Positions 1 to 64,000 of a DNA stretch of 64,000 bases are shown piece by piece. The notes below the pieces were generated by a model. The model saw only the letters and a program-made list of their open reading frames with translations. It had not been told where the DNA came from and did no database searches. Each line of letters starts with the position of its first letter. Position 1 is the first letter of the stretch. The DNA comes from a virus: IMG/VR virus record IMGVR_UViG_3300034105_002043, positions 1 to 64,000 of that record. One strand, 5' to 3'. The position numbers were made by a program, and so were the translations under genes.

Positions 1-317
1 GTTGTACCTCCGCCAACGTAGGTTTTTGTTTCGTCAGTTGTAGCACTTGGCTCTCCTTTTGGTTTAGTGTCTTCACTATCTTTTGTCCCTGATACAACAC
101 TTGTACTATTACCTTGTGGCAAATCATTTTCAATATCCTCTAAAATCAACGTGTTTTTTTTAGGAGGTGTGTTTGGTAAAGGACTTATTGGAATTATAAT
201 TTCAGGTTCGGCTACCTGCGAACTACCATTCTCATAAACAGGAATTTCATAAGTAGGCATCATTTGACTATCATAGTCTGAAACGTACATTTTGGTTAAA
301 TTTGTATCTTGTCGCAT
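1..317 (-). CDS. Hypothetical Pro/Thr/acidic protein, 3' end outside window
   Basis: Open frame MRQDTNLTKMYVSDYDSQ... from ATG at 317 runs off the window edge; read manually. Confidence 0.7.
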   Translation of the reverse strand, partial: MRQDTNLTKMYVSDYDSQMMPTYEIPVYENGSSQVAEPEIIIPISPLPNTPPKKNTLILEDIENDLPQGNSTSVVSGTKDSEDTKPKGEPSATTDETKTYVGGGT

Positions 318-326
318 AATATTTTT

Positions 327-887
327 TTATTTTTTTACTATTACGTCTTCTCTCAACCAAAAAAAGTCTGTTTTTGGAGTAAGAAGTATAGGTGTATCTT
401 CTTTAATTTGTTTAATCGCTTCAGCAGATGGCTTAATTTTAAACCAAACATAAACTTTGCCTTGCGAATTAGCCATTTTTCCCTTGTCTTGAGCAACGTC
501 TGTAACGATTCCTGCATACGTTCCTTTTCGAGTAATTTTACCACCAACTCCATTATTTACAAACCAACCATTATTAACATAAGGTGTTATTCTTGGGTTG
601 ACATTTTCAAGTTTAGTATAAATTTTTTGATTTAACATTTTTAACTTGATTTGAGCAAGAGGCAATTTCAAAATATCTGACAAAGCAGGGTCTATATTTG
701 CTTGTTCGGTAGTAATTGTATCTCCGCTTGGAGTAACAATAATATCTTCTTCCTTATCTTCTTCTTTTTCAACTGTTGCATCAGCAGTATCTAACAAAGG
801 TTTTTTCTTTGTAATTACTACATAAGCAACTACCGCTAAAGCGATAGCCAATCCTGAATATAAGTATAATTTTTTATCGCCGTTCAT
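327..887 (-). CDS. Membrane-anchored protein with bacterial SH3-like domain (paralogue of 4288..4848)
   Basis: N-terminal TM (start more likely MNGDKK); NVNPR...VNNG...W.....WLREDVI pattern typical of SH3b. Confidence 0.6.
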   Translation of the reverse strand: MNGDKKLYLYSGLAIALAVVAYVVITKKKPLLDTADATVEKEEDKEEDIIVTPSGDTITTEQANIDPALSDILKLPLAQIKLKMLNQKIYTKLENVNPRITPYVNNGWFVNNGVGGKITRKGTYAGIVTDVAQDKGKMANSQGKVYVWFKIKPSAEAIKQIKEDTPILLTPKTDFFWLREDVIVKK

Positions 888-891
888 CTTT

Positions 892-1056
892 TTATTTTTT
901 AGCGTTGTCAATTCCTTTAATCACACTATCAAAATCCGCTTTTAGTTGAGGGTCATTTGAAATATCTTTTTTATCTGCTTTTTTGAAAGCAAAATAGAGT
1001 AATCCAATTACTATAATTGAAGTGCCACCTATGATAATTATTTTTTTATTGTCCAT
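892..1056 (-). CDS. Small single-TM protein
   Basis: MDNKKIIIIGGTSIIVIGLLYFAFKK anchor; start reassigned to avoid overlap. Confidence 0.75.
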   Translation of the reverse strand: MDNKKIIIIGGTSIIVIGLLYFAFKKADKKDISNDPQLKADFDSVIKGIDNAKK

Positions 1057-1060
1057 AATT

Positions 1061-1522
1061 TTACTTTTTAAATGCTTTATAAACATAAGCAATACCAACA
1101 ATACCTCCAACAATAGCAACTATACTAATTGTCTTTTTAAAAGCATCGCCTCCTAAAACCGAATTTATGCCACCAAACACACCTGAACTAACATTAGAAA
1201 CAGTATCAAGACCTCCTACTACAATATCACTTGCAGTTCCATATCCCTCTAAAATAGGTGTAAAAACACCCGCTCCCTGAAATGGCGAAAGACCGTTATC
1301 TTTTACATATTTTCTAAAATCTGTATTGAAAGTACGACAATCAAGGTTGCTACTTAAATTTCCTGATTTAGCATAGGCATAATTCCAAATATCTTTTGCA
1401 GTTGGTTTCCCAAAATGCTCTGCTAATCTTTTATGATATGTAACCCAATCTATACAACTCCAAGAAGTATCAATTCCCCATTCATCATAATCAGGTACGG
1501 TGTTCCAATTTATTACTGCCAT
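1061..1522 (-). CDS. Trp-rich protein with C-terminal TM anchor
   Basis: ORF track; TM ISIVAIVGGIVGIAYVYK. Confidence 0.75.
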   Translation of the reverse strand: MAVINWNTVPDYDEWGIDTSWSCIDWVTYHKRLAEHFGKPTAKDIWNYAYAKSGNLSSNLDCRTFNTDFRKYVKDNGLSPFQGAGVFTPILEGYGTASDIVVGGLDTVSNVSSGVFGGINSVLGGDAFKKTISIVAIVGGIVGIAYVYKAFKK

Positions 1523-1560
1523 ATCTTTATTATATTTAGTAAATACAAATTTAATTAAAT

Positions 1561-2022
1561 TTATACAATTTTAGTTACTTTTCCATTAACTTCTGCATAC
1601 CCTAAATCATTTATCAACTTTTCTAAATCTGCTATTTGAGTGTCTAATTCTTTACTTTTTCTGTCACGAAGTAAACTTTGAAGACTTCCTCCTCCAATTC
1701 CCCCTGCTCCAAAAATTCCAACACCACTTGTTACGTTTGGCAATAATGCGAGTTGTCTTCTTTGAGTTTTCAAATCATCAATTTTTATTGCAAGTGCTTT
1801 AGCGTCTGCCATTTTTTGAGCAATTTTTTCAACTTCTTCAGGGGACGTTATAACTGCGCCTGTTGGCGGTACGGTTATTAATGAGTTTGGATTAGCAGTT
1901 GGTAATCCTGAATTTGATGTACCCGTGTCTGTGATAACAGGTTTTTTAGGTCTAAAATAAAAAAAAGCCCCTACACCTAAAACGCCTACTGCTCCAATTA
2001 TTAAAACTCTTTTCGTGTCCAT
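1561..2022 (-). CDS. N-anchored coiled-coil membrane protein (paralogue of 2039..2542)
   Basis: Shared VPPTG..L/I.SP.EVE..A.K.A.AK.LA.KI.DL and LG..EVNG....IV C-terminus. Confidence 0.8.
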   Translation of the reverse strand: MDTKRVLIIGAVGVLGVGAFFYFRPKKPVITDTGTSNSGLPTANPNSLITVPPTGAVITSPEEVEKIAQKMADAKALAIKIDDLKTQRRQLALLPNVTSGVGIFGAGGIGGGSLQSLLRDRKSKELDTQIADLEKLINDLGYAEVNGKVTKIV

Positions 2023-2038
2023 ATTTTTTAATTTAAAA

Positions 2039-2542
2039 TTATACTATTCTGTTTATTGAGCCATTAACTTCCATAAAACCTAACTTACCTATTTGCTCGT
2101 CTAAATTTTTTATTTCTTCTTCTAACCTTTTGATTTCTTGCTCTTTATAAAATTTTAAATTTGCATCTCCGCCAAAACCATAATTTCTAATACCTGAATA
2201 AGTTTCATAATCTCTCAAACTCATAGCGATAACAGAAGTTCTTTTCGTTCTTAAATCTGATATTTTAGTTGCTAAACTTTTTGCTTCAGCAATTTTTTTA
2301 GCCAAATCTTCAACTTCAGCAGGAGTTGACAAAGTAGTCCCTGTTGGAGGTACGCCTGTTGTACCTGTTGTACCTGTTGTGCCTGTTGCACCTGTTGTAC
2401 CTGTTGTACCTGTTGTACCTGTTGTACCTGTTGTACCCGTTGTTCCCGAACCTGATGTTACTGATTTTTTAGGCTTGAAGTAAAAATATGCCCCAACTCC
2501 TAATATAAGCACACCTCCAATTATTATTACTTTCTTGTCCAT
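2039..2542 (-). CDS. N-anchored coiled-coil membrane protein with (GTT)n linker
   Basis: TM, about 10 Gly-Thr-Thr repeats, paralogous C-terminal domain. Confidence 0.8.
   Translation of the reverse strand: MDKKVIIIGGVLILGVGAYFYFKPKKSVTSGSGTTGTTGTTGTTGTTGTTGATGTTGTTGTTGVPPTGTTLSTPAEVEDLAKKIAEAKSLATKISDLRTKRTSVIAMSLRDYETYSGIRNYGFGGDANLKFYKEQEIKRLEEEIKNLDEQIGKLGFMEVNGSINRIV
2355..2446. repeat. 9-bp tandem repeat (cctgttgta)n encoding Gly-Thr-Thr
   Basis: Directly visible tandem array. Confidence 0.9.
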
Positions 2543-2547
2543 ATTTT

Positions 2548-2865
2548 TTATTTTTTAGTAATGAATTTATTATAATCGTTCAATGAAGTTTGAGTTACTT
2601 TCATAACTGCTTTTAATCTTGCCTCTGTTTTATCGCCAAAATCCTCATCATCAACTAATTGTTTCAATGCTCTTTGAAGTATTCCTACCTCAACTCCTTT
2701 CGAGCCTTTTTTCAATACTTTATCATAATCTGCTTTTGCAGGTGGCGTGTTTTGCCCGAAATCAGTTTTTTCTTCAGTTGGTTGCGGAGTTTTCTTAAAG
2801 AATAAATATATTCCTAAAGCAACTAACCCTATTGAAACTAATAATACTTTTTGATTGTCTTTCAT
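2548..2865 (-). CDS. TM protein with peptidoglycan-binding (PGBD-like) domain
   Basis: LKKGSKGVEVGILQRAL...DEDFGDKTE matches PG_binding_1 pattern. Confidence 0.7.
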   Translation of the reverse strand: MKDNQKVLLVSIGLVALGIYLFFKKTPQPTEEKTDFGQNTPPAKADYDKVLKKGSKGVEVGILQRALKQLVDDEDFGDKTEARLKAVMKVTQTSLNDYNKFITKK

Positions 2866-2876
2866 AACTTATTTTT

Positions 2877-3086
2877 TTAAACTGTTGGAACAAATGGTGG
2901 TGTAGCGTTTGGTGGAATATTAGTAGGCGTTTCCATAGGTGGTTCTAAATGACTCCCTGCTTCTGCTTCTGCTATATCCTCATTTTTAAAATTGAAAGTT
3001 AAATTTCCATTTTTAATTTTATTATACAGAAAATATCCCCCCAATCCAAGTAGTATCGTACCAAATATGTAATAGCCTTTTCCCAT
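2877..3086 (-). CDS. Small single-TM protein, Pro-rich tail
   Basis: ORF track; N-terminal TM. Confidence 0.7.
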   Translation of the reverse strand: MGKGYYIFGTILLGLGGYFLYNKIKNGNLTFNFKNEDIAEAEAGSHLEPPMETPTNIPPNATPPFVPTV

Positions 3087-3087
3087 T

Positions 3088-3444
3088 TTACAAATCTTTT
3101 AATGCAATTTGATTCACTCCTTTTGCTTTTAATAACCCCGCTAAAGTAAACGAACCGAATATACCGTCAATACCATCTTGATTATCTCCAAAAGTACCTA
3201 AATTTTGACCATATTTTTCAATAAGGATTCTTTGCATTTCAGCAACTTCAGGGTTTTCAGAACCTTGTTTTAAGACTAAATTTACATCTAACGTACTTGG
3301 TTCAGGCATAGTTTGTTTAGGTATTTGCATAACCTCAACGCCTAAAGGCTTGTTCTTAAATAAGAAGTAAATTAATACTCCTAATCCTAAAACTACTCCA
3401 CCAATAATTAATTGGGTTTTTCTGTCTTTTACATTTACTTGCAT
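3088..3444 (-). CDS. TM protein with PGBD-like domain
   Basis: LKQGSENPEVAEMQRIL...GIDGIFGSFT. Confidence 0.75.
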   Translation of the reverse strand: MQVNVKDRKTQLIIGGVVLGLGVLIYFLFKNKPLGVEVMQIPKQTMPEPSTLDVNLVLKQGSENPEVAEMQRILIEKYGQNLGTFGDNQDGIDGIFGSFTLAGLLKAKGVNQIALKDL

Positions 3445-3445
3445 A

Positions 3446-3778
3446 TTACAAATCTTTTAATTTTATTTCTGTTACGTTTTTTGCTTTCCTTAAAGCAACT
3501 TCTGTCAGCAATCCAAAATCGCCGTCAATACCGTCTTTGTTTACACCCGAATCTCCCAAAATAGCATTATAATCCTTTTTAAGAACTCTTTGTAATTCAG
3601 AAACTTCTGCTCCTTGAGAACCTTTTTTAAGAACCTTTTCCTCATCTAAAGTAGAGGTTTGTAAATCAGCAGGTAGAGGCTTCGGTAAACTATGTAGCCA
3701 TTTACTAACTAAATAAACTCCTAATATAATCCCACCTCCGATTAATAAATACTTTTTTTGTTTTGCGTCTAATGTCAT
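3446..3778 (-). CDS. TM protein with PGBD-like domain
   Basis: LKKGSQGAEVSELQRVL...GIDGDFGLLTE. Confidence 0.75.
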   Translation of the reverse strand: MTLDAKQKKYLLIGGGIILGVYLVSKWLHSLPKPLPADLQTSTLDEEKVLKKGSQGAEVSELQRVLKKDYNAILGDSGVNKDGIDGDFGLLTEVALRKAKNVTEIKLKDL

Positions 3779-3797
3779 AATTTCTATTTTTTATTTT

Positions 3798-4283
3798 TTA
3801 GTATTCAACACACGTTGGCGGACAAGGTGTAGTTATACAAGTGCTTTGCACCCATTTTTTACAAGGTCTGTCTGCAACTTGTGGCGAACTCACAACAGGT
3901 TGAGGTTGTTTAAAAAAACTTGTCACTAAATCCGAATCTTCTTTCGTAGAAATGCCCTGACTTTTATCTCCCTCTTGATTTAAAATCATAATCCAATACG
4001 CTTTAAAAAACTTATCTACATTTGCTCTGCTTAAATCTTTTCCATTAGTTTTAGCATTTTCAAAAAGAGTTTTTAAATCGTTAATTCCTTTTTGTGGGTC
4101 TTGAACTTTTATACCTTTATTTGAGGCAAATGCACTTGACTTATTTACAAGGTCAGTAATTAACTTATCTAATTCTGCATCTGTGTAAGGGGTTGATTGA
4201 AGTTTTTCCTTTTGATTTTTATTATAAAAATAATAAACGAAAACGGCTACCCCAAGTCCTATTAATAAATTTTTATTGTTCAT
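3798..4283 (-). CDS. N-anchored membrane protein with Cys-rich C-terminus
   Basis: TM; CKKWVQSTCITTPCPPTC. Confidence 0.7.
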   Translation of the reverse strand: MNNKNLLIGLGVAVFVYYFYNKNQKEKLQSTPYTDAELDKLITDLVNKSSAFASNKGIKVQDPQKGINDLKTLFENAKTNGKDLSRANVDKFFKAYWIMILNQEGDKSQGISTKEDSDLVTSFFKQPQPVVSSPQVADRPCKKWVQSTCITTPCPPTCVEY

Positions 4284-4287
4284 AACC

Positions 4288-4848
4288 TTATTTTTTATTA
4301 TTCATATTAACAACAACTACGTCTGACCTTACCCAACGTAAAGACGGGTCTTTTGGCTTCATCATATCCCAACTGAAATTCTTTTTAATTTCAAATAGTT
4401 GATTTGAGTTTTCTTCATTTACTGCAAACCATATTTTTTTATCATCTCCTAATTTAGCAGTTACAATTTTACCTATAAATGACTTTTTTTTAGGTATTGT
4501 ACCCGCTATATTATTAAAAATACCATTATTAACTCCCGCACCCATTCTAACTTTTACATTATCAGTAGATGTATAAAATTTCTGACCTATATACTTTTCG
4601 TATTTTTTATTTTTTAATGCTTCGTCTATGCTTTTTTTGTATTCAGCAATCGAAATTTTAACTCCTTTACTTACTCCAACATTGACAGGGTTTCCACTTG
4701 CATTTTCGTAATCGAAATCAACGTTTTCATCATCAATAATTCCGACAGGTCTTGGTTTTTGTTTCTTTTTAGACAAAAAATAAACAGTTGCTAATCCTGC
4801 GACTACCAAACCACCTATTAATACTATTTTTTTTGTTCCTGATTCCAT
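4288..4848 (-). CDS. Membrane-anchored protein with bacterial SH3-like domain
   Basis: TM; DNVKVR...VNNG...IWF...WVRSDVV; carries YENASG motif. Confidence 0.65.
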   Translation of the reverse strand: MESGTKKIVLIGGLVVAGLATVYFLSKKKQKPRPVGIIDDENVDFDYENASGNPVNVGVSKGVKISIAEYKKSIDEALKNKKYEKYIGQKFYTSTDNVKVRMGAGVNNGIFNNIAGTIPKKKSFIGKIVTAKLGDDKKIWFAVNEENSNQLFEIKKNFSWDMMKPKDPSLRWVRSDVVVVNMNNKK

Positions 4849-4850
4849 TT

Positions 4851-5135
4851 TTATCCTTTAATAATTTCAACTTTTGGATTTCCGTCTTTATCTTTTACAT
4901 CTCTACCCCATTTTCTTAACCAAATGTCTTCTCCAAAGACGTGTAACTCATAGCCGTTAAATGTTGTAATATCAACGCCTTTATCAGTTGTAAACTCTTT
5001 CGTTGAACCTCCTAAAGAAGCCGTTCCTGTTCCATCTTTTCTAACTACAACTTTTGCCTTTGGCGGTATTAAAAAAAAGACTAATCCCGTTAAAGCAACA
5101 ACACCACCGATAATTAATACTTTTTTATTAGCCAT
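4851..5135 (-). CDS. Single-TM protein with small beta domain
   Basis: ORF track; N-terminal TM. Confidence 0.7.
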   Translation of the reverse strand: MANKKVLIIGGVVALTGLVFFLIPPKAKVVVRKDGTGTASLGGSTKEFTTDKGVDITTFNGYELHVFGEDIWLRKWGRDVKDKDGNPKVEIIKG

Positions 5136-5146
5136 AAGTCAATAAA

Positions 5147-5890
5147 TTACTCTTTGGTTAAAAGATAGCCCAATATAAAAGCAACGACTATCATTATTTT
5201 AGTATTATCTCCATTTCTTCTTTTTATTTCTGTTAAATTTTCAATAGCATTTGATTTATCATTACTATTAAAAACTTTAAATTCATTAAAAGAAAGAACA
5301 GGTTTACCACCTTGAAATCCTGAAGCATCATAAGGGTTAAATGTTCCTGAAACAATATAACCTTTCAATATTTCGCCTTTTGAAACGCTAACACAAGGAG
5401 GTCTTGCGACAGTTTGCATCATTTGAGATTGAGTTAATTGACCACAAAATCCACTTTGCTTATCAACCAAAGATTCAACTCTAATAATTTCTAATGGTTT
5501 TAGTTTTCCGTCTTTTAATGCCACGTCATATTGATTTTGCAAATCAACTTGGTATGTTTCAACAGGTAAAAATATTACGGTGTTTTTAGGTTGAGGAAGT
5601 TCTTGAACTCCTGATTGCCCCATTCTATTTTCCCATTTGTTCAAAATATTAAATTCTTGAACAACTAAATATGGTTTTTTTTCAACTAAAAAATTATTAG
5701 ACGAATCATATTGAGGCATAGCAATTTTTACATCACTTACCATAGGAGGTAAACTATTTCTATAATCAAGTAAACTTTGAGATAATTGATATTCTCTTGT
5801 TTGTTCAGCCAAAATTTTTTTTTGTTCAGCCAAACTAACTGCTTGTTCTAAATTTTGAGCATCTATACTAACTCCTGCAAAACTTCCCAT
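5147..5890 (-). CDS. C-terminally anchored membrane protein
   Basis: C-terminal IMIVVAFILGYLLTKE, similar to anchor of 6631..7722. Confidence 0.7.
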   Translation of the reverse strand: MGSFAGVSIDAQNLEQAVSLAEQKKILAEQTREYQLSQSLLDYRNSLPPMVSDVKIAMPQYDSSNNFLVEKKPYLVVQEFNILNKWENRMGQSGVQELPQPKNTVIFLPVETYQVDLQNQYDVALKDGKLKPLEIIRVESLVDKQSGFCGQLTQSQMMQTVARPPCVSVSKGEILKGYIVSGTFNPYDASGFQGGKPVLSFNEFKVFNSNDKSNAIENLTEIKRRNGDNTKIMIVVAFILGYLLTKE

Positions 5891-5892
5891 AA

Positions 5893-6618
5893 TTATTCAG
5901 TTTTATTTTTTTTAAATATTGCGTAACCAACTAAAATAGCAAGAACGCCAAACATCACATATTTTAAATTATCAGGTTTTTCAGCAGGTGGAACTATATT
6001 TTGAACCGTATAATCGGGTTTATTCATACCCTCTCCTGAACTACCATTAGCACTTAATAAGTCGTCTGTCGTATCGTAAGGCAAATTATTTAATGCAGTA
6101 TATAACTTTTTAGTTTCTTCGGCAGACATTGTATATCCTTTTCTGTAATGCTTCAAAACTCTTTTCAAAGTGCTTAAAGGATTTACAATAGTATTAATTA
6201 CCAATTTTCTATCCTTTAAGTCTTTAAGAGTATTATTACCATAATACAAGTCGTTACCGTCAGTAGCCAACATTGATATTGTAAAATCAAATCGGGCAAT
6301 AGTGTCCATTGGATTTTTAGCAAATATTTTTACTAAATCGTAAGTATTACCCTTGTAGGTAACTTTCATACCATTATCGCTTTCCCAAATAGTTTTTGCG
6401 CCTTTAGACTGCAAATATTTTTTTGCTTTATCGAATTCCGTTATGTTTGGGAAGAAAATATCGCAATCAGACTTTAAGGGTTTTTCCGTGAAATAATCTC
6501 TTAAAACACCTCCTGCAATCCAACAGTTAATTCCGTTCTTTTTTAATTCTTGTAGAATTAAATTATTGAAGTAAACAAGGGTCAAAGTTTTATTTACATT
6601 TATAGTTTTATTTGCCAT
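5893..6618 (-). CDS. Nucleotidyltransferase (CCA/poly(A) polymerase head-like) with C-terminal TM anchor
   Basis: WIAGGVLRD, SDCDIFF (DxD) and RFDFTISM motifs; C-terminal TM. Confidence 0.75.
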   Translation of the reverse strand: MANKTINVNKTLTLVYFNNLILQELKKNGINCWIAGGVLRDYFTEKPLKSDCDIFFPNITEFDKAKKYLQSKGAKTIWESDNGMKVTYKGNTYDLVKIFAKNPMDTIARFDFTISMLATDGNDLYYGNNTLKDLKDRKLVINTIVNPLSTLKRVLKHYRKGYTMSAEETKKLYTALNNLPYDTTDDLLSANGSSGEGMNKPDYTVQNIVPPAEKPDNLKYVMFGVLAILVGYAIFKKNKTE

Positions 6619-6630
6619 AATTTAGATTTA

Positions 6631-7722
6631 TTAAGTAGTTGGTGTATCTTTTCCGAATAAAACGTAGCCTAATAAAAAAGCCCCTACAATCATCAAAATA
6701 TTTTTGTTATTATCTTTAACAGGAACAACTACACCGCTATTAGTCGGAATATTTGTTGGATTTTTTTTTGTTAAGTATTCAACAGGAATTTCTAATTGAC
6801 CTGATTGTCCCATTCCACTAACAAGAAGAACATCGTAATATATCGAAGTTTCAGGCATACCATTAATAGATTTTCCTGTGATACTCTTTTGTCTAATTAA
6901 ATTACCCGTTACTTCCATTCCAATCGGAAGTGTTTCATAATTAGCAGTTTGTTCATATTGTAACCTACCTGCACCACCTAATTCATAAAGAGGTCTTACA
7001 TTTGTATATGATTTTATAAACTGAAAAGGCTTACTAATTGTATAAGTTACATTTGTTTCTAATACTTGACCTGATTGCGGTACAGAACGAATTGTAGGGT
7101 CAAAAGGAGGTATTATCTTTACAGGAGGCATATCATATACAGGTTGTGGCTTCATATTAGCACCGTATAAAATTCCTGTTGAAACAGTAACCGCTAAATT
7201 ATCATCAACTTTTCTTAAATAATCTTTAGGAATTGAAAATTCTTTTTGATTTTTTAAATCTCCTAAATTGCTAAAAAATCCAACTGATTTAGGGGTGTTT
7301 TGGTCAGGCACAACATAATTAGGATTTTGGATAATTGCATTGTTTCCGTCAAAACGAAGCACGTTCACTACATTTCCTTTTGAGAAAGTACCTACTTGTG
7401 GCTCTGAATTTACCTTTACAGGTTGCGGAAATAGTGCTTCCCACTTAATATTTTTTAAACCCCCTGTTCCATCGCCATCAAAATTATAAAATTCTTTAGT
7501 AGGTAAGGCAACTTCTTTTTTGATACCTGTATTTAATAATTGTGCTAAATTAATATTAGACCAAAAACCCTGTACTTTGTAATCATAAATAAATTCATAC
7601 TTCCCTAATTTCTCAAGAACACCAATTGGGTTTTCGTTAATTATTGAAACCGCCTTTATAGGTCTAATCATTGATATACTGCCTACTTCATTTTCTAAAA
7701 CTAAATCTTTATAATTTTGCAT
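6631..7722 (-). CDS. C-anchored protein with two SH3-like beta modules
   Basis: KYEFIYDY...FSKGNVV...FSIPKDYLRKVDD shared with 9528, 22334 and 22828; C-terminal TM. Confidence 0.6.
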   Translation of the reverse strand: MQNYKDLVLENEVGSISMIRPIKAVSIINENPIGVLEKLGKYEFIYDYKVQGFWSNINLAQLLNTGIKKEVALPTKEFYNFDGDGTGGLKNIKWEALFPQPVKVNSEPQVGTFSKGNVVNVLRFDGNNAIIQNPNYVVPDQNTPKSVGFFSNLGDLKNQKEFSIPKDYLRKVDDNLAVTVSTGILYGANMKPQPVYDMPPVKIIPPFDPTIRSVPQSGQVLETNVTYTISKPFQFIKSYTNVRPLYELGGAGRLQYEQTANYETLPIGMEVTGNLIRQKSITGKSINGMPETSIYYDVLLVSGMGQSGQLEIPVEYLTKKNPTNIPTNSGVVVPVKDNNKNILMIVGAFLLGYVLFGKDTPTT

Positions 7723-7733
7723 AACTTTATATT

Positions 7734-8519
7734 TTATCTGAATACTATATTATTTTTCTCAAAGTTGTCGATAAAGTTTTTAATCTTATCGTAACGTCTT
7801 TTATTTTCTTGACTTGGGTAATGTTCAAAAACCTCTAAAAAGGCTTCACAAGCCTCAATTCTTGGATAACCAAGTCCTAAATAAATCAATAATCCATTTA
7901 TGTCAGCCTCGCTTTCATCAGTCATATCTTCGTTAACGTAGAAATGACTAAATTCGTGGCAAAGAATCGCAAATCTCATAGGTATTGTGTATTCATCAAA
8001 CTGTTTCTTTGATACTTGAATACGACCCGTCATTCTTGATATTCTCGCAGGTGTTGTAAGTTCTTTTCCTTTTGAATCAACTATTGTTGGCAACAATTCA
8101 ATCATAAAACTTCCATTATCTGACTGATATGATTTATTTGCTTGTAAATAAGGCGCATTAAAACAAAATCTCTGCGCAAAATCAACAAAATGTGCTATTG
8201 TTGGGTTGTGAATGTCAACCACATCTATTCTTTTTTGTAAAGGTGTTTTGTCAACCGAAACAACTTTTACGTTTTTTTCTTGTTCTTGAGGGGTGTTCCC
8301 CTTTCTATCATCATAAACAGAAACTATTATGCTTTTAGAAGTAATTGGCATACGAACATAAAAAGTGTAATCAGAATTTACGGTCTTGTATCTGTTGGTA
8401 AAAACGATTTTTGGTTTTTGCTCGTCAAAAATTTTAATTCTGACTTTAGTAGGCATTGTAACTGCTACTTTTACCACCAAGCACATTTCTTCGTATCTTG
8501 TATCTAACCTTAAATTCAT
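7734..8519 (-). CDS. Zincin metalloprotease (HExxH), candidate virion maturation protease
   Basis: FAILCHEFSHFY...ESEAD; soluble gene embedded among structural genes. Confidence 0.7.
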   Translation of the reverse strand: MNLRLDTRYEEMCLVVKVAVTMPTKVRIKIFDEQKPKIVFTNRYKTVNSDYTFYVRMPITSKSIIVSVYDDRKGNTPQEQEKNVKVVSVDKTPLQKRIDVVDIHNPTIAHFVDFAQRFCFNAPYLQANKSYQSDNGSFMIELLPTIVDSKGKELTTPARISRMTGRIQVSKKQFDEYTIPMRFAILCHEFSHFYVNEDMTDESEADINGLLIYLGLGYPRIEACEAFLEVFEHYPSQENKRRYDKIKNFIDNFEKNNIVFR

Positions 8520-8520
8520 A

Positions 8521-8856
8521 CTACTTTCTTTTTTGGTAAATTTTATATCCTATTGCACCAATTATAATCAATCCTGATAACAACAAAACTGTTTTGTTCA
8601 AACCTAAAAAAGTATTATCCTTTTCCTTTTTATCATCAAGAGGTAAATCAATACCTAAATCAATTCTATTTTGCTTTTTTATTTGTTCAATCCAAGTCTT
8701 GTCATCAATTTCTCCATTTTCATCAGCAAAATTTTCAAACTTTTTATTAGTTAAAAACGCACCTTTGTCTTTTTCTCTTTGAATCCAATCGGCGAAACTT
8801 AACGAAGTCCCGCTTTCTCTCCAAATTTTATTTGGACTTTTCTGTTTACTTTCCAT
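8521..8856 (-). CDS. C-anchored membrane protein
   Basis: SFADWIQREK helix, FENFADENG motif, C-terminal TM. Confidence 0.75.
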   Translation of the reverse strand: MESKQKSPNKIWRESGTSLSFADWIQREKDKGAFLTNKKFENFADENGEIDDKTWIEQIKKQNRIDLGIDLPLDDKKEKDNTFLGLNKTVLLLSGLIIIGAIGYKIYQKRK

Positions 8857-8859
8857 AGT

Positions 8860-9018
8860 CTATTTTGTTGTTGTTGTTGTTGTTGTTGGAGAAGTTTTAC
8901 CGCTTTTTATTTCGTTATCAACTTCTAATCTTGGTTTTAAGAACCCCTTATATAGATAAACTAATAGTCCTACTGAAGCCCCTAACATAACGATTCCTAT
9001 AATTTTTTTAGTTTCCAT
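8860..9018 (-). CDS. 52-aa single-TM protein (not in ORF track)
   Basis: METKKIIGIVMLGASVGLLVYLYKGFLKPRLEVDNEIKSGKTSPTTTTTTTK fills the gap exactly. Confidence 0.8.
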   Translation of the reverse strand: METKKIIGIVMLGASVGLLVYLYKGFLKPRLEVDNEIKSGKTSPTTTTTTTK

Positions 9019-9034
9019 AAGGTTATTTTATTTA

Positions 9035-9334
9035 TTAATCAAGGAATTGACCTTGACCTGTTAATTGAGTTTGTTTTTGTGTGCCAATTAAAGGCTCAAC
9101 TATTTGACTAACTTTGTCTTTTATAGTTTTTACAGGCTTAATACCCCCTGTATTGTCTAAAGAATCGGCAATCGCCTGTGAAACAGGTACGTCATCTACA
9201 AATGTTCCTGTTGTAGAAGAATTCAAATTAGTATATGCAATTGCATCTGATGTTGCAGACTTATTTTTCCAAGCGTAATAAGCAAGTAATCCCCCTGCTA
9301 TTAACAATCCGTAAATCATTGTATCTTTACTCAT
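9035..9334 (-). CDS. Single-TM protein
   Basis: ORF track; N-terminal TM. Confidence 0.75.
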   Translation of the reverse strand: MSKDTMIYGLLIAGGLLAYYAWKNKSATSDAIAYTNLNSSTTGTFVDDVPVSQAIADSLDNTGGIKPVKTIKDKVSQIVEPLIGTQKQTQLTGQGQFLD

Positions 9335-9344
9335 AATTTATTTT

Positions 9345-9524
9345 TTATAAACAAGGCGGTTGAATACACCCTATATTACCCATCGTACCCCCTGAAAACA
9401 TCGGAGGAACTTCTTTAAACTTATCTTTATTCTTTTTAACGTAGTTATCGTACATAATATAAGAAGTGTAAATAATACCCGTAGTTACTACTAATAACGC
9501 TCCTACCTTTATAACTTTTTGCAT
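9345..9524 (-). CDS. 59-aa single-TM protein ending in CIQPPCL (not in ORF track)
   Basis: MQKVIKVGALLVVTTGIIYTSYIMY...GNIGCIQPPCL read manually. Confidence 0.75.
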   Translation of the reverse strand: MQKVIKVGALLVVTTGIIYTSYIMYDNYVKKNKDKFKEVPPMFSGGTMGNIGCIQPPCL

Positions 9525-9527
9525 ACA

Positions 9528-9935
9528 TTAAAGTTTTTTGATACCATATATCCAAACAACCGCTAATATAAGAATTGTTGGAACAATAAACATCATTTTT
9601 ACTCTTTTTTCTTCAGCATCAATTATTGCTTGTTTTTTTGCTTTGTTTTCTTCAGGGTCGCCTTGAATTATGTCTGTAATTGGAGTTGAATCATCAACTT
9701 TTTCTAAAACACTTAAAGGGACTTCAAAGGGTGTCATTTTAGCCAACCCAACTACTTTAGTTGGGTCGGTATTAATTGTGTTTACAAATGTTTCAAAAAC
9801 ATTCCCTCTTTTAAACACTAAATCCTCGTAAGATTTACAAGGTGTTTTATTAGTGTAAGACTCTATTTGATTAGTACATAACTTTGCAACAAAGTCTTCC
9901 TTAAATTTATATTTAGGGTGCGGATTTGAAACCAT
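9528..9935 (-). CDS. C-anchored protein with SH3-like beta module
   Basis: KYKFKEDF...FKRGNVF...FEVPLSVLEKVDD; C-terminal TM. Confidence 0.7.
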   Translation of the reverse strand: MVSNPHPKYKFKEDFVAKLCTNQIESYTNKTPCKSYEDLVFKRGNVFETFVNTINTDPTKVVGLAKMTPFEVPLSVLEKVDDSTPITDIIQGDPEENKAKKQAIIDAEEKRVKMMFIVPTILILAVVWIYGIKKL

Positions 9936-9941
9936 TTTTAC

Positions 9942-10079
9942 CTATGCAGTTTGGCTTTTTTTCCAAGCACGACCTACAAGATAAACTAATCCAAAAACCA
10001 TAACTGCTGATAATCCAATGTAGATTAAATTTCCTGTGGTACTTGACTTTTTATTGTCATCATAAAAATTATCGTCCAT
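9942..10079 (-). CDS. 45-aa single-TM protein (paralogue of 11067..11177)
   Basis: MDDNFYDDNKKSSTTGNLIYIGLSAVMVFGLVYLVGRAWKKSQTA. Confidence 0.75.
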   Translation of the reverse strand: MDDNFYDDNKKSSTTGNLIYIGLSAVMVFGLVYLVGRAWKKSQTA

Positions 10080-10113
10080 TTTTTTTAATTTTAAATGTTA
10101 GTATTTTTTTTTA

Positions 10114-10239
10114 TTATCTGTAATAAGAACCGCTCATTCCGTAAAAACCTTGAGAATTCTTTTTTGGCTTATTGTAATAAGCAATAATTGCTAATACACC
10201 TACAATTGCTAAACCTCCGATGATATACTTCTTTTCCAT
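10114..10239 (-). CDS. 41-aa TM peptide, NSxGF family
   Basis: MEKKYIIGGLAIVGVLAIIAYYNKPKKNSQGFYGMSGSYYR. Confidence 0.8.
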   Translation of the reverse strand: MEKKYIIGGLAIVGVLAIIAYYNKPKKNSQGFYGMSGSYYR

Positions 10240-10273
10240 TTTTTTTAATTTTAAATGTTAATATTTTTTTTTA

Positions 10274-10399
10274 TTATTTATAATAAGAACCGCTCATTCC
10301 GTAAAAACCTTGAGAATTCTTTTTTGGCTTATTGTAATAAGCAATAATTGCTAATACACCTACTATTGCTAAACCTCCTATGATATACTTCTTTTCCAT
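10274..10399 (-). CDS. 41-aa TM peptide, NSxGF family
   Basis: MEKKYIIGGLAIVGVLAIIAYYNKPKKNSQGFYGMSGSYYK. Confidence 0.8.
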   Translation of the reverse strand: MEKKYIIGGLAIVGVLAIIAYYNKPKKNSQGFYGMSGSYYK

Positions 10400-10417
10400 T
10401 TTAGTTTTTTTTAACTA

Positions 10418-10666
10418 TTAAACGTAACCAACTTCTTTATCACTACCATAAGTACAACTATCATAACCTGACGGTTGTAAATAATAACTTCCGTTAGGTC
10501 TTCTGCATTGTAATTGTTTTGCTGAACTTGAAATTCCTTTTGTTCTTCTTCCACTTGCGCCAAAGAATCCCTCTGAATTCTTTTTAGGCGTTGTTGGCTT
10601 TAAATAAGCAAATAATGCTATTGCACCTACTATGGCTAAACCTCCGATGATATACTTTTTTTCCAT
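10418..10666 (-). CDS. TM protein, NSxGF family, 2-Cys tail
   Basis: YIIGGLAIVG...PKKNSEGFFGASG plus variable tail. Confidence 0.8.
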   Translation of the reverse strand: MEKKYIIGGLAIVGAIALFAYLKPTTPKKNSEGFFGASGRRTKGISSSAKQLQCRRPNGSYYLQPSGYDSCTYGSDKEVGYV

Positions 10667-10675
10667 TTTTTTAAA

Positions 10676-11047
10676 TTATTTATAGATAGTTTGTTTTGGC
10701 GGAGTTTTTTCACAAAAATTGTTTTTAGTAAAAGCAGATATAAATTCTTGCTCTGTTATACTAAATAACTCGCTAATTTGGTTAGATGGATTGTAAAGTT
10801 TTTTAAAATACATAAAGCCTCCTTTTGGAGATTGCATTTTATCATACTGAACACAAACTTTACAGAAAGGGTCTTTTCTTGAAAAAGAATTAGGCACAAA
10901 TAAACTTGTTTTAGGAGAATTAACCCCACTCATATTAAAGAATCCCTCTGAATTTCTTTTTGGTTTTCTAAAATACGAAATTAGTGCGATTACTCCAACA
11001 ACGGCTAATCCACCAATAATAAACTTTTTATCTTTTAAAATTTCCAT
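10676..11047 (-). CDS. TM protein, NSxGF family, Cys-containing tail
   Basis: FIIGGLAVVG...PKRNSEGFFNMSG plus variable tail. Confidence 0.8.
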   Translation of the reverse strand: MEILKDKKFIIGGLAVVGVIALISYFRKPKRNSEGFFNMSGVNSPKTSLFVPNSFSRKDPFCKVCVQYDKMQSPKGGFMYFKKLYNPSNQISELFSITEQEFISAFTKNNFCEKTPPKQTIYK

Positions 11048-11066
11048 TATATTAATTTTTAATTAA

Positions 11067-11177
11067 TTATTTTTGACTTGCTTTCCAAGATTTTCCAATA
11101 ATGTAAGTGTAGCCGTAAACAACTCCAAGAGAAACTACTAATCCGACTACTGCTAATAAAATATTTGGTTTTTTCAT
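11067..11177 (-). CDS. 36-aa single-TM peptide (not in ORF track)
   Basis: MKKPNILLAVVGLVVSLGVVYGYTYIIGKSWKASQK; G.[AS]WK.SQ shared with 9942..10079. Confidence 0.75.
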   Translation of the reverse strand: MKKPNILLAVVGLVVSLGVVYGYTYIIGKSWKASQK

Positions 11178-11197
11178 TTTGTTTTATTTTTAAATTT

Positions 11198-12082
11198 TTA
11201 TCTTGCTGATTGTATTAACGATGACGTTGCAAAAATTGGTGTTTTTGCCATTTCAATTCCTTGACCGTAAAAAACATTGTTTGGCATCATAGGTTTTTTT
11301 CTCGGACTTAATAATTCTTCAATATTAATGTCTTTTAAGTATAATTGTTCCTCTATTGTAAAAGGATTTTTTTCGTATTCAGTTTGGAAATAAGCGAAAT
11401 TATCATTTACTGCCATAAAATATTTAGGCAATAAAACAACTAATCTATTAACATCAGATTTTGGTATTGTAGTAAACACCTCTTTTAAAATGTCGTAAAT
11501 TCTTGAAAAATCTTGCGTTTTTACATATTTTAGATAATCTCCTAAAGTCGCAGGGTCATTTGGATTGCTCATTCTTGCCATTTCTAAAGCACTCATTAAA
11601 ATTGCTTCTCTGCCTTGTGAGTTTTTAAAAGAATTTACAAAATAATTACTTGAATTACTTCTTACGTCTTCTTCCGTTGTCGTATAATAAATGGCATCTT
11701 GAAAAGTAAATTTAGGCAGGTTTTTTAATTTAGCGTCTGCTAAAGCCTTATCGTAACCAATTTTAGCCTGTTTATCATTTTCAGCCCACATTCTTCTATT
11801 TATCACATTTTTGTTTTCCTGTGATAACATTTCTTTTGGAATAGCATCTAAAAGACTTATCCATTTAGTTACAACTTCCAACGCTTTTTTAGTTGCTTCG
11901 GCAGGTGTGTAAAAACCTGTTAAATCTTCAGTAGAAGCGGTAGTTTGAACAGGTGGAGATTGTGGTTCTGTGTTTTGTAACACTAATATTTGAGCATTTT
12001 CTTTATCTTTTTTATTTTTATTTAAAAGATAAAAACCTCCTAAAACTACTCCTCCAACTATTAATAATTTTGCTGAATCCAT
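11198..12082 (-). CDS. N-anchored helical membrane protein
   Basis: ORF track; N-terminal TM. Confidence 0.75.
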   Translation of the reverse strand: MDSAKLLIVGGVVLGGFYLLNKNKKDKENAQILVLQNTEPQSPPVQTTASTEDLTGFYTPAEATKKALEVVTKWISLLDAIPKEMLSQENKNVINRRMWAENDKQAKIGYDKALADAKLKNLPKFTFQDAIYYTTTEEDVRSNSSNYFVNSFKNSQGREAILMSALEMARMSNPNDPATLGDYLKYVKTQDFSRIYDILKEVFTTIPKSDVNRLVVLLPKYFMAVNDNFAYFQTEYEKNPFTIEEQLYLKDINIEELLSPRKKPMMPNNVFYGQGIEMAKTPIFATSSLIQSAR

Positions 12083-12088
12083 AATTAA

Positions 12089-12304
12089 TTATTTTTTATT
12101 AACTATGATACTTGTCGCCACACCGCCAATAATAGCACCTATAAGACCTGTAACATAAACGTTTTTATTTTTCCAATAACCTAACATTAAACCCAAAACA
12201 AGTCCTGTAACCGCACCATTAACTGACGCTTTTGTAGTTATTAAAAGAACTTCTCTTTTATCTTTACTTGCTATGTCTTTTGCTTGTGCTAAAAAATCTT
12301 GCAT
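12089..12304 (-). CDS. Two-TM glycine-zipper protein
   Basis: GAVTGLVLGLMLG and GLIGAIIGG. Confidence 0.75.
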   Translation of the reverse strand: MQDFLAQAKDIASKDKREVLLITTKASVNGAVTGLVLGLMLGYWKNKNVYVTGLIGAIIGGVATSIIVNKK

Positions 12305-12321
12305 AATGATAATTTTTAAAT

Positions 12322-12624
12322 TTAATTTCTTCTTGTAACTGCAAAAATTACTACTCCGAGTAATACAACTCCGCCGACACCTAAACCTATGTATAGGGCG
12401 GTATTGCTTTTTTCTTTTTCAGGAGTACCTTTACTCGCTTGTTTACTTAATAGAATGTTTTTCTCATTCTGTTTTGCAATTTCTAAATCTCGCAATTGTG
12501 CTTCTCGTGTAGCATTTGCTTGACCCTCTGCGTTTTTTACATTTTGATTATTTACAATCATTCCCGTTCCAAAAGTAATTACCGCAGGTAAAACACCTTT
12601 TATTACATCTCCCCAAGTTGCCAT
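12322..12624 (-). CDS. Membrane protein with coiled coil and C-terminal TM
   Basis: ORF track. Confidence 0.75.
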   Translation of the reverse strand: MATWGDVIKGVLPAVITFGTGMIVNNQNVKNAEGQANATREAQLRDLEIAKQNEKNILLSKQASKGTPEKEKSNTALYIGLGVGGVVLLGVVIFAVTRRN

Positions 12625-12634
12625 ATATTTTTTT

Positions 12635-12862
12635 TTAAAAAGTTAATGTAGTCACTATTTGCTCTAACCAAGAAGTATATTCTTGAGTGAAAGTTGGGTT
12701 TTGATTTAAACCAATAAATACACCTTGTACCAATTGGTTTAGTGTGTAATCAGGTGCAGGTGCAAGTACGTTATTACGAACAAGCATTTCCGCTACATCG
12801 TTTGGGTACATTCCAACGGAACTACCAATCATATTTGATAACATTTGTTCATCTATAACCAT
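12635..12862 (-). CDS. Small helical protein, putative virion component
   Basis: YPNDVAEMLVRNNV resembles N-terminal helices of 12875 and 13534. Confidence 0.6.
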   Translation of the reverse strand: MVIDEQMLSNMIGSSVGMYPNDVAEMLVRNNVLAPAPDYTLNQLVQGVFIGLNQNPTFTQEYTSWLEQIVTTLTF

Positions 12863-12874
12863 AACTGTCTTTTT

Positions 12875-13531
12875 TTATTCTTTTGGTCTTGCTACAAAAT
12901 AAATAATAGTACCTAATACTGCAACGCCTACTAAACTTAATACAACGATTGTAGTTGTACTCAACCCGTCTTTGGTTTTATCTTTTTCTATCTTTTCTTT
13001 TTCTTCAACCAATTCATCTTCGGTTAAAACAGGTAATCCTGCTTTTGCACGAGCATCAGCAATTGCTCTATTAGTTTGGTTTGTGTCGTAACTACCAAAA
13101 GCCTCTAATCCTTTACTAATTAAATCTCCTAATTTTAGGTCGCTAAAAAATCCACCTTTTTTTGGAGGTGTAGTTGTTGTTTCAGTATCATCATCTGTAC
13201 TCGTAACTCTAAAGTATTGAGCATTACCCTCTCTTTGACCTGCGAAATTACTTCCACTTGCTCTAAAATATTGAGCAGTTTGGGTTAATCCACCTGCAAG
13301 AGTTTGAGTTACTTTAGGATTTTGTATAAAGTTGTTTAAATCTTTAAAGAAAGATTTAGAAACTTTTAATAAGTTAGCCATTAAAGAGGCAATTTGTTGA
13401 GATGAAGCGTTGTTTGGAACAGTAACTCCATTTTTCAACAATAATGCAATCATTTGGCTTCTATAATTATTAACAAGCAATACTAAAGTCATTGCTCCTG
13501 TTTCAATCGTTGGTTGAATATTTTTTGCCAT
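12875..13531 (-). CDS. C-anchored virion membrane protein
   Basis: Duplicated AQYFR(ASG/VTS) motif; C-terminal TM; downstream of MCP candidate. Confidence 0.7.
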   Translation of the reverse strand: MAKNIQPTIETGAMTLVLLVNNYRSQMIALLLKNGVTVPNNASSQQIASLMANLLKVSKSFFKDLNNFIQNPKVTQTLAGGLTQTAQYFRASGSNFAGQREGNAQYFRVTSTDDDTETTTTPPKKGGFFSDLKLGDLISKGLEAFGSYDTNQTNRAIADARAKAGLPVLTEDELVEEKEKIEKDKTKDGLSTTTIVVLSLVGVAVLGTIIYFVARPKE

Positions 13532-13533
13532 TT

Positions 13534-13965
13534 TTATTTATTTTTTAAAATTAATGCAGTTGCTATAAACAAAGCGGAAACTACTAAAATAACATTCGTT
13601 TGGTTTGCCAATAAATGTGTATTCGTTGTAGAAGTGCTTGACTTTTCATCTGCAAATTTACCTGCTCCTGTAACATTTAGGTATTGTAAGTTATCCTCAA
13701 TACGTCTTCTATTTTTACAACTGTCGCAACCGCAACTTTTCTCTTCTTTGTCATCGGTTTTTTCAGTTGCGTATAATTCTAAAATAACATCTTTGTCGGG
13801 GTGGTTGTCCATAACTTTCTTAAAAGCAGGTTCTCCCACTTCGGCTACTAACTCACTCAAACTTTTACCTAAATCAGAGGTGTTTCGTACATCGTAACCA
13901 AAAGAATTGATTATTTGCACCGCACCATTCGGATTAGAATCTGCAACATATTTGAATACGTTCAT
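13534..13965 (-). CDS. C-anchored virion membrane protein with CxCxxC
   Basis: HPDKD...SCGCDSC, QYLNVTG motif, C-terminal TM; adjacent to MCP candidate. Confidence 0.7.
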   Translation of the reverse strand: MNVFKYVADSNPNGAVQIINSFGYDVRNTSDLGKSLSELVAEVGEPAFKKVMDNHPDKDVILELYATEKTDDKEEKSCGCDSCKNRRRIEDNLQYLNVTGAGKFADEKSSTSTTNTHLLANQTNVILVVSALFIATALILKNK

Positions 13966-13983
13966 ATTTTTTTGTTTTTAAGC

Positions 13984-14016
13984 AAAAAAGAGCAAGTAGA
14001 AATGAATCACTTGCTC
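13984..14016 (-). terminator. Rho-independent terminator after MCP candidate
   Basis: GAGCAAGT-loop-ACTTGCTC followed by T6 on minus strand. Confidence 0.8.
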
Positions 14017-14059
14017 TCTTTCTAAATTATACATTAATTCGTTATATCATTTCTGATAA

Positions 14060-14761
14060 TTACGCTCTTAACTTGATGGTTTGACCATTAGTTACAGGAG
14101 GCGTACCGAATTGTCTGCTTACAGGTTGTCCACCTAATGCTCTCGCAAGGTTGATGTTATCAGCAGGGTAGAAGTATAACGATACAGTAGCATTTGCTAA
14201 CACTTGAGCAATCGTGATTTTTGTGAAACCATCAATTCTGTAAGCATACTTCATCGCAATAATCGTAGTTTGTTGCTGATATGGGTCAATTGTAGGCACT
14301 AATGTTTTTTGTGCCAAGTTACCATTCGCATCTCTTGTGTTAACCGCCAATGTTTGTAACACTTGGTTAGCAGTAGCCGATTGAATGTAAGTTAAACCAA
14401 CAGAATATGGGTTGTTCATAAATTGATACAACATCTCTTGGTAGTTAATGTTAGGGATTCCTGAACTAATAGTTATAGAACCGATAACCAAATTTCCGTT
14501 TGTTTGGAAACCTGCGTTGTTGATGTATTGGTATGAACCTAATACGTCAAAATTAGAAACTGCTGACCCTGAAGTAGAAGTCACGTTAATAATATAAGGT
14601 TGAGATGTTTGAATATCTCCACCCATTGACATTCCACCATCTGCACGGAAGAAATCATCTCCTGTGAAAGAAAGGTCTTGGTCGATGAATCCATCTGCAT
14701 TTGAGAAAGACTCCATTGCACTTTGACGTGCATTACTTAAATATCTTCTTACGTTTGACAT
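14060..14761 (-). CDS. Major capsid protein candidate (single jelly-roll-like, with putative N-terminal propeptide)
   Basis: Soluble, beta-strand-rich, N/T/Q/S-rich, low Lys unlike neighbours; own promoter and terminator; near packaging ATPase. Fold is inferred. Confidence 0.6.
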   Translation of the reverse strand: MSNVRRYLSNARQSAMESFSNADGFIDQDLSFTGDDFFRADGGMSMGGDIQTSQPYIINVTSTSGSAVSNFDVLGSYQYINNAGFQTNGNLVIGSITISSGIPNINYQEMLYQFMNNPYSVGLTYIQSATANQVLQTLAVNTRDANGNLAQKTLVPTIDPYQQQTTIIAMKYAYRIDGFTKITIAQVLANATVSLYFYPADNINLARALGGQPVSRQFGTPPVTNGQTIKLRA

Positions 14762-14814
14762 TTTGATTAATTTTATAATTTAATAATTTTTTTAAAACTC
14801 GGTTTGACACCAAA

Positions 14815-14940
14815 TTATGCTTTTGTAGCAGGAGCGTCAACTTTTTTCGCTAACAATGTTGTTTGAACATAGTTCGCAATCAACACACCAACAACAACTA
14901 CGGCAACACTTTTTAATAAAGGAACAATTTCGTTTTTCAT
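14815..14940 (-). CDS. 41-aa single-TM protein co-transcribed with MCP candidate (not in ORF track)
   Basis: MKNEIVPLLKSVAVVVVGVLIANYVQTTLLAKKVDAPATKA. Confidence 0.8.
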   Translation of the reverse strand: MKNEIVPLLKSVAVVVVGVLIANYVQTTLLAKKVDAPATKA

Positions 14941-15005
14941 TACAGAATGACTTTTTTGATTAAACTTATTTTTAATGATAATTATTTACAGAAATAATAT
15001 CAAGT

Positions 15006-15013
15006 CAAAAGTA
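15006..15013 (-). promoter_or_regulatory. Bacteroidota-type -7 element (TACTTTTG) upstream of MCP operon
   Basis: TAnnTTTG in the intergenic gap after a terminator; no canonical -33. Confidence 0.55.
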
Positions 15014-15093
15014 TAATATAAATCAACATTAAATATATATTAATGCCTACTTTATCTTTAACAAATTATTTTCAAACTATTTTAAATTAATTT

Positions 15094-15122
15094 AAAAAGA
15101 AAAACGCACCGTGTTGGTGCGC
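15094..15122 (-). terminator. Rho-independent terminator after lysis cassette
   Basis: CGCACC-AACAC-GGTGCG followed by TTTTTCTTTTT. Confidence 0.8.
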
Positions 15123-15130
15123 TTTGATTC

Positions 15131-15562
15131 TTATTTTATAATAAAGTAAGTTGTTGATAATATCCCTAAAAGAGAGAGGGCTTTATATAGAAACGTTGTA
15201 GTCTTTTGTTTGGAAAGTTCTTTTTTATATGTATTAGATATTTCCTCTTGCTTGGTAAACATTTCGTCTTTTTTTGAAATAATCAAATTAAGTTTTTCTT
15301 TTTGTTGTCCCAAAACATTTATTATACTGTCTTTTAGAACTACCTCTTTTTTGGTTAATTCAAAATTACTTCTAACCAACTTAATTTCTGCTCTACAAAA
15401 ATCTCCGCTAACAAGGTCATTTGCTATTTTCCTTGCTACAAGAGTATCTATGCGAACCAAATTAGAAACTTTACTATTGCTTTTTGGAGTACCTGTCTGC
15501 GAAATAGCGTTCCCACATATTAGCATCGTAAGAATTAAACTTATCAATTTCAATTTTTTCAT
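15131..15562 (-). CDS. Spanin-like lysis protein (signal peptide, coiled coil, C-terminal TM)
   Basis: Overlaps 15474..15845, downstream of endolysin. Confidence 0.5.
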   Translation of the reverse strand: MKKLKLISLILTMLICGNAISQTGTPKSNSKVSNLVRIDTLVARKIANDLVSGDFCRAEIKLVRSNFELTKKEVVLKDSIINVLGQQKEKLNLIISKKDEMFTKQEEISNTYKKELSKQKTTTFLYKALSLLGILSTTYFIIK

Positions 15563-15845
15563 CTCTTTTTAAATTTTCAATTTTTGTATTATTAATGTTT
15601 ACTGCTTTATGCACATTTGTAATCTGCATATTAAAAGTATCTATTTTTTTATCTAAAGCCTTTTCAGATTTTTCAATTTCTTCAACATCGTCTTTTAGTT
15701 TAGATATTTCTTCCTTTATGTAGTTAACCTTTAATGCTTCTCTACCATTACCTACTACACTAAATAATTGAAAAACCAAAAGAAGCCCTGCTATAATTAA
15801 AAGCAAGTTAATCCTATTTGATAATATGTTTTTCAAGTCTTCCAT
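15474..15845 (-). CDS. Spanin-like lysis protein (N-terminal TM, coiled coil)
   Basis: Topology and position after endolysin. Confidence 0.5.
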   Translation of the reverse strand: MEDLKNILSNRINLLLIIAGLLLVFQLFSVVGNGREALKVNYIKEEISKLKDDVEEIEKSEKALDKKIDTFNMQITNVHKAVNINNTKIENLKRDEKIEIDKFNSYDANMWERYFADRYSKKQ

Positions 15846-16312
15846 TATGAATAAGGTTGATAAGCAGTTTTTCCACCACTTTTAATTGCTCTTAAAATTT
15901 GTTTACGTTGTTTTCCTGTTGATTCATAAGAAACGTGTACCCAATCAGGATTGTCTTTAGTTCCAAATTCCCAAATTAATTGGTCGAAGTTTAAATTTGC
16001 TTTGATATATTCAAAAACCATTTTGTTTGTAACCCCATTTCGTGTTCCGTCCATATCAATATCTATGGCTTCTCCTTGACAATGTTGACTTGTCAAACTA
16101 CCACCAATAGCGGTATTAAGTTCTTTGCTTCTATATCCCGAACTAATCATTATTGGTACGCCAAAATGTTTACGAATTGGCTCAAAAATATTTTCTGCCA
16201 ATTTTTTAAAATTTTCGATGTGTTCAGGAGTAGGCATATTACTTAATCCTTTTCTTTTTGCCATATCACTACGAGTAACTTCTGACAAGTCTAAATGCTC
16301 TGATAATTTCAT
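15845..16312 (-). CDS. Endolysin, peptidase M15A family
   Basis: SGYRS..LN.AIGGS..SQH..GEAIDID...WVHVSY Zn-binding motifs. Confidence 0.9.
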   Translation of the reverse strand: MKLSEHLDLSEVTRSDMAKRKGLSNMPTPEHIENFKKLAENIFEPIRKHFGVPIMISSGYRSKELNTAIGGSLTSQHCQGEAIDIDMDGTRNGVTNKMVFEYIKANLNFDQLIWEFGTKDNPDWVHVSYESTGKQRKQILRAIKSGGKTAYQPYS

Positions 16313-16316
16313 AATT

Positions 16317-16658
16317 TTATTTTTTAGTTGTTTTTTCTTCTTCTTTAACTTCTTCTTTAGTTTCTACTTGCTTTGTTCTATTAAATTGATACCCAAAGAT
16401 AATCAAAACAATATTCTTAATTAAGTTGAATAACTCATCGCTCATTAGCGGTGTAAGTAATGGTATTTTAAAAGCAATTACTTTATCTACCACAAACAAT
16501 CCCAATAAAGCAGATAGTAAAATTGCGGTAAACCTTGTAAGCCACTCTTGTTGATTTTTTGCACGAATTTGAGTATTTACATACCAAATAAAAGTCATTA
16601 TACAAGCAATTGCAAAGACAACTCCGACAACCATTATAATACCACCCTCACTAAACAT
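16317..16658 (-). CDS. Holin-like 3-TM protein
   Basis: Three hydrophobic segments, charged C-terminus, directly upstream of endolysin. Confidence 0.55.
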   Translation of the reverse strand: MFSEGGIIMVVGVVFAIACIMTFIWYVNTQIRAKNQQEWLTRFTAILLSALLGLFVVDKVIAFKIPLLTPLMSDELFNLIKNIVLIIFGYQFNRTKQVETKEEVKEEEKTTKK

Positions 16659-16927
16659 TATTCAGGCGTATTTTGTGTGTTGTTTGAATCTTTTTTACCA
16701 AAAACTTTTTCAAGTCCTGTAATACCTAATGCTCCAAATGATAAAAGTGCAACTGCGTCAACCAAAGGTACGCTTGGTGCGTTATCAATGTGAGTGAAAC
16801 TATTTGCAAAAAGAGTTGCAAACAATGTAAATGAACCTACGATTCCTACAAGTCTTTTAGAACTTGGCTCTGATTTTTCACAAAAAAACTTTGTAATAAA
16901 CCATCTTTCTTGTTTTTTACTTTCCAT
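16658..16927 (-). CDS. Holin-like 2-TM protein
   Basis: SSKRLVG...ALGITGLEK pattern common in Bacteroidota phage holins; lysis context. Confidence 0.6.
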   Translation of the reverse strand: MESKKQERWFITKFFCEKSEPSSKRLVGIVGSFTLFATLFANSFTHIDNAPSVPLVDAVALLSFGALGITGLEKVFGKKDSNNTQNTPE

Positions 16928-16990
16928 AACTTTAATTTTTAATGATTAATATTCAGTTAATTAAAGTTTCTTGGTTTGGAAATATTTTAT

Positions 16991-17023
16991 CAAAATTAAT
17001 AAAAATTGGGAGATTTATGCAAA
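16991..17023 (-). promoter_or_regulatory. Bacteroidota promoter for lysis cassette (TTTG-N21-TAATTTTG)
   Basis: Both -33 and -7 elements at canonical spacing. Confidence 0.6.
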
Positions 17024-17040
17024 ACCTCGCAATTTTTATT
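16998..17040. terminator. Imperfect inverted repeat (terminator or operator) after ATPase gene
   Basis: aataaaaattg.gag...ctc.caatttttatt. Confidence 0.5.
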
Positions 17041-17041
17041 T

Positions 17042-17857
17042 TTATCCAACATATTGTTTCATCAATTGTTTTGTTTTGAACTTTAAAGCCTCTTGCAAAG
17101 TCATTGGCTTTGTTGAAGTCAGAGGGTTTTTTAAAGTCAAAGGTTTTAATAACTTATTTTGATTGGCTATTAAATAATCTTCAACAATTTTTTCAAATCG
17201 TTTCTTATCTTTTAATAAAACTTTTTCGTCATCAATATCCACATAGGTAAAAACCCTTTTATCGCCATCTTCGTATTGTGTGTTAATATACGCTTCTACT
17301 AATAATAACAATTCTAATTTTTCCTCAAACTTATTCCTGTGCTTAATTACGTCATCGGTAATTTTATGAAATCTAATCCAATTTAGATTCTGCCAAATTT
17401 TTGGCGAAATCCTACCTATTGACTGAAAGTGAAGAATAATGTCTGTGTCCGTGTGTCTGTTAGTACAGATTGCGCCAACAAGGTCATTCGGTAAGTAGTC
17501 ACTAACGTAACGGTTAATGTCTTCGATAAGTAATAGTCCACCTCTATAATCGTTTAATATTTTAAATAATACTTCTTGTATCTCTCTTAAAGTCATTCTA
17601 ACACCGTTATCGTGAAACGGTCTTATTCGTCTTGCTTCAATTTTAGGGTGCGCCGAAAATCTAACAATATCCGATTGTTTTAATGCTTTAATATCTTCAA
17701 ATTCGTCATTTACATCAAGAATTAAAGCACGTCTTGCAGGAACTCCTTTAGCGGGATTCCCTAACACATATTGCTTTATCATCTTGGTAGTAGTAAAGGT
17801 CTTTCCGCAACCTTTTCGCCCTACCGCAACTCCTAATTTTGGTTCTCTAATTTCCAT
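17042..17857 (-). CDS. Genome packaging ATPase, A32/P9-like (FtsK-HerA superfamily)
   Basis: Walker A GRKGCGKT near N-terminus, Walker B LLLIEDIN, NRH Arg-finger motif then IILHFQ; 271 aa with no nuclease domain. Confidence 0.8.
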   Translation of the reverse strand: MEIREPKLGVAVGRKGCGKTFTTTKMIKQYVLGNPAKGVPARRALILDVNDEFEDIKALKQSDIVRFSAHPKIEARRIRPFHDNGVRMTLREIQEVLFKILNDYRGGLLLIEDINRYVSDYLPNDLVGAICTNRHTDTDIILHFQSIGRISPKIWQNLNWIRFHKITDDVIKHRNKFEEKLELLLLVEAYINTQYEDGDKRVFTYVDIDDEKVLLKDKKRFEKIVEDYLIANQNKLLKPLTLKNPLTSTKPMTLQEALKFKTKQLMKQYVG

Positions 17858-17858
17858 A

Positions 17859-17975
17859 TTATCTGTCCTTGTATAGTTTGTAAATAAAAAACATCAGCCA
17901 CATAACAAGTAACAACATAACAACCCAAAGAGGATTGTTATTATTGTTCTCATTACCTGTTACGTTACTTGCCAT
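17859..17975 (-). CDS. 38-aa single-TM peptide immediately upstream of ATPase (not in ORF track)
   Basis: MASNVTGNENNNNNPLWVVMLLLVMWLMFFIYKLYKDR; TAATG coupling to upstream gene. Confidence 0.7.
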   Translation of the reverse strand: MASNVTGNENNNNNPLWVVMLLLVMWLMFFIYKLYKDR

Positions 17976-19072
17976 TATTTTTTACCTCCTCTTGGTTTTT
18001 TAACTGCGGTTGTTCTTGCTTTTCTTACAGGTTTCTTTGGTTCATTACCGCTTAATCTTTCTAATTCAGAAAGGATTGCAGGGTCGCCGAATTGTGGCAT
18101 ACCTGCTACGTCCTTAAAGTCGTCTGTGAATCCACCGTTGTCTTTCAAGTTACTATAAACGCCTTGCTCTTCAGGCTCAAAATAAGCCAACTGTTCGTCT
18201 AAATTTGTTTTAGGCGCACTTCTTTCAGGTCTTCTTCTTTGTCTGCTTACAGGCTCTTGAATAACTTCCGCTATATTTTCTGTATATGAAACATCGTTAT
18301 CAACAGGCTCTTGATATACAGGCTCTTGATATTGTGTTTGAGGTTGAGGTTCAGGTCTTGGCGGTTCAGGTCTTGAATTTCTCATATTATTTTCTCTCAT
18401 AGCCATAGTATTCTCTTTTAAAGAGTCCAAAATGCTATTAGTAGTTTTCTTTAACATAAATGCTTGTGCGCCCTTTGTAGCAATATCAGTACCAAAGTAG
18501 TACATCAATAATTGCTCATCGGTCATTCCAATACCACGTTTTTTGAATACACGAATTAAAGGTGCTTTTACTTTGTCTTTGAATTCGTCACTTACAACAA
18601 ACGCTTCTTTAATGCTATCATTAAATTCAACGGCAAAATCTTTAATTGGCATATTTCCTGCTTCAGTTTGAAGCGTAATATTCGGGTCAATTTCGCCCTC
18701 TGCAATTAACTTGTCAATTTTTGTTTCGCTTATTTCAGGAATTTTACCTAAATAGAAACAACCTTTTTCGTAGATGTCTAAAGTCATTTCAGCCATCATC
18801 TCCGCACCCATAGTTTTCTCTTTACCGTCTAATTGAGAATAACTTTCGTTGAATGGTCTTTCAGGCTCATTTGCTTCTTCTTCGGCAGTACCGTCAAGGT
18901 CTGCGAAACTTGGACGTTCAAAAGTAGGTTCTTCCAATTCTCCCATTTCTTGAGCATCGCCCATTTTGTGTTGTGTGTACGACCTTTGTTTTACAGGTGC
19001 GTCTAAAGGCGAGAAATCATCATTAATAATTTCTACATCTTGAATGTCTTCGTAGTTTTCTTGGTTAATCAT
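17975..19072 (-). CDS. Acidic protein with Pro/Gln-rich region and basic tail, possible packaging or scaffold partner
   Basis: ORF track; position next to ATPase. Confidence 0.6.
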   Translation of the reverse strand: MINQENYEDIQDVEIINDDFSPLDAPVKQRSYTQHKMGDAQEMGELEEPTFERPSFADLDGTAEEEANEPERPFNESYSQLDGKEKTMGAEMMAEMTLDIYEKGCFYLGKIPEISETKIDKLIAEGEIDPNITLQTEAGNMPIKDFAVEFNDSIKEAFVVSDEFKDKVKAPLIRVFKKRGIGMTDEQLLMYYFGTDIATKGAQAFMLKKTTNSILDSLKENTMAMRENNMRNSRPEPPRPEPQPQTQYQEPVYQEPVDNDVSYTENIAEVIQEPVSRQRRRPERSAPKTNLDEQLAYFEPEEQGVYSNLKDNGGFTDDFKDVAGMPQFGDPAILSELERLSGNEPKKPVRKARTTAVKKPRGGKK

Positions 19073-19508
19073 TTTTAAATAATTTATTTATGTTAGCATT
19101 AATGTTGTCAATTTTCTGTAATACCTGTCTGTCTGACGGGTGGTTTGAATTTAATCTCAATATTTCTTGTTTGTACAAAGATACTAAAGTGTCGGGTTTT
19201 TTCAAAATATAAGATATGTTTGAATTATCGAGTTTGAGTTCTTTTTGTATTACAAAGGCGCAAACGCCTATTGATATTCTTCGATTGTTTTTTCGCTTCA
19301 TATCAAAAATATCGTCCAAAGAAATATTGAATTCATCACAAACAAGTTGAACTAATTTTAATGCTTGTTCTATTTGTTCCTGATTTAAAGTAGGTGGGTT
19401 TTTTCTTGAGTATTTTAAAATCTCAATTAACTTATCAGCCCCTATGATTTGGATTGTCTTGTCTAATTCCTTAAACACTAAAGACACGTTGTTAGTTTCC
19501 TCTTTCAT
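19065..19508 (-). CDS. DnaA C-terminal-like HTH DNA-binding protein
   Basis: LVCDEFNISLDDIFDMKRK...ISYILKK..TLVS follows the DnaA domain IV pattern. Confidence 0.55.
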   Translation of the reverse strand: MKEETNNVSLVFKELDKTIQIIGADKLIEILKYSRKNPPTLNQEQIEQALKLVQLVCDEFNISLDDIFDMKRKNNRRISIGVCAFVIQKELKLDNSNISYILKKPDTLVSLYKQEILRLNSNHPSDRQVLQKIDNINANINKLFKND

Positions 19509-19510
19509 AA

Positions 19511-19897
19511 CTATTCCTTTAAGTATTCGTCAATGATTTGTTTAGTCATATCAAAACCCCAAGAAAATTCTGCCTTATAGCCTTTTGAAGTAAGTTTAAG
19601 CAAACATTCGTGTTGTAGTTTTAAGTGGTCTTTTTGAGAAGCCTTAATTGTACCGTCTTTCTTAAAAGGAGTTTCTATTTTAAGTTCAATAAATAAACCA
19701 CAGTAGCCTTGTCGTGGCTCAAGAATTAAAACGTCAGGGCATTTAAACCCGTTTTTTTGAACGAGTTTATTTCTTCCTGCCTGTCTTTCCGTTAATTTTA
19801 CAGATGCTATCGTATCTGATAAAAAATCAACATCAGGATATTGGTAAGATAAATAACGGGCTACCGATTTTTGTAGTTCATATTCCTCGTGTTTCAT
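19511..19897 (-). CDS. VRR-NUC (PD-(D/E)xK) nuclease
   Basis: EEYELQ...PDVLIL...GLFIELK...GYKA. Confidence 0.8.
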   Translation of the reverse strand: MKHEEYELQKSVARYLSYQYPDVDFLSDTIASVKLTERQAGRNKLVQKNGFKCPDVLILEPRQGYCGLFIELKIETPFKKDGTIKASQKDHLKLQHECLLKLTSKGYKAEFSWGFDMTKQIIDEYLKE

Positions 19898-19923
19898 ATT
19901 TTGTTGTTAGTTGTTCTTGGTTA

Positions 19924-20568
19924 TTAAATTCCGTATTTCTTTGTAAATTCAGGGTGTTTTAAAATTGCTTTTCCTAACTCTCTACCCCCATCGTTATCGC
20001 TTGGGTAATGGTGTCCTAAATAAACTCGGCTATACGATATATCTTCAATCAATTCCTTACAATATTGATACTCTGTCGGGTATTTATTTCCTAATACATT
20101 TAATATTACAATTGCTTGAACCGTATGTCCTGATGGATAAGAGGGTGTGTGAGCAGAAAAACTTTTATACGGAAAAAGTTTTAATTTATAATATTGCGCT
20201 ATTTGAAAAGGTCTTGGTCGTTGAATATGAAATTTTAGTTTAAAAATTAAGTTCTGAATATCTTTTACAATTTCCGTAACCAACTCTTCTACTTCAATAT
20301 CTTTTTGTTTAAATATGCTTGATATTGCTTGAATTAAATTTCTATCATACGCTAAATACCTCTTTAGATAATTTTGATTTTCAGGTTGTGACATTACTGC
20401 TAAACTATCTGCAACTTCGTTAAGTTCGTCCTTAACTAATTCAGAATCGTTATTAGGCACTACTGCGTCTTTAAAAGTATCAAAAAGGTCATCTACCAAA
20501 CAACTCCCTTGAATGAAACCTAATTGTTCGTGTGTTGGATTACCGTATGTTAAATCATTAAACTCCAT
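19924..20568 (-). CDS. PAP2/haloperoxidase-superfamily phosphatase
   Basis: K....RPRP, SYPSGH, SRVYLGHHYPSD catalytic motifs. Confidence 0.85.
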   Translation of the reverse strand: MEFNDLTYGNPTHEQLGFIQGSCLVDDLFDTFKDAVVPNNDSELVKDELNEVADSLAVMSQPENQNYLKRYLAYDRNLIQAISSIFKQKDIEVEELVTEIVKDIQNLIFKLKFHIQRPRPFQIAQYYKLKLFPYKSFSAHTPSYPSGHTVQAIVILNVLGNKYPTEYQYCKELIEDISYSRVYLGHHYPSDNDGGRELGKAILKHPEFTKKYGI

Positions 20569-20572
20569 AGTG

Positions 20573-20911
20573 TTATTTTTGTCCTTGTCCTACACAACTT
20601 GTCATAAAGTTATCGTATGTCTTTTGCGTTTGTTCTTGGGAACTAAATTTTTGCGTTTCAGCAAATTTAAGCCATTTTTCTTTACATATTACAACTTGAG
20701 GAGTATCTAAAGTTTCAACAACTTCAGGCTCTTCAATTTTAGTTGTACCCGCTTCAGCAGGAGCATTTGTTGATGCGGGAGTTATTGTTTCTGTTGTCGT
20801 ATCAGAAACACTCATATCCTTTACGACAGTAGTCTTTTTGCCTACTGCTTTACAAACTATAAATCCAAGTACAAATCCTGCACCTGCAAAAATTAAATCT
20901 CTTCTGTTCAT
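20573..20911 (-). CDS. N-anchored protein with 2-Cys helical hairpin (paralogue of 20922)
   Basis: TM; C-x~29-C C-terminal module. Confidence 0.7.
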   Translation of the reverse strand: MNRRDLIFAGAGFVLGFIVCKAVGKKTTVVKDMSVSDTTTETITPASTNAPAEAGTTKIEEPEVVETLDTPQVVICKEKWLKFAETQKFSSQEQTQKTYDNFMTSCVGQGQK

Positions 20912-20921
20912 ATTAATTTAA

Positions 20922-21188
20922 TTAAGCATTTTTTGCCATACAAGCGTCAAATCTTTCTTTTCTAATAGCCCCTAAATCTGCACCTGCTGATGGTCTAATA
21001 GTCATCATAAATTCGTCTGCTTCTTTGTTACAAGCGTCAATTTTTGCTTGTGAGGGTGCTGAAGCAACTGTGTCTGTCGAAGTTGTTGTTCCTGTTACTG
21101 AACCATCTTTTGATTTTTTCAAATAACCTGCTAAAAGATAGCCTCCCGCTACTCCTGCTACTACTAATATTATATCTTTTGTGTTCAT
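20922..21188 (-). CDS. N-anchored protein with 2-Cys helical hairpin
   Basis: TM; IDACNKE...FDACM. Confidence 0.7.
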   Translation of the reverse strand: MNTKDIILVVAGVAGGYLLAGYLKKSKDGSVTGTTTSTDTVASAPSQAKIDACNKEADEFMMTIRPSAGADLGAIRKERFDACMAKNA

Positions 21189-21190
21189 AA

Positions 21191-21328
21191 TTATTTTGCT
21201 TTATAAACAGTTAATCCTGTTTTAGTTTTTGATGCTACATACGTTTTACCATTGTAAGTAAATGATGCTGATTTGTTCTTTTTGGCTTCCAACATTGCTT
21301 TGAAATACCCGTTTACCGCTTTTGCCAT
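21191..21328 (-). CDS. 45-aa basic protein, possible nucleic-acid-binding core protein (not in ORF track)
   Basis: MAKAVNGYFKAMLEAKKNKSASFTYNGKTYVASKTKTGLTVYKAK. Confidence 0.75.
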   Translation of the reverse strand: MAKAVNGYFKAMLEAKKNKSASFTYNGKTYVASKTKTGLTVYKAK

Positions 21329-21339
21329 AATTTCTGTTT

Positions 21340-21555
21340 TTAATTGTTTTTGTTTTTTAAATAATTTTTTCCATTATAATAAAAAGTAGAAACCCCAATA
21401 ATAATCAAACTTAATTGTATAAATTTTGGTAATGTTTTACCTTTTAATCCTGCATAAACACAAATTGGAGCAATAACAAAAATGTCAATAATTCTAATTG
21501 CTTGGCTCTTTTGAAATTCTTCTACTGTTTCTGTTCTAATTTCGTTTATTTTCAT
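21340..21555 (-). CDS. Two-TM small protein
   Basis: KSQAIRIIDIFVIAP...IIIGVSTFYYNGKNY. Confidence 0.7.
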   Translation of the reverse strand: MKINEIRTETVEEFQKSQAIRIIDIFVIAPICVYAGLKGKTLPKFIQLSLIIIGVSTFYYNGKNYLKNKNN

Positions 21556-21575
21556 ATTTTTAAAAGTTTTTACTT

Positions 21576-21758
21576 TTATTTTTTAAAAAATTTCAAAACT
21601 CTTTGAACGTTTTTTCGGTCATAAGGCACTTTGCCGTTTAACCAATCTTGTCTTGCTTCGCAACCGCAATCTTCTGTTACTGCTTCAACTACCGCTTTAA
21701 TTCCTGTAAATTTAGTAATTTTTGCAACAGTATCGCCTAATCCTCTGCTTTTTTCCAT
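21576..21758 (-). CDS. Conserved small phage protein (GLGDT...CGC motif)
   Basis: SRGLGDTVAKITKFTGIK...DCGCEARQDWLN. Confidence 0.75.
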   Translation of the reverse strand: MEKSRGLGDTVAKITKFTGIKAVVEAVTEDCGCEARQDWLNGKVPYDRKNVQRVLKFFKK

Positions 21759-21785
21759 ACCAAATTGTTGTTATTTTACTTGGTT

Positions 21786-21989
21786 TTATTTTGTGTAATC
21801 TTTATTGATTAAATCATACGTCATATAAGCAACCGTACCTGCGCCTAATACAACGCCTATTGCCATACTTCCTAATACAGTTACCAAAGCCCCTTTACCT
21901 AAACTATATCCTTTAGAATAAGAGAAAATAGCAAGACTTAAAGGCACAACCAATAAAACTACTGCTCCATTATTTGAATCCTTTGCCAT
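21786..21989 (-). CDS. Two-TM small protein
   Basis: ORF track. Confidence 0.7.
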   Translation of the reverse strand: MAKDSNNGAVVLLVVPLSLAIFSYSKGYSLGKGALVTVLGSMAIGVVLGAGTVAYMTYDLINKDYTK

Positions 21990-22000
21990 ATACTTAATTA

Positions 22001-22327
22001 TTAAGTCGTTGAGTATTTTTTACCCATTGCTTTTTTAACATTGTATTTTACTTCTTCTACGTCATCTACCAAATTAAGGAAATCATCGTTTGGTTTTTTC
22101 TCTTCGTTCAATTTAGCAATTGCTTTTCTGTAATATGTAATTCCATATATTGAAAATGCAATCAAAAGCCCGAATACAAGCAAACTTTTAAAATCCATTG
22201 GTTTTTGCGACCCCATACTTTCAAATACATCATCGCCACCACCTGACGGTGCAACGGGTGCGGGTGCTACGGGTGCTACTGCTACGGGAGCGGGTGCTAC
22301 GGGTGCTACTGCTACTTCTGTTTCCAT
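22001..22327 (-). CDS. TM protein with (VAP)n N-terminus
   Basis: Ala/Pro/Val repeat, central TM. Confidence 0.75.
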   Translation of the reverse strand: METEVAVAPVAPAPVAVAPVAPAPVAPSGGGDDVFESMGSQKPMDFKSLLVFGLLIAFSIYGITYYRKAIAKLNEEKKPNDDFLNLVDDVEEVKYNVKKAMGKKYSTT

Positions 22328-22333
22328 AATAAT

Positions 22334-22822
22334 TTATTTATTAAATTTTTTATATGCTAAATATGCAATTACCAATCCTCCTAAAATTAGTAAATTAGTT
22401 TTGTTTTTTTCTAAAAATGTTTGAGGAGCGACATCTTTATTATCAGGATAATCTGCCCCTAATCCCTGTTGTTCAGAATTTATAACTTTCACACTTTTAT
22501 CTAATGTAACTTTAGAATCATCAGGAACTAATTCTAATTCTTTTTGGAAATAAGAGTTGTTTTTAACATCTCTAATGTTACTCAAAAATATAGGATATTT
22601 GTCAGTATCTTTTTTTAAAGAAATTTGAAAACTATTAGGAAAATCTTCATTTTCTCCACCATTAAATTTTAATGGCTCTGCCTCCACAATAGTACCTTTA
22701 GGTATTGTATAAAGAAGTTTGTCTTTAATTTCTTTAGTTCCATCTCCGCCTGTTAATTCAGGTGCAGGAACAGTTTTATAACTATACTGACTTGCTTCAA
22801 TTAATAATTTATACTTTGCCAT
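22334..22822 (-). CDS. C-anchored protein with SH3-like module
   Basis: Shares QTFLEKNKTNLLI...YLAYKKFNK anchor with 22828. Confidence 0.75.
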   Translation of the reverse strand: MAKYKLLIEASQYSYKTVPAPELTGGDGTKEIKDKLLYTIPKGTIVEAEPLKFNGGENEDFPNSFQISLKKDTDKYPIFLSNIRDVKNNSYFQKELELVPDDSKVTLDKSVKVINSEQQGLGADYPDNKDVAPQTFLEKNKTNLLILGGLVIAYLAYKKFNK

Positions 22823-22827
22823 AATTT

Positions 22828-23187
22828 CTATTTATTAAATTTTTTATATGCTAAATATCCTAAAACCAATAAGCCAACTATTAGTAAATTGGTTTTATTT
22901 TTTTCTAAAAATGTTTGTTCTCTTACTAACATTTCAGGAACTTGAAATACCCCATTATAATAAACTAATTTATTATCTTCTGTAAAATTATTCGGAGTAA
23001 TTATTTCAACATTATATGCTCTTGCTTCGGGATTTACACCTGCATTTGTAGGCACTAATTTACCCTCAAAAACATCTCCTTTTTTAAATTTGTGTTTTAA
23101 TTTTATTGAGCGAACATCGTGACGGCTTTCGTCACTTGGTGTTGTGCCAATTGCCTCAAAATCTTCTTTAAATATATATTTTGCCAT
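22828..23187 (-). CDS. C-anchored protein with SH3-like module
   Basis: KYIFKEDF...FKKGDVFEG...FQVP. Confidence 0.75.
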   Translation of the reverse strand: MAKYIFKEDFEAIGTTPSDESRHDVRSIKLKHKFKKGDVFEGKLVPTNAGVNPEARAYNVEIITPNNFTEDNKLVYYNGVFQVPEMLVREQTFLEKNKTNLLIVGLLVLGYLAYKKFNK

Positions 23188-23192
23188 AATTC

Positions 23193-23621
23193 CTATTTTT
23201 TATTTTTAAATGCTCTAACAATTAAAAATAGTCCTGCTAACATTCCTATTCCTGCATAAATAATTTTATGGTCTTGTAAATGCTGAACAAATTTATTTTT
23301 ACTTGACTCTACTGCAACGGGTCTATTATCTTTAGGTTTTTTTCCTGAATTAATAACAACTTCGTCAAGAACAATATTATCGTCTAATAATTTTATTTTT
23401 TTACCTTGAAGTTCTTTAGCCTTAAAAAATTGAGGCTTGTACCCAACGTATGATATTTTAAATTCTGAATCAGGTGTAATTGAATTATCTTCTATAACAA
23501 AATTTCCGTCCAAGTCTGCTTCGTCTGCCATTTTATTGGCAAATTCTCCTGATACAATAGTGACATTTGCTAAACCCATAGGCAACCCGTCAATATCTAA
23601 AACTTGTCCAAATATCTTCAT
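23193..23621 (-). CDS. CarboxypepD_reg-like (SusC N-terminal type) domain protein with C-terminal TM
   Basis: GQVLD.DG.P...ANVTI...DLDGNF.I...ISYVGY...LDEVVI. Confidence 0.8.
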   Translation of the reverse strand: MKIFGQVLDIDGLPMGLANVTIVSGEFANKMADEADLDGNFVIEDNSITPDSEFKISYVGYKPQFFKAKELQGKKIKLLDDNIVLDEVVINSGKKPKDNRPVAVESSKNKFVQHLQDHKIIYAGIGMLAGLFLIVRAFKNKK

Positions 23622-23806
23622 TATGCTTTTCCTCCTGTTATTCTTTTAATCGTGTAATAATTAACTATTGCGCCTAATGTAAAAGACACAATGCCTACTA
23701 CAACAAATATTGTAGATAAATGCTGATGTGTTTTAGCACTTGCATCTTTCTTATTTTGCTCATCAGTTTGTGCGCCTGTTTGACTACTTTGAACTGCTCC
23801 TACCAT
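23621..23806 (-). CDS. Single-TM protein
   Basis: ORF track. Confidence 0.7.
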   Translation of the reverse strand: MVGAVQSSQTGAQTDEQNKKDASAKTHQHLSTIFVVVGIVSFTLGAIVNYYTIKRITGGKA

Positions 23807-24407
23807 AATAATAATATAATGAAATTCCTGCTATTATTGACAATATCCCTAATGCAATATAATTTTTGTATGCTTTTACTGCTAAACCAAAACTTCCGTC
23901 ATTTAACCATTCTTTAGGTAGTTTCTCTAACATTGTTTTTTTAACTTCCCAAACTCTTAATTTTCCATCTTTTACTTGGCGGAAAGCAGGGTTTGCATTG
24001 TATATTTTTTCTGCACTTAAACCACCTCCCTGAATAATCCAATCATCGGGCTTACCAATTGCAGGTGGGAAAAATACCGCAAAATAAGTGTCAATATATG
24101 TTTTATATTTTCCTTTGTAAAGGTTAAAATATTTCTCTACAAAATCTAACTGCTTAACTGCCGACATTTTTTGTAATTCCTCTTTAGTTGTTCCTAAAGT
24201 TTTTCTTGCACTTGCACCAAACTGAATTAAACCAACGTACCCCAAAGAGTTTGTAATAGACGGACTAAATGTACCTGCCGTTTCAAAGTGCATAATAGCC
24301 ATTAACCAATTAGGGTCAACGCCTATTCTTTTCGATACTTCTTTTACCTTTTCTACAAAAGGTGTCCTGATTGAAGCAGGTACTTTATTTTCGTATATTA
24401 ATGCCAT
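23784..24407 (-). CDS. Lytic transglycosylase (lysozyme-like) with C-terminal TM, putative virion entry enzyme
   Basis: WLMAIMHFET catalytic Glu, GYVGLIQF, QLDFVEKYF. Confidence 0.8.
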   Translation of the reverse strand: MALIYENKVPASIRTPFVEKVKEVSKRIGVDPNWLMAIMHFETAGTFSPSITNSLGYVGLIQFGASARKTLGTTKEELQKMSAVKQLDFVEKYFNLYKGKYKTYIDTYFAVFFPPAIGKPDDWIIQGGGLSAEKIYNANPAFRQVKDGKLRVWEVKKTMLEKLPKEWLNDGSFGLAVKAYKNYIALGILSIIAGISLYYYYGRSSSK

Positions 24408-24701
24408 TTACCACAATATTTTATCCGCATACCAACCATTTGTTCCCGTTTTTTTACGGTCTTTTTCGTGACGAATCTTATATAATCTTCTTCTTTCCTT
24501 TGCATATCCTTTCGGATAATAGCCTTTTTTTTCTTTTTCCAAATAGGTAGGGTAATCATTCATACCCAAAGCCCCTATTGAAGCGACTTTTTTACCGTTT
24601 TTAAAAACATCAATTTTTTTAAGCGGGTTAGTTGAGGGTTTTATTTCAACTCTCAACTTATCTGCTTGTGCTTTTGAATATGGTAAAATCTTGTAAGCCA
24701 T
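24408..24701 (-). CDS. Basic protein resembling DUF5754
   Basis: PST...KK.DV...IG..G..DY....RR..Y..RH....G.....ILW pattern, recalled not searched. Confidence 0.6.
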   Translation of the reverse strand: MAYKILPYSKAQADKLRVEIKPSTNPLKKIDVFKNGKKVASIGALGMNDYPTYLEKEKKGYYPKGYAKERRRLYKIRHEKDRKKTGTNGWYADKILW

Positions 24702-24718
24702 TAATTAAATATTTTTAA

Positions 24719-24940
24719 TTAATTACCTACCGTACTTGCTATTGCTCTATACCCCTCTTTACAATCCCTTGTATCAGACATATAAATTTGACCTCTTTCA
24801 TTTCTGCAATAATACTTTTTTTTATCCTTTCCCATCGCATTAAAAAATCCGTCTGAATTTCTCTTTGGTTTTTGTACATAAGCAACAATTGCAATCACAC
24901 CAAGTAAGGCTAAACCTCCAAATATATATTCTGTTTTCAT
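24719..24940 (-). CDS. TM protein, NSxGF family, 2-Cys tail
   Basis: YIFGGLALLG...PKRNSDGFFNAMG. Confidence 0.8.
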   Translation of the reverse strand: MKTEYIFGGLALLGVIAIVAYVQKPKRNSDGFFNAMGKDKKKYYCRNERGQIYMSDTRDCKEGYRAIASTVGN

Positions 24941-24956
24941 ATTTTTTATTTATTTA

Positions 24957-25634
24957 TTAATTATTTTCATCAAACACATAAGTTTGTTTTGTTTCGTCAT
25001 ACCTAATTTTCTTTAACTCTTCTTCGGTAAAATTTCTTCTGAAAAAACCTACTATGGTCATACTTCCGCTTTTTTTACCTACCGTAAGGTATCTTTTTAA
25101 TTTTTTTACCTTATCTCCCTCGCCTGTTTTTGTTGAGTCTGTATTCCCCTCAATAGTTTCGCAATAATTTGTTTTTTCGTCTAAAATTTGTACAATTATT
25201 CCTGTATGTCCTCCTTGTGTTCTTTTAGCACAAAAAATATCTCCTACTTGTAATTTTCCACTTTTAAAAGCAATATACTTTTTATCTCCTTTTTTATTTA
25301 AGTTTTGTACATTAATTAAATTTTGTAATGCACTTCCACCTATATTTTTTGACAACCACTCTTTATCAAAAGAAAATAGTTGCATCAATACTAATTTAAC
25401 ATAATAAGCACACCACGCTTGACTTGACTTCCAACCAACTGCTTTCATCATTGCTTCAAAAGCACTATCAACAAATCCTACATTCGCTCTTCCTTTGACT
25501 TTTTTTTCTAATTGAGATGCAAAGCCTGTATTTTCCAAAAAACCTAATAGTTTAGCAAATACGAGAGGTATATTTGGAAATAAATTGGCGGTGCTATTTC
25601 CACCATTAGGATTGTTTTCATTTTCTTCTCCCAT
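24957..25634 (-). CDS. CHAP-domain peptidoglycan hydrolase
   Basis: AWCAYYV, GDIF, GHTGII, TIEGNT. Confidence 0.85.
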   Translation of the reverse strand: MGEENENNPNGGNSTANLFPNIPLVFAKLLGFLENTGFASQLEKKVKGRANVGFVDSAFEAMMKAVGWKSSQAWCAYYVKLVLMQLFSFDKEWLSKNIGGSALQNLINVQNLNKKGDKKYIAFKSGKLQVGDIFCAKRTQGGHTGIIVQILDEKTNYCETIEGNTDSTKTGEGDKVKKLKRYLTVGKKSGSMTIVGFFRRNFTEEELKKIRYDETKQTYVFDENN

Positions 25635-25639
25635 AACTT

Positions 25640-25822
25640 TTACTTTATATTTGGGTCATTAAAAACATCATAATCCTCAACTATTTCCTTAACATCATTT
25701 TTGTAAATTATCGAAATCTTTTTTTCATTGGCTTTTCTCGTAAGATACATAGTCAAAGCAAAACCGCCAACACCAACTGCTACTAAACCCGTAATTAATA
25801 ATATTTTTTTACCGTTAGTCAT
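25640..25822 (-). CDS. Single-TM protein (paralogue of 26699..26863)
   Basis: KIL...VG.GGF.L..YLTR. Confidence 0.75.
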   Translation of the reverse strand: MTNGKKILLITGLVAVGVGGFALTMYLTRKANEKKISIIYKNDVKEIVEDYDVFNDPNIK

Positions 25823-25836
25823 ATTTTGTAAATAAT

Positions 25837-25971
25837 TTATTTAGCCCCACAACCACAACCACCTGTTGCGCTGAAAAAACCCTCTGAATTTTTCTTTGGT
25901 TTATTGTAATAAGCAATTAATGCTATTACCCCTACAATTGCTAAACCCCCTATGATGTATTGCTTATTCAT
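25837..25971 (-). CDS. 44-aa TM peptide, NSxGF family (not in ORF track)
   Basis: MNKQYIIGGLAIVGVIALIAYYNKPKKNSEGFFSATGGCGCGAK. Confidence 0.8.
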   Translation of the reverse strand: MNKQYIIGGLAIVGVIALIAYYNKPKKNSEGFFSATGGCGCGAK

Positions 25972-25976
25972 ATCTT

Positions 25977-26693
25977 TTATTTTTTAACACTTAAATTATT
26001 TTTAAACCACAAATCTAAAAATCCATTTACACCCAACATTTTTAATAAATAACCTCTGCTCTCTAAAGGTATTGTTTTGTTATTAAGTAATTGCTCTGTT
26101 GTTAATTTACCTTTAACTTTGTTTCTCATAGAATAATAACCTGCATTATAAGAAACCATTACTTTATTTATACTTGCAACATCGCCGTCTTTGAACGCTT
26201 CTAAAAGCCATCTTAAAACCGCAGTACCTATTGCTATGCTGAATTCAGAATTATTTTGTAATGCCCTGCGTATTTCACTTTTTACCGCCGAACTCGGCAA
26301 GGTATTAGCGTTGAAATTTTTACTTGACGGAATCGCTTTATTAAAAAACGCTTTTGCTTTTGCAGATAACGGAGAGTCAACCATTACTTGCCACTTAACA
26401 AGTATTTCCCAAACTGAATTTGGAGTAACCTGCATAAGACCTGTTGCATCATATTGATTTGGAGGAGCATTTTTACCACCGCTTTCAGTTGCTATAAAAC
26501 TTGCAATAATTGAATTATCAATTTCAAATTCAGTCCCCCAAGTGTTAATGAAACCTAAATAATCTTTAATTATTTTATTCAATAAATTAGTATTAGCCAA
26601 AGCAACGCTTTTGTCAGAATACTTATAACTTCCCTGCACAAAACTTCTATTAACATCAGGTACTTTAACCGCTACTGTTGTGAACTTTCCCAT
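25977..26693 (-). CDS. Soluble lytic transglycosylase (SLT domain)
   Basis: IATESGG, ATGLMQV, SYNAG motifs. Confidence 0.85.
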   Translation of the reverse strand: MGKFTTVAVKVPDVNRSFVQGSYKYSDKSVALANTNLLNKIIKDYLGFINTWGTEFEIDNSIIASFIATESGGKNAPPNQYDATGLMQVTPNSVWEILVKWQVMVDSPLSAKAKAFFNKAIPSSKNFNANTLPSSAVKSEIRRALQNNSEFSIAIGTAVLRWLLEAFKDGDVASINKVMVSYNAGYYSMRNKVKGKLTTEQLLNNKTIPLESRGYLLKMLGVNGFLDLWFKNNLSVKK

Positions 26694-26698
26694 AATTA

Positions 26699-26863
26699 TT
26701 AGTCTAAAGGTTCTTCATTAGGAGGAGTATCATACGTTTGTATGATAACACTTCCACCTCTAATTTTTCTTACATTACGAGTAAGGTATTTCGCAAGGAA
26801 AAATCCTCCGATTGCAACACCAACAACGCCTACTGCTATTAAAATTTTTTGTGCTTTGGTCAT
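26699..26863 (-). CDS. 54-aa single-TM protein (not in ORF track)
   Basis: MTKAQKILIAVGVVGVAIGGFFLAKYLTRNVRK... Confidence 0.75.
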   Translation of the reverse strand: MTKAQKILIAVGVVGVAIGGFFLAKYLTRNVRKIRGGSVIIQTYDTPPNEEPLD

Positions 26864-27358
26864 TTATCGTTTTTTTCCAAAATAATTTATTGCTCCTGCT
26901 GAAAAGACTAATAAAAGACCTCCTGCAATTAAGCCACCCCAACCTATTCCTGATTTTTTTTTAGGGTCAGTTTTTGTGTCTTTTTCAAGTGCTTCTTTTT
27001 CTTCTAATTCTTTCTTCTCTAATTCTTCTTTTTCTTTTGCTTCTTGGGCTTGTTTTTCGGCTCTTTGTCTTGCCTCTGCGTCAGCCTTATTTTTAGCAAT
27101 TTGACGGTTTTTTGCTTCCGCCTCTCTCTTTTTAGCAACAAGGTCAGACAAATCTTCAATTAAATCATCTTGGGTGTCCGTAATGAATTCAACAATCTCG
27201 TCTAATTTCTCTTGCGATTCCTCTGTTGGGTTTTCATTGTGTTCCTCTCTTACGACTGCTAATTTTTGGTTTAGTTTACCTAATCCGTCTAATCTTTTAG
27301 CCATTGAAGCGGGTACTTTGTTGTCCAACGCTTTTAATAATCCATTAATTGTTTCCAT
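26864..27358 (-). CDS. Coiled-coil protein with C-terminal TM
   Basis: ORF track. Confidence 0.75.
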   Translation of the reverse strand: METINGLLKALDNKVPASMAKRLDGLGKLNQKLAVVREEHNENPTEESQEKLDEIVEFITDTQDDLIEDLSDLVAKKREAEAKNRQIAKNKADAEARQRAEKQAQEAKEKEELEKKELEEKEALEKDTKTDPKKKSGIGWGGLIAGGLLLVFSAGAINYFGKKR

Positions 27359-27392
27359 AGTGTTTTTTATAAAATAAAGTTAATTTTAACCA

Positions 27393-27400
27393 CAAATATA
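27393..27400 (-). promoter_or_regulatory. Bacteroidota-type -7 element (TATATTTG) heading the structural gene block
   Basis: TAnnTTTG in intergenic gap; TTTATTATATTTG identical to the site at 56677. Confidence 0.6.
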
Positions 27401-27454
27401 ATAAAATTTTAATAAGCAAGTCATTAATGCCTTGTTTTTATAAAAATTTTGTTG

Positions 27455-28114
27455 TTAAGTTTCTAATAATCTGTTTGCTATCAATTTTTGTCCGCTTGGT
27501 GTCGGGTGTATTCCGTCAGCAGTCATACTACTTGGAATGTTAATTTTTTCTACAATAGTTGCTCTTTTTATTGTTGTTGGTATTGAATTTTGAAAGTCAA
27601 TATATCTGTTTTTTAATTTAACCATTCCTGCTTTTGTTGGAACATAAGAGGTTGGTTTTAATTTATTTTCGTCCATAAACTTTTCAGCATCGTACCCAAC
27701 AATGACATAAGGCTCTGCGCCATTCTTAATCGAGAGGTCAACCATATCCTGAACATTCTGTAATGCTTTGTCTTTCGTAACTGCGCTAAACATATCATTA
27801 ACACCACCATATATGTATATTCTATCGTACTTGTTTGTTTTCAACTTTTCTGTAAGATTAGATAATAACCAATCTGTTCTTTTACCGCCCTTTGCTAAAA
27901 CATCAATTTTAATTCCTTTCGGTTCTAATTCTTTTTTTAACAGGTTGGGGTAAGTAAAAGTTACAGGTGTTCCGTTGTAATCAATAGCCGTTATAGAATC
28001 CCCGACAAAAAGCATACTTTTTGGTAACTTTTTGCCGAAGAATTTTTTTACAGTTAGATAAATTAATGCTAATCCAATAGCGGTTGTTACACCGTAAAAC
28101 AATTTTTTGTTCAT
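27455..28114 (-). CDS. SGNH/GDSL hydrolase with N-terminal TM
   Basis: FVGDSIT, GGVND, DGIHP blocks. Confidence 0.88.
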   Translation of the reverse strand: MNKKLFYGVTTAIGLALIYLTVKKFFGKKLPKSMLFVGDSITAIDYNGTPVTFTYPNLLKKELEPKGIKIDVLAKGGKRTDWLLSNLTEKLKTNKYDRIYIYGGVNDMFSAVTKDKALQNVQDMVDLSIKNGAEPYVIVGYDAEKFMDENKLKPTSYVPTKAGMVKLKNRYIDFQNSIPTTIKRATIVEKINIPSSMTADGIHPTPSGQKLIANRLLET

Positions 28115-28118
28115 ATTG

Positions 28119-31100
28119 TTACTTTTTTAATTGAGCAAATGCTCTTTTTTTAGCATCGTTCCAACTTTCGCCGTCTTTACGAATTTCTTTAGCCAAAATA
28201 TTTGCTTGTTTTAACATTTCGCTTCCGCTACGTTTTTTAGTTTCGCCACCCATTTCTTTTTTAGCAGGTTGCATTGCTTTTACTTTTCCTGCAACTTTGT
28301 CGCCAACCTCTTGGGCTTCTTCTTTTGAATAGTATTTACCATACTCTTCTTGATATTGGCTCTTTACAGGTTTTCCCTCGTACTGTTTTGCTACTTTCGC
28401 TGAAAGTTTGTCAAAGTTGGAAATTTTGCCACCTCTTCCAAAAGTTCCTGTTTCCATAAACTTTTTGAATTTGGCTAACCCTTTAACGTGTTGCTCCGAA
28501 ACTACTTTTTCAGTCAATCTTTTTGGAGAAGAAACCTCTAAAGTATAATTAGGGTCTTCGTAAGGCGTGTATTTAAAAATTTCGTAGCCTTTACTTCCTG
28601 TTGGTTCGGTTTTTCCACCTTGAGCAGAGGTAATTAATTTACCACTATAAATTTTAATTGTAGATAATCTCCAATCGTAATCATTGAAATTATCTATATT
28701 AGTTTCTGCTTTCCAATTACCCCTCATATCTTTTCTGATATAAGTTTCTCCGACTTTAGTTTCTGATTTTCTTGAAGCAGTAGGCGTTGGTTCTGCACCA
28801 ACAGGTTCAGCCCCTTTCTTAACCCAATATCCGTTTGCAGGTTTAACTTTGCTTCCGTCTTTTAATTCAACCTCAACAACATCACGTTTTGGAATATAGT
28901 TTGCTTTTGAAGATATATCCCCACCTTTAGCAAGTACGTTAGCACCATTTAAAACGTCAGCACCTTTATAGGTTACTTCTTTACCATTACGTTTTACTGT
29001 AACGGTTTTGATGTCTGCTTTTAAAATGTATTTTTTAAGATTTCCGCCTTTAGCAAATTCATTTTTTCCCCAATAACGATAAGTGTCTATCATTCTTCTC
29101 TGACCTTTTGGGGTTGTACTGATGTAAAATTCTATCTTTTGCAACTCCTCTTTTGGAATTTGAGTTTCTTTAACAATATTTATGTATTTATTATATTCCG
29201 TTTCATCAAAATCAGAATCTAAAACTTTTTGATACGCTTTTGCTAATTTTAGACTATCTCTTTCAGACCTTTCTTTAAAATTAAGTTTTCCGCCTTTAGC
29301 GTAAACGTCATTCATAAAACCACCGTCAGCAAACAAAAACTTAACATCTTTAATTAACTCATAAGTTGTTAAATCTTGATTGTTTTCAACTTTTCGTTTT
29401 AAATTAGAATAAAAGTTATCGGCAAATTCCACAGAAAGTTGTGGCGACATTTTAAAATCTTTTGGTAATCCTTTTGCACCATATTTTCCAATTTCTCCCT
29501 CATATATAAAAACGTGTCTTCTGTTATTAAACCCACTACTAATACCTATTGTAAATTTTCCTACTTGTTCTTCTTTGAAAATTATTTCTTTACCAAAAAT
29601 GCCATCAAAAGTTCTAACTTGTCCGCCGTCAGCGTAAACATCATTCATAAAACCCCCGTCAGCATAATTGTTTTCGGCTTTTACTAATTCGTTTAATTCA
29701 TCGAATTCAAATGAATATTTATCTCCCTCTTCATCTCTTGCTTCACAAGCACCATCATTATATACTTTTATAACTGTGTAAACAATACTTCCGTTGTTTT
29801 TATATCTAAAACTTTCGCCAACTCTAAATCTTGTCAAAGGTTTTTCAACGCTCCCACCGTCAGCAAATTTTTGTACGATTTGAAATTCAATACTTGAAAC
29901 TCTTGCAACAGAAAGAGCAAGGTGTCCTCTTAAAACATCTTTAAATGTTTGATTGTAGTTTAAATAGAAGAATTGAGAGTTTAAAAATTTCTCAACACCT
30001 GCTTGATTTTTATTTACTAATTTATTTACAAGCATTTCTGTTTCCTGTTCGTCTAATTCAATTTTAGAAAAACTATTTGGAACTAATTTTTCAACTTGTA
30101 AATTACCTAATGAAAAAGCAATTCCCGAATTAGACCAACCTCCGTAAAGACTTTCATAAGGAACTAACACACAACCTTTAAATTGGTCTTTTAATTTAAT
30201 TCCAAAAACATAAGTTTCTTTATTTCCGTATGAATCTTGCAATCTTACAATGTATTTTGCTATTGCTTTACCATTCATAACTTGTTTGAATCTATCAACT
30301 TCGTATTTGTCAAGAAAACCACCGTCAGCATAATTACCATTAATATTAATGTTTTCAACAAAAGACAATAAAGGCGATGTTACTACGAAATCATCTCCAT
30401 CGTAGTCAGATAATGCCTCAACAATAGATTCTTTATCAGAAACTTTTAAACCTCTTATGAAACCTAATAAATCATCAGTTACAAAGAATTGTTGGTCTTC
30501 TTCAAATTCATTATCGTCAGAATCGTAATTTTCTAACGCTTTCAATATTTGTTCTTTTTCACTTAAACTCCCACCATCAGCATATCCTTTTCTTGCAGGG
30601 GCATCAAATTTTATTTGCATTTTGCCATCAGTACCTCTTGAAAAAGTATCGAACTCTTTGTCAGTTATAAAATACTCTTTTCCGTCAACTTTAATTCTTG
30701 TTCCACCTGTACCTGCTAATTTATAAAAATCATCAGCCACTTTTCCCATACCTAATCCACGATAAGTAATTCTACGTTGTTCAAGCCTTTCTTTAAAATT
30801 TGGTATGTCTTTAACAGAGGTAACAACCATTCCGCCTTTAGCGTAAACATCATTCATAAAACCTCCGTCAGCATATTGATTTATATTTTCAACGATTATT
30901 TGTTCTTTGTAATCTACATTTCCTTGCCATCTTGGTCTGCCATAAGACCTAACTATTTTGAAAGTAGTTCCATCTTTTAAATCAACTGAATATATATCTT
31001 CATAATAAGGGTAACTATCGTTATAAGGGTAATTTTTTCCTTTTTCAATTAACTCAATATTTTTAACTACGTTTCCTAATTTACTTGTAATGTACTTATT

Positions 31101-33314
31101 CAACTCGTCTTTATTGGTTATTGTGATATAGCCATCATCTTTTTTTCCTGCCATAATGCCTTTGTAGAATGATTGCCAATAAGCATTTAATTTTTCTAAA
31201 TCTTTATTGTCAATTTTACCACCTTTAGCGTATTTAATTTTACGAAAAATTTTCCAATTTTCATTTGGTCTTTTTATGTAAAAATTATCATTTTCTATTT
31301 TAAAATCATTAGTACCTCTATTAACTATTTGTCCATCAAAAATTTCTTTTTCATTTTTAAATTCGCTTAATAACCTTTTCATACTAACATAATCACCAAC
31401 ACCTCCGCCTTTGGCGTAAACACTCGAAGCCCCTGAATTATCAGAAACAATTCCTCTCGAACCTACATTATCTCCCGCAGTTTTAAAAATTTGTGTTCTT
31501 AACTCTTTTAAGTCTTTTTCATTTATTGTAAAAGGAGTTAATTTATCCATTTGGAAATGCACAAAGTAAGCCCCGTTAGAATGACTTTGGCTCATTAATC
31601 CACGACCTGTTGACAAATCTATTTTACCTATTCTTGTTTCAGATTGAATTGTAATAATTTCTTTTGAATCATCTTTACCAATTGGATAAACACTAAAATC
31701 TTGAGATTTTCTCATTCCTGAAATTTTCATTTCAATTGAAGCAGTTCCCAATATGTTTTTACTCAAACCAAGAATTTCTGCTTTGGCAACTTCTCCGCCT
31801 TTAGCCATTGAAACTATATTATCAAAGAAATCGAAACTTTCAGTATATGAAATATCAGCCACCTTATCAAGTAATCTTTTTGAACTTAAATAAGAAGCCA
31901 TTTCAGATATGTAATTTTTTTCTTTGCTTGAAATAGGCTCGTTTTTATTTATTTTGTTTTTTAAATTCAAAGCCTCTGTATATGATATATCAGACATAGA
32001 ATCCCCAATACGTTTGTCAATTTTATAGTTAATCATACTTAAAATTGAATTTTTGTATTTTGGATTTACAGTTCCTAAACTTCCGCCTTTAGCATAAGTA
32101 CTCATATAACTTGAAACATTTGGGATAGTTCCGTCAAAATATCCGCCGTCAGCATATACATTATTCATAAAACCACCGTCTTCAAACTTCGCATTATTCC
32201 AACTAAAGAATTCAGAGTTAGCAGTAAACTTTTGTTTACCACCCTCACGGCTATAAGAAATATCTCCTACTTCCTCTCCGTCCCCGTCAAAAATGCTAAA
32301 CACGGCATTTGAAACCCCGTTTTCGTCAGAGTTAATGATTGGCTCAACTTCGTATTGTTCGTCCTTGTAATCAAACGTATAGTCATCTCTCAAGTCAATT
32401 CCCTCCATACCTTTTAAGAAACCTTTCAAGTTCCCCATAGCATCGTCAGTAAATTTTTTGGTCAATTCTTCTTTTGTTCCCGCAGACACGTTTATTGGTT
32501 CGACAACTTCTTTGTTTTCAATTTCTTCCATTTCCATTTCATCATCGTCATCGTCATCATCATCTTCCCCTAATTGGTCTTCCATTTCGTCCTCCATTAA
32601 TTCTTTTTGCCCGTCAAGGTAGTGAGTAATGTCTGAAAGGTTTTGAGTTGCAGTTTCCATTTTTGCAACCACCCAAGCAGGAACAGGTATTTTATCTTCT
32701 AAAATATCCTCTAACTCCTCGTGATGATGCTCTACCTCAACGTTTTGATTCATAATCATTTGTTGATTATCGCTAAAATCTTCTATGTTTCCGCCGTCAG
32801 CAAATTTTTTAATAAATTTTACGTTATCTACTACAACATCTTGTAAATTTCTTTTATAAGAATGTAAATGATATTGAACATCGTAAATTCCTTGAACATT
32901 TCTTGTTTCAATTTTAGAAACTAAATAAACATTGTCTTTGTAAACAACTTTATCTCCCTCTTTTATTTTTTCAATGTTGCCACCGTCAGTATAATATTTA
33001 CCCTCCCTCAAACCATTGTAAAGTTCTAATGCGTTTACAGGTTCAAAAGACAAATCTCTTTCAAACCCCCAACCCATTCGGTTTCGGTAATTTTCAAGTT
33101 CACTTCTTCCTACGCTACCTACTTCAGCACCATATCCTAAATCAACAATAGCCCATAGATATTCAGGGTCTTCAGGGTCAGAATTTAATATGAACCAAGT
33201 TCCTGCCCCATACGGGTTAAATATCTTGGCTACAACCTCTTGTTTAGAGAGGTCGCTACCAAGTGAATATTGTTTGAATAATTGTCTGTCTATTGTTTTA
33301 TTAAATAACTTCAT
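28119..33314 (-). CDS. Giant polyvalent protein or polyprotein (N-terminal DUF2958-like; about 20 PhixxGG motifs)
   Basis: KIFNPYGAGTW...EVGSV...ERDLSF; recurrent YADGG/YAKGG/FADGG. Confidence 0.8.
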   Translation of the reverse strand: MKLFNKTIDRQLFKQYSLGSDLSKQEVVAKIFNPYGAGTWFILNSDPEDPEYLWAIVDLGYGAEVGSVGRSELENYRNRMGWGFERDLSFEPVNALELYNGLREGKYYTDGGNIEKIKEGDKVVYKDNVYLVSKIETRNVQGIYDVQYHLHSYKRNLQDVVVDNVKFIKKFADGGNIEDFSDNQQMIMNQNVEVEHHHEELEDILEDKIPVPAWVVAKMETATQNLSDITHYLDGQKELMEDEMEDQLGEDDDDDDDDEMEMEEIENKEVVEPINVSAGTKEELTKKFTDDAMGNLKGFLKGMEGIDLRDDYTFDYKDEQYEVEPIINSDENGVSNAVFSIFDGDGEEVGDISYSREGGKQKFTANSEFFSWNNAKFEDGGFMNNVYADGGYFDGTIPNVSSYMSTYAKGGSLGTVNPKYKNSILSMINYKIDKRIGDSMSDISYTEALNLKNKINKNEPISSKEKNYISEMASYLSSKRLLDKVADISYTESFDFFDNIVSMAKGGEVAKAEILGLSKNILGTASIEMKISGMRKSQDFSVYPIGKDDSKEIITIQSETRIGKIDLSTGRGLMSQSHSNGAYFVHFQMDKLTPFTINEKDLKELRTQIFKTAGDNVGSRGIVSDNSGASSVYAKGGGVGDYVSMKRLLSEFKNEKEIFDGQIVNRGTNDFKIENDNFYIKRPNENWKIFRKIKYAKGGKIDNKDLEKLNAYWQSFYKGIMAGKKDDGYITITNKDELNKYITSKLGNVVKNIELIEKGKNYPYNDSYPYYEDIYSVDLKDGTTFKIVRSYGRPRWQGNVDYKEQIIVENINQYADGGFMNDVYAKGGMVVTSVKDIPNFKERLEQRRITYRGLGMGKVADDFYKLAGTGGTRIKVDGKEYFITDKEFDTFSRGTDGKMQIKFDAPARKGYADGGSLSEKEQILKALENYDSDDNEFEEDQQFFVTDDLLGFIRGLKVSDKESIVEALSDYDGDDFVVTSPLLSFVENININGNYADGGFLDKYEVDRFKQVMNGKAIAKYIVRLQDSYGNKETYVFGIKLKDQFKGCVLVPYESLYGGWSNSGIAFSLGNLQVEKLVPNSFSKIELDEQETEMLVNKLVNKNQAGVEKFLNSQFFYLNYNQTFKDVLRGHLALSVARVSSIEFQIVQKFADGGSVEKPLTRFRVGESFRYKNNGSIVYTVIKVYNDGACEARDEEGDKYSFEFDELNELVKAENNYADGGFMNDVYADGGQVRTFDGIFGKEIIFKEEQVGKFTIGISSGFNNRRHVFIYEGEIGKYGAKGLPKDFKMSPQLSVEFADNFYSNLKRKVENNQDLTTYELIKDVKFLFADGGFMNDVYAKGGKLNFKERSERDSLKLAKAYQKVLDSDFDETEYNKYINIVKETQIPKEELQKIEFYISTTPKGQRRMIDTYRYWGKNEFAKGGNLKKYILKADIKTVTVKRNGKEVTYKGADVLNGANVLAKGGDISSKANYIPKRDVVEVELKDGSKVKPANGYWVKKGAEPVGAEPTPTASRKSETKVGETYIRKDMRGNWKAETNIDNFNDYDWRLSTIKIYSGKLITSAQGGKTEPTGSKGYEIFKYTPYEDPNYTLEVSSPKRLTEKVVSEQHVKGLAKFKKFMETGTFGRGGKISNFDKLSAKVAKQYEGKPVKSQYQEEYGKYYSKEEAQEVGDKVAGKVKAMQPAKKEMGGETKKRSGSEMLKQANILAKEIRKDGESWNDAKKRAFAQLKK

Positions 33315-33326
33315 AGTATTTCTAAA

Positions 33327-36300
33327 TTAATCGTTTTTATGTGTGTTAGATGTAGGCATTGGTAATTCTTCAATGAACTCAAATGCTCTTGGGTTAATTT
33401 TTGCAAAACTTTCAGGATTTCTGTTTTTTGGCGTGTAACCCATAGTCGCTCTTACTCTTTTATCATCGCTCAAGTCTATGTTTTCGTCAAGTGGCTTAAT
33501 AACAACTTTATTGCTTTTGCTACTTACATTGCTTGTTAAGTCGATTGGTTCGTCAAAAGTTTCAACATAAACTTCCATTTCAGGGTATCTGTAATTAAAG
33601 TTGTTATCTGCTCTCATAAAACCCTCGTTGTCTTCAAACATACCGCCGTCAGCATAACTACTAACTATGTCAACACCCCAATAGCCATTTCCGAACCATT
33701 TTTTAGTTAGTGTTTTAGAAATAAATTCTTCAACATCAAACTTATCTAATCCACCACCTTGAGTAACTCCTACGGGAATTTGGATTTCAACAACAATTTT
33801 TTGTGAATAGTCTTTTTCAAATAATGGTTTTACGATTGTTACACCCCAATAACCATTACCAAACCAATTATTAGTTAATTTTTTTGACAAAAATTCAGTA
33901 AATTCAAATTCGTCTTTAACAACTCTTTCGTAGTTATAAGGAACTTTAATTTCTGCTAAAAATTTACCTTTTAATTCTCCGCCGTCAGCATAAACATCAT
34001 TCATAAATCCTCCGTCAGCCATAATTTTTTTACCGCTTTCATCAAAAACTTCTATTTTACTAAATTCATCATATTTTTTGTATCTGTTAGCGGTATCAAT
34101 AGCCATCTCCAAAGTTTCTCTAATTTCTGATTGCTTTTCCCCACCATCTAAATAGGTAATTTTAAACTTACCTTTTGTTTTTCCGTATGGTTTAAATGCT
34201 ACTCCACCGCCGTAAGCCATTTGACTTAAATCAAAGTTCATAGCCCAATTATCAAAATCTCTTACATTATTTGTATATCCGTACTTGTCTTCTAAAACTC
34301 TAACTTCTTTTTGACCAAAATTTTCATACAAACCTCTTGATTTTGCTTTTGTTATTAAAGCCTTTTTCATTTTTTGTATGTCTGCTATTTCTCCGCCTTT
34401 AGCATAACTATCGTCATCAAAAGGAATACCGAAACTACTAACATTATCGTCTTCTTCATCATCAATGTCGTCATAATCATCATTGTCATACTTATCCCAA
34501 GCGTCTTGCCAAGTTTTGCTTACAAAATTAAAGTCATCTCCTGTTACTCCCTGAATATGAAAGCCATAAATATAACCTCTTTGCATACGGGCAATTTGAA
34601 AATCTACAATTCCTTTTTCAGTATATCCCTCTTCGGTTTCTCTATCAGAGTTACCTTGTATAACATCGCTTGGTTTCTCATATTCCCAAACCCAAAAATC
34701 TTTTTTTATAGTATTATCAAGTTTATCGTAAAGATTAAATCCATCTTTATCTTTAACTTCCCCGCCGTTAGCGTAACCATACATTTCTCTTGACGATTCG
34801 TCCCATTCTTCCTGTGAAATTTGCATTTCAGCCAATTCAGCCAATTCAGGGCTTAATTGAGAATAGTCGCCCTCAACAGTATCTATTAAAACTTGCAACG
34901 CATCAACTTTACTCATACTTTTTGAGTAGTTTTCGTATTGCATTGTTTCAAAAGGGTCTAAATTATCTAAATCAAAATCTTCTAATTCAGCATCAATGTC
35001 ATTTACTTCCATTTGTCCGCCGTCAGCATAGCCAAAAGATTCTCTTTGCTCAATATCTAAAAATACCTTGTCTAAATTTTTATCCTCGTGTCTTGAAAAC
35101 CATTGAGATTTTGCAGGTAGAGAATTTTTAGCAGGGGAAACCCCTCTTATGTCTTTAACTTTTTCAAAGTCTTTTTCAGTCATAAACATAATTGTAGTTC
35201 CTGCACTTGTATTAGCCCCGCCAAAAGAGTACAATGAAACATACTTTGCATCGCCTCTATTAATTTGTTGCGTTGCTCTATGGCTTCCTGAATTAACAAA
35301 AACATAGCCTTTAGGGGCAACTAATTTATTTGAGTCTTTTTTTACAATTGAGGTAGGAGCATTACTACTAACATTTGCGTTTTTGCTTTTAGATTTTAGT
35401 TTTCTAAAACCTTTTAATTTATACGACTTTGGATTTTTATTACCATAATCATCTTCTAATTTTATTTCTGAAAAATCTTTATCTATTTCATAAATAAATC
35501 CCTCTGTGCCATATACAATACTTCCTTGTTTTTCAGTTTTTTTTACATAATCGCCTATTTTAAAACTTTCATCTACATTATTACCACCACTTCCGCTAAT
35601 AGGCTGATAATCTTTTTTTACCCAATATCCATTTACAGGCTTGATTGTTTTTCCATTTTTAAGAGTAACTGAAATTACATCACGTTTAGGAACGTAAAAT
35701 GCAATATTAGTTAAATCTCCGCCGTCTTTTAATAAGTTTGCACCATTTAAAACATCGCTACCTTTAACAATTCTTCTTGAGCCTTTAATCATTAACGCTA
35801 CATAATTTATATCTTCGTTGTCTATATATTTTTTTAGTTTTGAAGAAGCAGTCGCTTTAGCACGACCTACCATAGAATCAAATTCTCCGTCAAGAAGTCT
35901 TTTGTAAATTCCCTCATAATACTCAATCATTTCGGTATCTTTTCTTTCTTTTCTCATATCTATAAGACGGTTTGCGCTTTCTTTCATTTCAGCCACAACT
36001 TCAGGAGTAAATTTTCCTGTATCGCCTTTTTCTCCTAATTTAACAAGATTATAACCTGTACTTTGATAATTTTTATCGTATGTGAATATAGGCGTGTTAC
36101 CTGTGGTATCAAGTCTTAATTCTCCATAATCCCCATTAACAGGGTCGCCATAATTATTCATTACAGTAGCGTATCTTTTTTCATCTTTTTGCCAAACAAC
36201 ATCTCCTGTATTAAATTCAACTGTTCCTACAAATCCGCCACTTTCAAAATATTCATTATACTCGTCTTCGGTTAACTCGTTTTCAATAAGCAAGTTTCGC

Positions 36301-39300
36301 AAATACATTTTCATAATTGGGCTTTTAGCCTCCTCAACAGTAATTGGTTTACTTATTCCCTCTTTTACGCCAAAACTGTTTTCATTCCACATTTCAGCAA
36401 CTTGTTTAGGGGTAAGACCTTTTACTTTTTCGTCTTTTTCAGAAATAATTTTATTCAGTTCTTCTTGAGAACGAATTCCTCCGCCATTAGCATAAACCCC
36501 ACTCATAAATTGAGTTCCGTCTGAAACGTCAGGAGTAAAACCTCCGTTAGACATTTTGTCTAATTTTTTCCAAATACCCTTACTTATTAAGAAATTAATG
36601 TTGTCAACAGAATAAATAGAATTTTCTCCGTCTTCCCAATTTACATTATACACATTAGGAATATTAGTTTCTTTTCCTATTGTTAGTTGCATTTTTTCTC
36701 TTTTATCGAAGTATTTTTCTCCATACCCTGCTTTGAATTTTAATGCACCGCCATCAGCCATTTTATATGCTTTATCAGATTTAGCAAAAGCAACAACTTC
36801 TTTTTGTTTAGGGTTATTTTTATTACCTACTAAAGCAGTAATAAAGTCGCTTTGGCTTATCATTTTTCTACCAAGACCTGACATCAAGTTAGATAGTTCG
36901 GAATCAGTTAGATTATGCTCTTTCGCAAAAGCATCAACTCCCACTTCCCTTGTATTTGTTAAATAAGCAATTTGCTCAATATAAAGTTCTCTCATAGATG
37001 GTCTGCTTTTGGTTTTTCCACCATAAGCGTATTGACCTTGAGAAACGTGAATATTAAAAGCACCTTTTATATCTGAATCTAACGTTGACCAATCAGATGA
37101 AATTGCTTTCGTAATTTTATCAGTTGTAAGTTTATTCTTATTACGTCCATATTTATTTATTTGGTCATTATGGTCATATAAAAAATGTTGTCTTTGTCTT
37201 TCTGTATAATTATTCCAAACGTCTTCAGCAGTTCTTCCCTTATAATTATTAGGAATAGAACCACCGTCTTTGTAAATACCTTGACTTGCGCCCTCGCCCA
37301 AGTAGTAGTTAACATAAGATTGAGAAGCATCATTGATTACTTGTTGGTTTTGAGCCATAGCCCCACCCAACTCATAATTATTTTCAACGAAATTTTTATA
37401 TTTTCTGCTAATTATCTGACCAATTTCTTCGTCATTTAATACTTTAATTCCATCACTTGAAACTTCATATATATATTCAAAGTCATTTTTTTTCTTTGGG
37501 TTTGGAGGAAAAGGCAACGATTTTAACATTATATGATTGTCTTTATCAACATAATCTATAAAAGTATATACATTAGACCCTGCGGTATGTTGAGTATCTA
37601 TAACTTTATAAATATCCCCCTTTTTCAAACCTAATACATTATCTCCAACTGCACCACCTACGGCAAACAACTCTCCGCTTGACATAGCACCTGTTTCTCC
37701 AACAAGACCTGTGTAATAAGTTCCTGAAACCCCGCTTAAAGGCATATCGGCATTTAAACCGCCTGTACCTCCTCCTGAATGACCTGCTAAATCAGTTGTC
37801 ATAAATGCGCCACCAAGTTCAAAAGCACCTGTATTTTGGAAGTTTCCAAAGTTAGGGTCTGTCATAAAAGGAAGTGAGCCTCCGTTAGCATATTCTTTTT
37901 TTGAATGTTCAATAGCAAATTCTTTTGCTTCGTCCATAGTGTCAAAGTCGGCTAATTTTTTTATTTCCCAATTTTCACTTTCATCATTATAAACATTGTC
38001 GTAAACACAATACATATCATTCTCTTCTTGAACGAATATTTCAGTATTGCCTAAACCATATTTATTAGAACCCTCTTTGTAAAAAATACCGCCTTTTTCA
38101 AAAGAAACATTTTGCATTGTTAAATTGTTCATTCCGCCGTCAATTCCACCGCCGTTAGCAAGTTTGGTATTTGGATTTCCTCTTTTATTCGCTTCTTTTA
38201 AAATTTCTTCAATAGCATCTTGTCTTTCTTCTCTATTGCCTTTTAATTCAATTATAACATCGCTATAATCTAAATCTTTCATTTTTGAATATATTTTTGC
38301 TATTTTTTCGTCACTATAAGACTTTAATTCTGCTCTTGCTTGTGTTAAATAAATTGTCATACCTCCGTCAGCATAGTTGCCTTTACTTTGCGCTTTAGCC
38401 CAAAAATAATTTACTACTTCAGGAATATTCTTTTTGTAGTATGGTTGATTATCCATAGCCCACGCTTTAACTTCGTCTTTTGTTTTAAACGGTTTTTGCC
38501 AAGAACGACCACTCATAATTTGATTAAATGTAGGTTCTAATTCTTCGATAAAATCTCCAACAGTCCAACCCTCCCAAACGTGCTTATCCATATTAACAGA
38601 ACCGCCATTAGCAAATCCCTCCATTTTTAATCTTTCTGACAACCACTTAATAGATTCTTCTTTGCTATCAAAATCTCCTACTTCTTCCCAACTTCCTGTT
38701 ACTGATGGAAGATAATATAGTTTTTTTTCTTTATCCAAATAATTAAACCCAACTCCACCATCAAAAACGGGAAGTTCATTGTTGTTTAATTTTTCTCTTG
38801 CTTCAACGGCATATTCAAATTTTAAAAACGGCATTATTTTACCGCCTTTAGCAAAAGATTCATCGCTTTCGTTTAATTCATCAATTTCTGCTTTAATTTT
38901 ATGAGATTTTAAATATTTAGAAAAATTTTCAAGTATCTCCATTAAATCTTCAGTACTTCCATTAAATCTAAAACCAAAATGCGTTCCCTCTTCTCCCATA
39001 AATGGATTAGGTTCTAAACCTGCTGAATCCAAATAATCAATAATATCGTCATATCTTTCATCTGAAATTTCTGTTTTTACAAGAACGTTACCCGCAAAAC
39101 TATTTGATTCGGAATTTTCTAAATCAAAATCACTAAAGTTTAAAATACCACCGTTAGCAAAAGAAACATTTTGTATTGTCAAGTTGTTCATTCCGCCGTC
39201 AAGAAATCTTGGGTTTTTGATTTCTTTAAGATTAGGATTAATAAGGAATTCGTAAACTCTCTCTCTATCCAAACTATCTCCACCACCCCAAGTATGTTCA

Positions 39301-40433
39301 AATTCTAATTGAGCCAAATATTTGTTTACTGCTTTTCTAACTTGCGGTTTAGTAAATTCATATACACCATCTTGTTCATAAGATTCATAAGCCTCATATA
39401 CATAATCTACAAAACGATTAATTTCGGATTGAGATATTTCGTCAGTTACAGGAACACTTACAGTTTTGCCTTTAACTTCTCTCATCATTGGTATAGGTTC
39501 TTCAAACATTCCGCCGTCAGCAAATTTTTTAATATCCCAATTAGTTTTAAATTGACCCGTCTTTTGATTTATTTTATCAATAAAAGCAATTTTTTGTCCT
39601 TTAATATAAATAATGTTATTATTGTCAATAGTTATATCATTTTCTTTTGCATACCTATTAACCATTGCATTTTTTTCGGTTTTTTTATTAAATTGTTTTT
39701 CTTTACTTAAATCGTTAAGCATTTTTCCGTAAGTTACGGCAATGTTTTCTATTGCACCACCACTTGCTAATAAAGGCATATTTTTTGGATAATTAGGTGC
39801 TAAACGGTCAGCGTGACGGTCACGAGTTTCCCAATACTTTCTACCTAACTTATTAGGGAAAGTACCATATTTATTTGAAGTATTCCCCTCTTTAGTAACA
39901 AATCTTGCACCTCTCGGTTTTGCAGTTCTTACCATATCACGTCTTAAATCAGATTTTGTAAAACCTTGTAACTCTTTTTTAGTTCTAACAAGAGCCAAAA
40001 GTTTTTCTAACTCACTTTTCTTTTGCTCAACAACTTGCTCTCTACGTTCTTTTAAAACTACTTTAGCACGTTCCATAGCATCTTTCCAAGACTCTCCTGC
40101 TTTTTGAATTTCTTTAGCAACAGACATTATGTTATTACTTGAACCTTTGGCAGTTGAAGTAGTTGCAGGGGCTTTTGCTTTAGTAACTTTTTTTGCTTTA
40201 ACGGCTTTTTGTACTTTAGCAACTTTTTGAGCAACCGCCTTTGGCTTTTTTACCGAATCAGGATTAAGCGTTGTAATTTGGTCTAAAATCTTTTCAGCAA
40301 CTTTGTTTTTTGCCTCATCAGTTTCTTCAAAATTATTGGTAAGTTTTTTAACTTGCGCCAATACTTTTTGGTCTTTTTCGGAAACTTTAGATTGGTCAAT
40401 AGTTTCGTATTTTTTTAATAAAGTAGAGTTCAT
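33327..40433 (-). CDS. Giant polyvalent protein or polyprotein (about 27 PhixxGG motifs)
   Basis: 2368-aa ORF of short unrelated modules separated by FANGG/YADGG/YANGG and variants. Confidence 0.8.
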   Translation of the reverse strand: MNSTLLKKYETIDQSKVSEKDQKVLAQVKKLTNNFEETDEAKNKVAEKILDQITTLNPDSVKKPKAVAQKVAKVQKAVKAKKVTKAKAPATTSTAKGSSNNIMSVAKEIQKAGESWKDAMERAKVVLKERREQVVEQKKSELEKLLALVRTKKELQGFTKSDLRRDMVRTAKPRGARFVTKEGNTSNKYGTFPNKLGRKYWETRDRHADRLAPNYPKNMPLLASGGAIENIAVTYGKMLNDLSKEKQFNKKTEKNAMVNRYAKENDITIDNNNIIYIKGQKIAFIDKINQKTGQFKTNWDIKKFADGGMFEEPIPMMREVKGKTVSVPVTDEISQSEINRFVDYVYEAYESYEQDGVYEFTKPQVRKAVNKYLAQLEFEHTWGGGDSLDRERVYEFLINPNLKEIKNPRFLDGGMNNLTIQNVSFANGGILNFSDFDLENSESNSFAGNVLVKTEISDERYDDIIDYLDSAGLEPNPFMGEEGTHFGFRFNGSTEDLMEILENFSKYLKSHKIKAEIDELNESDESFAKGGKIMPFLKFEYAVEAREKLNNNELPVFDGGVGFNYLDKEKKLYYLPSVTGSWEEVGDFDSKEESIKWLSERLKMEGFANGGSVNMDKHVWEGWTVGDFIEELEPTFNQIMSGRSWQKPFKTKDEVKAWAMDNQPYYKKNIPEVVNYFWAKAQSKGNYADGGMTIYLTQARAELKSYSDEKIAKIYSKMKDLDYSDVIIELKGNREERQDAIEEILKEANKRGNPNTKLANGGGIDGGMNNLTMQNVSFEKGGIFYKEGSNKYGLGNTEIFVQEENDMYCVYDNVYNDESENWEIKKLADFDTMDEAKEFAIEHSKKEYANGGSLPFMTDPNFGNFQNTGAFELGGAFMTTDLAGHSGGGTGGLNADMPLSGVSGTYYTGLVGETGAMSSGELFAVGGAVGDNVLGLKKGDIYKVIDTQHTAGSNVYTFIDYVDKDNHIMLKSLPFPPNPKKKNDFEYIYEVSSDGIKVLNDEEIGQIISRKYKNFVENNYELGGAMAQNQQVINDASQSYVNYYLGEGASQGIYKDGGSIPNNYKGRTAEDVWNNYTERQRQHFLYDHNDQINKYGRNKNKLTTDKITKAISSDWSTLDSDIKGAFNIHVSQGQYAYGGKTKSRPSMRELYIEQIAYLTNTREVGVDAFAKEHNLTDSELSNLMSGLGRKMISQSDFITALVGNKNNPKQKEVVAFAKSDKAYKMADGGALKFKAGYGEKYFDKREKMQLTIGKETNIPNVYNVNWEDGENSIYSVDNINFLISKGIWKKLDKMSNGGFTPDVSDGTQFMSGVYANGGGIRSQEELNKIISEKDEKVKGLTPKQVAEMWNENSFGVKEGISKPITVEEAKSPIMKMYLRNLLIENELTEDEYNEYFESGGFVGTVEFNTGDVVWQKDEKRYATVMNNYGDPVNGDYGELRLDTTGNTPIFTYDKNYQSTGYNLVKLGEKGDTGKFTPEVVAEMKESANRLIDMRKERKDTEMIEYYEGIYKRLLDGEFDSMVGRAKATASSKLKKYIDNEDINYVALMIKGSRRIVKGSDVLNGANLLKDGGDLTNIAFYVPKRDVISVTLKNGKTIKPVNGYWVKKDYQPISGSGGNNVDESFKIGDYVKKTEKQGSIVYGTEGFIYEIDKDFSEIKLEDDYGNKNPKSYKLKGFRKLKSKSKNANVSSNAPTSIVKKDSNKLVAPKGYVFVNSGSHRATQQINRGDAKYVSLYSFGGANTSAGTTIMFMTEKDFEKVKDIRGVSPAKNSLPAKSQWFSRHEDKNLDKVFLDIEQRESFGYADGGQMEVNDIDAELEDFDLDNLDPFETMQYENYSKSMSKVDALQVLIDTVEGDYSQLSPELAELAEMQISQEEWDESSREMYGYANGGEVKDKDGFNLYDKLDNTIKKDFWVWEYEKPSDVIQGNSDRETEEGYTEKGIVDFQIARMQRGYIYGFHIQGVTGDDFNFVSKTWQDAWDKYDNDDYDDIDDEEDDNVSSFGIPFDDDSYAKGGEIADIQKMKKALITKAKSRGLYENFGQKEVRVLEDKYGYTNNVRDFDNWAMNFDLSQMAYGGGVAFKPYGKTKGKFKITYLDGGEKQSEIRETLEMAIDTANRYKKYDEFSKIEVFDESGKKIMADGGFMNDVYADGGELKGKFLAEIKVPYNYERVVKDEFEFTEFLSKKLTNNWFGNGYWGVTIVKPLFEKDYSQKIVVEIQIPVGVTQGGGLDKFDVEEFISKTLTKKWFGNGYWGVDIVSSYADGGMFEDNEGFMRADNNFNYRYPEMEVYVETFDEPIDLTSNVSSKSNKVVIKPLDENIDLSDDKRVRATMGYTPKNRNPESFAKINPRAFEFIEELPMPTSNTHKND

Positions 40434-40448
40434 ATTTTTAATTTTTAA

Positions 40449-41561
40449 TTATTCGTATAGTTTTAATAAATCTTCAAGGTTTTCTGTTTCTTCTATTGGA
40501 TAAAGCGATAATAAATCTTCAAGGCTATCTGTTTCTTCAATTGGTTTTTCAACTTTACCGACAGGAGGAATTACTTCTATAATTTCATCATAGTCATAAT
40601 ATACGTCCATTGATTTAATATTTTCCTTTATTTTTTGTCTTATATTTTCCAATGCTTCAGTTTCGTTATCGGCATAAACATCGTGTATTTTAGGGTATTT
40701 AGTTCCCCCGTCTTTTTCACTTGCTGAAACAACAACATTTATCTTGTAAAGAGTTTTACCTGCATTTTCATCTTCAACCTCAATTATTGGTTCGACAACT
40801 TTTTTAGGTTCTGACTTGCTACCAATACTTTGGTTTTCTTTAGCAAGAATTAAAGTTTGCTTTATAAGTTCAATAATTTCGTTTTTAATGCTTTCGTCTT
40901 TAATCTCGTTTAACTTTTTTGTATTGATGACATTATAAAAATCATCTAAAGTTATATCTTTAGTTGGCGTTTGAACAAATTCATTCTCGATAAAACTTTT
41001 AGTAATCACTTCTTCAAAAGGGAATCTATCTCTAACAACACTCCAATCAATACTATCTTTTGAAGCAAATGGCGTAATAAGATATTCAGACCAATTAGTA
41101 TCGAACTCATTTTGCAAATCGCTTAATTTGTTCAACCTATCAAATACTATGTATTTTTCTTTTGCTTTATTAAAATCAAATAAAACAGGTCTTTCTAAAG
41201 TAAAACTTAAAATCTTTCTTTCCGTTTGTCCAAGTAACATCATTTGTTTGTAATCAAACTCCACGACAGAGCCGATTTCAACACCGTAAACTTTATCAAA
41301 TTTATAAGTGTCTAAATTAGAACCGTCAAATTCTGTATTTAGGTTTGAAATATCGTCCCTATTGGTTAAATTATAGTTTTCCCAAATAAACAAAGGCAAA
41401 TTATTTTGCCATTTAGAATATTCAGAACCTTTTTTAAATGAAATATCTGCGTTAAATTTTATTAACACCAAGTTGTAAAGGGTCTTGAAAGAAACCAAGC
41501 ATAAGTTGCCTAATCTATCATAAATTAAATTCCCCTCTTTGTAATCCATTATTAATTCCAT
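40449..41561 (-). CDS. Hypothetical protein
   Basis: 370-aa ORF; duplicated acidic C-terminal EET..LEDLL.LY. Confidence 0.7.
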   Translation of the reverse strand: MELIMDYKEGNLIYDRLGNLCLVSFKTLYNLVLIKFNADISFKKGSEYSKWQNNLPLFIWENYNLTNRDDISNLNTEFDGSNLDTYKFDKVYGVEIGSVVEFDYKQMMLLGQTERKILSFTLERPVLFDFNKAKEKYIVFDRLNKLSDLQNEFDTNWSEYLITPFASKDSIDWSVVRDRFPFEEVITKSFIENEFVQTPTKDITLDDFYNVINTKKLNEIKDESIKNEIIELIKQTLILAKENQSIGSKSEPKKVVEPIIEVEDENAGKTLYKINVVVSASEKDGGTKYPKIHDVYADNETEALENIRQKIKENIKSMDVYYDYDEIIEVIPPVGKVEKPIEETDSLEDLLSLYPIEETENLEDLLKLYE

Positions 41562-41577
41562 TTCTTACCTTTTTAAA

Positions 41578-41853
41578 TTAAATTTCAGTTGGCTTTAAAT
41601 CGCCTAAAAAAGCACCATACTCCAATCTTGTCATTCCGCTTTCTAAATTTTTCCAACCCTCTTCAGGAACGTATGTTTCAAGTATTTCTGTTTCTTTGTA
41701 AATTCCGCCCTCTCCAATATGGTAATTAACGTGAATAAAAAAAGTATTTGGAATTTCAGGGTGTTTTAATACCTCTACTTTGCTCAAAGATACGTTTTTA
41801 TGTTTACCAAAATCTTGGTAATGTTTTTTTCGATTTGTTACTTCTGCTATCAT
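41578..41853 (-). CDS. Hypothetical protein
   Basis: ORF track, operon spacing. Confidence 0.7.
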   Translation of the reverse strand: MIAEVTNRKKHYQDFGKHKNVSLSKVEVLKHPEIPNTFFIHVNYHIGEGGIYKETEILETYVPEEGWKNLESGMTRLEYGAFLGDLKPTEI

Positions 41854-41854
41854 C

Positions 41855-43444
41855 TTACCTTAATGTTTTTTCGATTGCTTTAATCAAGTCGTTTGTTCTT
41901 TCCTCTGTTCTTAAAATTTCTTCAGTAGGCGTTTCATAAACCTTTAATTTCGGGTCGCCTAAATTCCGAACAACTTGTAAATTATCTCTTATAAGACCTG
42001 ATAAATACCTTACAATATTTTGCTTTTGTTGAGCATCAGATAAGTTTGCATATTTAGGGTCTTCTTTTTCTCTTGTGTATATTTTTTGTATGAATTTTGA
42101 CGGGTTATTTGTTAATAACATTCCAACGTAATCTAAAATTCTATAAACTTCTTCTTTTATTTTTTCAAAAGTATCTGCGCTATTTCTACCTGTCAATCTA
42201 TCGCTACTATCTATATCTCTTAAACCACCAAGAATCATTAATCCTTTGTCGTTTATTTTTGTTGTGTTTTTTACAGAGCCTTTCTGATTGAAAACCCAAT
42301 TTTTATACATTTGAAAAGCATCGTATAAATCATCACGTTGACCATTTCTAAAACCATACAAAGTAGAACCATACCCATAAGGGTAACGAGTGCTATTAGG
42401 ATTATTTGCTTTTTCAGCCATTCTTCTAACAGTAGCCAAACTACGCCAAAGATTTACCCTGAAAAAACGTACATCTGAAGTAAATGAAGCAAGGTTTCCG
42501 AAATCAAGCGTTTCTCCATACTCTTTCAAAGCAAAAGGCAAGAAAACCAATGTATCTTCGGGTGTATCATAACCTCTTACTCCATATATTCTTACTTTAA
42601 CACCTGCTTTTTCTAAAATATCGGCAACAATAAATGTCGGTAAGTTTTTAGCCAACATATTTTCTGTGTCAATCCCCGCAAGACCCCCTGCTACTATAAA
42701 TAAATCAACAAAAGGAGAAACCCCACCACCAAGTTTTTCTCTATACATAAAAACTTTTTTGGTAGTAGTAGCATATTTTAATTTTGCATAAATTCCTTTT
42801 TCTTTATCCACTTCAAATCCACACCCATTATAAATTTTACCGTCTTTAAAAGGCAAGTTTAATTTATGAACGTCTGAATACTGAACTTTTACATCTTCGC
42901 AATACTTTTCAATTAAAGAAGTACCCTCTTGTTGCTTTCTTAAATAAACTCTATTTCCTTTAAAATTATAATATGGAGCATTATTTATTTCACTTTGCAA
43001 AACAAGGTTACTATCTACTACAACCTCATTAGTTTCGTCATAATATTCAACTTTTCTGTATAACCCTTTTGACGCAACACCAAAATTAAATACTCCTTTT
43101 GGCAAAGAAGTAAATTTCATTCTTGCTGAATCAAAGTCGCCTCCTAAATCCAAGTCTTTTCTAATATCCGAAAAACTATTTAACGCATCTTGCAACAAAG
43201 GCATATCGCTAAATATTTTTATTTCGTCATAAGAAAATTGTTCTTCAAGACTTTTTGTGCTATTTGGGTCGTAACCATAAAAACTTGGATTACCTGTAAT
43301 GTTGCCATCAGAAGTTGAAACATCATTGATACGATTAACCTCTGTTGGGTTATTCAACCAATAGTCCTCAACTTCCTTTAGTAAATCCCTTTGGGAATTA
43401 TAGAAGTAAAACTCTAATTTATTTGCAAGAGTTGAATTTATCAT
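41855..43444 (-). CDS. Divergent vWA-like partner of MoxR ATPase
   Basis: VDLFIVAG...IVADILEKAGVKVRIY alpha/beta pattern; directly follows AAA gene; MIDAS not clearly intact. Confidence 0.45.
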   Translation of the reverse strand: MINSTLANKLEFYFYNSQRDLLKEVEDYWLNNPTEVNRINDVSTSDGNITGNPSFYGYDPNSTKSLEEQFSYDEIKIFSDMPLLQDALNSFSDIRKDLDLGGDFDSARMKFTSLPKGVFNFGVASKGLYRKVEYYDETNEVVVDSNLVLQSEINNAPYYNFKGNRVYLRKQQEGTSLIEKYCEDVKVQYSDVHKLNLPFKDGKIYNGCGFEVDKEKGIYAKLKYATTTKKVFMYREKLGGGVSPFVDLFIVAGGLAGIDTENMLAKNLPTFIVADILEKAGVKVRIYGVRGYDTPEDTLVFLPFALKEYGETLDFGNLASFTSDVRFFRVNLWRSLATVRRMAEKANNPNSTRYPYGYGSTLYGFRNGQRDDLYDAFQMYKNWVFNQKGSVKNTTKINDKGLMILGGLRDIDSSDRLTGRNSADTFEKIKEEVYRILDYVGMLLTNNPSKFIQKIYTREKEDPKYANLSDAQQKQNIVRYLSGLIRDNLQVVRNLGDPKLKVYETPTEEILRTEERTNDLIKAIEKTLR

Positions 43445-43447
43445 ATA

Positions 43448-44860
43448 TTATAAAGGAATTGCGCTATTTTTAGCATAATTTTTCTCCGCTTCTTCAATAA
43501 TAAGTTTAGCAGTTTCTTTTTCTTCGTCAGTTGCCGTATTTAATTGTGCCAAAGGCGTTACATCTTTAATATCACACATATCATAAAATGCTCTAAATTC
43601 AGCAGACAATTCTTGTTCAATTGTTTCTCTTTGTTGTTGAGAAAATAATGTCAAAAATGATTTTACAACCTCGCTTAATTTTTTAGGTCTTGGTATCTTA
43701 TTTGGGGTTTGTTCTCTATTAACAAGGAAAGCAACAAAAGTATCTCTCGCAACAATCATTAAACGAGTTGAAACGAAAGCAATACCTGTCAATTTCTTCT
43801 CTACAATTTTCATACGCAATTGAGCCAAGAAGTTAAAAGCAAAAGTCATATCAACAATAGTTCCGTCAGGGAAACTATCTGAAGATATATTGGTCATTAT
43901 TTTTTCATACTCAAATTTGTAGTTGTATGTAATTCTGTAACAACTTCCTGCGAAACGGTCTTGCAAAGATAAATCCTGTTTAAAGTTAGCCTCGTAGTCT
44001 TTGTTTGCTTCATTCAACAAAGAGTTACCTGTTGCAATTATAAAAATATTTGCTCTTGAAATTCTTTGCCCCTTACCATTTGAAATAGTTGGCTGAACTT
44101 CTATTTTAGTTCCGTTAGCCAATTCAACAACTTTTACGGCATCTTTAATTTTAGCCAAACCGTCATTTAATAAACCTGCGGTATTAGGGTCAATTTTAGG
44201 TAACTCATCTAAAAGCAGTAAAGCACCGTCATAAGGTTGATTTTTAGCATTTAAACCTAAATCAATATTACCCCACGCTTCAGTTAATCTTCCCTCTTGA
44301 TACCCGTCAATAGTTTGACCTCCTAAAATATCTAATGGAGAAGTATATTGGTTACAGTTTAAAGTAATCAACTTATAGTTAATTCTGTCCGCTATAATAC
44401 CTGCAATAAAAGTTTTACCCGTTCCTGCTTCCCCGTATAAATATACGTTATTTTGGGCTTCATAATCAGATAATAATACATCAATCAATCTACGGTCTTC
44501 GCCCGTTTTACCACTAAAGGTTTTTACGTTATTGACTTTTACTTCAATAGTTTTTGTTTCGCCAATTAACTTTTGAAGTTCAGGAGAAAGGTTAGACTCT
44601 TTAATTTTTAATTTTTTCAACCTTTCGTTGATAGCATTGTCAATCTCTCTATTAGACAAACTTGCGTTGCTATTGTAAACCTTGTCAATCAAAGTGTTTA
44701 TAGAAGTAACTACTCCCGAAAAATCTTTGTCAACATCAACTTTCTTACGTTGTTTAATTTGGTCTAATCTTTCCTGCGCAACTTTACTTGCGACAGAATC
44801 GGCAGGATTATTAGCGATTATCCTTTCGTATTTTTCTATTTCTTTTGTATTATCTTCCAT
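43448..44860 (-). CDS. AAA+ ATPase, MoxR/CbbQ/dynein-related type
   Basis: GEAGTGKT, LLLLDE, IATGN, QDLSLQDRF. Confidence 0.88.
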   Translation of the reverse strand: MEDNTKEIEKYERIIANNPADSVASKVAQERLDQIKQRKKVDVDKDFSGVVTSINTLIDKVYNSNASLSNREIDNAINERLKKLKIKESNLSPELQKLIGETKTIEVKVNNVKTFSGKTGEDRRLIDVLLSDYEAQNNVYLYGEAGTGKTFIAGIIADRINYKLITLNCNQYTSPLDILGGQTIDGYQEGRLTEAWGNIDLGLNAKNQPYDGALLLLDELPKIDPNTAGLLNDGLAKIKDAVKVVELANGTKIEVQPTISNGKGQRISRANIFIIATGNSLLNEANKDYEANFKQDLSLQDRFAGSCYRITYNYKFEYEKIMTNISSDSFPDGTIVDMTFAFNFLAQLRMKIVEKKLTGIAFVSTRLMIVARDTFVAFLVNREQTPNKIPRPKKLSEVVKSFLTLFSQQQRETIEQELSAEFRAFYDMCDIKDVTPLAQLNTATDEEKETAKLIIEEAEKNYAKNSAIPL

Positions 44861-46539
44861 TATATAATAAATTTATTTAGTAATTCGTTTTTCATTTCAG
44901 TAAAAATAAGGTCTATGTTTTTTTCTTTATTTAGAGTTTCTACGTTTTTTTCAATCGTATTTAACTGATAAACTAACGTGTCAATACTTGTTTCATTTTC
45001 AATAATTAATTCATCTGTACCCGCCACATTTACATTTAAAACGACTTTATCGACTGAATTTCCTTTACCGAATTTTATTACAACGTCTTTTAAATCTTTT
45101 TTTGTAAGATACAAATCTAACAATTTATTTTCGTTTTTTAATTTTTGGTAAGTATAATATTTTAAGTTAGTTAACACAACGTCAACAATTAAATTATTAC
45201 GTCTTTTTTTGTCTTCTACTTCATTCAAATATGGCTTATCTATATCGTTAGATTTTTTTGCTATTTGAAACTTCAAATCTTCTATTTGCTTATTAATATT
45301 TGCAAACATATTTAAAGGTAATTCATATTGTTGTTGGTCATCAACTTGCAATACTTCGGTATTATTTAAAGCCCCCATCATCACATAAATTTGATTTTCC
45401 AAATCTGCAATTTGTTTTTTAAAATCTTCAATTACGAACAAATCGGCATTGTCTTTTTTCTTCTTTTTCTCCATTGCTTCCAAAATAACTTTTCTATCCG
45501 CAATTCCCTCACTACAAATTCTGATTTCTCTTTCCAAATCGTTTTCACGTTGCTCTTGCTCTTGTTCTTGTTGGCTTTGACCTTGTTCTTGACCCTGACC
45601 TTGTCCTTGTCCCTGACCTTGTCCTTGTCCTTGTCCTTGACCCTGACCTTGCCCCTGACCTTGTCCTTGTCCTTGACCTTGACCCTGACCTTGTCCTTGA
45701 CCTTGCCCCTGACCTTGTCCTTGTCCTTGACCTTGCCCCTGACCTTGTCCTTGACCTTGCCCCTGACCTTGTCCTTGTCCTTGACCTTGTCCTTGACCTT
45801 GTCCTTGTCCTTGACCTTGTCCTTGTCCTTGACCTTGACCTTGACCTTGTCCTTGTTCTTGTCCTTGACCTTGACCTTGTCCTTGACCCTGACCCTGACC
45901 CTGACCCTGACCTTGACCTTGCCCTTGACCTTGACCCTGACCTTGTCCTTGTCCTTGTCCTTGTCCTTGACCTTGACCTTGTCCTTGACCCTGACCCTGA
46001 CCCTGACCCTGACCTTGACCTTGCCCTTGACCTTGACCCTGACCCTGACCCTGACCTTGACCTTGCCCTTGACCTTGACCCTGACCTTGCCCTTGTCCTT
46101 GACCTTGACCTTGACCTTGACCTTGCCCCGAAGCCAAATTGCTTTCAATTTGATTTAAAATATCAGAGAAACCACTTCCGTTATTAGGCATCTCTACACC
46201 ATTTCCTCCTACCTGTGTAGAATGTGGGTTTTCCTGTAAAGAATTTAATAAATTATGTAATTGCTCTTCCTCTTTCTCTTGTCTATAAGTTCCTGAATAA
46301 GAAGTTTCATCTACGCTTGAAATATCATTATAAATTCTTTGGAATATTTGTGATGCTTGATATTCGTCTTTTGGTACGGGTAAACCTGCGGAAACGAACA
46401 TTTTGTCAATTTCCTGTTTAGGCGTAGATTGAACAAATAAATCAACTGCTCTATCGGTAGTTACATAATTTTTGTAATCTCCAAAAGGAATTTGATTATA
46501 CGCTAATAAACTCGCTAATAACTGTTTTTCTTCTTCCAT
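44860..46539 (-). CDS. Protein with central (Gly-Gln)~90 tract and coiled coil
   Basis: 559-aa ORF, coupled to AAA gene. Confidence 0.8.
   Translation of the reverse strand: MEEEKQLLASLLAYNQIPFGDYKNYVTTDRAVDLFVQSTPKQEIDKMFVSAGLPVPKDEYQASQIFQRIYNDISSVDETSYSGTYRQEKEEEQLHNLLNSLQENPHSTQVGGNGVEMPNNGSGFSDILNQIESNLASGQGQGQGQGQGQGQGQGQGQGQGQGQGQGQGQGQGQGQGQGQGQGQGQGQGQGQGQGQGQGQGQGQGQGQGQGQGQGQGQGQGQGQGQGQEQGQGQGQGQGQGQGQGQGQGQGQGQGQGQGQGQGQGQGQGQGQGQGQGQGQGQGQGQGQGQGQGQGQGQGQGQGQGQGQGQGQGQGQGQEQGQSQQEQEQEQRENDLEREIRICSEGIADRKVILEAMEKKKKKDNADLFVIEDFKKQIADLENQIYVMMGALNNTEVLQVDDQQQYELPLNMFANINKQIEDLKFQIAKKSNDIDKPYLNEVEDKKRRNNLIVDVVLTNLKYYTYQKLKNENKLLDLYLTKKDLKDVVIKFGKGNSVDKVVLNVNVAGTDELIIENETSIDTLVYQLNTIEKNVETLNKEKNIDLIFTEMKNELLNKFII
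45578..46128. repeat. Hexamer tandem repeat encoding (GQ)n
   Basis: ccttga/ccttgt/ccctga/ccttgc units; variation nearly all synonymous. Confidence 0.95.
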
Positions 46540-46546
46540 TTTTTTA

Positions 46547-49500
46547 TTAATTTACTTTTCCTCCTTTTTCAAATCTCCAATCATCTAACGAACCGTCAAA
46601 CAACATCGCATCAACCAATTTAACTTGGCTTGAATTAAACACGGCGGTTGCTTTAGTTACATTTTCAACCATTTCTCCTGATTCATTTATTATCATATCG
46701 CTTGGATTATTTTCATAGTAAATAAAACCGTCATAAGTTGTATTATCTCTGATGTGCTTATTCAATTCAGGGAATTGTCTAATTACATACCAAGCCCTGA
46801 AGTTTCTTCCAATTAACTGATTATTCATAATTGCCATAGCAACATTAGGAGGTAATACGTCATATATTTTAGCAAGAGGATATAAAGTATCAATGTATTG
46901 TATAATATCTCTTAAATCAACTTCTTCAACCCCAAAAGGAGTTAAGTCAATTGGGTTTTTAACATTCACAAAACATTGTGTTAAATAATCTCCTTGTTTT
47001 TGATATGGACTGTCTGTTGAACTAAACCATTCAGCATAACTTCTGTTTTCAGCCAAATAAAGAACACCATTACTTACTTGTCTGTAAGAATATTTGATAC
47101 GTTTTGCCCCGTGATACATAACGCAAGGCTTACCACTTTCGGTTAAAACTTTACTAACGTAATCATAATCTTTTGTAACTAACGCTTTTTCCCAATCCCC
47201 AAACCAATTTTTGAAATTTTCAGTATAAATTACTGTGTCTATTTCTTGTTGAGGAACTTCGTTAATCATTATCTCTCCTTTTCCAAGTTCTTTCCAATCT
47301 TCTCCTTTTTCCAATCTGTCAATTACTTTTGACAAAATATAAAAAGCACCACCGTTTTTCAATTCAGTAATTCTTGTTATTTCTTTTTGGACTTCAGTTA
47401 TTTTCTTCATTAACTCAATACGCTCATACATAAAAGAACTTTCAGGAGTAAAACTCAAAGCAAGTTCGTATTCCTCTTTTACCTCTTTTAATAATTGTAA
47501 ATTTTCTTCGTACTTCTTCGTATTGTATTTTTTAGATGCTTGAGAAGCAATTCCCTCTAAAACACCAACTGCTTTTTTCAAATCATCAATTTCTTGAACC
47601 GAACCTAAAGCACCGCTTACAGTAGGCGTTTGAGTCTTTTTAGAGTTTGAGAAAAATTCTGTAAAATTTAAACCTTTATTATAAACAGTAAGATTGTCCA
47701 TTATATTGATTTTTTCTTCATCATCTGTTAAAAGGTCAAATGTTGTTTCTTCTGTTGCTAAACTTAATTCTCCATACTCTATTTCGTTATCAGTAAATAT
47801 GCTTAATTTAACCTTGTCGTCAAATTCATCTATATTTGTAACTAAATCTTTTAAAATTTTAAAAAATTCTTCAAAATTTTCCGCAGTTTTTTGATATGCT
47901 ACTGAAGTATTATTTTTTTGATTTACATATAACTTTATTTTGTTAACAACAGGTTCTTTCATAGTTGTTGAAGCAGGTAAACCAATACCTAAATCTGATG
48001 GGAATATTTCTTTATAACCATCTATTAAGTCATACTCTTTTTTAATTCCACTCCAAACTACAAAATCTTTAGGATATATAACTATATAAACATCTTGAGA
48101 ATAGTCTTTATTACCAACAGAAGAGTCAATAGGAATACCAATTTCTATAAGTTTATCTATTACCTTATCTCTTAATTCAACATCATCTCCAATCCATATT
48201 CTTGTTTCTTTTAAATCGTCTTTTGATAAAGCAGGTAGATTAGTAATTTGACTTCCGCTTAAAGGAATTACGTCTTCAAAAAACTTGTCAAAATTAATAC
48301 CGTCAATCCACTCTTCAGTAACAGATTTTATTTGCTCATTTGTTCTTGTGCTTGGTTTAAAGTATTTTTCTCCAATAGTAAAATAATCATTTTTCTCAAA
48401 TTCATTTCCGTCATTATCTTTAGCGTAGGCTCTAATAGTAAGTTCAACATCTTTACCGTTACTATTTTTTTCAATGTCTTTTAACGATGATATGAAAGTT
48501 TGACCCGAACCTCCACCACCATAACCCGTAATGAAAGTTTGAATTTCGTTCATTCCATTTTGATTCGCCCAAAGTAGAGTAACCTGTGACGCTTCATAAG
48601 GTGCTAAATTAGAACCTTGATTTATCGGAGTAGAACTCATTTTTTTAAGACCTGAATAATCATCAAAACTTAAATTAGGATAACTTGTAATTAAAAATGT
48701 AGATATAGCATCTTTAGCATCATCTTCAGACAAAAACTCTAAAATATTTTTCCAAAAATTATCATATATGTCTATACCCTTTGCATCAGTATTATAAAAA
48801 TAATAATCTTTCCCGATTGGCAAAATTGAAACCGAACTAAATTTATTATAGTCCACATACAATATTTTTAAAAAATCATATAGTTGTTTTATTGAATATT
48901 TTCTTTTAGACCCTGTATTTCCTGTACTATCGTTTTTATACCCAACTGCTACTTGAAATACTTCTTTATTGGTAGCAGGTGCTTGAGATGAAGCCGAAGT
49001 TGAAACATTAGCATTAGTAGAACTAACAAAATTTGAAAAGAATTCAGTCCAATCATAATTTTCAAAAGCACGATTCAACTCAAATATTTCTTTTAATTTT
49101 TCATATTTAGGTTCTAAACCTGCATTACGATTATAATACATAGAACTCAAAGGGTCTTTCATTTCAACTCTGATATAATCTCCACCACCATTCGGGTTAA
49201 TATAAAAGTAAATTTCGTCCTGACCAACAGTTGTAGTGTCAAGATAAAGTCGTACTTTTTCAATGTCTGAAAAACTTGCTCCATTTTCAACATACAGTCT
49301 TTCAACTTTTGGTTTGGCGGAAGCGGTAGTAGTCTGTGTTGATTTTCTAATAAATTCAGAAAAATCTAATTCAGGAAAATTACCAAACTCTAACTCACTC
49401 ATAAATTCTGCTTCAGCATCTTCAAAAGAATTATTCAAAACTATTTCTTTTAAACGGTCTGTAATAATAGAACTACCTACTACAAAATTACTACCTAAAG

Positions 49501-52500
49501 GCTGAATATTGATGAATTCTAATTTCAAGCCGTATGCTTCTTTTAATAAATTGAAAAGTTCTTCAGGCGTTTTTAATATTTTCTCCTCTAAAGACAAGCC
49601 TGTTTCTTTCCAACCAATCATTACACTTTCAACTATTGGTTTATTTTTAGTTGGCGATTTAATTCCAAATATCTCCGATTCAGTTATTTTTCTTTTAGGG
49701 CTATTATTAAAACTTTTTGGATTATTACCATAAGAAATACTTGTTTTTGTAAAATATAAATAATTAAAATTATTGTAATCAATAGTTTTTCCTCCAACAT
49801 TTTCCCATTCCCAACCATCTTCAAATGCTTTCTTCTGAACCTTAACTGATAATTCAGGATTATTTGAAACATCTATTTTAGTCATAGAAAAATCAAATGG
49901 TTTTGTCGAAGTTAAAGCATTAGAAGTTGATGACGCAACACCCATATTTGTTACATCAATCCCTAAATCTGACGGAAAAATTTCTTTTCGCATTGTATCT
50001 TCATCAAATTCTTCTTTACTCTCTTTGTAAACAACAAAATCATAACCAAAAATATTTATATCTATGTTTTTATCTGCATTAGGGTTGCCATTAATATTGT
50101 CAAACGGAATTCCAATTTCTTGAAGTTTAGCAATTACCTTATCTCTTAATTCAACATTGTCGCCAATCCAAATTCTACTATTGTACAACTCTTCTTTTGT
50201 TAGAGGGGTTTTAGCAGAAGTTGAAGCAGTTGCTTGAGGTTGTGCTAAATTTGGAATTGGCAAGTCTTTTGAGATAATATCTTTCATTTTAGATAATGCC
50301 TCAAGACCTTGATAAAAAACTATTTTACGTTGATACCTTTTAGTAACCTTTTCTTCTATTAATGTTATCGCAGGAATATTAGTTGATACTTCAAAAATTC
50401 CGTTTGCTATTTTACCTGCTATAACTTTAGTTAAACATATTTGCTCTTTTATGTTTGCAAAAGTGTTTACTAACCAATCCGAACCTCTCCAATCACGAAT
50501 ATAAATTTGTTGTGAGAAACTACCATAAAAGTCTTTTTTAACAGGTAACAGTATAACAGGTATTTCTTGCCCCGTAGGCGTTTTAACTAATTCCTGAACT
50601 GAATTGTTTAAAATTACGGGCATTATTGTTTCAGGTTGAAGAAGTTGATTAACATTTACTCCTAAACCTTGTAATTTAGCAATCGCATTTGGGTCAAGAC
50701 CTCCGCCATTAGCGAAATCACTTTCAATAATATCAACTGAATCGCCCTCTATATTTGCATCAATAGGTGTTATTCCGCCGTTATCATAACTACCTGTTTC
50801 AACAAATTTCAATAAATCAGAAAGATTTTCTATATCATCTAAATTCTTTTTATCGTTAGTCCCAAGAACATAATAGTTATAACACCAAACAAAATCACTT
50901 ATTCCCTTTTTAAAAGAAGTCATAAAGTCTTGTTTACCACTAACGTTAACGGCTAAATAAGGGTGTATCTTTAAAGTTGTCGTTCTGTCTTTAGTAAAAT
51001 CTGTACTTCCGTCAGGTCTAAAAGGAAAATCGTCTTGTTTGTATTTAATACTTAAAGCACCCCAACCGTATAAGTGAACAGTACCCTCTGAAATTGGATT
51101 ACCATAACCCGTTGACATATAAACAGAATTTGCAAAAGCATCTGATTGTATGTAATCTAATGTTTCTTCTAAATTTTCAAACTTTTTACTTGGGAAATTT
51201 CTTGAACTGAAAACATCAAATCTTGGTTTTGATTGGTTTTTGTTTTTCTCGTAATACTCTTTATCGTATTTCAAAGAGAATAAAATATTTTCTGCCTTTT
51301 CTTGTGATACGCCTAATTTTTTTGAAATTACGCCAACCGCTTCTAACTCTTTTATTTTATCTGCTTCTTCCTTTATTCTTTGAGAAATGTATCTATTATT
51401 TCCTCTACCAACTTTAAGTTTTGCAAAATACTTTTCAGGTAAACGGAAAACTAATTCTCCATCATTAGCCAACATATCGTAATCAAGTATTGTTACGGTA
51501 TTAAATTTGTCGCCAAACTCGGTACTTGCATACAACTTACCTATGTTTTTAGAATTAAATTTTGCCGAAGCGTCTTTGAGCATTTTGTAATCCTCTTCTT
51601 GTTGGTCTTCCGATACAGAATAGCCATATTTACCCCACTCCAAAGCAACACCGTAATCTATTTGGTCTTCGTCATAAATGCCTTTGTAGTGTGAATTATC
51701 GGTAAATGATAGAAATTCTTTTTCAATGTTTTTTAAATTGCCTTTAGTAACTAATCCGCCTTTAGCAAAAGCCAAACCGCTTTCCATTCCAACCATTCCG
51801 TCTGCTTCTAAATCCATAACGTCATTATAGTTATTCAAATCTCTTGCAGGAGTATCTCCTTTTTTAGATTTCTCAACCAATTCTTGTCTTTGGATATGTC
51901 CGCCCATTTTAAGCCCTGCTTTTTGAAGAATAGTGTAGTAATTAGGGTTTTCTACTAAATGGTCTTTAGCAACTCTTGTACGCTCTTTAAAATCAGCAAA
52001 GTGTTCTTTCTCTACCTCCAAGCCTTTTGCAAGTTCTTCGTTTATGTGGGTCAAAGAAACATTGTGCATTTCAGCAATTTGCTTTAATGATTTACCACTT
52101 GATAAATGACCTCCCTGTTTGAATTTACCTGATTCTTCAAATTGCTTACCCTCTTCTGTGGCATCAACAAAAATAACGTCCTCTTTTGAAAGACCTAAAT
52201 CTGTTCTAACGGTATTTATCATAAAAGAGTTAAGTCCTTGTCTTTGGAAGTCGGGTCTTACCGTCATCATTTGAACGTAAAGTTTATTTTCTGCTTCACT
52301 AAAAAAACATTCAATAATACCAATTAAATGCTCCGCACCCTTATTGGCTTTTTGATATTTTTTTGTCCAAACCTGTTTTAATGGAGGCACAAAATCTTTA
52401 TGAAATTGAGCGTATTTTATAGCAAACGGGAAGAACAAGAAATCAAACTCTTGGTTGTTCAATTTTTCAATAGCGTTTGGAATATCATAAACCCAAAAAT

Positions 52501-53392
52501 AAATCTTGTTTTTTGGTAGTAAAAAATTACCTGTCTTCTCTCTATAAAACACAGATGAATATCTATCAGAGTCAAAATTTTTAGAATAGTCTTCATCTAT
52601 TTCCTCAACCATTGTTTCCCCGCCTAACTTAAATTTGTTCTTTTTAGAGAACTTTGATATTTGGTTTGAGTCTTCAACATAGTAAGTTTTCATAGTTTTT
52701 CTACCCTTTGAGTAGGCATTGTTCATTCTATGATTACCGTCAATTAAAACCTCTTCGCCACTTTCTGTGAGAACAGTAATACCATTTGGTTTTCTGAAAT
52801 CTATTTTGTGGTTTTCTGCATAATTTTTATCGTACACAGGATACTTCATTGGGAATGTTTCAACCTCTTTAGTTTTTAAACGAAGTTTGCCTTTTTTGAT
52901 AGCATTATAGATTGCATCTACGTCATAGGTTGTATCTCCTGAAGAAAACTGTTGTTTACCTTTTTTTAAGGTAGAGTTCATACCTAAAGAGTTTGCTATG
53001 TCAGTATCTTTAACTACTTTTCCGCCTAATTTATACTCACAATCTGTTGTGTGTATTTTAGCAGGAATATCTCCACCGTTAGCAAAAGAAACTCCACCCC
53101 CTTTTTCGTTAATAGCCGAAAGGATTTCACGATTAGTCATCATTTTACCCTCAAACTCACGTTTGGTTTGGTCGCTTACGGCAGGAGCAGTAATAACTAC
53201 CTCGCCACCCTGCATTTCTAAAGGCTGACCTGTTGCTTTGTTTACGGCTTTTATACCTCCGTCTTTATGTAATTTACCAACCAAGTAACCCGACATAGTT
53301 CCCTTGTCGTGAATAATTGTTTGACCTTCTTTTTTTCCAACTAAAACTCCACCCGCAGGTGTATTTTCTGCTTTTTCTTCGTTTATATTCAT
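46547..53392 (-). CDS. Giant polyvalent protein: ParB-like, GNAT, DUF5661-like, internal repeats, C-terminal ART-PolyVal ADP-ribosyltransferase-like domain
   Basis: LIDGNHR; VRPDFQRQG; GLEVEKEH...KDHLVENPNYY; RIWIGD.VELRDKVI x2; FKNWFGDWE...MYHG...KNP...YDG...FNSSQVK; about 9 PhixxGG motifs. Confidence 0.75.
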   Translation of the reverse strand: MNINEEKAENTPAGGVLVGKKEGQTIIHDKGTMSGYLVGKLHKDGGIKAVNKATGQPLEMQGGEVVITAPAVSDQTKREFEGKMMTNREILSAINEKGGGVSFANGGDIPAKIHTTDCEYKLGGKVVKDTDIANSLGMNSTLKKGKQQFSSGDTTYDVDAIYNAIKKGKLRLKTKEVETFPMKYPVYDKNYAENHKIDFRKPNGITVLTESGEEVLIDGNHRMNNAYSKGRKTMKTYYVEDSNQISKFSKKNKFKLGGETMVEEIDEDYSKNFDSDRYSSVFYREKTGNFLLPKNKIYFWVYDIPNAIEKLNNQEFDFLFFPFAIKYAQFHKDFVPPLKQVWTKKYQKANKGAEHLIGIIECFFSEAENKLYVQMMTVRPDFQRQGLNSFMINTVRTDLGLSKEDVIFVDATEEGKQFEESGKFKQGGHLSSGKSLKQIAEMHNVSLTHINEELAKGLEVEKEHFADFKERTRVAKDHLVENPNYYTILQKAGLKMGGHIQRQELVEKSKKGDTPARDLNNYNDVMDLEADGMVGMESGLAFAKGGLVTKGNLKNIEKEFLSFTDNSHYKGIYDEDQIDYGVALEWGKYGYSVSEDQQEEDYKMLKDASAKFNSKNIGKLYASTEFGDKFNTVTILDYDMLANDGELVFRLPEKYFAKLKVGRGNNRYISQRIKEEADKIKELEAVGVISKKLGVSQEKAENILFSLKYDKEYYEKNKNQSKPRFDVFSSRNFPSKKFENLEETLDYIQSDAFANSVYMSTGYGNPISEGTVHLYGWGALSIKYKQDDFPFRPDGSTDFTKDRTTTLKIHPYLAVNVSGKQDFMTSFKKGISDFVWCYNYYVLGTNDKKNLDDIENLSDLLKFVETGSYDNGGITPIDANIEGDSVDIIESDFANGGGLDPNAIAKLQGLGVNVNQLLQPETIMPVILNNSVQELVKTPTGQEIPVILLPVKKDFYGSFSQQIYIRDWRGSDWLVNTFANIKEQICLTKVIAGKIANGIFEVSTNIPAITLIEEKVTKRYQRKIVFYQGLEALSKMKDIISKDLPIPNLAQPQATASTSAKTPLTKEELYNSRIWIGDNVELRDKVIAKLQEIGIPFDNINGNPNADKNIDINIFGYDFVVYKESKEEFDEDTMRKEIFPSDLGIDVTNMGVASSTSNALTSTKPFDFSMTKIDVSNNPELSVKVQKKAFEDGWEWENVGGKTIDYNNFNYLYFTKTSISYGNNPKSFNNSPKRKITESEIFGIKSPTKNKPIVESVMIGWKETGLSLEEKILKTPEELFNLLKEAYGLKLEFINIQPLGSNFVVGSSIITDRLKEIVLNNSFEDAEAEFMSELEFGNFPELDFSEFIRKSTQTTTASAKPKVERLYVENGASFSDIEKVRLYLDTTTVGQDEIYFYINPNGGGDYIRVEMKDPLSSMYYNRNAGLEPKYEKLKEIFELNRAFENYDWTEFFSNFVSSTNANVSTSASSQAPATNKEVFQVAVGYKNDSTGNTGSKRKYSIKQLYDFLKILYVDYNKFSSVSILPIGKDYYFYNTDAKGIDIYDNFWKNILEFLSEDDAKDAISTFLITSYPNLSFDDYSGLKKMSSTPINQGSNLAPYEASQVTLLWANQNGMNEIQTFITGYGGGGSGQTFISSLKDIEKNSNGKDVELTIRAYAKDNDGNEFEKNDYFTIGEKYFKPSTRTNEQIKSVTEEWIDGINFDKFFEDVIPLSGSQITNLPALSKDDLKETRIWIGDDVELRDKVIDKLIEIGIPIDSSVGNKDYSQDVYIVIYPKDFVVWSGIKKEYDLIDGYKEIFPSDLGIGLPASTTMKEPVVNKIKLYVNQKNNTSVAYQKTAENFEEFFKILKDLVTNIDEFDDKVKLSIFTDNEIEYGELSLATEETTFDLLTDDEEKINIMDNLTVYNKGLNFTEFFSNSKKTQTPTVSGALGSVQEIDDLKKAVGVLEGIASQASKKYNTKKYEENLQLLKEVKEEYELALSFTPESSFMYERIELMKKITEVQKEITRITELKNGGAFYILSKVIDRLEKGEDWKELGKGEIMINEVPQQEIDTVIYTENFKNWFGDWEKALVTKDYDYVSKVLTESGKPCVMYHGAKRIKYSYRQVSNGVLYLAENRSYAEWFSSTDSPYQKQGDYLTQCFVNVKNPIDLTPFGVEEVDLRDIIQYIDTLYPLAKIYDVLPPNVAMAIMNNQLIGRNFRAWYVIRQFPELNKHIRDNTTYDGFIYYENNPSDMIINESGEMVENVTKATAVFNSSQVKLVDAMLFDGSLDDWRFEKGGKVN

Positions 53393-53395
53393 TTT

Positions 53396-61512: not shown

Positions 61513-62286
61513 TTAATCTTGGTTTTTTTTATAAAATCTTTTATCAGCGGGTAAGTACCATTCGTATAGTGAAGACGGAACTCTTGAATCAAATCCTAAC
61601 AACTGCTTCATATCGTCTGAAAAATTGTACATCATTTCAGTTTCTATGCTTTTAGTATAATCGAACATTTGTTTAATACAAGATTTAGAAAAAGTCATAG
61701 GTATTGCTCTACGGCTTTCATTAGTATTGTTCGGTGCTGAACAATGCCAAATGTTTGAGTTGAACAAAAGAATATCTCCTTTTTTACCTACTGCTCTAAT
61801 ACAATCTGCTATAAATGAAAAGTCAGTTGGTTTTTCTTCAATTTTGTGAGAGTTAGGCAACAACATAGTAGCACCGTTTTCAACAGTAAAATCATCAAGC
61901 AATACTAATCCGTTTAACATAATAGGCAAGTCTTTTGAAAAGAACTTTATATCCCTATGTACTATCGCTGAAAAATTAGGGCTATTAGGTTTATTGTCTA
62001 ATGCACTAATGGAATTTAAAATAAATTTACTTTCAAAAAAGTTGTTTTCTATATCCTTGATAATACCTAATTCTAATAATTTTTCCAACAATTTTATGTA
62101 AGCAAAATCATCATTAAAAACATTCAAAGCAACCCCGTCTGAATTAATTTCGTTTTTAAGTGCAATCTGTATATCTCTATGCTTTACAAATGATACACTA
62201 ACTGCGTTTCTTAACTCTTCAACTAAAGCGTCATCAATCTGATTTCTTAAAAAACAAATACCTGTTTCTTTTAATTCTTTGTACAT
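61513..62286 (-). CDS. PhyH-like Fe(II)/2-oxoglutarate dioxygenase
   Basis: HRD, LDDFTVENGAT..LPNSH, GDILLFNSNIWH, RR. Confidence 0.88.
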   Translation of the reverse strand: MYKELKETGICFLRNQIDDALVEELRNAVSVSFVKHRDIQIALKNEINSDGVALNVFNDDFAYIKLLEKLLELGIIKDIENNFFESKFILNSISALDNKPNSPNFSAIVHRDIKFFSKDLPIMLNGLVLLDDFTVENGATMLLPNSHKIEEKPTDFSFIADCIRAVGKKGDILLFNSNIWHCSAPNNTNESRRAIPMTFSKSCIKQMFDYTKSIETEMMYNFSDDMKQLLGFDSRVPSSLYEWYLPADKRFYKKNQD

Positions 62287-62291
62287 ATTTT

Positions 62292-62978
62292 CTACTTTAA
62301 AAATTTTTCTCCCATTAGCCTTGCCCTTACTTTGTTTATTGGATTACCGTGAGCCAATACGTTATTTGGAATATCTTTTAAAACTAAACTTCCCGAACCT
62401 ATTACTGAATTTTCGCCAATCTTTAATCGGTCTAATATTGTAACTCCTAAAGTAATCGCTGAAAACTTTCCTATTGTAACATATCCACCCATTACTGAAC
62501 CTGCTGATACACTCGCATAGTCTTCAATGATACAATCGTGTTCAATTTGACAACCTGTTGCGAAAAAAGTAAAATTTCCGATTTTAGCCAAAGGGTTTAC
62601 AATAACCCCCGCCATCATAACTACTCCAAATCCTAACTCAACGTTTTTACCCATAATTACAGACGGGTGTATAGCGTTAACAAATTCAAAACTCGGCATT
62701 TGTTTTATTATTGCATTATAAACTATTGACCGTGACCAATTATCTCCAATGGTAATTAATCCTGCATCTATTTTATGTTCTTCAACAATACCGATTAAAT
62801 CATCTTGCCTCCCTAAAACATTATAGCCATATCTATCTGTACCGATTGGGTGTACGGAGTCAATTATTCCTGCAATTTCGTACTTGTTTTCTTTTTCAAT
62901 TATGTCAATTGTGTAATGAACTTGATTTCCTCCGCCAAATAGTAAAATTCTTTTTTTATGATTTTCCATTATTTCCAA
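62292..62978 (-). CDS. Sugar O/N-acetyltransferase, NeuD/PglD family
   Basis: IGDN..R, NAIHPS, IEHDC, hexapeptide repeats. Confidence 0.88.
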   Translation of the reverse strand: MEIMENHKKRILLFGGGNQVHYTIDIIEKENKYEIAGIIDSVHPIGTDRYGYNVLGRQDDLIGIVEEHKIDAGLITIGDNWSRSIVYNAIIKQMPSFEFVNAIHPSVIMGKNVELGFGVVMMAGVIVNPLAKIGNFTFFATGCQIEHDCIIEDYASVSAGSVMGGYVTIGKFSAITLGVTILDRLKIGENSVIGSGSLVLKDIPNNVLAHGNPINKVRARLMGEKFLK

Positions 62979-63637
62979 ATTTTAAATTTACTCAAATCAG
63001 GATAAGGCAATTCCAAATCTTCGTTTTGTTTTTTACTTCCGTCAGCATTATAAAATTGCGCAATAAGCAACAAGCCTCTTGCAGACAATTCGGGCATCAT
63101 ATAGAAGTTCCAACCAATAACAGGATTATCGTCAAAATCGTCTTCGTGATAACTACATTCACTTCTTCCGCTAAAACGGGCTTTTTTCAGCCATTTGTAG
63201 GCATCTAAATCATCTAACAATATTGCACCGCCTTTTGATAGTTTAAAGTGCTTGTAAGCCCCCGTAAAAGAAACGCACATCATTGATTCAGGAATGTACA
63301 TATCAGCAGTAAACCTTAATGCGCTATCCCAAACATTACTTGGTGTTAATTGATACGCCCCTTTTATGGTTTCGCCCTCTACTTTTGTAAAGTTTACTTG
63401 CGCTCCTGCGTGAATTACTTCGCAAGGTACAGACGGATAAGTTCTTTGAGGAACATCTATAACCTCAACGTAATTGAAATTTGATTTATGTTCTTTTTTT
63501 CTTTTCTGAATCCAATAATACAAACACAAAAATAATGCGTTGCTTTGATTATCTACGCAAAGGACATAAGGCGCACCTGTATATCTTGCTAATTCTTTTT
63601 CAAAATCTTCCGTTATTTTATGTACACCTTGCGCCAT
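62969..63637 (-). CDS. DegT/DnrJ/EryC1/StrS-like PLP aminotransferase (short form)
   Basis: FEKELARYTGA...SNALFL, DSA, SF...KH...GGAI, GWNFYM. Confidence 0.8.
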   Translation of the reverse strand: MAQGVHKITEDFEKELARYTGAPYVLCVDNQSNALFLCLYYWIQKRKKEHKSNFNYVEVIDVPQRTYPSVPCEVIHAGAQVNFTKVEGETIKGAYQLTPSNVWDSALRFTADMYIPESMMCVSFTGAYKHFKLSKGGAILLDDLDAYKWLKKARFSGRSECSYHEDDFDDNPVIGWNFYMMPELSARGLLLIAQFYNADGSKKQNEDLELPYPDLSKFKIWK

Positions 63638-63640
63638 AAT

Positions 63641-64000
63641 CTATGCTTTTAAAATATAATTTCCTCTTAATTTAACCAAGCAACCTAATACCCTCTCAAG
63701 TTGATGCGCTATTGAACCGTCCCCAATGTAGCCGTCTTGAAATTCTTTGTAAAATCTATCGTAAATACTATTTGATACAAACCAATCCATAATCAAATTA
63801 AAATTAGCCATAAACATTGTTCCTGCAACAAATTCGTATTCATTAAAAGTTATTTGTTCTTTGAAGAACTGTTGCTCATACCCTAATACGTTTTGATTTT
63901 GAATCCAAGCAGAACTACCGACCATAGTGTGATTAGAACCTACACAAGAAAAATATCCATTTTGTAATTTTGGGAGCGAACCTAACAAGGCATCTGTTAA
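63641..64000 (-). CDS. Glycosyltransferase-like protein (RgpF-like C-terminus), 5' end outside window
   Basis: FVAGTMF...AHQLER motif. Confidence 0.55.
   Translation of the reverse strand, partial: LTDALLGSLPKLQNGYFSCVGSNHTMVGSSAWIQNQNVLGYEQQFFKEQITFNEYEFVAGTMFMANFNLIMDWFVSNSIYDRFYKEFQDGYIGDGSIAHQLERVLGCLVKLRGNYILKA

Follow-up and report, generated by a model that had tools for sequence, protein, structure and literature searches.

Single-jelly-roll viruses are now classified in the realm Singelaviria, not in Varidnaviria (PMC12714852). Within it, Helvetiavirae (Halopanivirales, with Matshushitaviridae including P23-77, Sphaerolipoviridae and Simuloviridae) have genomes of 16–31 kb, infect Thermus or haloarchaea, and possess two major capsid proteins, both of them single vertical jelly rolls, encoded by adjacent genes. 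Genomes of Sphaerolipoviridae are linear with inverted terminal repeats (PMC12643093). STIV-type viruses (Turriviridae) and other viruses of the PRD1–adenovirus lineage have double jelly-roll capsid proteins and genomes of 10–18 kb.

We analyzed a window of 64,000 nt, that is, the whole stretch of DNA under study, from the 76,746-bp viral record IMGVR_UViG_3300034105_002043. The best explanation, with a probability of roughly 0.68, is a large lineage of tailless viruses with an internal membrane, closest in kind to Helvetiavirae and 4–8 times larger; the window would then comprise the right-hand section of the morphogenesis module and the genes downstream of it. The virion shape, the capsid role and the lipid content of the particle are what we infer here. 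The genome is several times larger than those known from tailless, lipid-containing viruses of bacteria or archaea. The tailless membrane-type virus of Bacteroidota that had been proposed for this locus is supported, while its placement in Varidnaviria has to be replaced by Singelaviria.

As in Helvetiavirae, the gene order is ATPase, small ORF, capsid gene(s), small membrane proteins, and many virion-type membrane proteins are predicted; complete relatives encode candidate capsid proteins of two paralogous sizes, each with a predicted single jelly roll. On the contrary, the genome is longer than 77 kb, a relative reaching 132 kb, the host belongs to Bacteroidota, a distance of about 28 kb separates the two jelly-roll genes, and glycosylation and sulfation modules are encoded along with giant virion-type polyvalent proteins, whose domains include ART-PolyVal, DUF2958 and zeta toxin. 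The order ATPase, tiny transmembrane (TM) protein, capsid gene, membrane proteins is also shared with PRD1 (Tectiviridae) and PM2 (Corticoviridae), as are membrane-associated transglycosylase-type enzymes and, presumably, an inner membrane, but these viruses have two jelly rolls in the capsid gene instead of one and genomes 5–13 times smaller.

Genome extent, relatives and host

The 76.7-kb record is a truncated fragment, since its left end interrupts an open reading frame (3..317) and relatives carry on past this point, where they encode further membrane proteins, proteins of 839–939 aa and another paralogue of the jelly-roll protein. As in Sphaerolipoviridae, inverted terminal repeats are present in a collinear relative, which is 132,486 bp long, was binned with Sediminibacterium and suggests a linear genome of 100–130 kb. 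The genome is not complete at about 64–77 kb, its full length probably being 100–132 kb, and the structural module assigned to the 64 kb is there in part but not as a whole, as relatives extend it leftward. Core genes were compared in six genomes, and the collinear relatives searched were 84–132 kb long.

Nearly all genes lie on one strand. Among them neither a replication polymerase nor a protein-primed one was recognized, and the ATPase and the jelly-roll protein have zero matches among 50,697 GenBank phage records. Shine–Dalgarno motifs are depleted (5% vs. 10–12% in the background) and an A-rich stretch is observed at positions –13 to –10 in all six genomes; the translation signals are of the Bacteroidota type. 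Relatives were binned with MAGs of Sediminibacterium, Flavobacteriales and Bacteroidetes. The virus is abundant, freshwater and Bacteroidota-infecting.

The packaging ATPase and the jelly-roll proteins

The gene at 17042..17857 (minus strand, as all features below) encodes a single-domain FtsK–HerA ATPase of 271 aa with the Walker A motif GRKGCGKT and the Walker B motif LLLIED; residues G18, K19, E112 and D113 do not vary among 65 homologues, and the family comprises 466 clusters at 50% identity. Its AlphaFold2 (AF2) model (pLDDT 96.1) has the STIV2/STIV packaging NTPase B204 as the best PDB match both in Foldseek (2.5e-9) and in VIA-align (Z 18.0, rmsd 2.6, 185 of 204 residues), compared in the latter with DndH (16.2), HerA (15.9), VirB4 (15.2), TrwB (13.2) and FtsK (10.9), VirB4 and HerA being only 2–3 Z units below B204. 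BFVD matches are mostly A32-like, corticovirus and sphaerolipovirus (including PH1) ATPases. B204 and the other A32/P9 ATPases represent the closest fold, the same size class, a single domain and an adjoining capsid gene, but sequence identity to B204 is about 17%, and B204 does not cover an additional C-terminal helical region (approximately 217–271).

Profile searches with hmmsearch against PDB yield HerA at 7e-5 and B204 at 2e-4 over positions 7–175. In hhalign the ATPase profile proves homologous to that of the packaging ATPase of Thermus phage P23-77 (91%, E 1e-6, 150 columns), while matches to P9 of PRD1 (14%) and PM2 (30%) are confined to the surroundings of Walker A. The modeled fold thus places the protein among packaging ATPases of the B204/A32 type, above the conjugative VirB4 and TrwB by score, in agreement with the predicted A32/P9-type enzyme and not with a conjugative one; its length of 271 aa and its single domain also set it apart from the conjugative ATPases.

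The candidate major capsid protein of 233 aa (14060..14761) had been described as beta-rich and possibly a single jelly roll, and the AF2 model, built from 42 sequences, agrees with both: the core (residues 53–200, pLDDT about 90) is an all-beta sandwich forming one jelly roll, while the N-terminal (1–52) and C-terminal (201–233) arms are disordered. Structure matches, with Z from 5 to 6.8, are informative at the fold level only and include PR772 P31, phiCjT23, PBCV-1, FLiP and picornavirus VP3; the best one is a carbohydrate-binding module (Z 6.8, the tool's noise guide being 8). The profile has no sequence similarity to VP16/VP17 of P23-77 or to PRD1 P31. A capsid role is suggested by the genomic context. 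The gene is the most conserved one, with approximately 1984 homologues (the top 120 at 82–98% identity), and a homologue is found downstream of the ATPase in all 46 related loci, at 300–3098 bp. It forms its own strong transcription unit with a promoter region and terminators on both sides (at 15125–15101, and a hairpin with a T-run just below 14060), shared with a predicted single-pass membrane peptide of 41 aa (14815..14940).

A second jelly-roll paralogue of 154 aa is present in all five relatives (BLASTP 1e-11) at a position beyond the left end of the record. That the record itself shows only one jelly-roll gene is an effect of truncation. In one relative, and in this genome only, two jelly-roll cores are fused in tandem in a 397-aa protein (5e-36 and 1e-33).

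Membrane proteins, lysis and lipid enzymes

The region 1..28114 is rich in membrane proteins: a Kyte–Doolittle scan predicts TM segments in 42 of its 67 ORFs, versus 6 of the record's other 51 ORFs. Of the 42 proteins, a number close to the fifty or so estimated before, 31 are anchored at the N-terminus and 11 at the C-terminus. Paralogous N-anchored single-pass proteins with a stereotyped anchor and variable ectodomains form an array at 327..5135 (BLAST clusters g1/g11, g4/g5 and g6/g8/g9), with a weak PG_binding_1 match in g9 (0.039) as a hint. Conserved small proteins with predicted C-terminal TM anchors (g33, 143 aa; g32, 218 aa; g31; g30, 100 aa; g29, 71 aa) occupy 12089..13965 after the capsid gene, the position of the post-capsid membrane proteins in PRD1, PM2 and P23-77; g33, g30/g32 and g29 are shared by all six genomes of the comparison.

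Directly upstream of the ATPase lie a TM peptide of 38 aa (17859..17975) and a 365-aa protein with an acidic N-terminal and a basic C-terminal tail (17975..19072), the latter being present in all six genomes and 109 loci and having no Pfam, PHROG or PDB match. By their position, both are candidate partners of the ATPase at a packaging vertex. A candidate zinc protease of the HExxH type (261 aa, motif HEFSH; six genomes of six) and an adjacent C-anchored membrane protein (111 aa; five of six) at 7734..8856 have no family match in Pfam and PHROG searches.

The lysis cassette noted earlier is confirmed and complemented by CHAP and SLT genes. Located between the ATPase and the capsid gene (15131..16927), it contains an M15 endolysin (15845..16312; Peptidase_M15_3, 1.6e-20; PHROG 894 endolysin, 2.7e-39), two adjoining holin-like proteins with two predicted TM segments each (16317..16927) and two further small proteins, and is missing in relatives where the capsid gene follows the ATPase at about 300–450 bp. 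Membrane-anchored and soluble cell-wall enzymes are encoded at 23193..26693: g56 (CarboxypepD_reg-like domain and TM segment), g58 (23784..24407; lytic domain and TM segment), CHAP (24957..25634; 2.5e-6) and SLT (25977..26693; 8.4e-12), along with the 97-aa core protein g59 (24408..24701), found in all six genomes. Lipid enzymes include a PAP2-family phosphatase (19924..20568; PF01569, 2.3e-13), which is a core gene of the lineage present in six genomes of six, a GDSL-type lipase/acylhydrolase (27455..28114; PF13472, 6.6e-12) and, in relatives, an LRAT-like enzyme.

Alternative readings and the proposed virus

The absence of recognizable terminase, portal, HK97 and tail genes, noted originally for the 64 kb, extends to the rest of the record and to its relatives. 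Pfam and PHROGs yield none of these families in the scanned ORFs, which include all ORFs of at least 250 aa in the record (three ORFs beyond the window, of 156, 173 and 245 aa, and many short ORFs fall outside the whole-library scan). No ORF of at least 400 aa, whether from the record or its 132-kb relative, matches TerL, portal or capsid proteins, and no tailed-phage hallmarks are found in the extra region of this relative or in the 84–132-kb collinear relatives. The profiles Terminase_6N, Phage_capsid and Phage_portal, run in six frames, have no match at E ≤ 1 in any of four virus records or in contig C9, whereas each of them picks up an ordinary prophage elsewhere in the same MAG (contig G001:C29). 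As this is negative evidence from HMMs, very divergent forms may still exist, and crAss-like phages reportedly once seemed equally bare of hallmark genes.

A highly divergent tailed phage (Caudoviricetes), whose hallmarks escape the profiles, whose ATPase does another job and whose jelly-roll protein serves as decoration or cement, is the foremost competitor, though an unlikely one. The genome scale of 100–132 kb, typical of tailed phages, and the giant polyvalent proteins speak for it, and tailed-phage cement proteins are among the jelly-roll matches (Pam1, Z 5.3; KHP40, Z 5.2). A weak match of the ATPase to PHROG 2666 “terminase large subunit” (1.8e-5) and the automatic Uroviricota labels on atlas clusters of a neighboring gene point the same way, as do “baseplate hub” and “tail fiber” PHROG matches; but the former covers only the lytic domain of g58 (PHROG 196, 2.1e-31, positions 382–523) and the latter fall on a TGT-repeat stretch. 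Moreover, the ATPase has no nuclease domain and no TerL among the top 50 matches in either structure search, and the synteny of ATPase, capsid and membrane-protein genes, together with the 42 TM proteins, is foreign to tailed phages; the six-frame profile searches are empty although they detect the prophage.

Somewhat less probable is a Bamfordvirae-like (Tectiliviricetes-like) tailless membrane virus, in which the 233-aa protein would be a vertex (penton) or minor protein, and the shell would consist of an undetected double jelly-roll protein. This agrees with the single-jelly-roll penton matches (PR772 P31, Z 6.0; phiCjT23, 5.7; PM2 P1, 5.0; PRD1 P31, 4.9) and with the two-core fusion, but the fusion occurs in one relative, and the protein at the capsid position, after the ATPase and in a strong unit of its own, is one jelly roll and the product of the most conserved gene. 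In the six-genome core, no conserved soluble beta-rich protein of 270–500 aa was recognized that could be a double jelly roll; g43 is for the most part disordered or helical, g99 consists of helices, and g72/g73 resemble CobT/CobS. The ATPase profile also fits P23-77, of the single-jelly-roll lineage, far better than PRD1 or PM2. A non-viral mobile element for conjugation or membrane transport is highly improbable. Polyvalent proteins with the same domains are known from conjugative elements, VirB4 and TrwB are structurally related to the ATPase, and membrane proteins are many, but no scan yields a relaxase, a VirB4-sized ATPase or any other T4SS family; the endolysin, the holin-like genes and the capsid-type operon with its jelly-roll protein argue against it, as do the almost uniform gene orientation, the linear relative that ends in inverted repeats, and B204 being the best ATPase match, spanning the whole protein.

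Under the preferred reading of a tailless virus akin to Helvetiavirae, the particle built by this large dsDNA virus of freshwater Bacteroidota would be icosahedral and contain a lipid membrane rich in proteins. The 233-aa jelly-roll protein would form the shell, joined in complete genomes by the 154-aa paralogue as a second capsid or vertex protein, and about 40 single-pass proteins would populate the membrane. The linear genome would be pumped via one special vertex by the ATPase together with small membrane partners, the 365-aa neighbor perhaps taking part; membrane-anchored cell-wall enzymes would breach the wall during entry, progeny would be released by the M15 endolysin and holin-like proteins, and PAP2, the GDSL lipase and, in relatives, the LRAT-like enzyme would adjust lipids.

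Whether this is a widespread Bacteroidota lineage with linear, inverted-repeat-ended genomes of 100–130 kb and membrane-containing tailless capsids of single jelly-roll proteins we consider evenly balanced. If so, it would represent an independent route to large genomes among non-tailed prokaryotic viruses, and its jelly-roll duplication and tandem fusion would provide a living example of the origin of the double jelly roll.

Packaging ATPase and jelly-roll proteins

The 271-aa protein encoded at 17042..17857 carries the Walker A motif GRKGCGKT and the Walker B motif LLLIED, and its relatives, mostly of 260–330 aa, formed 466 clusters when all 1.84 billion representatives were scanned. It had been predicted to be an A32/P9-type packaging ATPase, and the structural model (AlphaFold2, pLDDT 96.1) bears this out: the packaging NTPase B204 of STIV2 ranks first both by Foldseek (2.5e-9, followed by HerA, RadA, and Zot) and by VIA-align against 48,161 representative chains (Z 18.0, rmsd 2.6, 185 of 204 residues). 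The next VIA-align matches are DndH-C (16.2), HerA (15.9), VirB4 (15.2), TrwB (13.2), and FtsK (10.9); the protein does not group with conjugative VirB4/TraG, the margin over other members of the FtsK-HerA superfamily being only 2–3 Z. Among predicted viral structures the model matches giant-virus A32-like ATPases, the corticovirus NTPase, the sphaerolipovirus PH1 ATPase, and the mavirus ATPase.

Searches of PDB with single sequences of the ATPase, of the 365-aa protein g43 (17975..19072), and of the capsid candidate yielded no useful match. A 65-sequence ATPase profile identified HerA (7e-5) and B204 (2e-4, residues 7–175) among PDB sequences. In profile-profile comparison the ATPase of Thermus phage P23-77 is matched with 91% probability over 150 columns, and the alignments to P9 of PRD1 (14%) and PM2 (30%) cover the region around Walker A only. 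A match to PHROG 2666, “terminase large subunit” (1.8e-5), was rejected: the score is low, a nuclease half is lacking from the protein, and no large terminase is found among the top 50 VIA-align matches listed. Loci encoding the ATPase were collected from IMG/VR with a 15-sequence alignment; two distant ATPases used as queries retrieved no IMG/VR loci.

The capsid candidate (233 aa, 14060..14761) has about 1984 homologues, the best 120 of them at 82–98% identity, and IMG/VR loci found by the ATPase and by the protein itself supplied more divergent copies, with identity as low as 30%. In the model built on a 42-sequence alignment, residues 53–200 are confidently predicted (block means 80–96) to form an all-beta sandwich with one short helix, and residues 13–52 and 202–230 are unstructured. 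VIA-align was run both against all representatives and against the best 1000 chains from Foldseek, and both runs yielded jelly rolls, as anticipated in the original prediction. The matches, all with Z of at most 8, include the AlgX carbohydrate-binding module (6.8), grapevine fanleaf virus coat (6.4), PR772 penton P31 (6.0), phiCjT23 (5.7), PBCV-1 MCP (5.7), picornavirus VP3 (5.5), FLiP MCP (5.3), PM2 P1 (5.0), and PRD1 P31 (4.9), and also the tailed-phage cement proteins of Pam1 (5.3) and KHP40 (5.2). They establish the fold class of the model as a single jelly roll, not HK97, the Z scores being no proof of kinship. No similarity was detected by hhalign between the capsid profile and P23-77 VP16/VP17 or PRD1 P31; Foldseek matches in BFVD (collagen-like and tail proteins) were disregarded given their TM scores of 0.14–0.37 and long rmsd.

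In all 46 loci with sufficient downstream sequence, a homologue of the capsid candidate is located 300–3098 bp (median 456 bp) downstream of the ATPase; in the record this gap contains an inserted lysis cassette. Together with a 41-aa TM peptide the candidate gene constitutes a unit of its own, delimited by a strong terminator (15125-15101) on one side and by a hairpin with a T-run just past the stop codon on the other. As annotated in GenBank, PRD1, PM2, and P23-77 share this arrangement, in which the ATPase gene is followed by a tiny membrane ORF, the capsid gene, and a series of small membrane proteins.

Further jelly-roll genes are observed in relatives. A paralogue of 149–223 aa, with the same TIDPYQ motif (BLASTP 1e-11 over 82 residues), is present in all five relatives compared, within a region missing from the record; in the 132-kb relative (L130:1286-1747, G001:C9:37282-37746) it lies beside an LRAT/NlpC-like protein with a TM anchor. 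The 102-kb relative IMGVR_UViG_3300002835_000070, and it alone, encodes a 397-aa protein (L139:17225-18415) consisting of two complete jelly-roll cores in tandem (5e-36 and 1e-33), apparently a natural double jelly roll formed by duplication and fusion. When longer homologues were sought as possible fusions, a single protein of 466 aa was recovered, from a contig of 1.4 kb. Some relatives have tandem or nearby duplicates of the capsid-candidate gene (L029:9276-9974 and 10001-10699; L019:6784-7434), with 69% and 40% identity to the copy in the record. Judged by these genes, the lineage has two conserved putative single jelly-roll proteins of different size, with duplication and fusion seemingly in action; Helvetiavirae likewise have two single jelly-roll proteins of different size.

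Genome extent and gene content

The record (76,746 bp, bases 1–64000 of which are the window) is classified as linear in IMG/VR and rated 100% complete by CheckV. Its coding density is 97%, with about 118 ORFs, nearly all on the minus strand, its GC content is 31–33% throughout, and no tRNA genes were found; the ORF at 3..317 is cut by the left end. Scanning of species-representative genomes identified a capsid gene with 97% identity on the 132,486-bp contig JBBAJS010000009.1 from a Sediminibacterium MAG, whose segment between roughly 53.65 and 122.8 kb is collinear with the entire record. To the left of the collinear part this contig has about 54 kb extra, comprising a 34.5-kb arm on the opposite strand and 19 kb with genes on the same strand, and to the right, 9 kb with three tRNAs (Pro, Gln, Leu) just inside the end. 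The left extension contains RecT, more membrane proteins, variable proteins of 620–1450 aa, sulfotransferase, and APS-kinase-like genes, and since it is retained in all five relatives in the six-genome comparison, it is missing from the record rather than absent from the virus. The genomes compared were the record, JBBAJS010000009.1, and four IMG/VR records of 100, 102, 85, and 84 kb. The CheckV rating was rejected, as collinear records of 84–102 kb receive it too. Thus the record represents only part of a larger genome.

JBBAJS010000009.1 begins with T6(GGGAATTTCGT)4 followed by about 40 further bases. This sequence returns in inverted orientation some 100 bases short of the right end (85 bases aligned with a score of 127, compared to at most 34 for 200 internal controls), and the right tip carries a further inverted copy of the GGGAATTTCGT 11-mer array. 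As inverted terminal repeats (about 85 nt with the arrays; L133:1-90 and L131:11800-11987, pieces from the two contig ends) could not be produced by circular permutation, a nearly complete linear genome is suggested. In this respect the contig resembles the linear genomes of Sphaerolipoviridae and Tectiviridae.

A hydropathy scan predicts TM segments in 42 of the 67 ORFs of the 1..28114 region (31 N-anchored, 11 C-anchored), and in 6 of the 51 ORFs elsewhere in the record. Many of these membrane proteins have the same stereotyped anchor at the N-terminus, and paralogous groups can be distinguished among them. The same region encodes a PAP2 lipid phosphatase (19924..20568), a GDSL lipase (27455..28114), an M15 endolysin beside two 2-TM proteins (15845..16927), CHAP (24957..25634) and SLT (25977..26693) proteins, and a TM-anchored lytic domain (23784..24407). 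The core, defined as genes present in all six genomes, comprises the capsid candidate, the ATPase, g43, PAP2, an HExxH protein (7734..8519), the small TM proteins g29, g30/32, and g33, the 97-aa protein g59, a CobT/CobS-like pair (41855..44860; a 470-aa MoxR/CobS-like AAA+ ATPase and its 529-aa DUF7192 partner), polyvalent proteins, two glycosyltransferases, and a 280-aa helical protein.

The 28119..56657 region encodes giant polyvalent proteins (1731, 2368, 2281, and 769 aa) with DUF2958, DUF5661, GNAT, and ART-PolyVal domains, followed by a zeta-toxin kinase; proteins of this kind are thought to enter the cell together with viral DNA. In a 559-aa protein (44860..46539), about 200 residues make up a perfect (GQ)n repeat. 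A sugar-modification block (57598..64000 and L037:642-2998 of the record) includes GT1, GT2, methyltransferase, PhyH dioxygenase, PglD-like acetyltransferase, DegT aminotransferase, and RgpF-like genes, to which relatives add sulfotransferase, an APS-kinase-like gene, and cytidylyltransferase. Further right in the record are a glucosaminidase (66190..66765) and two adjoining N6/N4 DNA methyltransferase genes (72607..74062; L037:9608-11063).

Tailed-phage genes and known tailless viruses

Tailed phages are the prokaryotic viruses to which large genomes are attributed. Comparison of about 80 of the record's ORFs, among them all those of at least 250 aa, with Pfam and/or PHROGs found no terminase, portal, HK97 capsid, or tail family; three ORFs located beyond the window (156, 173, and 245 aa) were covered by six-frame searches rather than by whole-library scans. 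Six-frame searches with Terminase_6N, Phage_capsid, and Phage_portal gave nothing at E ≤ 1 in the record, three relatives of 85–102 kb, and the 132-kb relative, while all three families detected an ordinary tailed prophage, unrelated to the studied virus, on another contig of the same MAG (G001:C29:8949-14409), used as a positive control. The only “tail” labels in the record were rejected as tail evidence: PHROG 196, “baseplate hub,” covers only the lytic domain of 23784..24407, and the “tail fiber” PHROGs on 2039..2542 fall on the TGTTGTTG repeat, a low-complexity TGT sequence. The 50,697 GenBank phage records searched contain no match to the ATPase or to the capsid candidate. Public protein clusters of the lineage, namely the Atlas clusters of 17975..19072, are auto-labeled Uroviricota, and pipelines apparently file contigs of this lineage as tailed phages.

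The ATPase type, jelly-roll candidate, TM-rich block, lysis genes, and lack of recognizable tailed-phage families reported originally are thus all seen here. Gene content suggests, with a probability of roughly two in three, a tailless virus with an internal membrane and with the 14060..14761 protein in the capsid. The virus may also be tailless with its true shell protein still unseen, which we consider unlikely; among the conserved soluble proteins of the six-genome core, none was seen that is both beta-rich and of the size of a double jelly roll. The interpretation of a large tailless, membrane-containing virus is supported, and is corrected in that the genome is larger than the record, a second jelly-roll gene exists, and the realm is not Varidnaviria, as single jelly-roll viruses were moved to Singelaviria in 2025 (PMC12714852).

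Double jelly-roll phages from genome mining have genomes of 7–18 kb (PMC5894146), and tailless viruses of ANME-1, about 10 kb (PMC9894754). Sphaerolipoviridae have two capsid proteins and linear genomes of about 30 kb that end in inverted terminal repeats (PMC12643093), and Simuloviridae have genomes of 16–19 kb (PMC12642351). Described jelly-roll, inner-membrane viruses of bacteria and archaea have genomes of about 7–31 kb (PMC5894146, PMC12643093, PMC12642351). The studied lineage would be four to eight times above that. A literature search, incomplete in coverage, found no description of the lineage.

Host and implications

Depletion of Shine-Dalgarno motifs together with upstream A-richness is a known pattern of Bacteroidota. 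In the 25 nt upstream of starts such motifs are found in 2–8% of cases in the six genomes, compared to 9–12% in random sequence; all six have a strong A-run, with A at 66–77% in positions –13 to –10 of the record. The translation starts of the lineage are of the Bacteroidota type. MAGs holding relatives are labeled Sediminibacterium, Flavobacteriales, and Bacteroidetes, with some obviously mis-binned short contigs in addition. A bacterial host is also consistent with the presence of peptidoglycan hydrolases, DNA methyltransferases, RecT, and an HNH endonuclease.

Public data contain about 2000 proteins homologous to the capsid candidate, which indicates that this freshwater group is ecologically common. 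If the proposed architecture is true, the assumed size limit for jelly-roll, membrane-containing viruses outside eukaryotic giant viruses would go, and automatic classifiers would be shown to misfile such contigs as tailed phages. Moreover, the lineage would provide a system where single, duplicated, and fused jelly-roll genes coexist, which bears on the debated origin of the double jelly roll.

Follow-up and report, generated by a model that had tools for sequence, protein, structure and literature searches.

In an undescribed, large, tailless virus from water, a hexapeptide of the form aromatic - x - Asn/Ser/Gly - Ala (or Met/Phe/Val) - x - Gly recurs in the N-terminal arm of the candidate coat protein and in a defined group of single-pass membrane proteins. 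Sequence comparisons support its status as a genuine short linear motif that is under selection. It has the attributes of such motifs, i.e., six residues with few fixed positions in a disordered or variable setting (the coat arm is modelled with pLDDT <50), a conserved island in orthologues and recurrence in unrelated proteins above chance. Since it is kept across very distant relatives, one viral factor probably reads it. We analysed a stretch of 64,000 nucleotides (the window), in which every copy listed by an earlier sequence-only reading was found in the gene given there, always in open reading frames (ORFs) of the minus strand. That reading had held that the motif is common to the coat N-terminus and to membrane proteins, where it mostly lies in linkers beside transmembrane (TM) anchors. 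The first point holds for the arm of the coat candidate and the defined single-pass set, and the second for linkers that are variable. The carriers are few: the coat protein, the proteins starting at 13534, 12875, 4288 and 5893, a six-member family that we call NSxGF and, intermittently, the protein starting at 8521. The features of the coat candidate are:

14060..14761, minus strand, coat-protein candidate, 233 aa
14690..14707, minus strand, first motif of the coat arm, FSNADG (aa 19-24)
14636..14653, minus strand, second motif of the coat arm, FFRADG (aa 37-42), followed by a variable-length linker and then TSQPYII

The coat candidate is made up of an N-terminal helix (aa 3-17), a disordered arm with the two motifs and a jelly-roll domain (aa 56-203). 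Its AF2 model (93 sequences) had a pLDDT of 85, with values >95 in the beta domain and <50 for residues 17-45. The domain has the eight-stranded jelly-roll fold of capsid proteins of membrane-containing tailless viruses, and its matches (Z up to 6.7) include P31 of PR772/PRD1, phiCjT23, FLiP and PM2; Z values of 5-6.7 are intermediate and cannot tell a major coat protein from a penton. A major-coat role is suggested by conservation, abundance and a neighbouring packaging-type ATPase. The family comprises 1984 clusters at 90% identity and 727 representatives at 50% identity, and most of 100 cluster representatives have one or two motif copies in the arm. Among 93 homologues the column composition was [F45 Y26] x [N42 S29 G13] [A48 F20] [D57 N11] G78 for the first motif and [F21 Y18 W13] x [N34 Y14] A86 [D37 N12] G70 for the second, with constraint at positions 1, 4 and 6, and we use aromatic-x-Asn-Ala-x-Gly as shorthand for this consensus. 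At the position homologous to the second motif, 20 of 86 arms have [FY]-A-x-G in place of aromatic-x-N-A-x-G. Some arms contain three to four closely spaced acidic-aromatic copies, and in lineages such as L079, P0180 and P0185 a basic amphipathic N-terminus replaces the acidic arm. The motif is retained in coat proteins just 30-45% identical to that of the window, coming from many environments and presumably from many hosts.

A trivial origin, as a chance or compositional by-product of low-complexity linkers and one paralogous family, could appeal to the post hoc definition of the pattern, to the six copies that are paralogues, to one non-conserved copy (FYNFDG, see below) and to two chance-like matches in enzymes. 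With paralogues collapsed to one, the pattern as first defined, with an aromatic first residue, was found 7 times in the region 4288-25971 against 1.8 expected. A position-specific matrix (PSSM) built from the coat arms of distant homologues, excluding the window itself, gave 12 matches with a score of at least 10 in the non-coat proteins of the window against 2.3 in shuffles, and none of 300 shuffles reached 12. About two of these 12 are expected by chance, and FYNADG (in an aminotransferase, 62969-63637) and WHGAEG (58872-59240) look like such cases. An unbiased gapped-pair scan of the 93 coat arms ranked A-x-G first (157 vs. 59.5, z 14.8) and F/W/Y-x4-G next, and the frequency of the pattern per arm was 0.77 over 100 coat representatives (50% identity) compared to 0.044 in shuffled arms. 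The share of motif-bearing members per family was bimodal: 94% for the coat protein, 90% for the 13534 family, 83% for the 5893 family, 62% for the NSxGF cluster and 53% for the 4288 family, against 0-9% in ca. 30 other families (null 0-5%). Enrichment and conservation, the two checks named when the motif was proposed, have both been run and came out in its favour (12 matches vs. 2.3, with 0/300 shuffles, and for example 44/44 homologues in the 13534 family). The independent PSSM, the shuffle controls, the positional conservation and the bimodal distribution lead us to reject chance, which we consider barely credible.

The copies in membrane and neighbouring proteins are:

13666..13683, minus strand, YLNVTG (aa 95-100) in the C-terminally anchored protein 13534-13965
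13253..13270, minus strand, YFRASG (aa 88-93) in the C-terminally anchored protein 12875-13531
4693..4710, minus strand, YENASG (aa 47-52) in the N-terminally anchored protein 4288-4848
6043..6060, minus strand, LLSANG (aa 187-192) in the nucleotidyltransferase-like, C-terminally anchored protein 5893-6618
8722..8739, minus strand, FENFAD (aa 40-45), a degenerate copy, in the C-terminally anchored protein 8521-8856
7474..7491, minus strand, FYNFDG (aa 78-83) in protein 6631-7722

In the homologue alignments the motif stands out as a gap-free conserved island within gap-rich linkers. All 44 unique homologues in the 13534 family have it at the aligned site; gaps amount to 0% in the motif columns and to 60-65% in the flanks. 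The 12875-13531 protein has a weaker second copy, YFRVTS, after YFRASG, and its homologues contain one to three copies, including tandem triplets (YFKMSG..YFRMSG..YFKMSG in L003, FSNADG three times in L055). In the 4288 family [FY]-[EN]-[NS]-A-x-G is retained within a variable linker in 8 of 12 homologues. The protein 5893-6618 matches a PHROG nucleotidyltransferase family; its LLSANG is weakly informative, because conservation was seen in just six close homologues. A strict motif lies within 15 columns on either side of the aligned site in 13 of 39 members of the 8521 family, and distant homologues show in the same place perfect FNNADG/YNNADG as well as FLNFSG/LLNVTG. FYNFDG of 6631-7722 is found in just two of seven homologues, is not conserved, and is probably a non-functional copy. 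The initial figure of at least 11 membrane proteins is too high: it treated six paralogues as independent and took in this non-conserved copy.

Several of the membrane-protein copies read N-A-S, N-V-T or N-M-S, and genes for GT2, GT4, RgpF-like and aminosugar enzymes are present in the genome, as would suit a role as N-glycosylation sequon (N-x-S/T) for the glycosyltransferase cluster of the virus itself. However, many conserved copies have R, G, S or K for Asn and D, N, G, M or A for Ser/Thr, and coat arms favour N-A-D-G (D in 57/93). Among the first 31 homologues in the 13534 family, eight lack S/T yet retain A/V and G, and none of the constrained positions (1, 4 and 6) is constrained by a sequon. 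The residue two before Asn is aromatic, whereas the bacterial PglB sequon has an acidic one; the bacterial form D/E-x-N-x-S/T does not describe these peptides, with Asn and Ser/Thr often replaced. We regard glycosylation as very improbable.

The NSxGF family is represented in the window by six paralogues:

10114..11047, minus strand, four NSxGF genes (10114-10239, 10274-10399, 10418-10666 and 10676-11047)
24719..24940, minus strand, NSxGF member with FFNAMG
25837..25971, minus strand, NSxGF member with FFSATG and a tail of 7 aa, GCGCGAK

The first four share an N-terminal TM helix followed by KPK[KR]NS[EQD]GF[FY][GNS][AM]xG and a variable tail. The hexapeptides of the six are FYGMSG (twice), FFGASG, FFNMSG, FFNAMG and FFSATG, and three of the paralogues are ORFs of <50 aa (10114-10239, 10274-10399 and 25837-25971). 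Across loci the family has 29 unique members, whose tails range from 4 to 111 aa and are mostly mini-domains with 2-4 Cys. From its sequences the family looks like a conserved leader plus motif with a variable Cys-rich payload. In two proteins of 41 aa just four residues (SYYK/SYYR) come after the motif.

A related form of the motif is found in the cargo proteins:

28119..40433, minus strand, two giant polyvalent cargo proteins, 1731 and 2368 aa
53396..55705, minus strand, ART-PolyVal polyvalent protein (Pfam ART-PolyVal, E 1e-33)
54017..54364, minus strand, Cys-His module of the latter between YAKGG and YEKGG, an alternative protease candidate

In the giant proteins [YFLM]-A-[DKN]-G-G appears every 60-250 aa (17 and 19 sites, respectively), with tandem linker pairs such as YADGGFMNDVYADGG. 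The window contains 42 instances of [FYWLM]A.GG against 1.3 expected, all in cargo proteins. These giant multi-module products have the domains of polyvalent proteins, i.e., ART-PolyVal (E 1e-33), DUF2958 (E 2e-12, in the region 28119..40433) and DUF5661 (E 4e-9). The GG sites fall at module borders, in the same way as the hexapeptides lie between anchor and domain. In the ART-PolyVal protein the module start LLAPNGKPSNL comes both after the initial MSNK and after FEKGG. The Cys-His module has C6, H32, E34, H47 and D52 invariant, and its stand-alone homologues (120-126 aa) end exactly ahead of the ..EKGG linker. The coat-trained PSSM also picks up the [YF]-A-x-G-G linkers, and tandem sites ca. 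10 aa apart are seen in cargo proteins and in the 12875 family alike. The strict A-x-G-G is confined to the cargo/polyvalent operon and N-A-x-G to the coat and membrane block. The sequence-only reading had considered the hexapeptide distinct from a PhixxGG signal: the separate gene blocks agree with this, but the common A-x-G core, the recognition by a single PSSM and the 20/86 coat arms with [FY]-A-x-G do not. Given the separate blocks, two different readers are possible, or the two forms may be dialects of one reader.

We propose that the motif is the recognition site of a virion maturation protease, a reading whose chances we judge about even, with the following protein as the candidate enzyme:

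7734..8519, minus strand, conserved HExxH protein, 261 aa, candidate reader/protease

It is a core gene present in 29/35 and 14/16 related loci, its family has 1828 clusters (1984 for the coat protein), and H188, E189, H192, E202, E204 and D206 are invariant. Disordered linkers would present the hexapeptide to a single factor encoded by the virus, most likely a maturation protease of the virion, whose requirements would be small residues at two positions, P3 (Ala) and P1 (Gly), and an aromatic one ahead of them. Cleavage would trim the N-terminal helix and acidic arm from the jelly-roll coat protein, detach domains or small Cys-rich tails from the anchors that hold them in the membrane and, at the [YF]-A-x-G-G dialect, split the giant polyvalent cargo proteins into modules. 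The sequence-only reading, which had also suggested cleavage or docking, predicted that the mature coat protein would start near aa 43-49. That the reader is a protease, its identity, the position of the scissile bond and a single reader for both dialects are all points that we infer. Small residues just ahead of the scissile bond are typical of viral maturation proteases (adenain, ASFV pS273R, poxvirus I7, alphavirus nsP2). Searches of Pfam and PDB sequences gave no match for either the HExxH protein (SprT-like at E 0.19 only) or the Cys-His module, and so no recognisable protease family for either one.

Some data run counter to cleavage. Tails of four residues in the two 41-aa NSxGF proteins are pointless as released cargo, and the coat arms with three to four acidic-aromatic copies look like multivalent binding motifs; the arm and its helix are strongly conserved, which would fit a structural role that is retained. 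The peptide might instead dock without being cut, binding either to a pocket that the coat lattice bears on its inner face or to a scaffold/assembly factor, so that juxtamembrane copies would tether the internal membrane, and arm copies the neighbouring coat subunits, to the shell. This alternative has to be taken seriously, although we judge it rather less likely than not. It would account for minimal proteins with little besides TM helix and motif, and for variable copy number, tandem copies and acidic aromatic-rich arms, which are typical of avidity-driven motifs. The flexible arm followed by a variable-length linker resembles a tethered ligand, and the basic amphipathic N-terminus replacing the acidic arm in some lineages suggests that the arm serves to contact the membrane. 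On the other hand, docking is hard to rationalise for the cargo proteins, in which the same core marks the borders between globular enzyme modules, and AF2 sets no arm segment against the jelly roll (pLDDT <50). A hybrid, dock then cut, falls within this reading. In its fullest form, which we consider rather unlikely, binding of the peptide by one pocket would link the coat subunits with one another, fasten membrane proteins to the lattice of the coat and attach cargo modules to the particle, after which the conserved zincin would cut next to the peptide, freeing the cargo and detaching the shell from the membrane. If true, it would give bacterial tailless membrane-containing viruses their first described maturation pathway, in a lineage that exceeds every known one several-fold in size.

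The reader could also belong to the host (a protease, chaperone or membrane-insertion factor). In staphylococcal phage 80alpha the host Prp protease cuts the capsid and scaffold proteins, which sets a precedent; no protease family could be assigned to either of the viral candidate enzymes, and the motif is tolerant at several positions. Its retention in such divergent coat proteins from many environments, and the co-occurrence of the conserved viral HExxH gene with it, make a host factor improbable.

Cleavage by a virion protease, the reading that we prefer, has several parallels. In T4 the prohead protease gp21 acts at (L/I)-x-E sites in gp23, gp24, the scaffold and the internal proteins IPI-III and Alt. 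As here, one short motif is found in the N-terminal part of the major coat protein and in many other virion proteins (including, in T4, a packaged ADP-ribosyltransferase). Cleavage takes off the coat N-terminus and targeting peptides in T4, while it is only proposed here, and P1 is acidic rather than the Gly proposed here. T4 is a tailed HK97-fold phage without an internal membrane, and no gp21-like (assemblin-fold) protease was detected in our virus.

The adenovirus protease AVP, with the consensus (M/I/L)-x-G-G↓x and (M/I/L)-x-G-x↓G in pVI, pVII, pVIII, pIIIa and pTP, is similar in the hydrophobic residue upstream of small Gly-containing sites, the many virion precursors and the jelly-roll capsid. 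The N-peptides of pVI and pVII are bound in the hexon cavity, i.e., peptides beside the sites dock to the coat, a dock-and-cut logic. The differences are Ala at P3 or P4 with the aromatic one or three residues ahead of it, and a motif in the coat protein itself, while hexon is unprocessed. Adenain-type sites (aliphatic P4, Gly P2) do not fit aromatic-x-N-A-x-G or [YF]-A-x-G-G, where Ala is at P3/P4 and the hydrophobic residue in a shifted place. Pfam matched no clan CE cysteine protease among the proteins scanned, which took in part of the small ORFs. Poxvirus I7 cuts at A-G↓x, including in the membrane protein A17, tether of the D13 jelly-roll scaffold, and ASFV pS273R at G-G↓x in the polyproteins pp220/pp62. 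The likeness lies in the Ala/Gly sites, in a membrane protein clipped beside its anchor to free a jelly-roll lattice and in giant polyproteins cut at GG; these are, however, eukaryotic viruses with clan CE proteases, and A-G contrasts with the A-x-G that we read from sequence.

Double-glycine bacteriocin leaders, cut by C39 peptidases, recall the NSxGF proteins in their conserved leader ending in small residues and their variable, often Cys-rich payload. The NSxGF leader is instead a TM helix with a basic stretch, the LSxxELxxIxGG consensus is absent and no C39 domain was detected in Pfam searches. As for the polyvalent proteins of phages and conjugative elements, autoproteolytic release of their modules by embedded peptidases has been predicted (Iyer et al., 2017, PMC5512222). 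A word search of that paper gave no instance of "linker" or "glycine", and its passages on processing name no site motif. The likeness is in the ART-PolyVal, DUF2958 and DUF5661 domains within giant multi-module proteins. The virus differs in that its candidate zincin is a separate core gene of 261 aa and not embedded, and in that a related motif is also found in the coat and membrane proteins.

The hexapeptide aromatic-x-Asn-Ala-x-Gly, which the sequence-only reading had picked out as Phi-x-[NRGS]-[AMFV]-x-G, was found at all the places where it had been reported. These include three members of the NSxGF family (six paralogous small membrane proteins), 10114-10239, 10274-10399 and 25837-25971, ORFs of 41-44 aa that are missed at a 50-aa cut-off. 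Since the pattern had been defined post hoc and its six NSxGF copies are paralogous, three independent tests were used. Against a composition-based expectation, and with paralogues collapsed, the aromatic-first pattern occurred 7 times in the region (1.8 expected). A PSSM was built from two arm blocks of 87 coat-protein homologues, with neither the window nor its five closest relatives included. On the window's non-coat proteins it gave 12 matches at a score of at least 10, where 2.3 are expected from within-protein shuffling; a count of 12 was reached in 0/300 shuffles. The matches FYNADG, in an aminotransferase (62969-63637), and WHGAEG (58872-59240) are probably the ca. two expected false positives. 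In an unbiased gapped-pair scan of 93 coat arms, A-x-G came at the top (157 vs. 59.5, z 14.8) followed by F/W/Y-x4-G, F/W-x2-A and N-x2-G, so that the motif emerges without being assumed. The three tests agree that the motif is beyond chance, and a chance origin is rejected.

The source record (76,746 bp) was rated complete by CheckV, and the window is its first 64 kb. Every gene in it lies on the minus strand, GC is ca. 0.32, and no head, portal, terminase or tail genes of tailed phages were found. Its genes include:

14060-14761, minus strand: jelly-roll protein, 233 aa (the coat-protein candidate)
17042-17857, minus strand: P-loop packaging-type ATPase, 271 aa

There are also single-pass membrane proteins by the dozen, several peptidoglycan hydrolases, and a cargo operon of giant polyvalent proteins with ART-PolyVal, DUF2958 and DUF5661, plus a zeta-toxin-like kinase. 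A PAP2-family lipid phosphatase (19924-20568), kept in nearly all related loci, and a GDSL lipase with an N-terminal TM helix (27455-28114) may be remodelling enzymes for the viral or host membrane. Either a scaffold or a DNA-binding role is possible for a core protein of 365 aa (17975-19072) that is acidic and Pro/Gln-rich, its C-terminal tail being basic. The gene content fits a large, tailless virus that contains a membrane, with a host that is probably one of the Bacteroidota. The virus is a member of an undescribed, very abundant aquatic lineage with genomes of 77-100 kb, and no description of either the group or the motif was found in the literature searched.

With 12 close sequences the AlphaFold2 model of the coat protein had a pLDDT of 54, and with a 93-sequence alignment of 85. 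From the N-terminus it runs from a helix (aa 3-17) through a disordered arm with pLDDT <50 (aa 17-45) to a beta domain with pLDDT >95 (aa 56-203). Fold searches returned jelly rolls only, at Z 5-6.7 (the PRD1/PR772 penton P31, phiCjT23, FLiP, PM2 and picorna-like capsid proteins), and Foldseek against the PDB gave no match at E<=0.001. The model shows a jelly-roll fold, its generic matches at Z<=6.7 fitting a major coat protein or a penton alike. The protein owes its standing as major coat protein to being the most conserved one of the region (60-100% identity vs. 30-60% for neighbouring genes), to its very large family, which falls into 1984 clusters at 90% identity and has 727 representatives at 50%, and to its nearness to the ATPase gene. 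PHROGs gave a weak major-head match and nothing else, and tblastn against phage GenBank found no match. Neither did Pfam, for the coat protein, the HExxH protein described below or the products of 13534, 12875, 4288 and 6631 (genes and their families are named here by window start coordinate).

The coat arm has the order helix KYFxxAxxxANE, first motif [FY]-x-[NSG]-[AF]-[DN]-G, acidic variable linker, second motif [FYW]-x-[NY]-A-[DN]-G, variable linker and TSQPYII. Over 100 full-length representatives, mutually <=50% identical, the strict pattern of the sequence-only reading was found 0.77 times per arm vs. 0.044 per shuffled arm, and arms without it mostly carry near-variants, e.g., LGADG, FYADG or MLNASG. 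The coat proteins L079:605-1267 (from a related locus), P0180, P0185 and P0191 have no acidic motif-bearing arm, and a basic amphipathic N-terminus takes its place. In L079, polyvalent-type giant proteins come directly after the coat gene, and YAKGG-type sites are still present there. P0126 was rejected as an arm-less coat protein, as known contigs match its residues 33-179 only and it is probably chimeric or mis-called. So was L052:10001-10738, a gene that starts with GTG and that ATG-only calling truncates to just before TSQPYIV. A search for related loci with P0141 and P0124 found none.

Homologues were drawn from 35 related viral contigs and 16 more distant ones. Conservation in homologous genomes was seen in the coat, 13534, 12875 and 4288 families, and the shared motif of the sequence-only reading extends far beyond the window genome. 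In the 13534 family it stood at the aligned position in 44/44 unique homologues, without any gap in the motif columns and with 60-65% gaps in the 15 flanking columns on either side. Copies of this family drift between NASG-type and GADG/NADG-type, which indicates that the membrane- and coat-protein versions are one motif. Members of the 12875 family have one to three copies, with tandem triplets in loci L003 and L055. The genes 12322-12624, 12635-12862 and 12875-13531 cluster by sequence and have a helical N-domain in common; the motif and a long linker are found in the last one only. The motif was kept in 8/12 members of the 4288 family and among the six close homologues of 5893, which were all there were. 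For the 8521 family the strict motif was present in 13/39; the FENFAD of the window is a degenerate copy, in a position that reads FNNADG or YNNADG in distant lineages. FYNFDG of 6631, also proposed as a copy, was found in only 2/7 homologues and this family was therefore left uncounted. The near-motifs FADLDG and YSQLDG of the 17975-19072 protein (Leu at position 4) were discarded, as its homologues do not keep them as motifs. When all ORFs of the related loci were clustered, the PSSM matched 94% of the coat family, 90% of 13534, 83% of 5893, 62% of the NSxGF cluster, 53% of 4288 and 33% of the 12875 cluster. In some 30 other families, most membrane proteins included, matches were 0-9% (shuffle background 0-5%). 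The family distribution of the motif is bimodal.

Proteins of the NSxGF family have a conserved leader, TM helix plus motif, and behind it tails that are unrelated to one another and 4-111 aa long. These tails are mostly small domains with 2-4 Cys, often C-x2-C ... C-x5-6-C (e.g., 10418-10666 in the window, L005:14247-14489 and L001:14544-14801), and look like mini zinc-ribbon or knottin-like payloads carried by the shared leader. At the lower extreme, two proteins of 41 aa comprise little beyond the TM helix, the motif and four residues. Their genes, 10114-10239 and 10274-10399, are in tandem and differ by one residue (C-terminal SYYR vs. SYYK); this minimal protein appears to have been duplicated recently.

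The giant cargo proteins are punctuated, at a spacing of 60-250 aa, by [YFLM]-A-[DKN]-G-G (the PhixxGG signal). The window has 42 such sites vs. 1.3 expected, all of them in the cargo operon, and five are tandem pairs of type YADGGFMNDVYADGG. Within 28119-40433 two different giant genes together contain five copies of the linker DGGFMN[DN]VYA[DK]GG, a recurrence that puts the paired A-x-G-G sites always 10 residues apart. The GG sites coincide with module borders. Stand-alone homologues of a Cys-His module (120-126 aa) stop exactly where the fused form goes on into the ...EKGG linker, and the ART protein has an LLAPNGKPSNL... segment after its initial MSNK and again after FEKGG. This protein (53396-55705) carries two tandem ART-PolyVal modules, the second opening with the N-terminal LLAPNGKPSNLNATQYELVRTPAFKKWFGDWENDPAN segment right after FEKGG. 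It shares the C-terminus GG-x6-PDYL[KR]MFL with the zeta-toxin-like protein 55710-56657, and P0272, a stand-alone Cys-His protein of another metagenome, ends similarly (...YGNGG...DYLKFLWF), indicating that a C-terminal tag past the last GG site recurs across viruses.

The sequence-only reading had taken the hexapeptide as distinct from this signal, and that stood in part. The second Gly, nearly obligatory in cargo proteins, is optional elsewhere, and the N-A-x-G and A-x-G-G forms occupy separate gene blocks. However, in 20/86 coat lineages [FY]-A-[DN]-G replaces aromatic-x-N-A-x-G at the second motif, so that both signals share an A-x-G core, with the aromatic one or three positions before Ala. 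The coat-trained PSSM also picks up linkers of the giant proteins, e.g., FLFADG followed by GFMNDV, and NNYADG and YGYANG each followed by G. The two signals are probably two dialects with one reader, i.e., the factor recognising them.

The motif had been proposed as a maturation cleavage or capsid-docking signal. This proposal is partly supported: the peptide is a selected short linear motif, conserved and enriched, with a probable common reader. An N-glycosylation sequon does not fit, as Asn and Ser/Thr are often replaced and the constrained positions are 1, 4 and 6. Like the sequon, an EF-hand-like calcium loop and signal-peptidase or sortase-type signals were rejected for wrong register and position. 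The look of a processing site comes from the GG sites at module borders, the NSxGF leader and tails, and the small residues at i and i+2. We would give an even chance to the motif being cut by a maturation protease, perhaps once it has served in docking. Evidence against cleavage comes from the two 41-aa proteins, with scarcely more than a TM helix, the motif and four residues; these would suit pure docking, a serious rival that we consider less likely. Docking would also suit those coat arms that carry acidic-aromatic copies in close groups of three or four, although tandem sites occur in cargo linkers as well and this layout discriminates neither reading. The basic amphipathic N-terminus that replaces the acidic arm in some coat lineages also speaks for docking, suggesting an arm that links shell and membrane.

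For a maturation protease there are two candidate enzymes:

7734-8519, minus strand: HExxH protein (261 aa), first candidate, with invariant H188, E189, H192, E202, E204 and D206
54017-54364, minus strand: Cys-His module, second candidate, between YAKGG and YEKGG

The first was found in 29/35 and 14/16 related loci, and its family is equal in breadth to that of the coat protein (1828 vs. 1984 clusters). For this zincin the protein Atlas gave no more than leads (DUF4344 0.84, M48 0.82). The Cys-His module has 13 clusters of relatives, stand-alone forms counted. PDB profile searches found nothing for either candidate, and neither these nor Pfam assigned a peptidase family to them. Embedded peptidases are predicted to process polyvalent proteins (Iyer et al., 2017; PMC5512222); a search of that paper for the terms “linker” and “glycine” gave none, and where it treats processing it gives no site motif.

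Among known systems, the nearest are the sites of T4 gp21, those of the adenovirus protease together with the hexon-cavity peptides, poxvirus I7/A17-D13 and the GG polyprotein sites of ASFV. In every case the consensus is unlike the motif of the window, in which no protease related to the T4, adenovirus, poxvirus or ASFV enzymes was detected. To our knowledge, PRD1, PM2 and the sphaerolipoviruses, tailless membrane-containing phages, have no known maturation protease and no known shared processing or docking code. Here, the coat protein and a defined set of membrane proteins have one peptide code in common, and giant toxin-bearing cargo proteins have a variant form of it. The code provides a simple sequence rule to annotate virion proteins of the lineage, and a concrete, testable handle on particle building and maturation and on the processing of polyvalent proteins.
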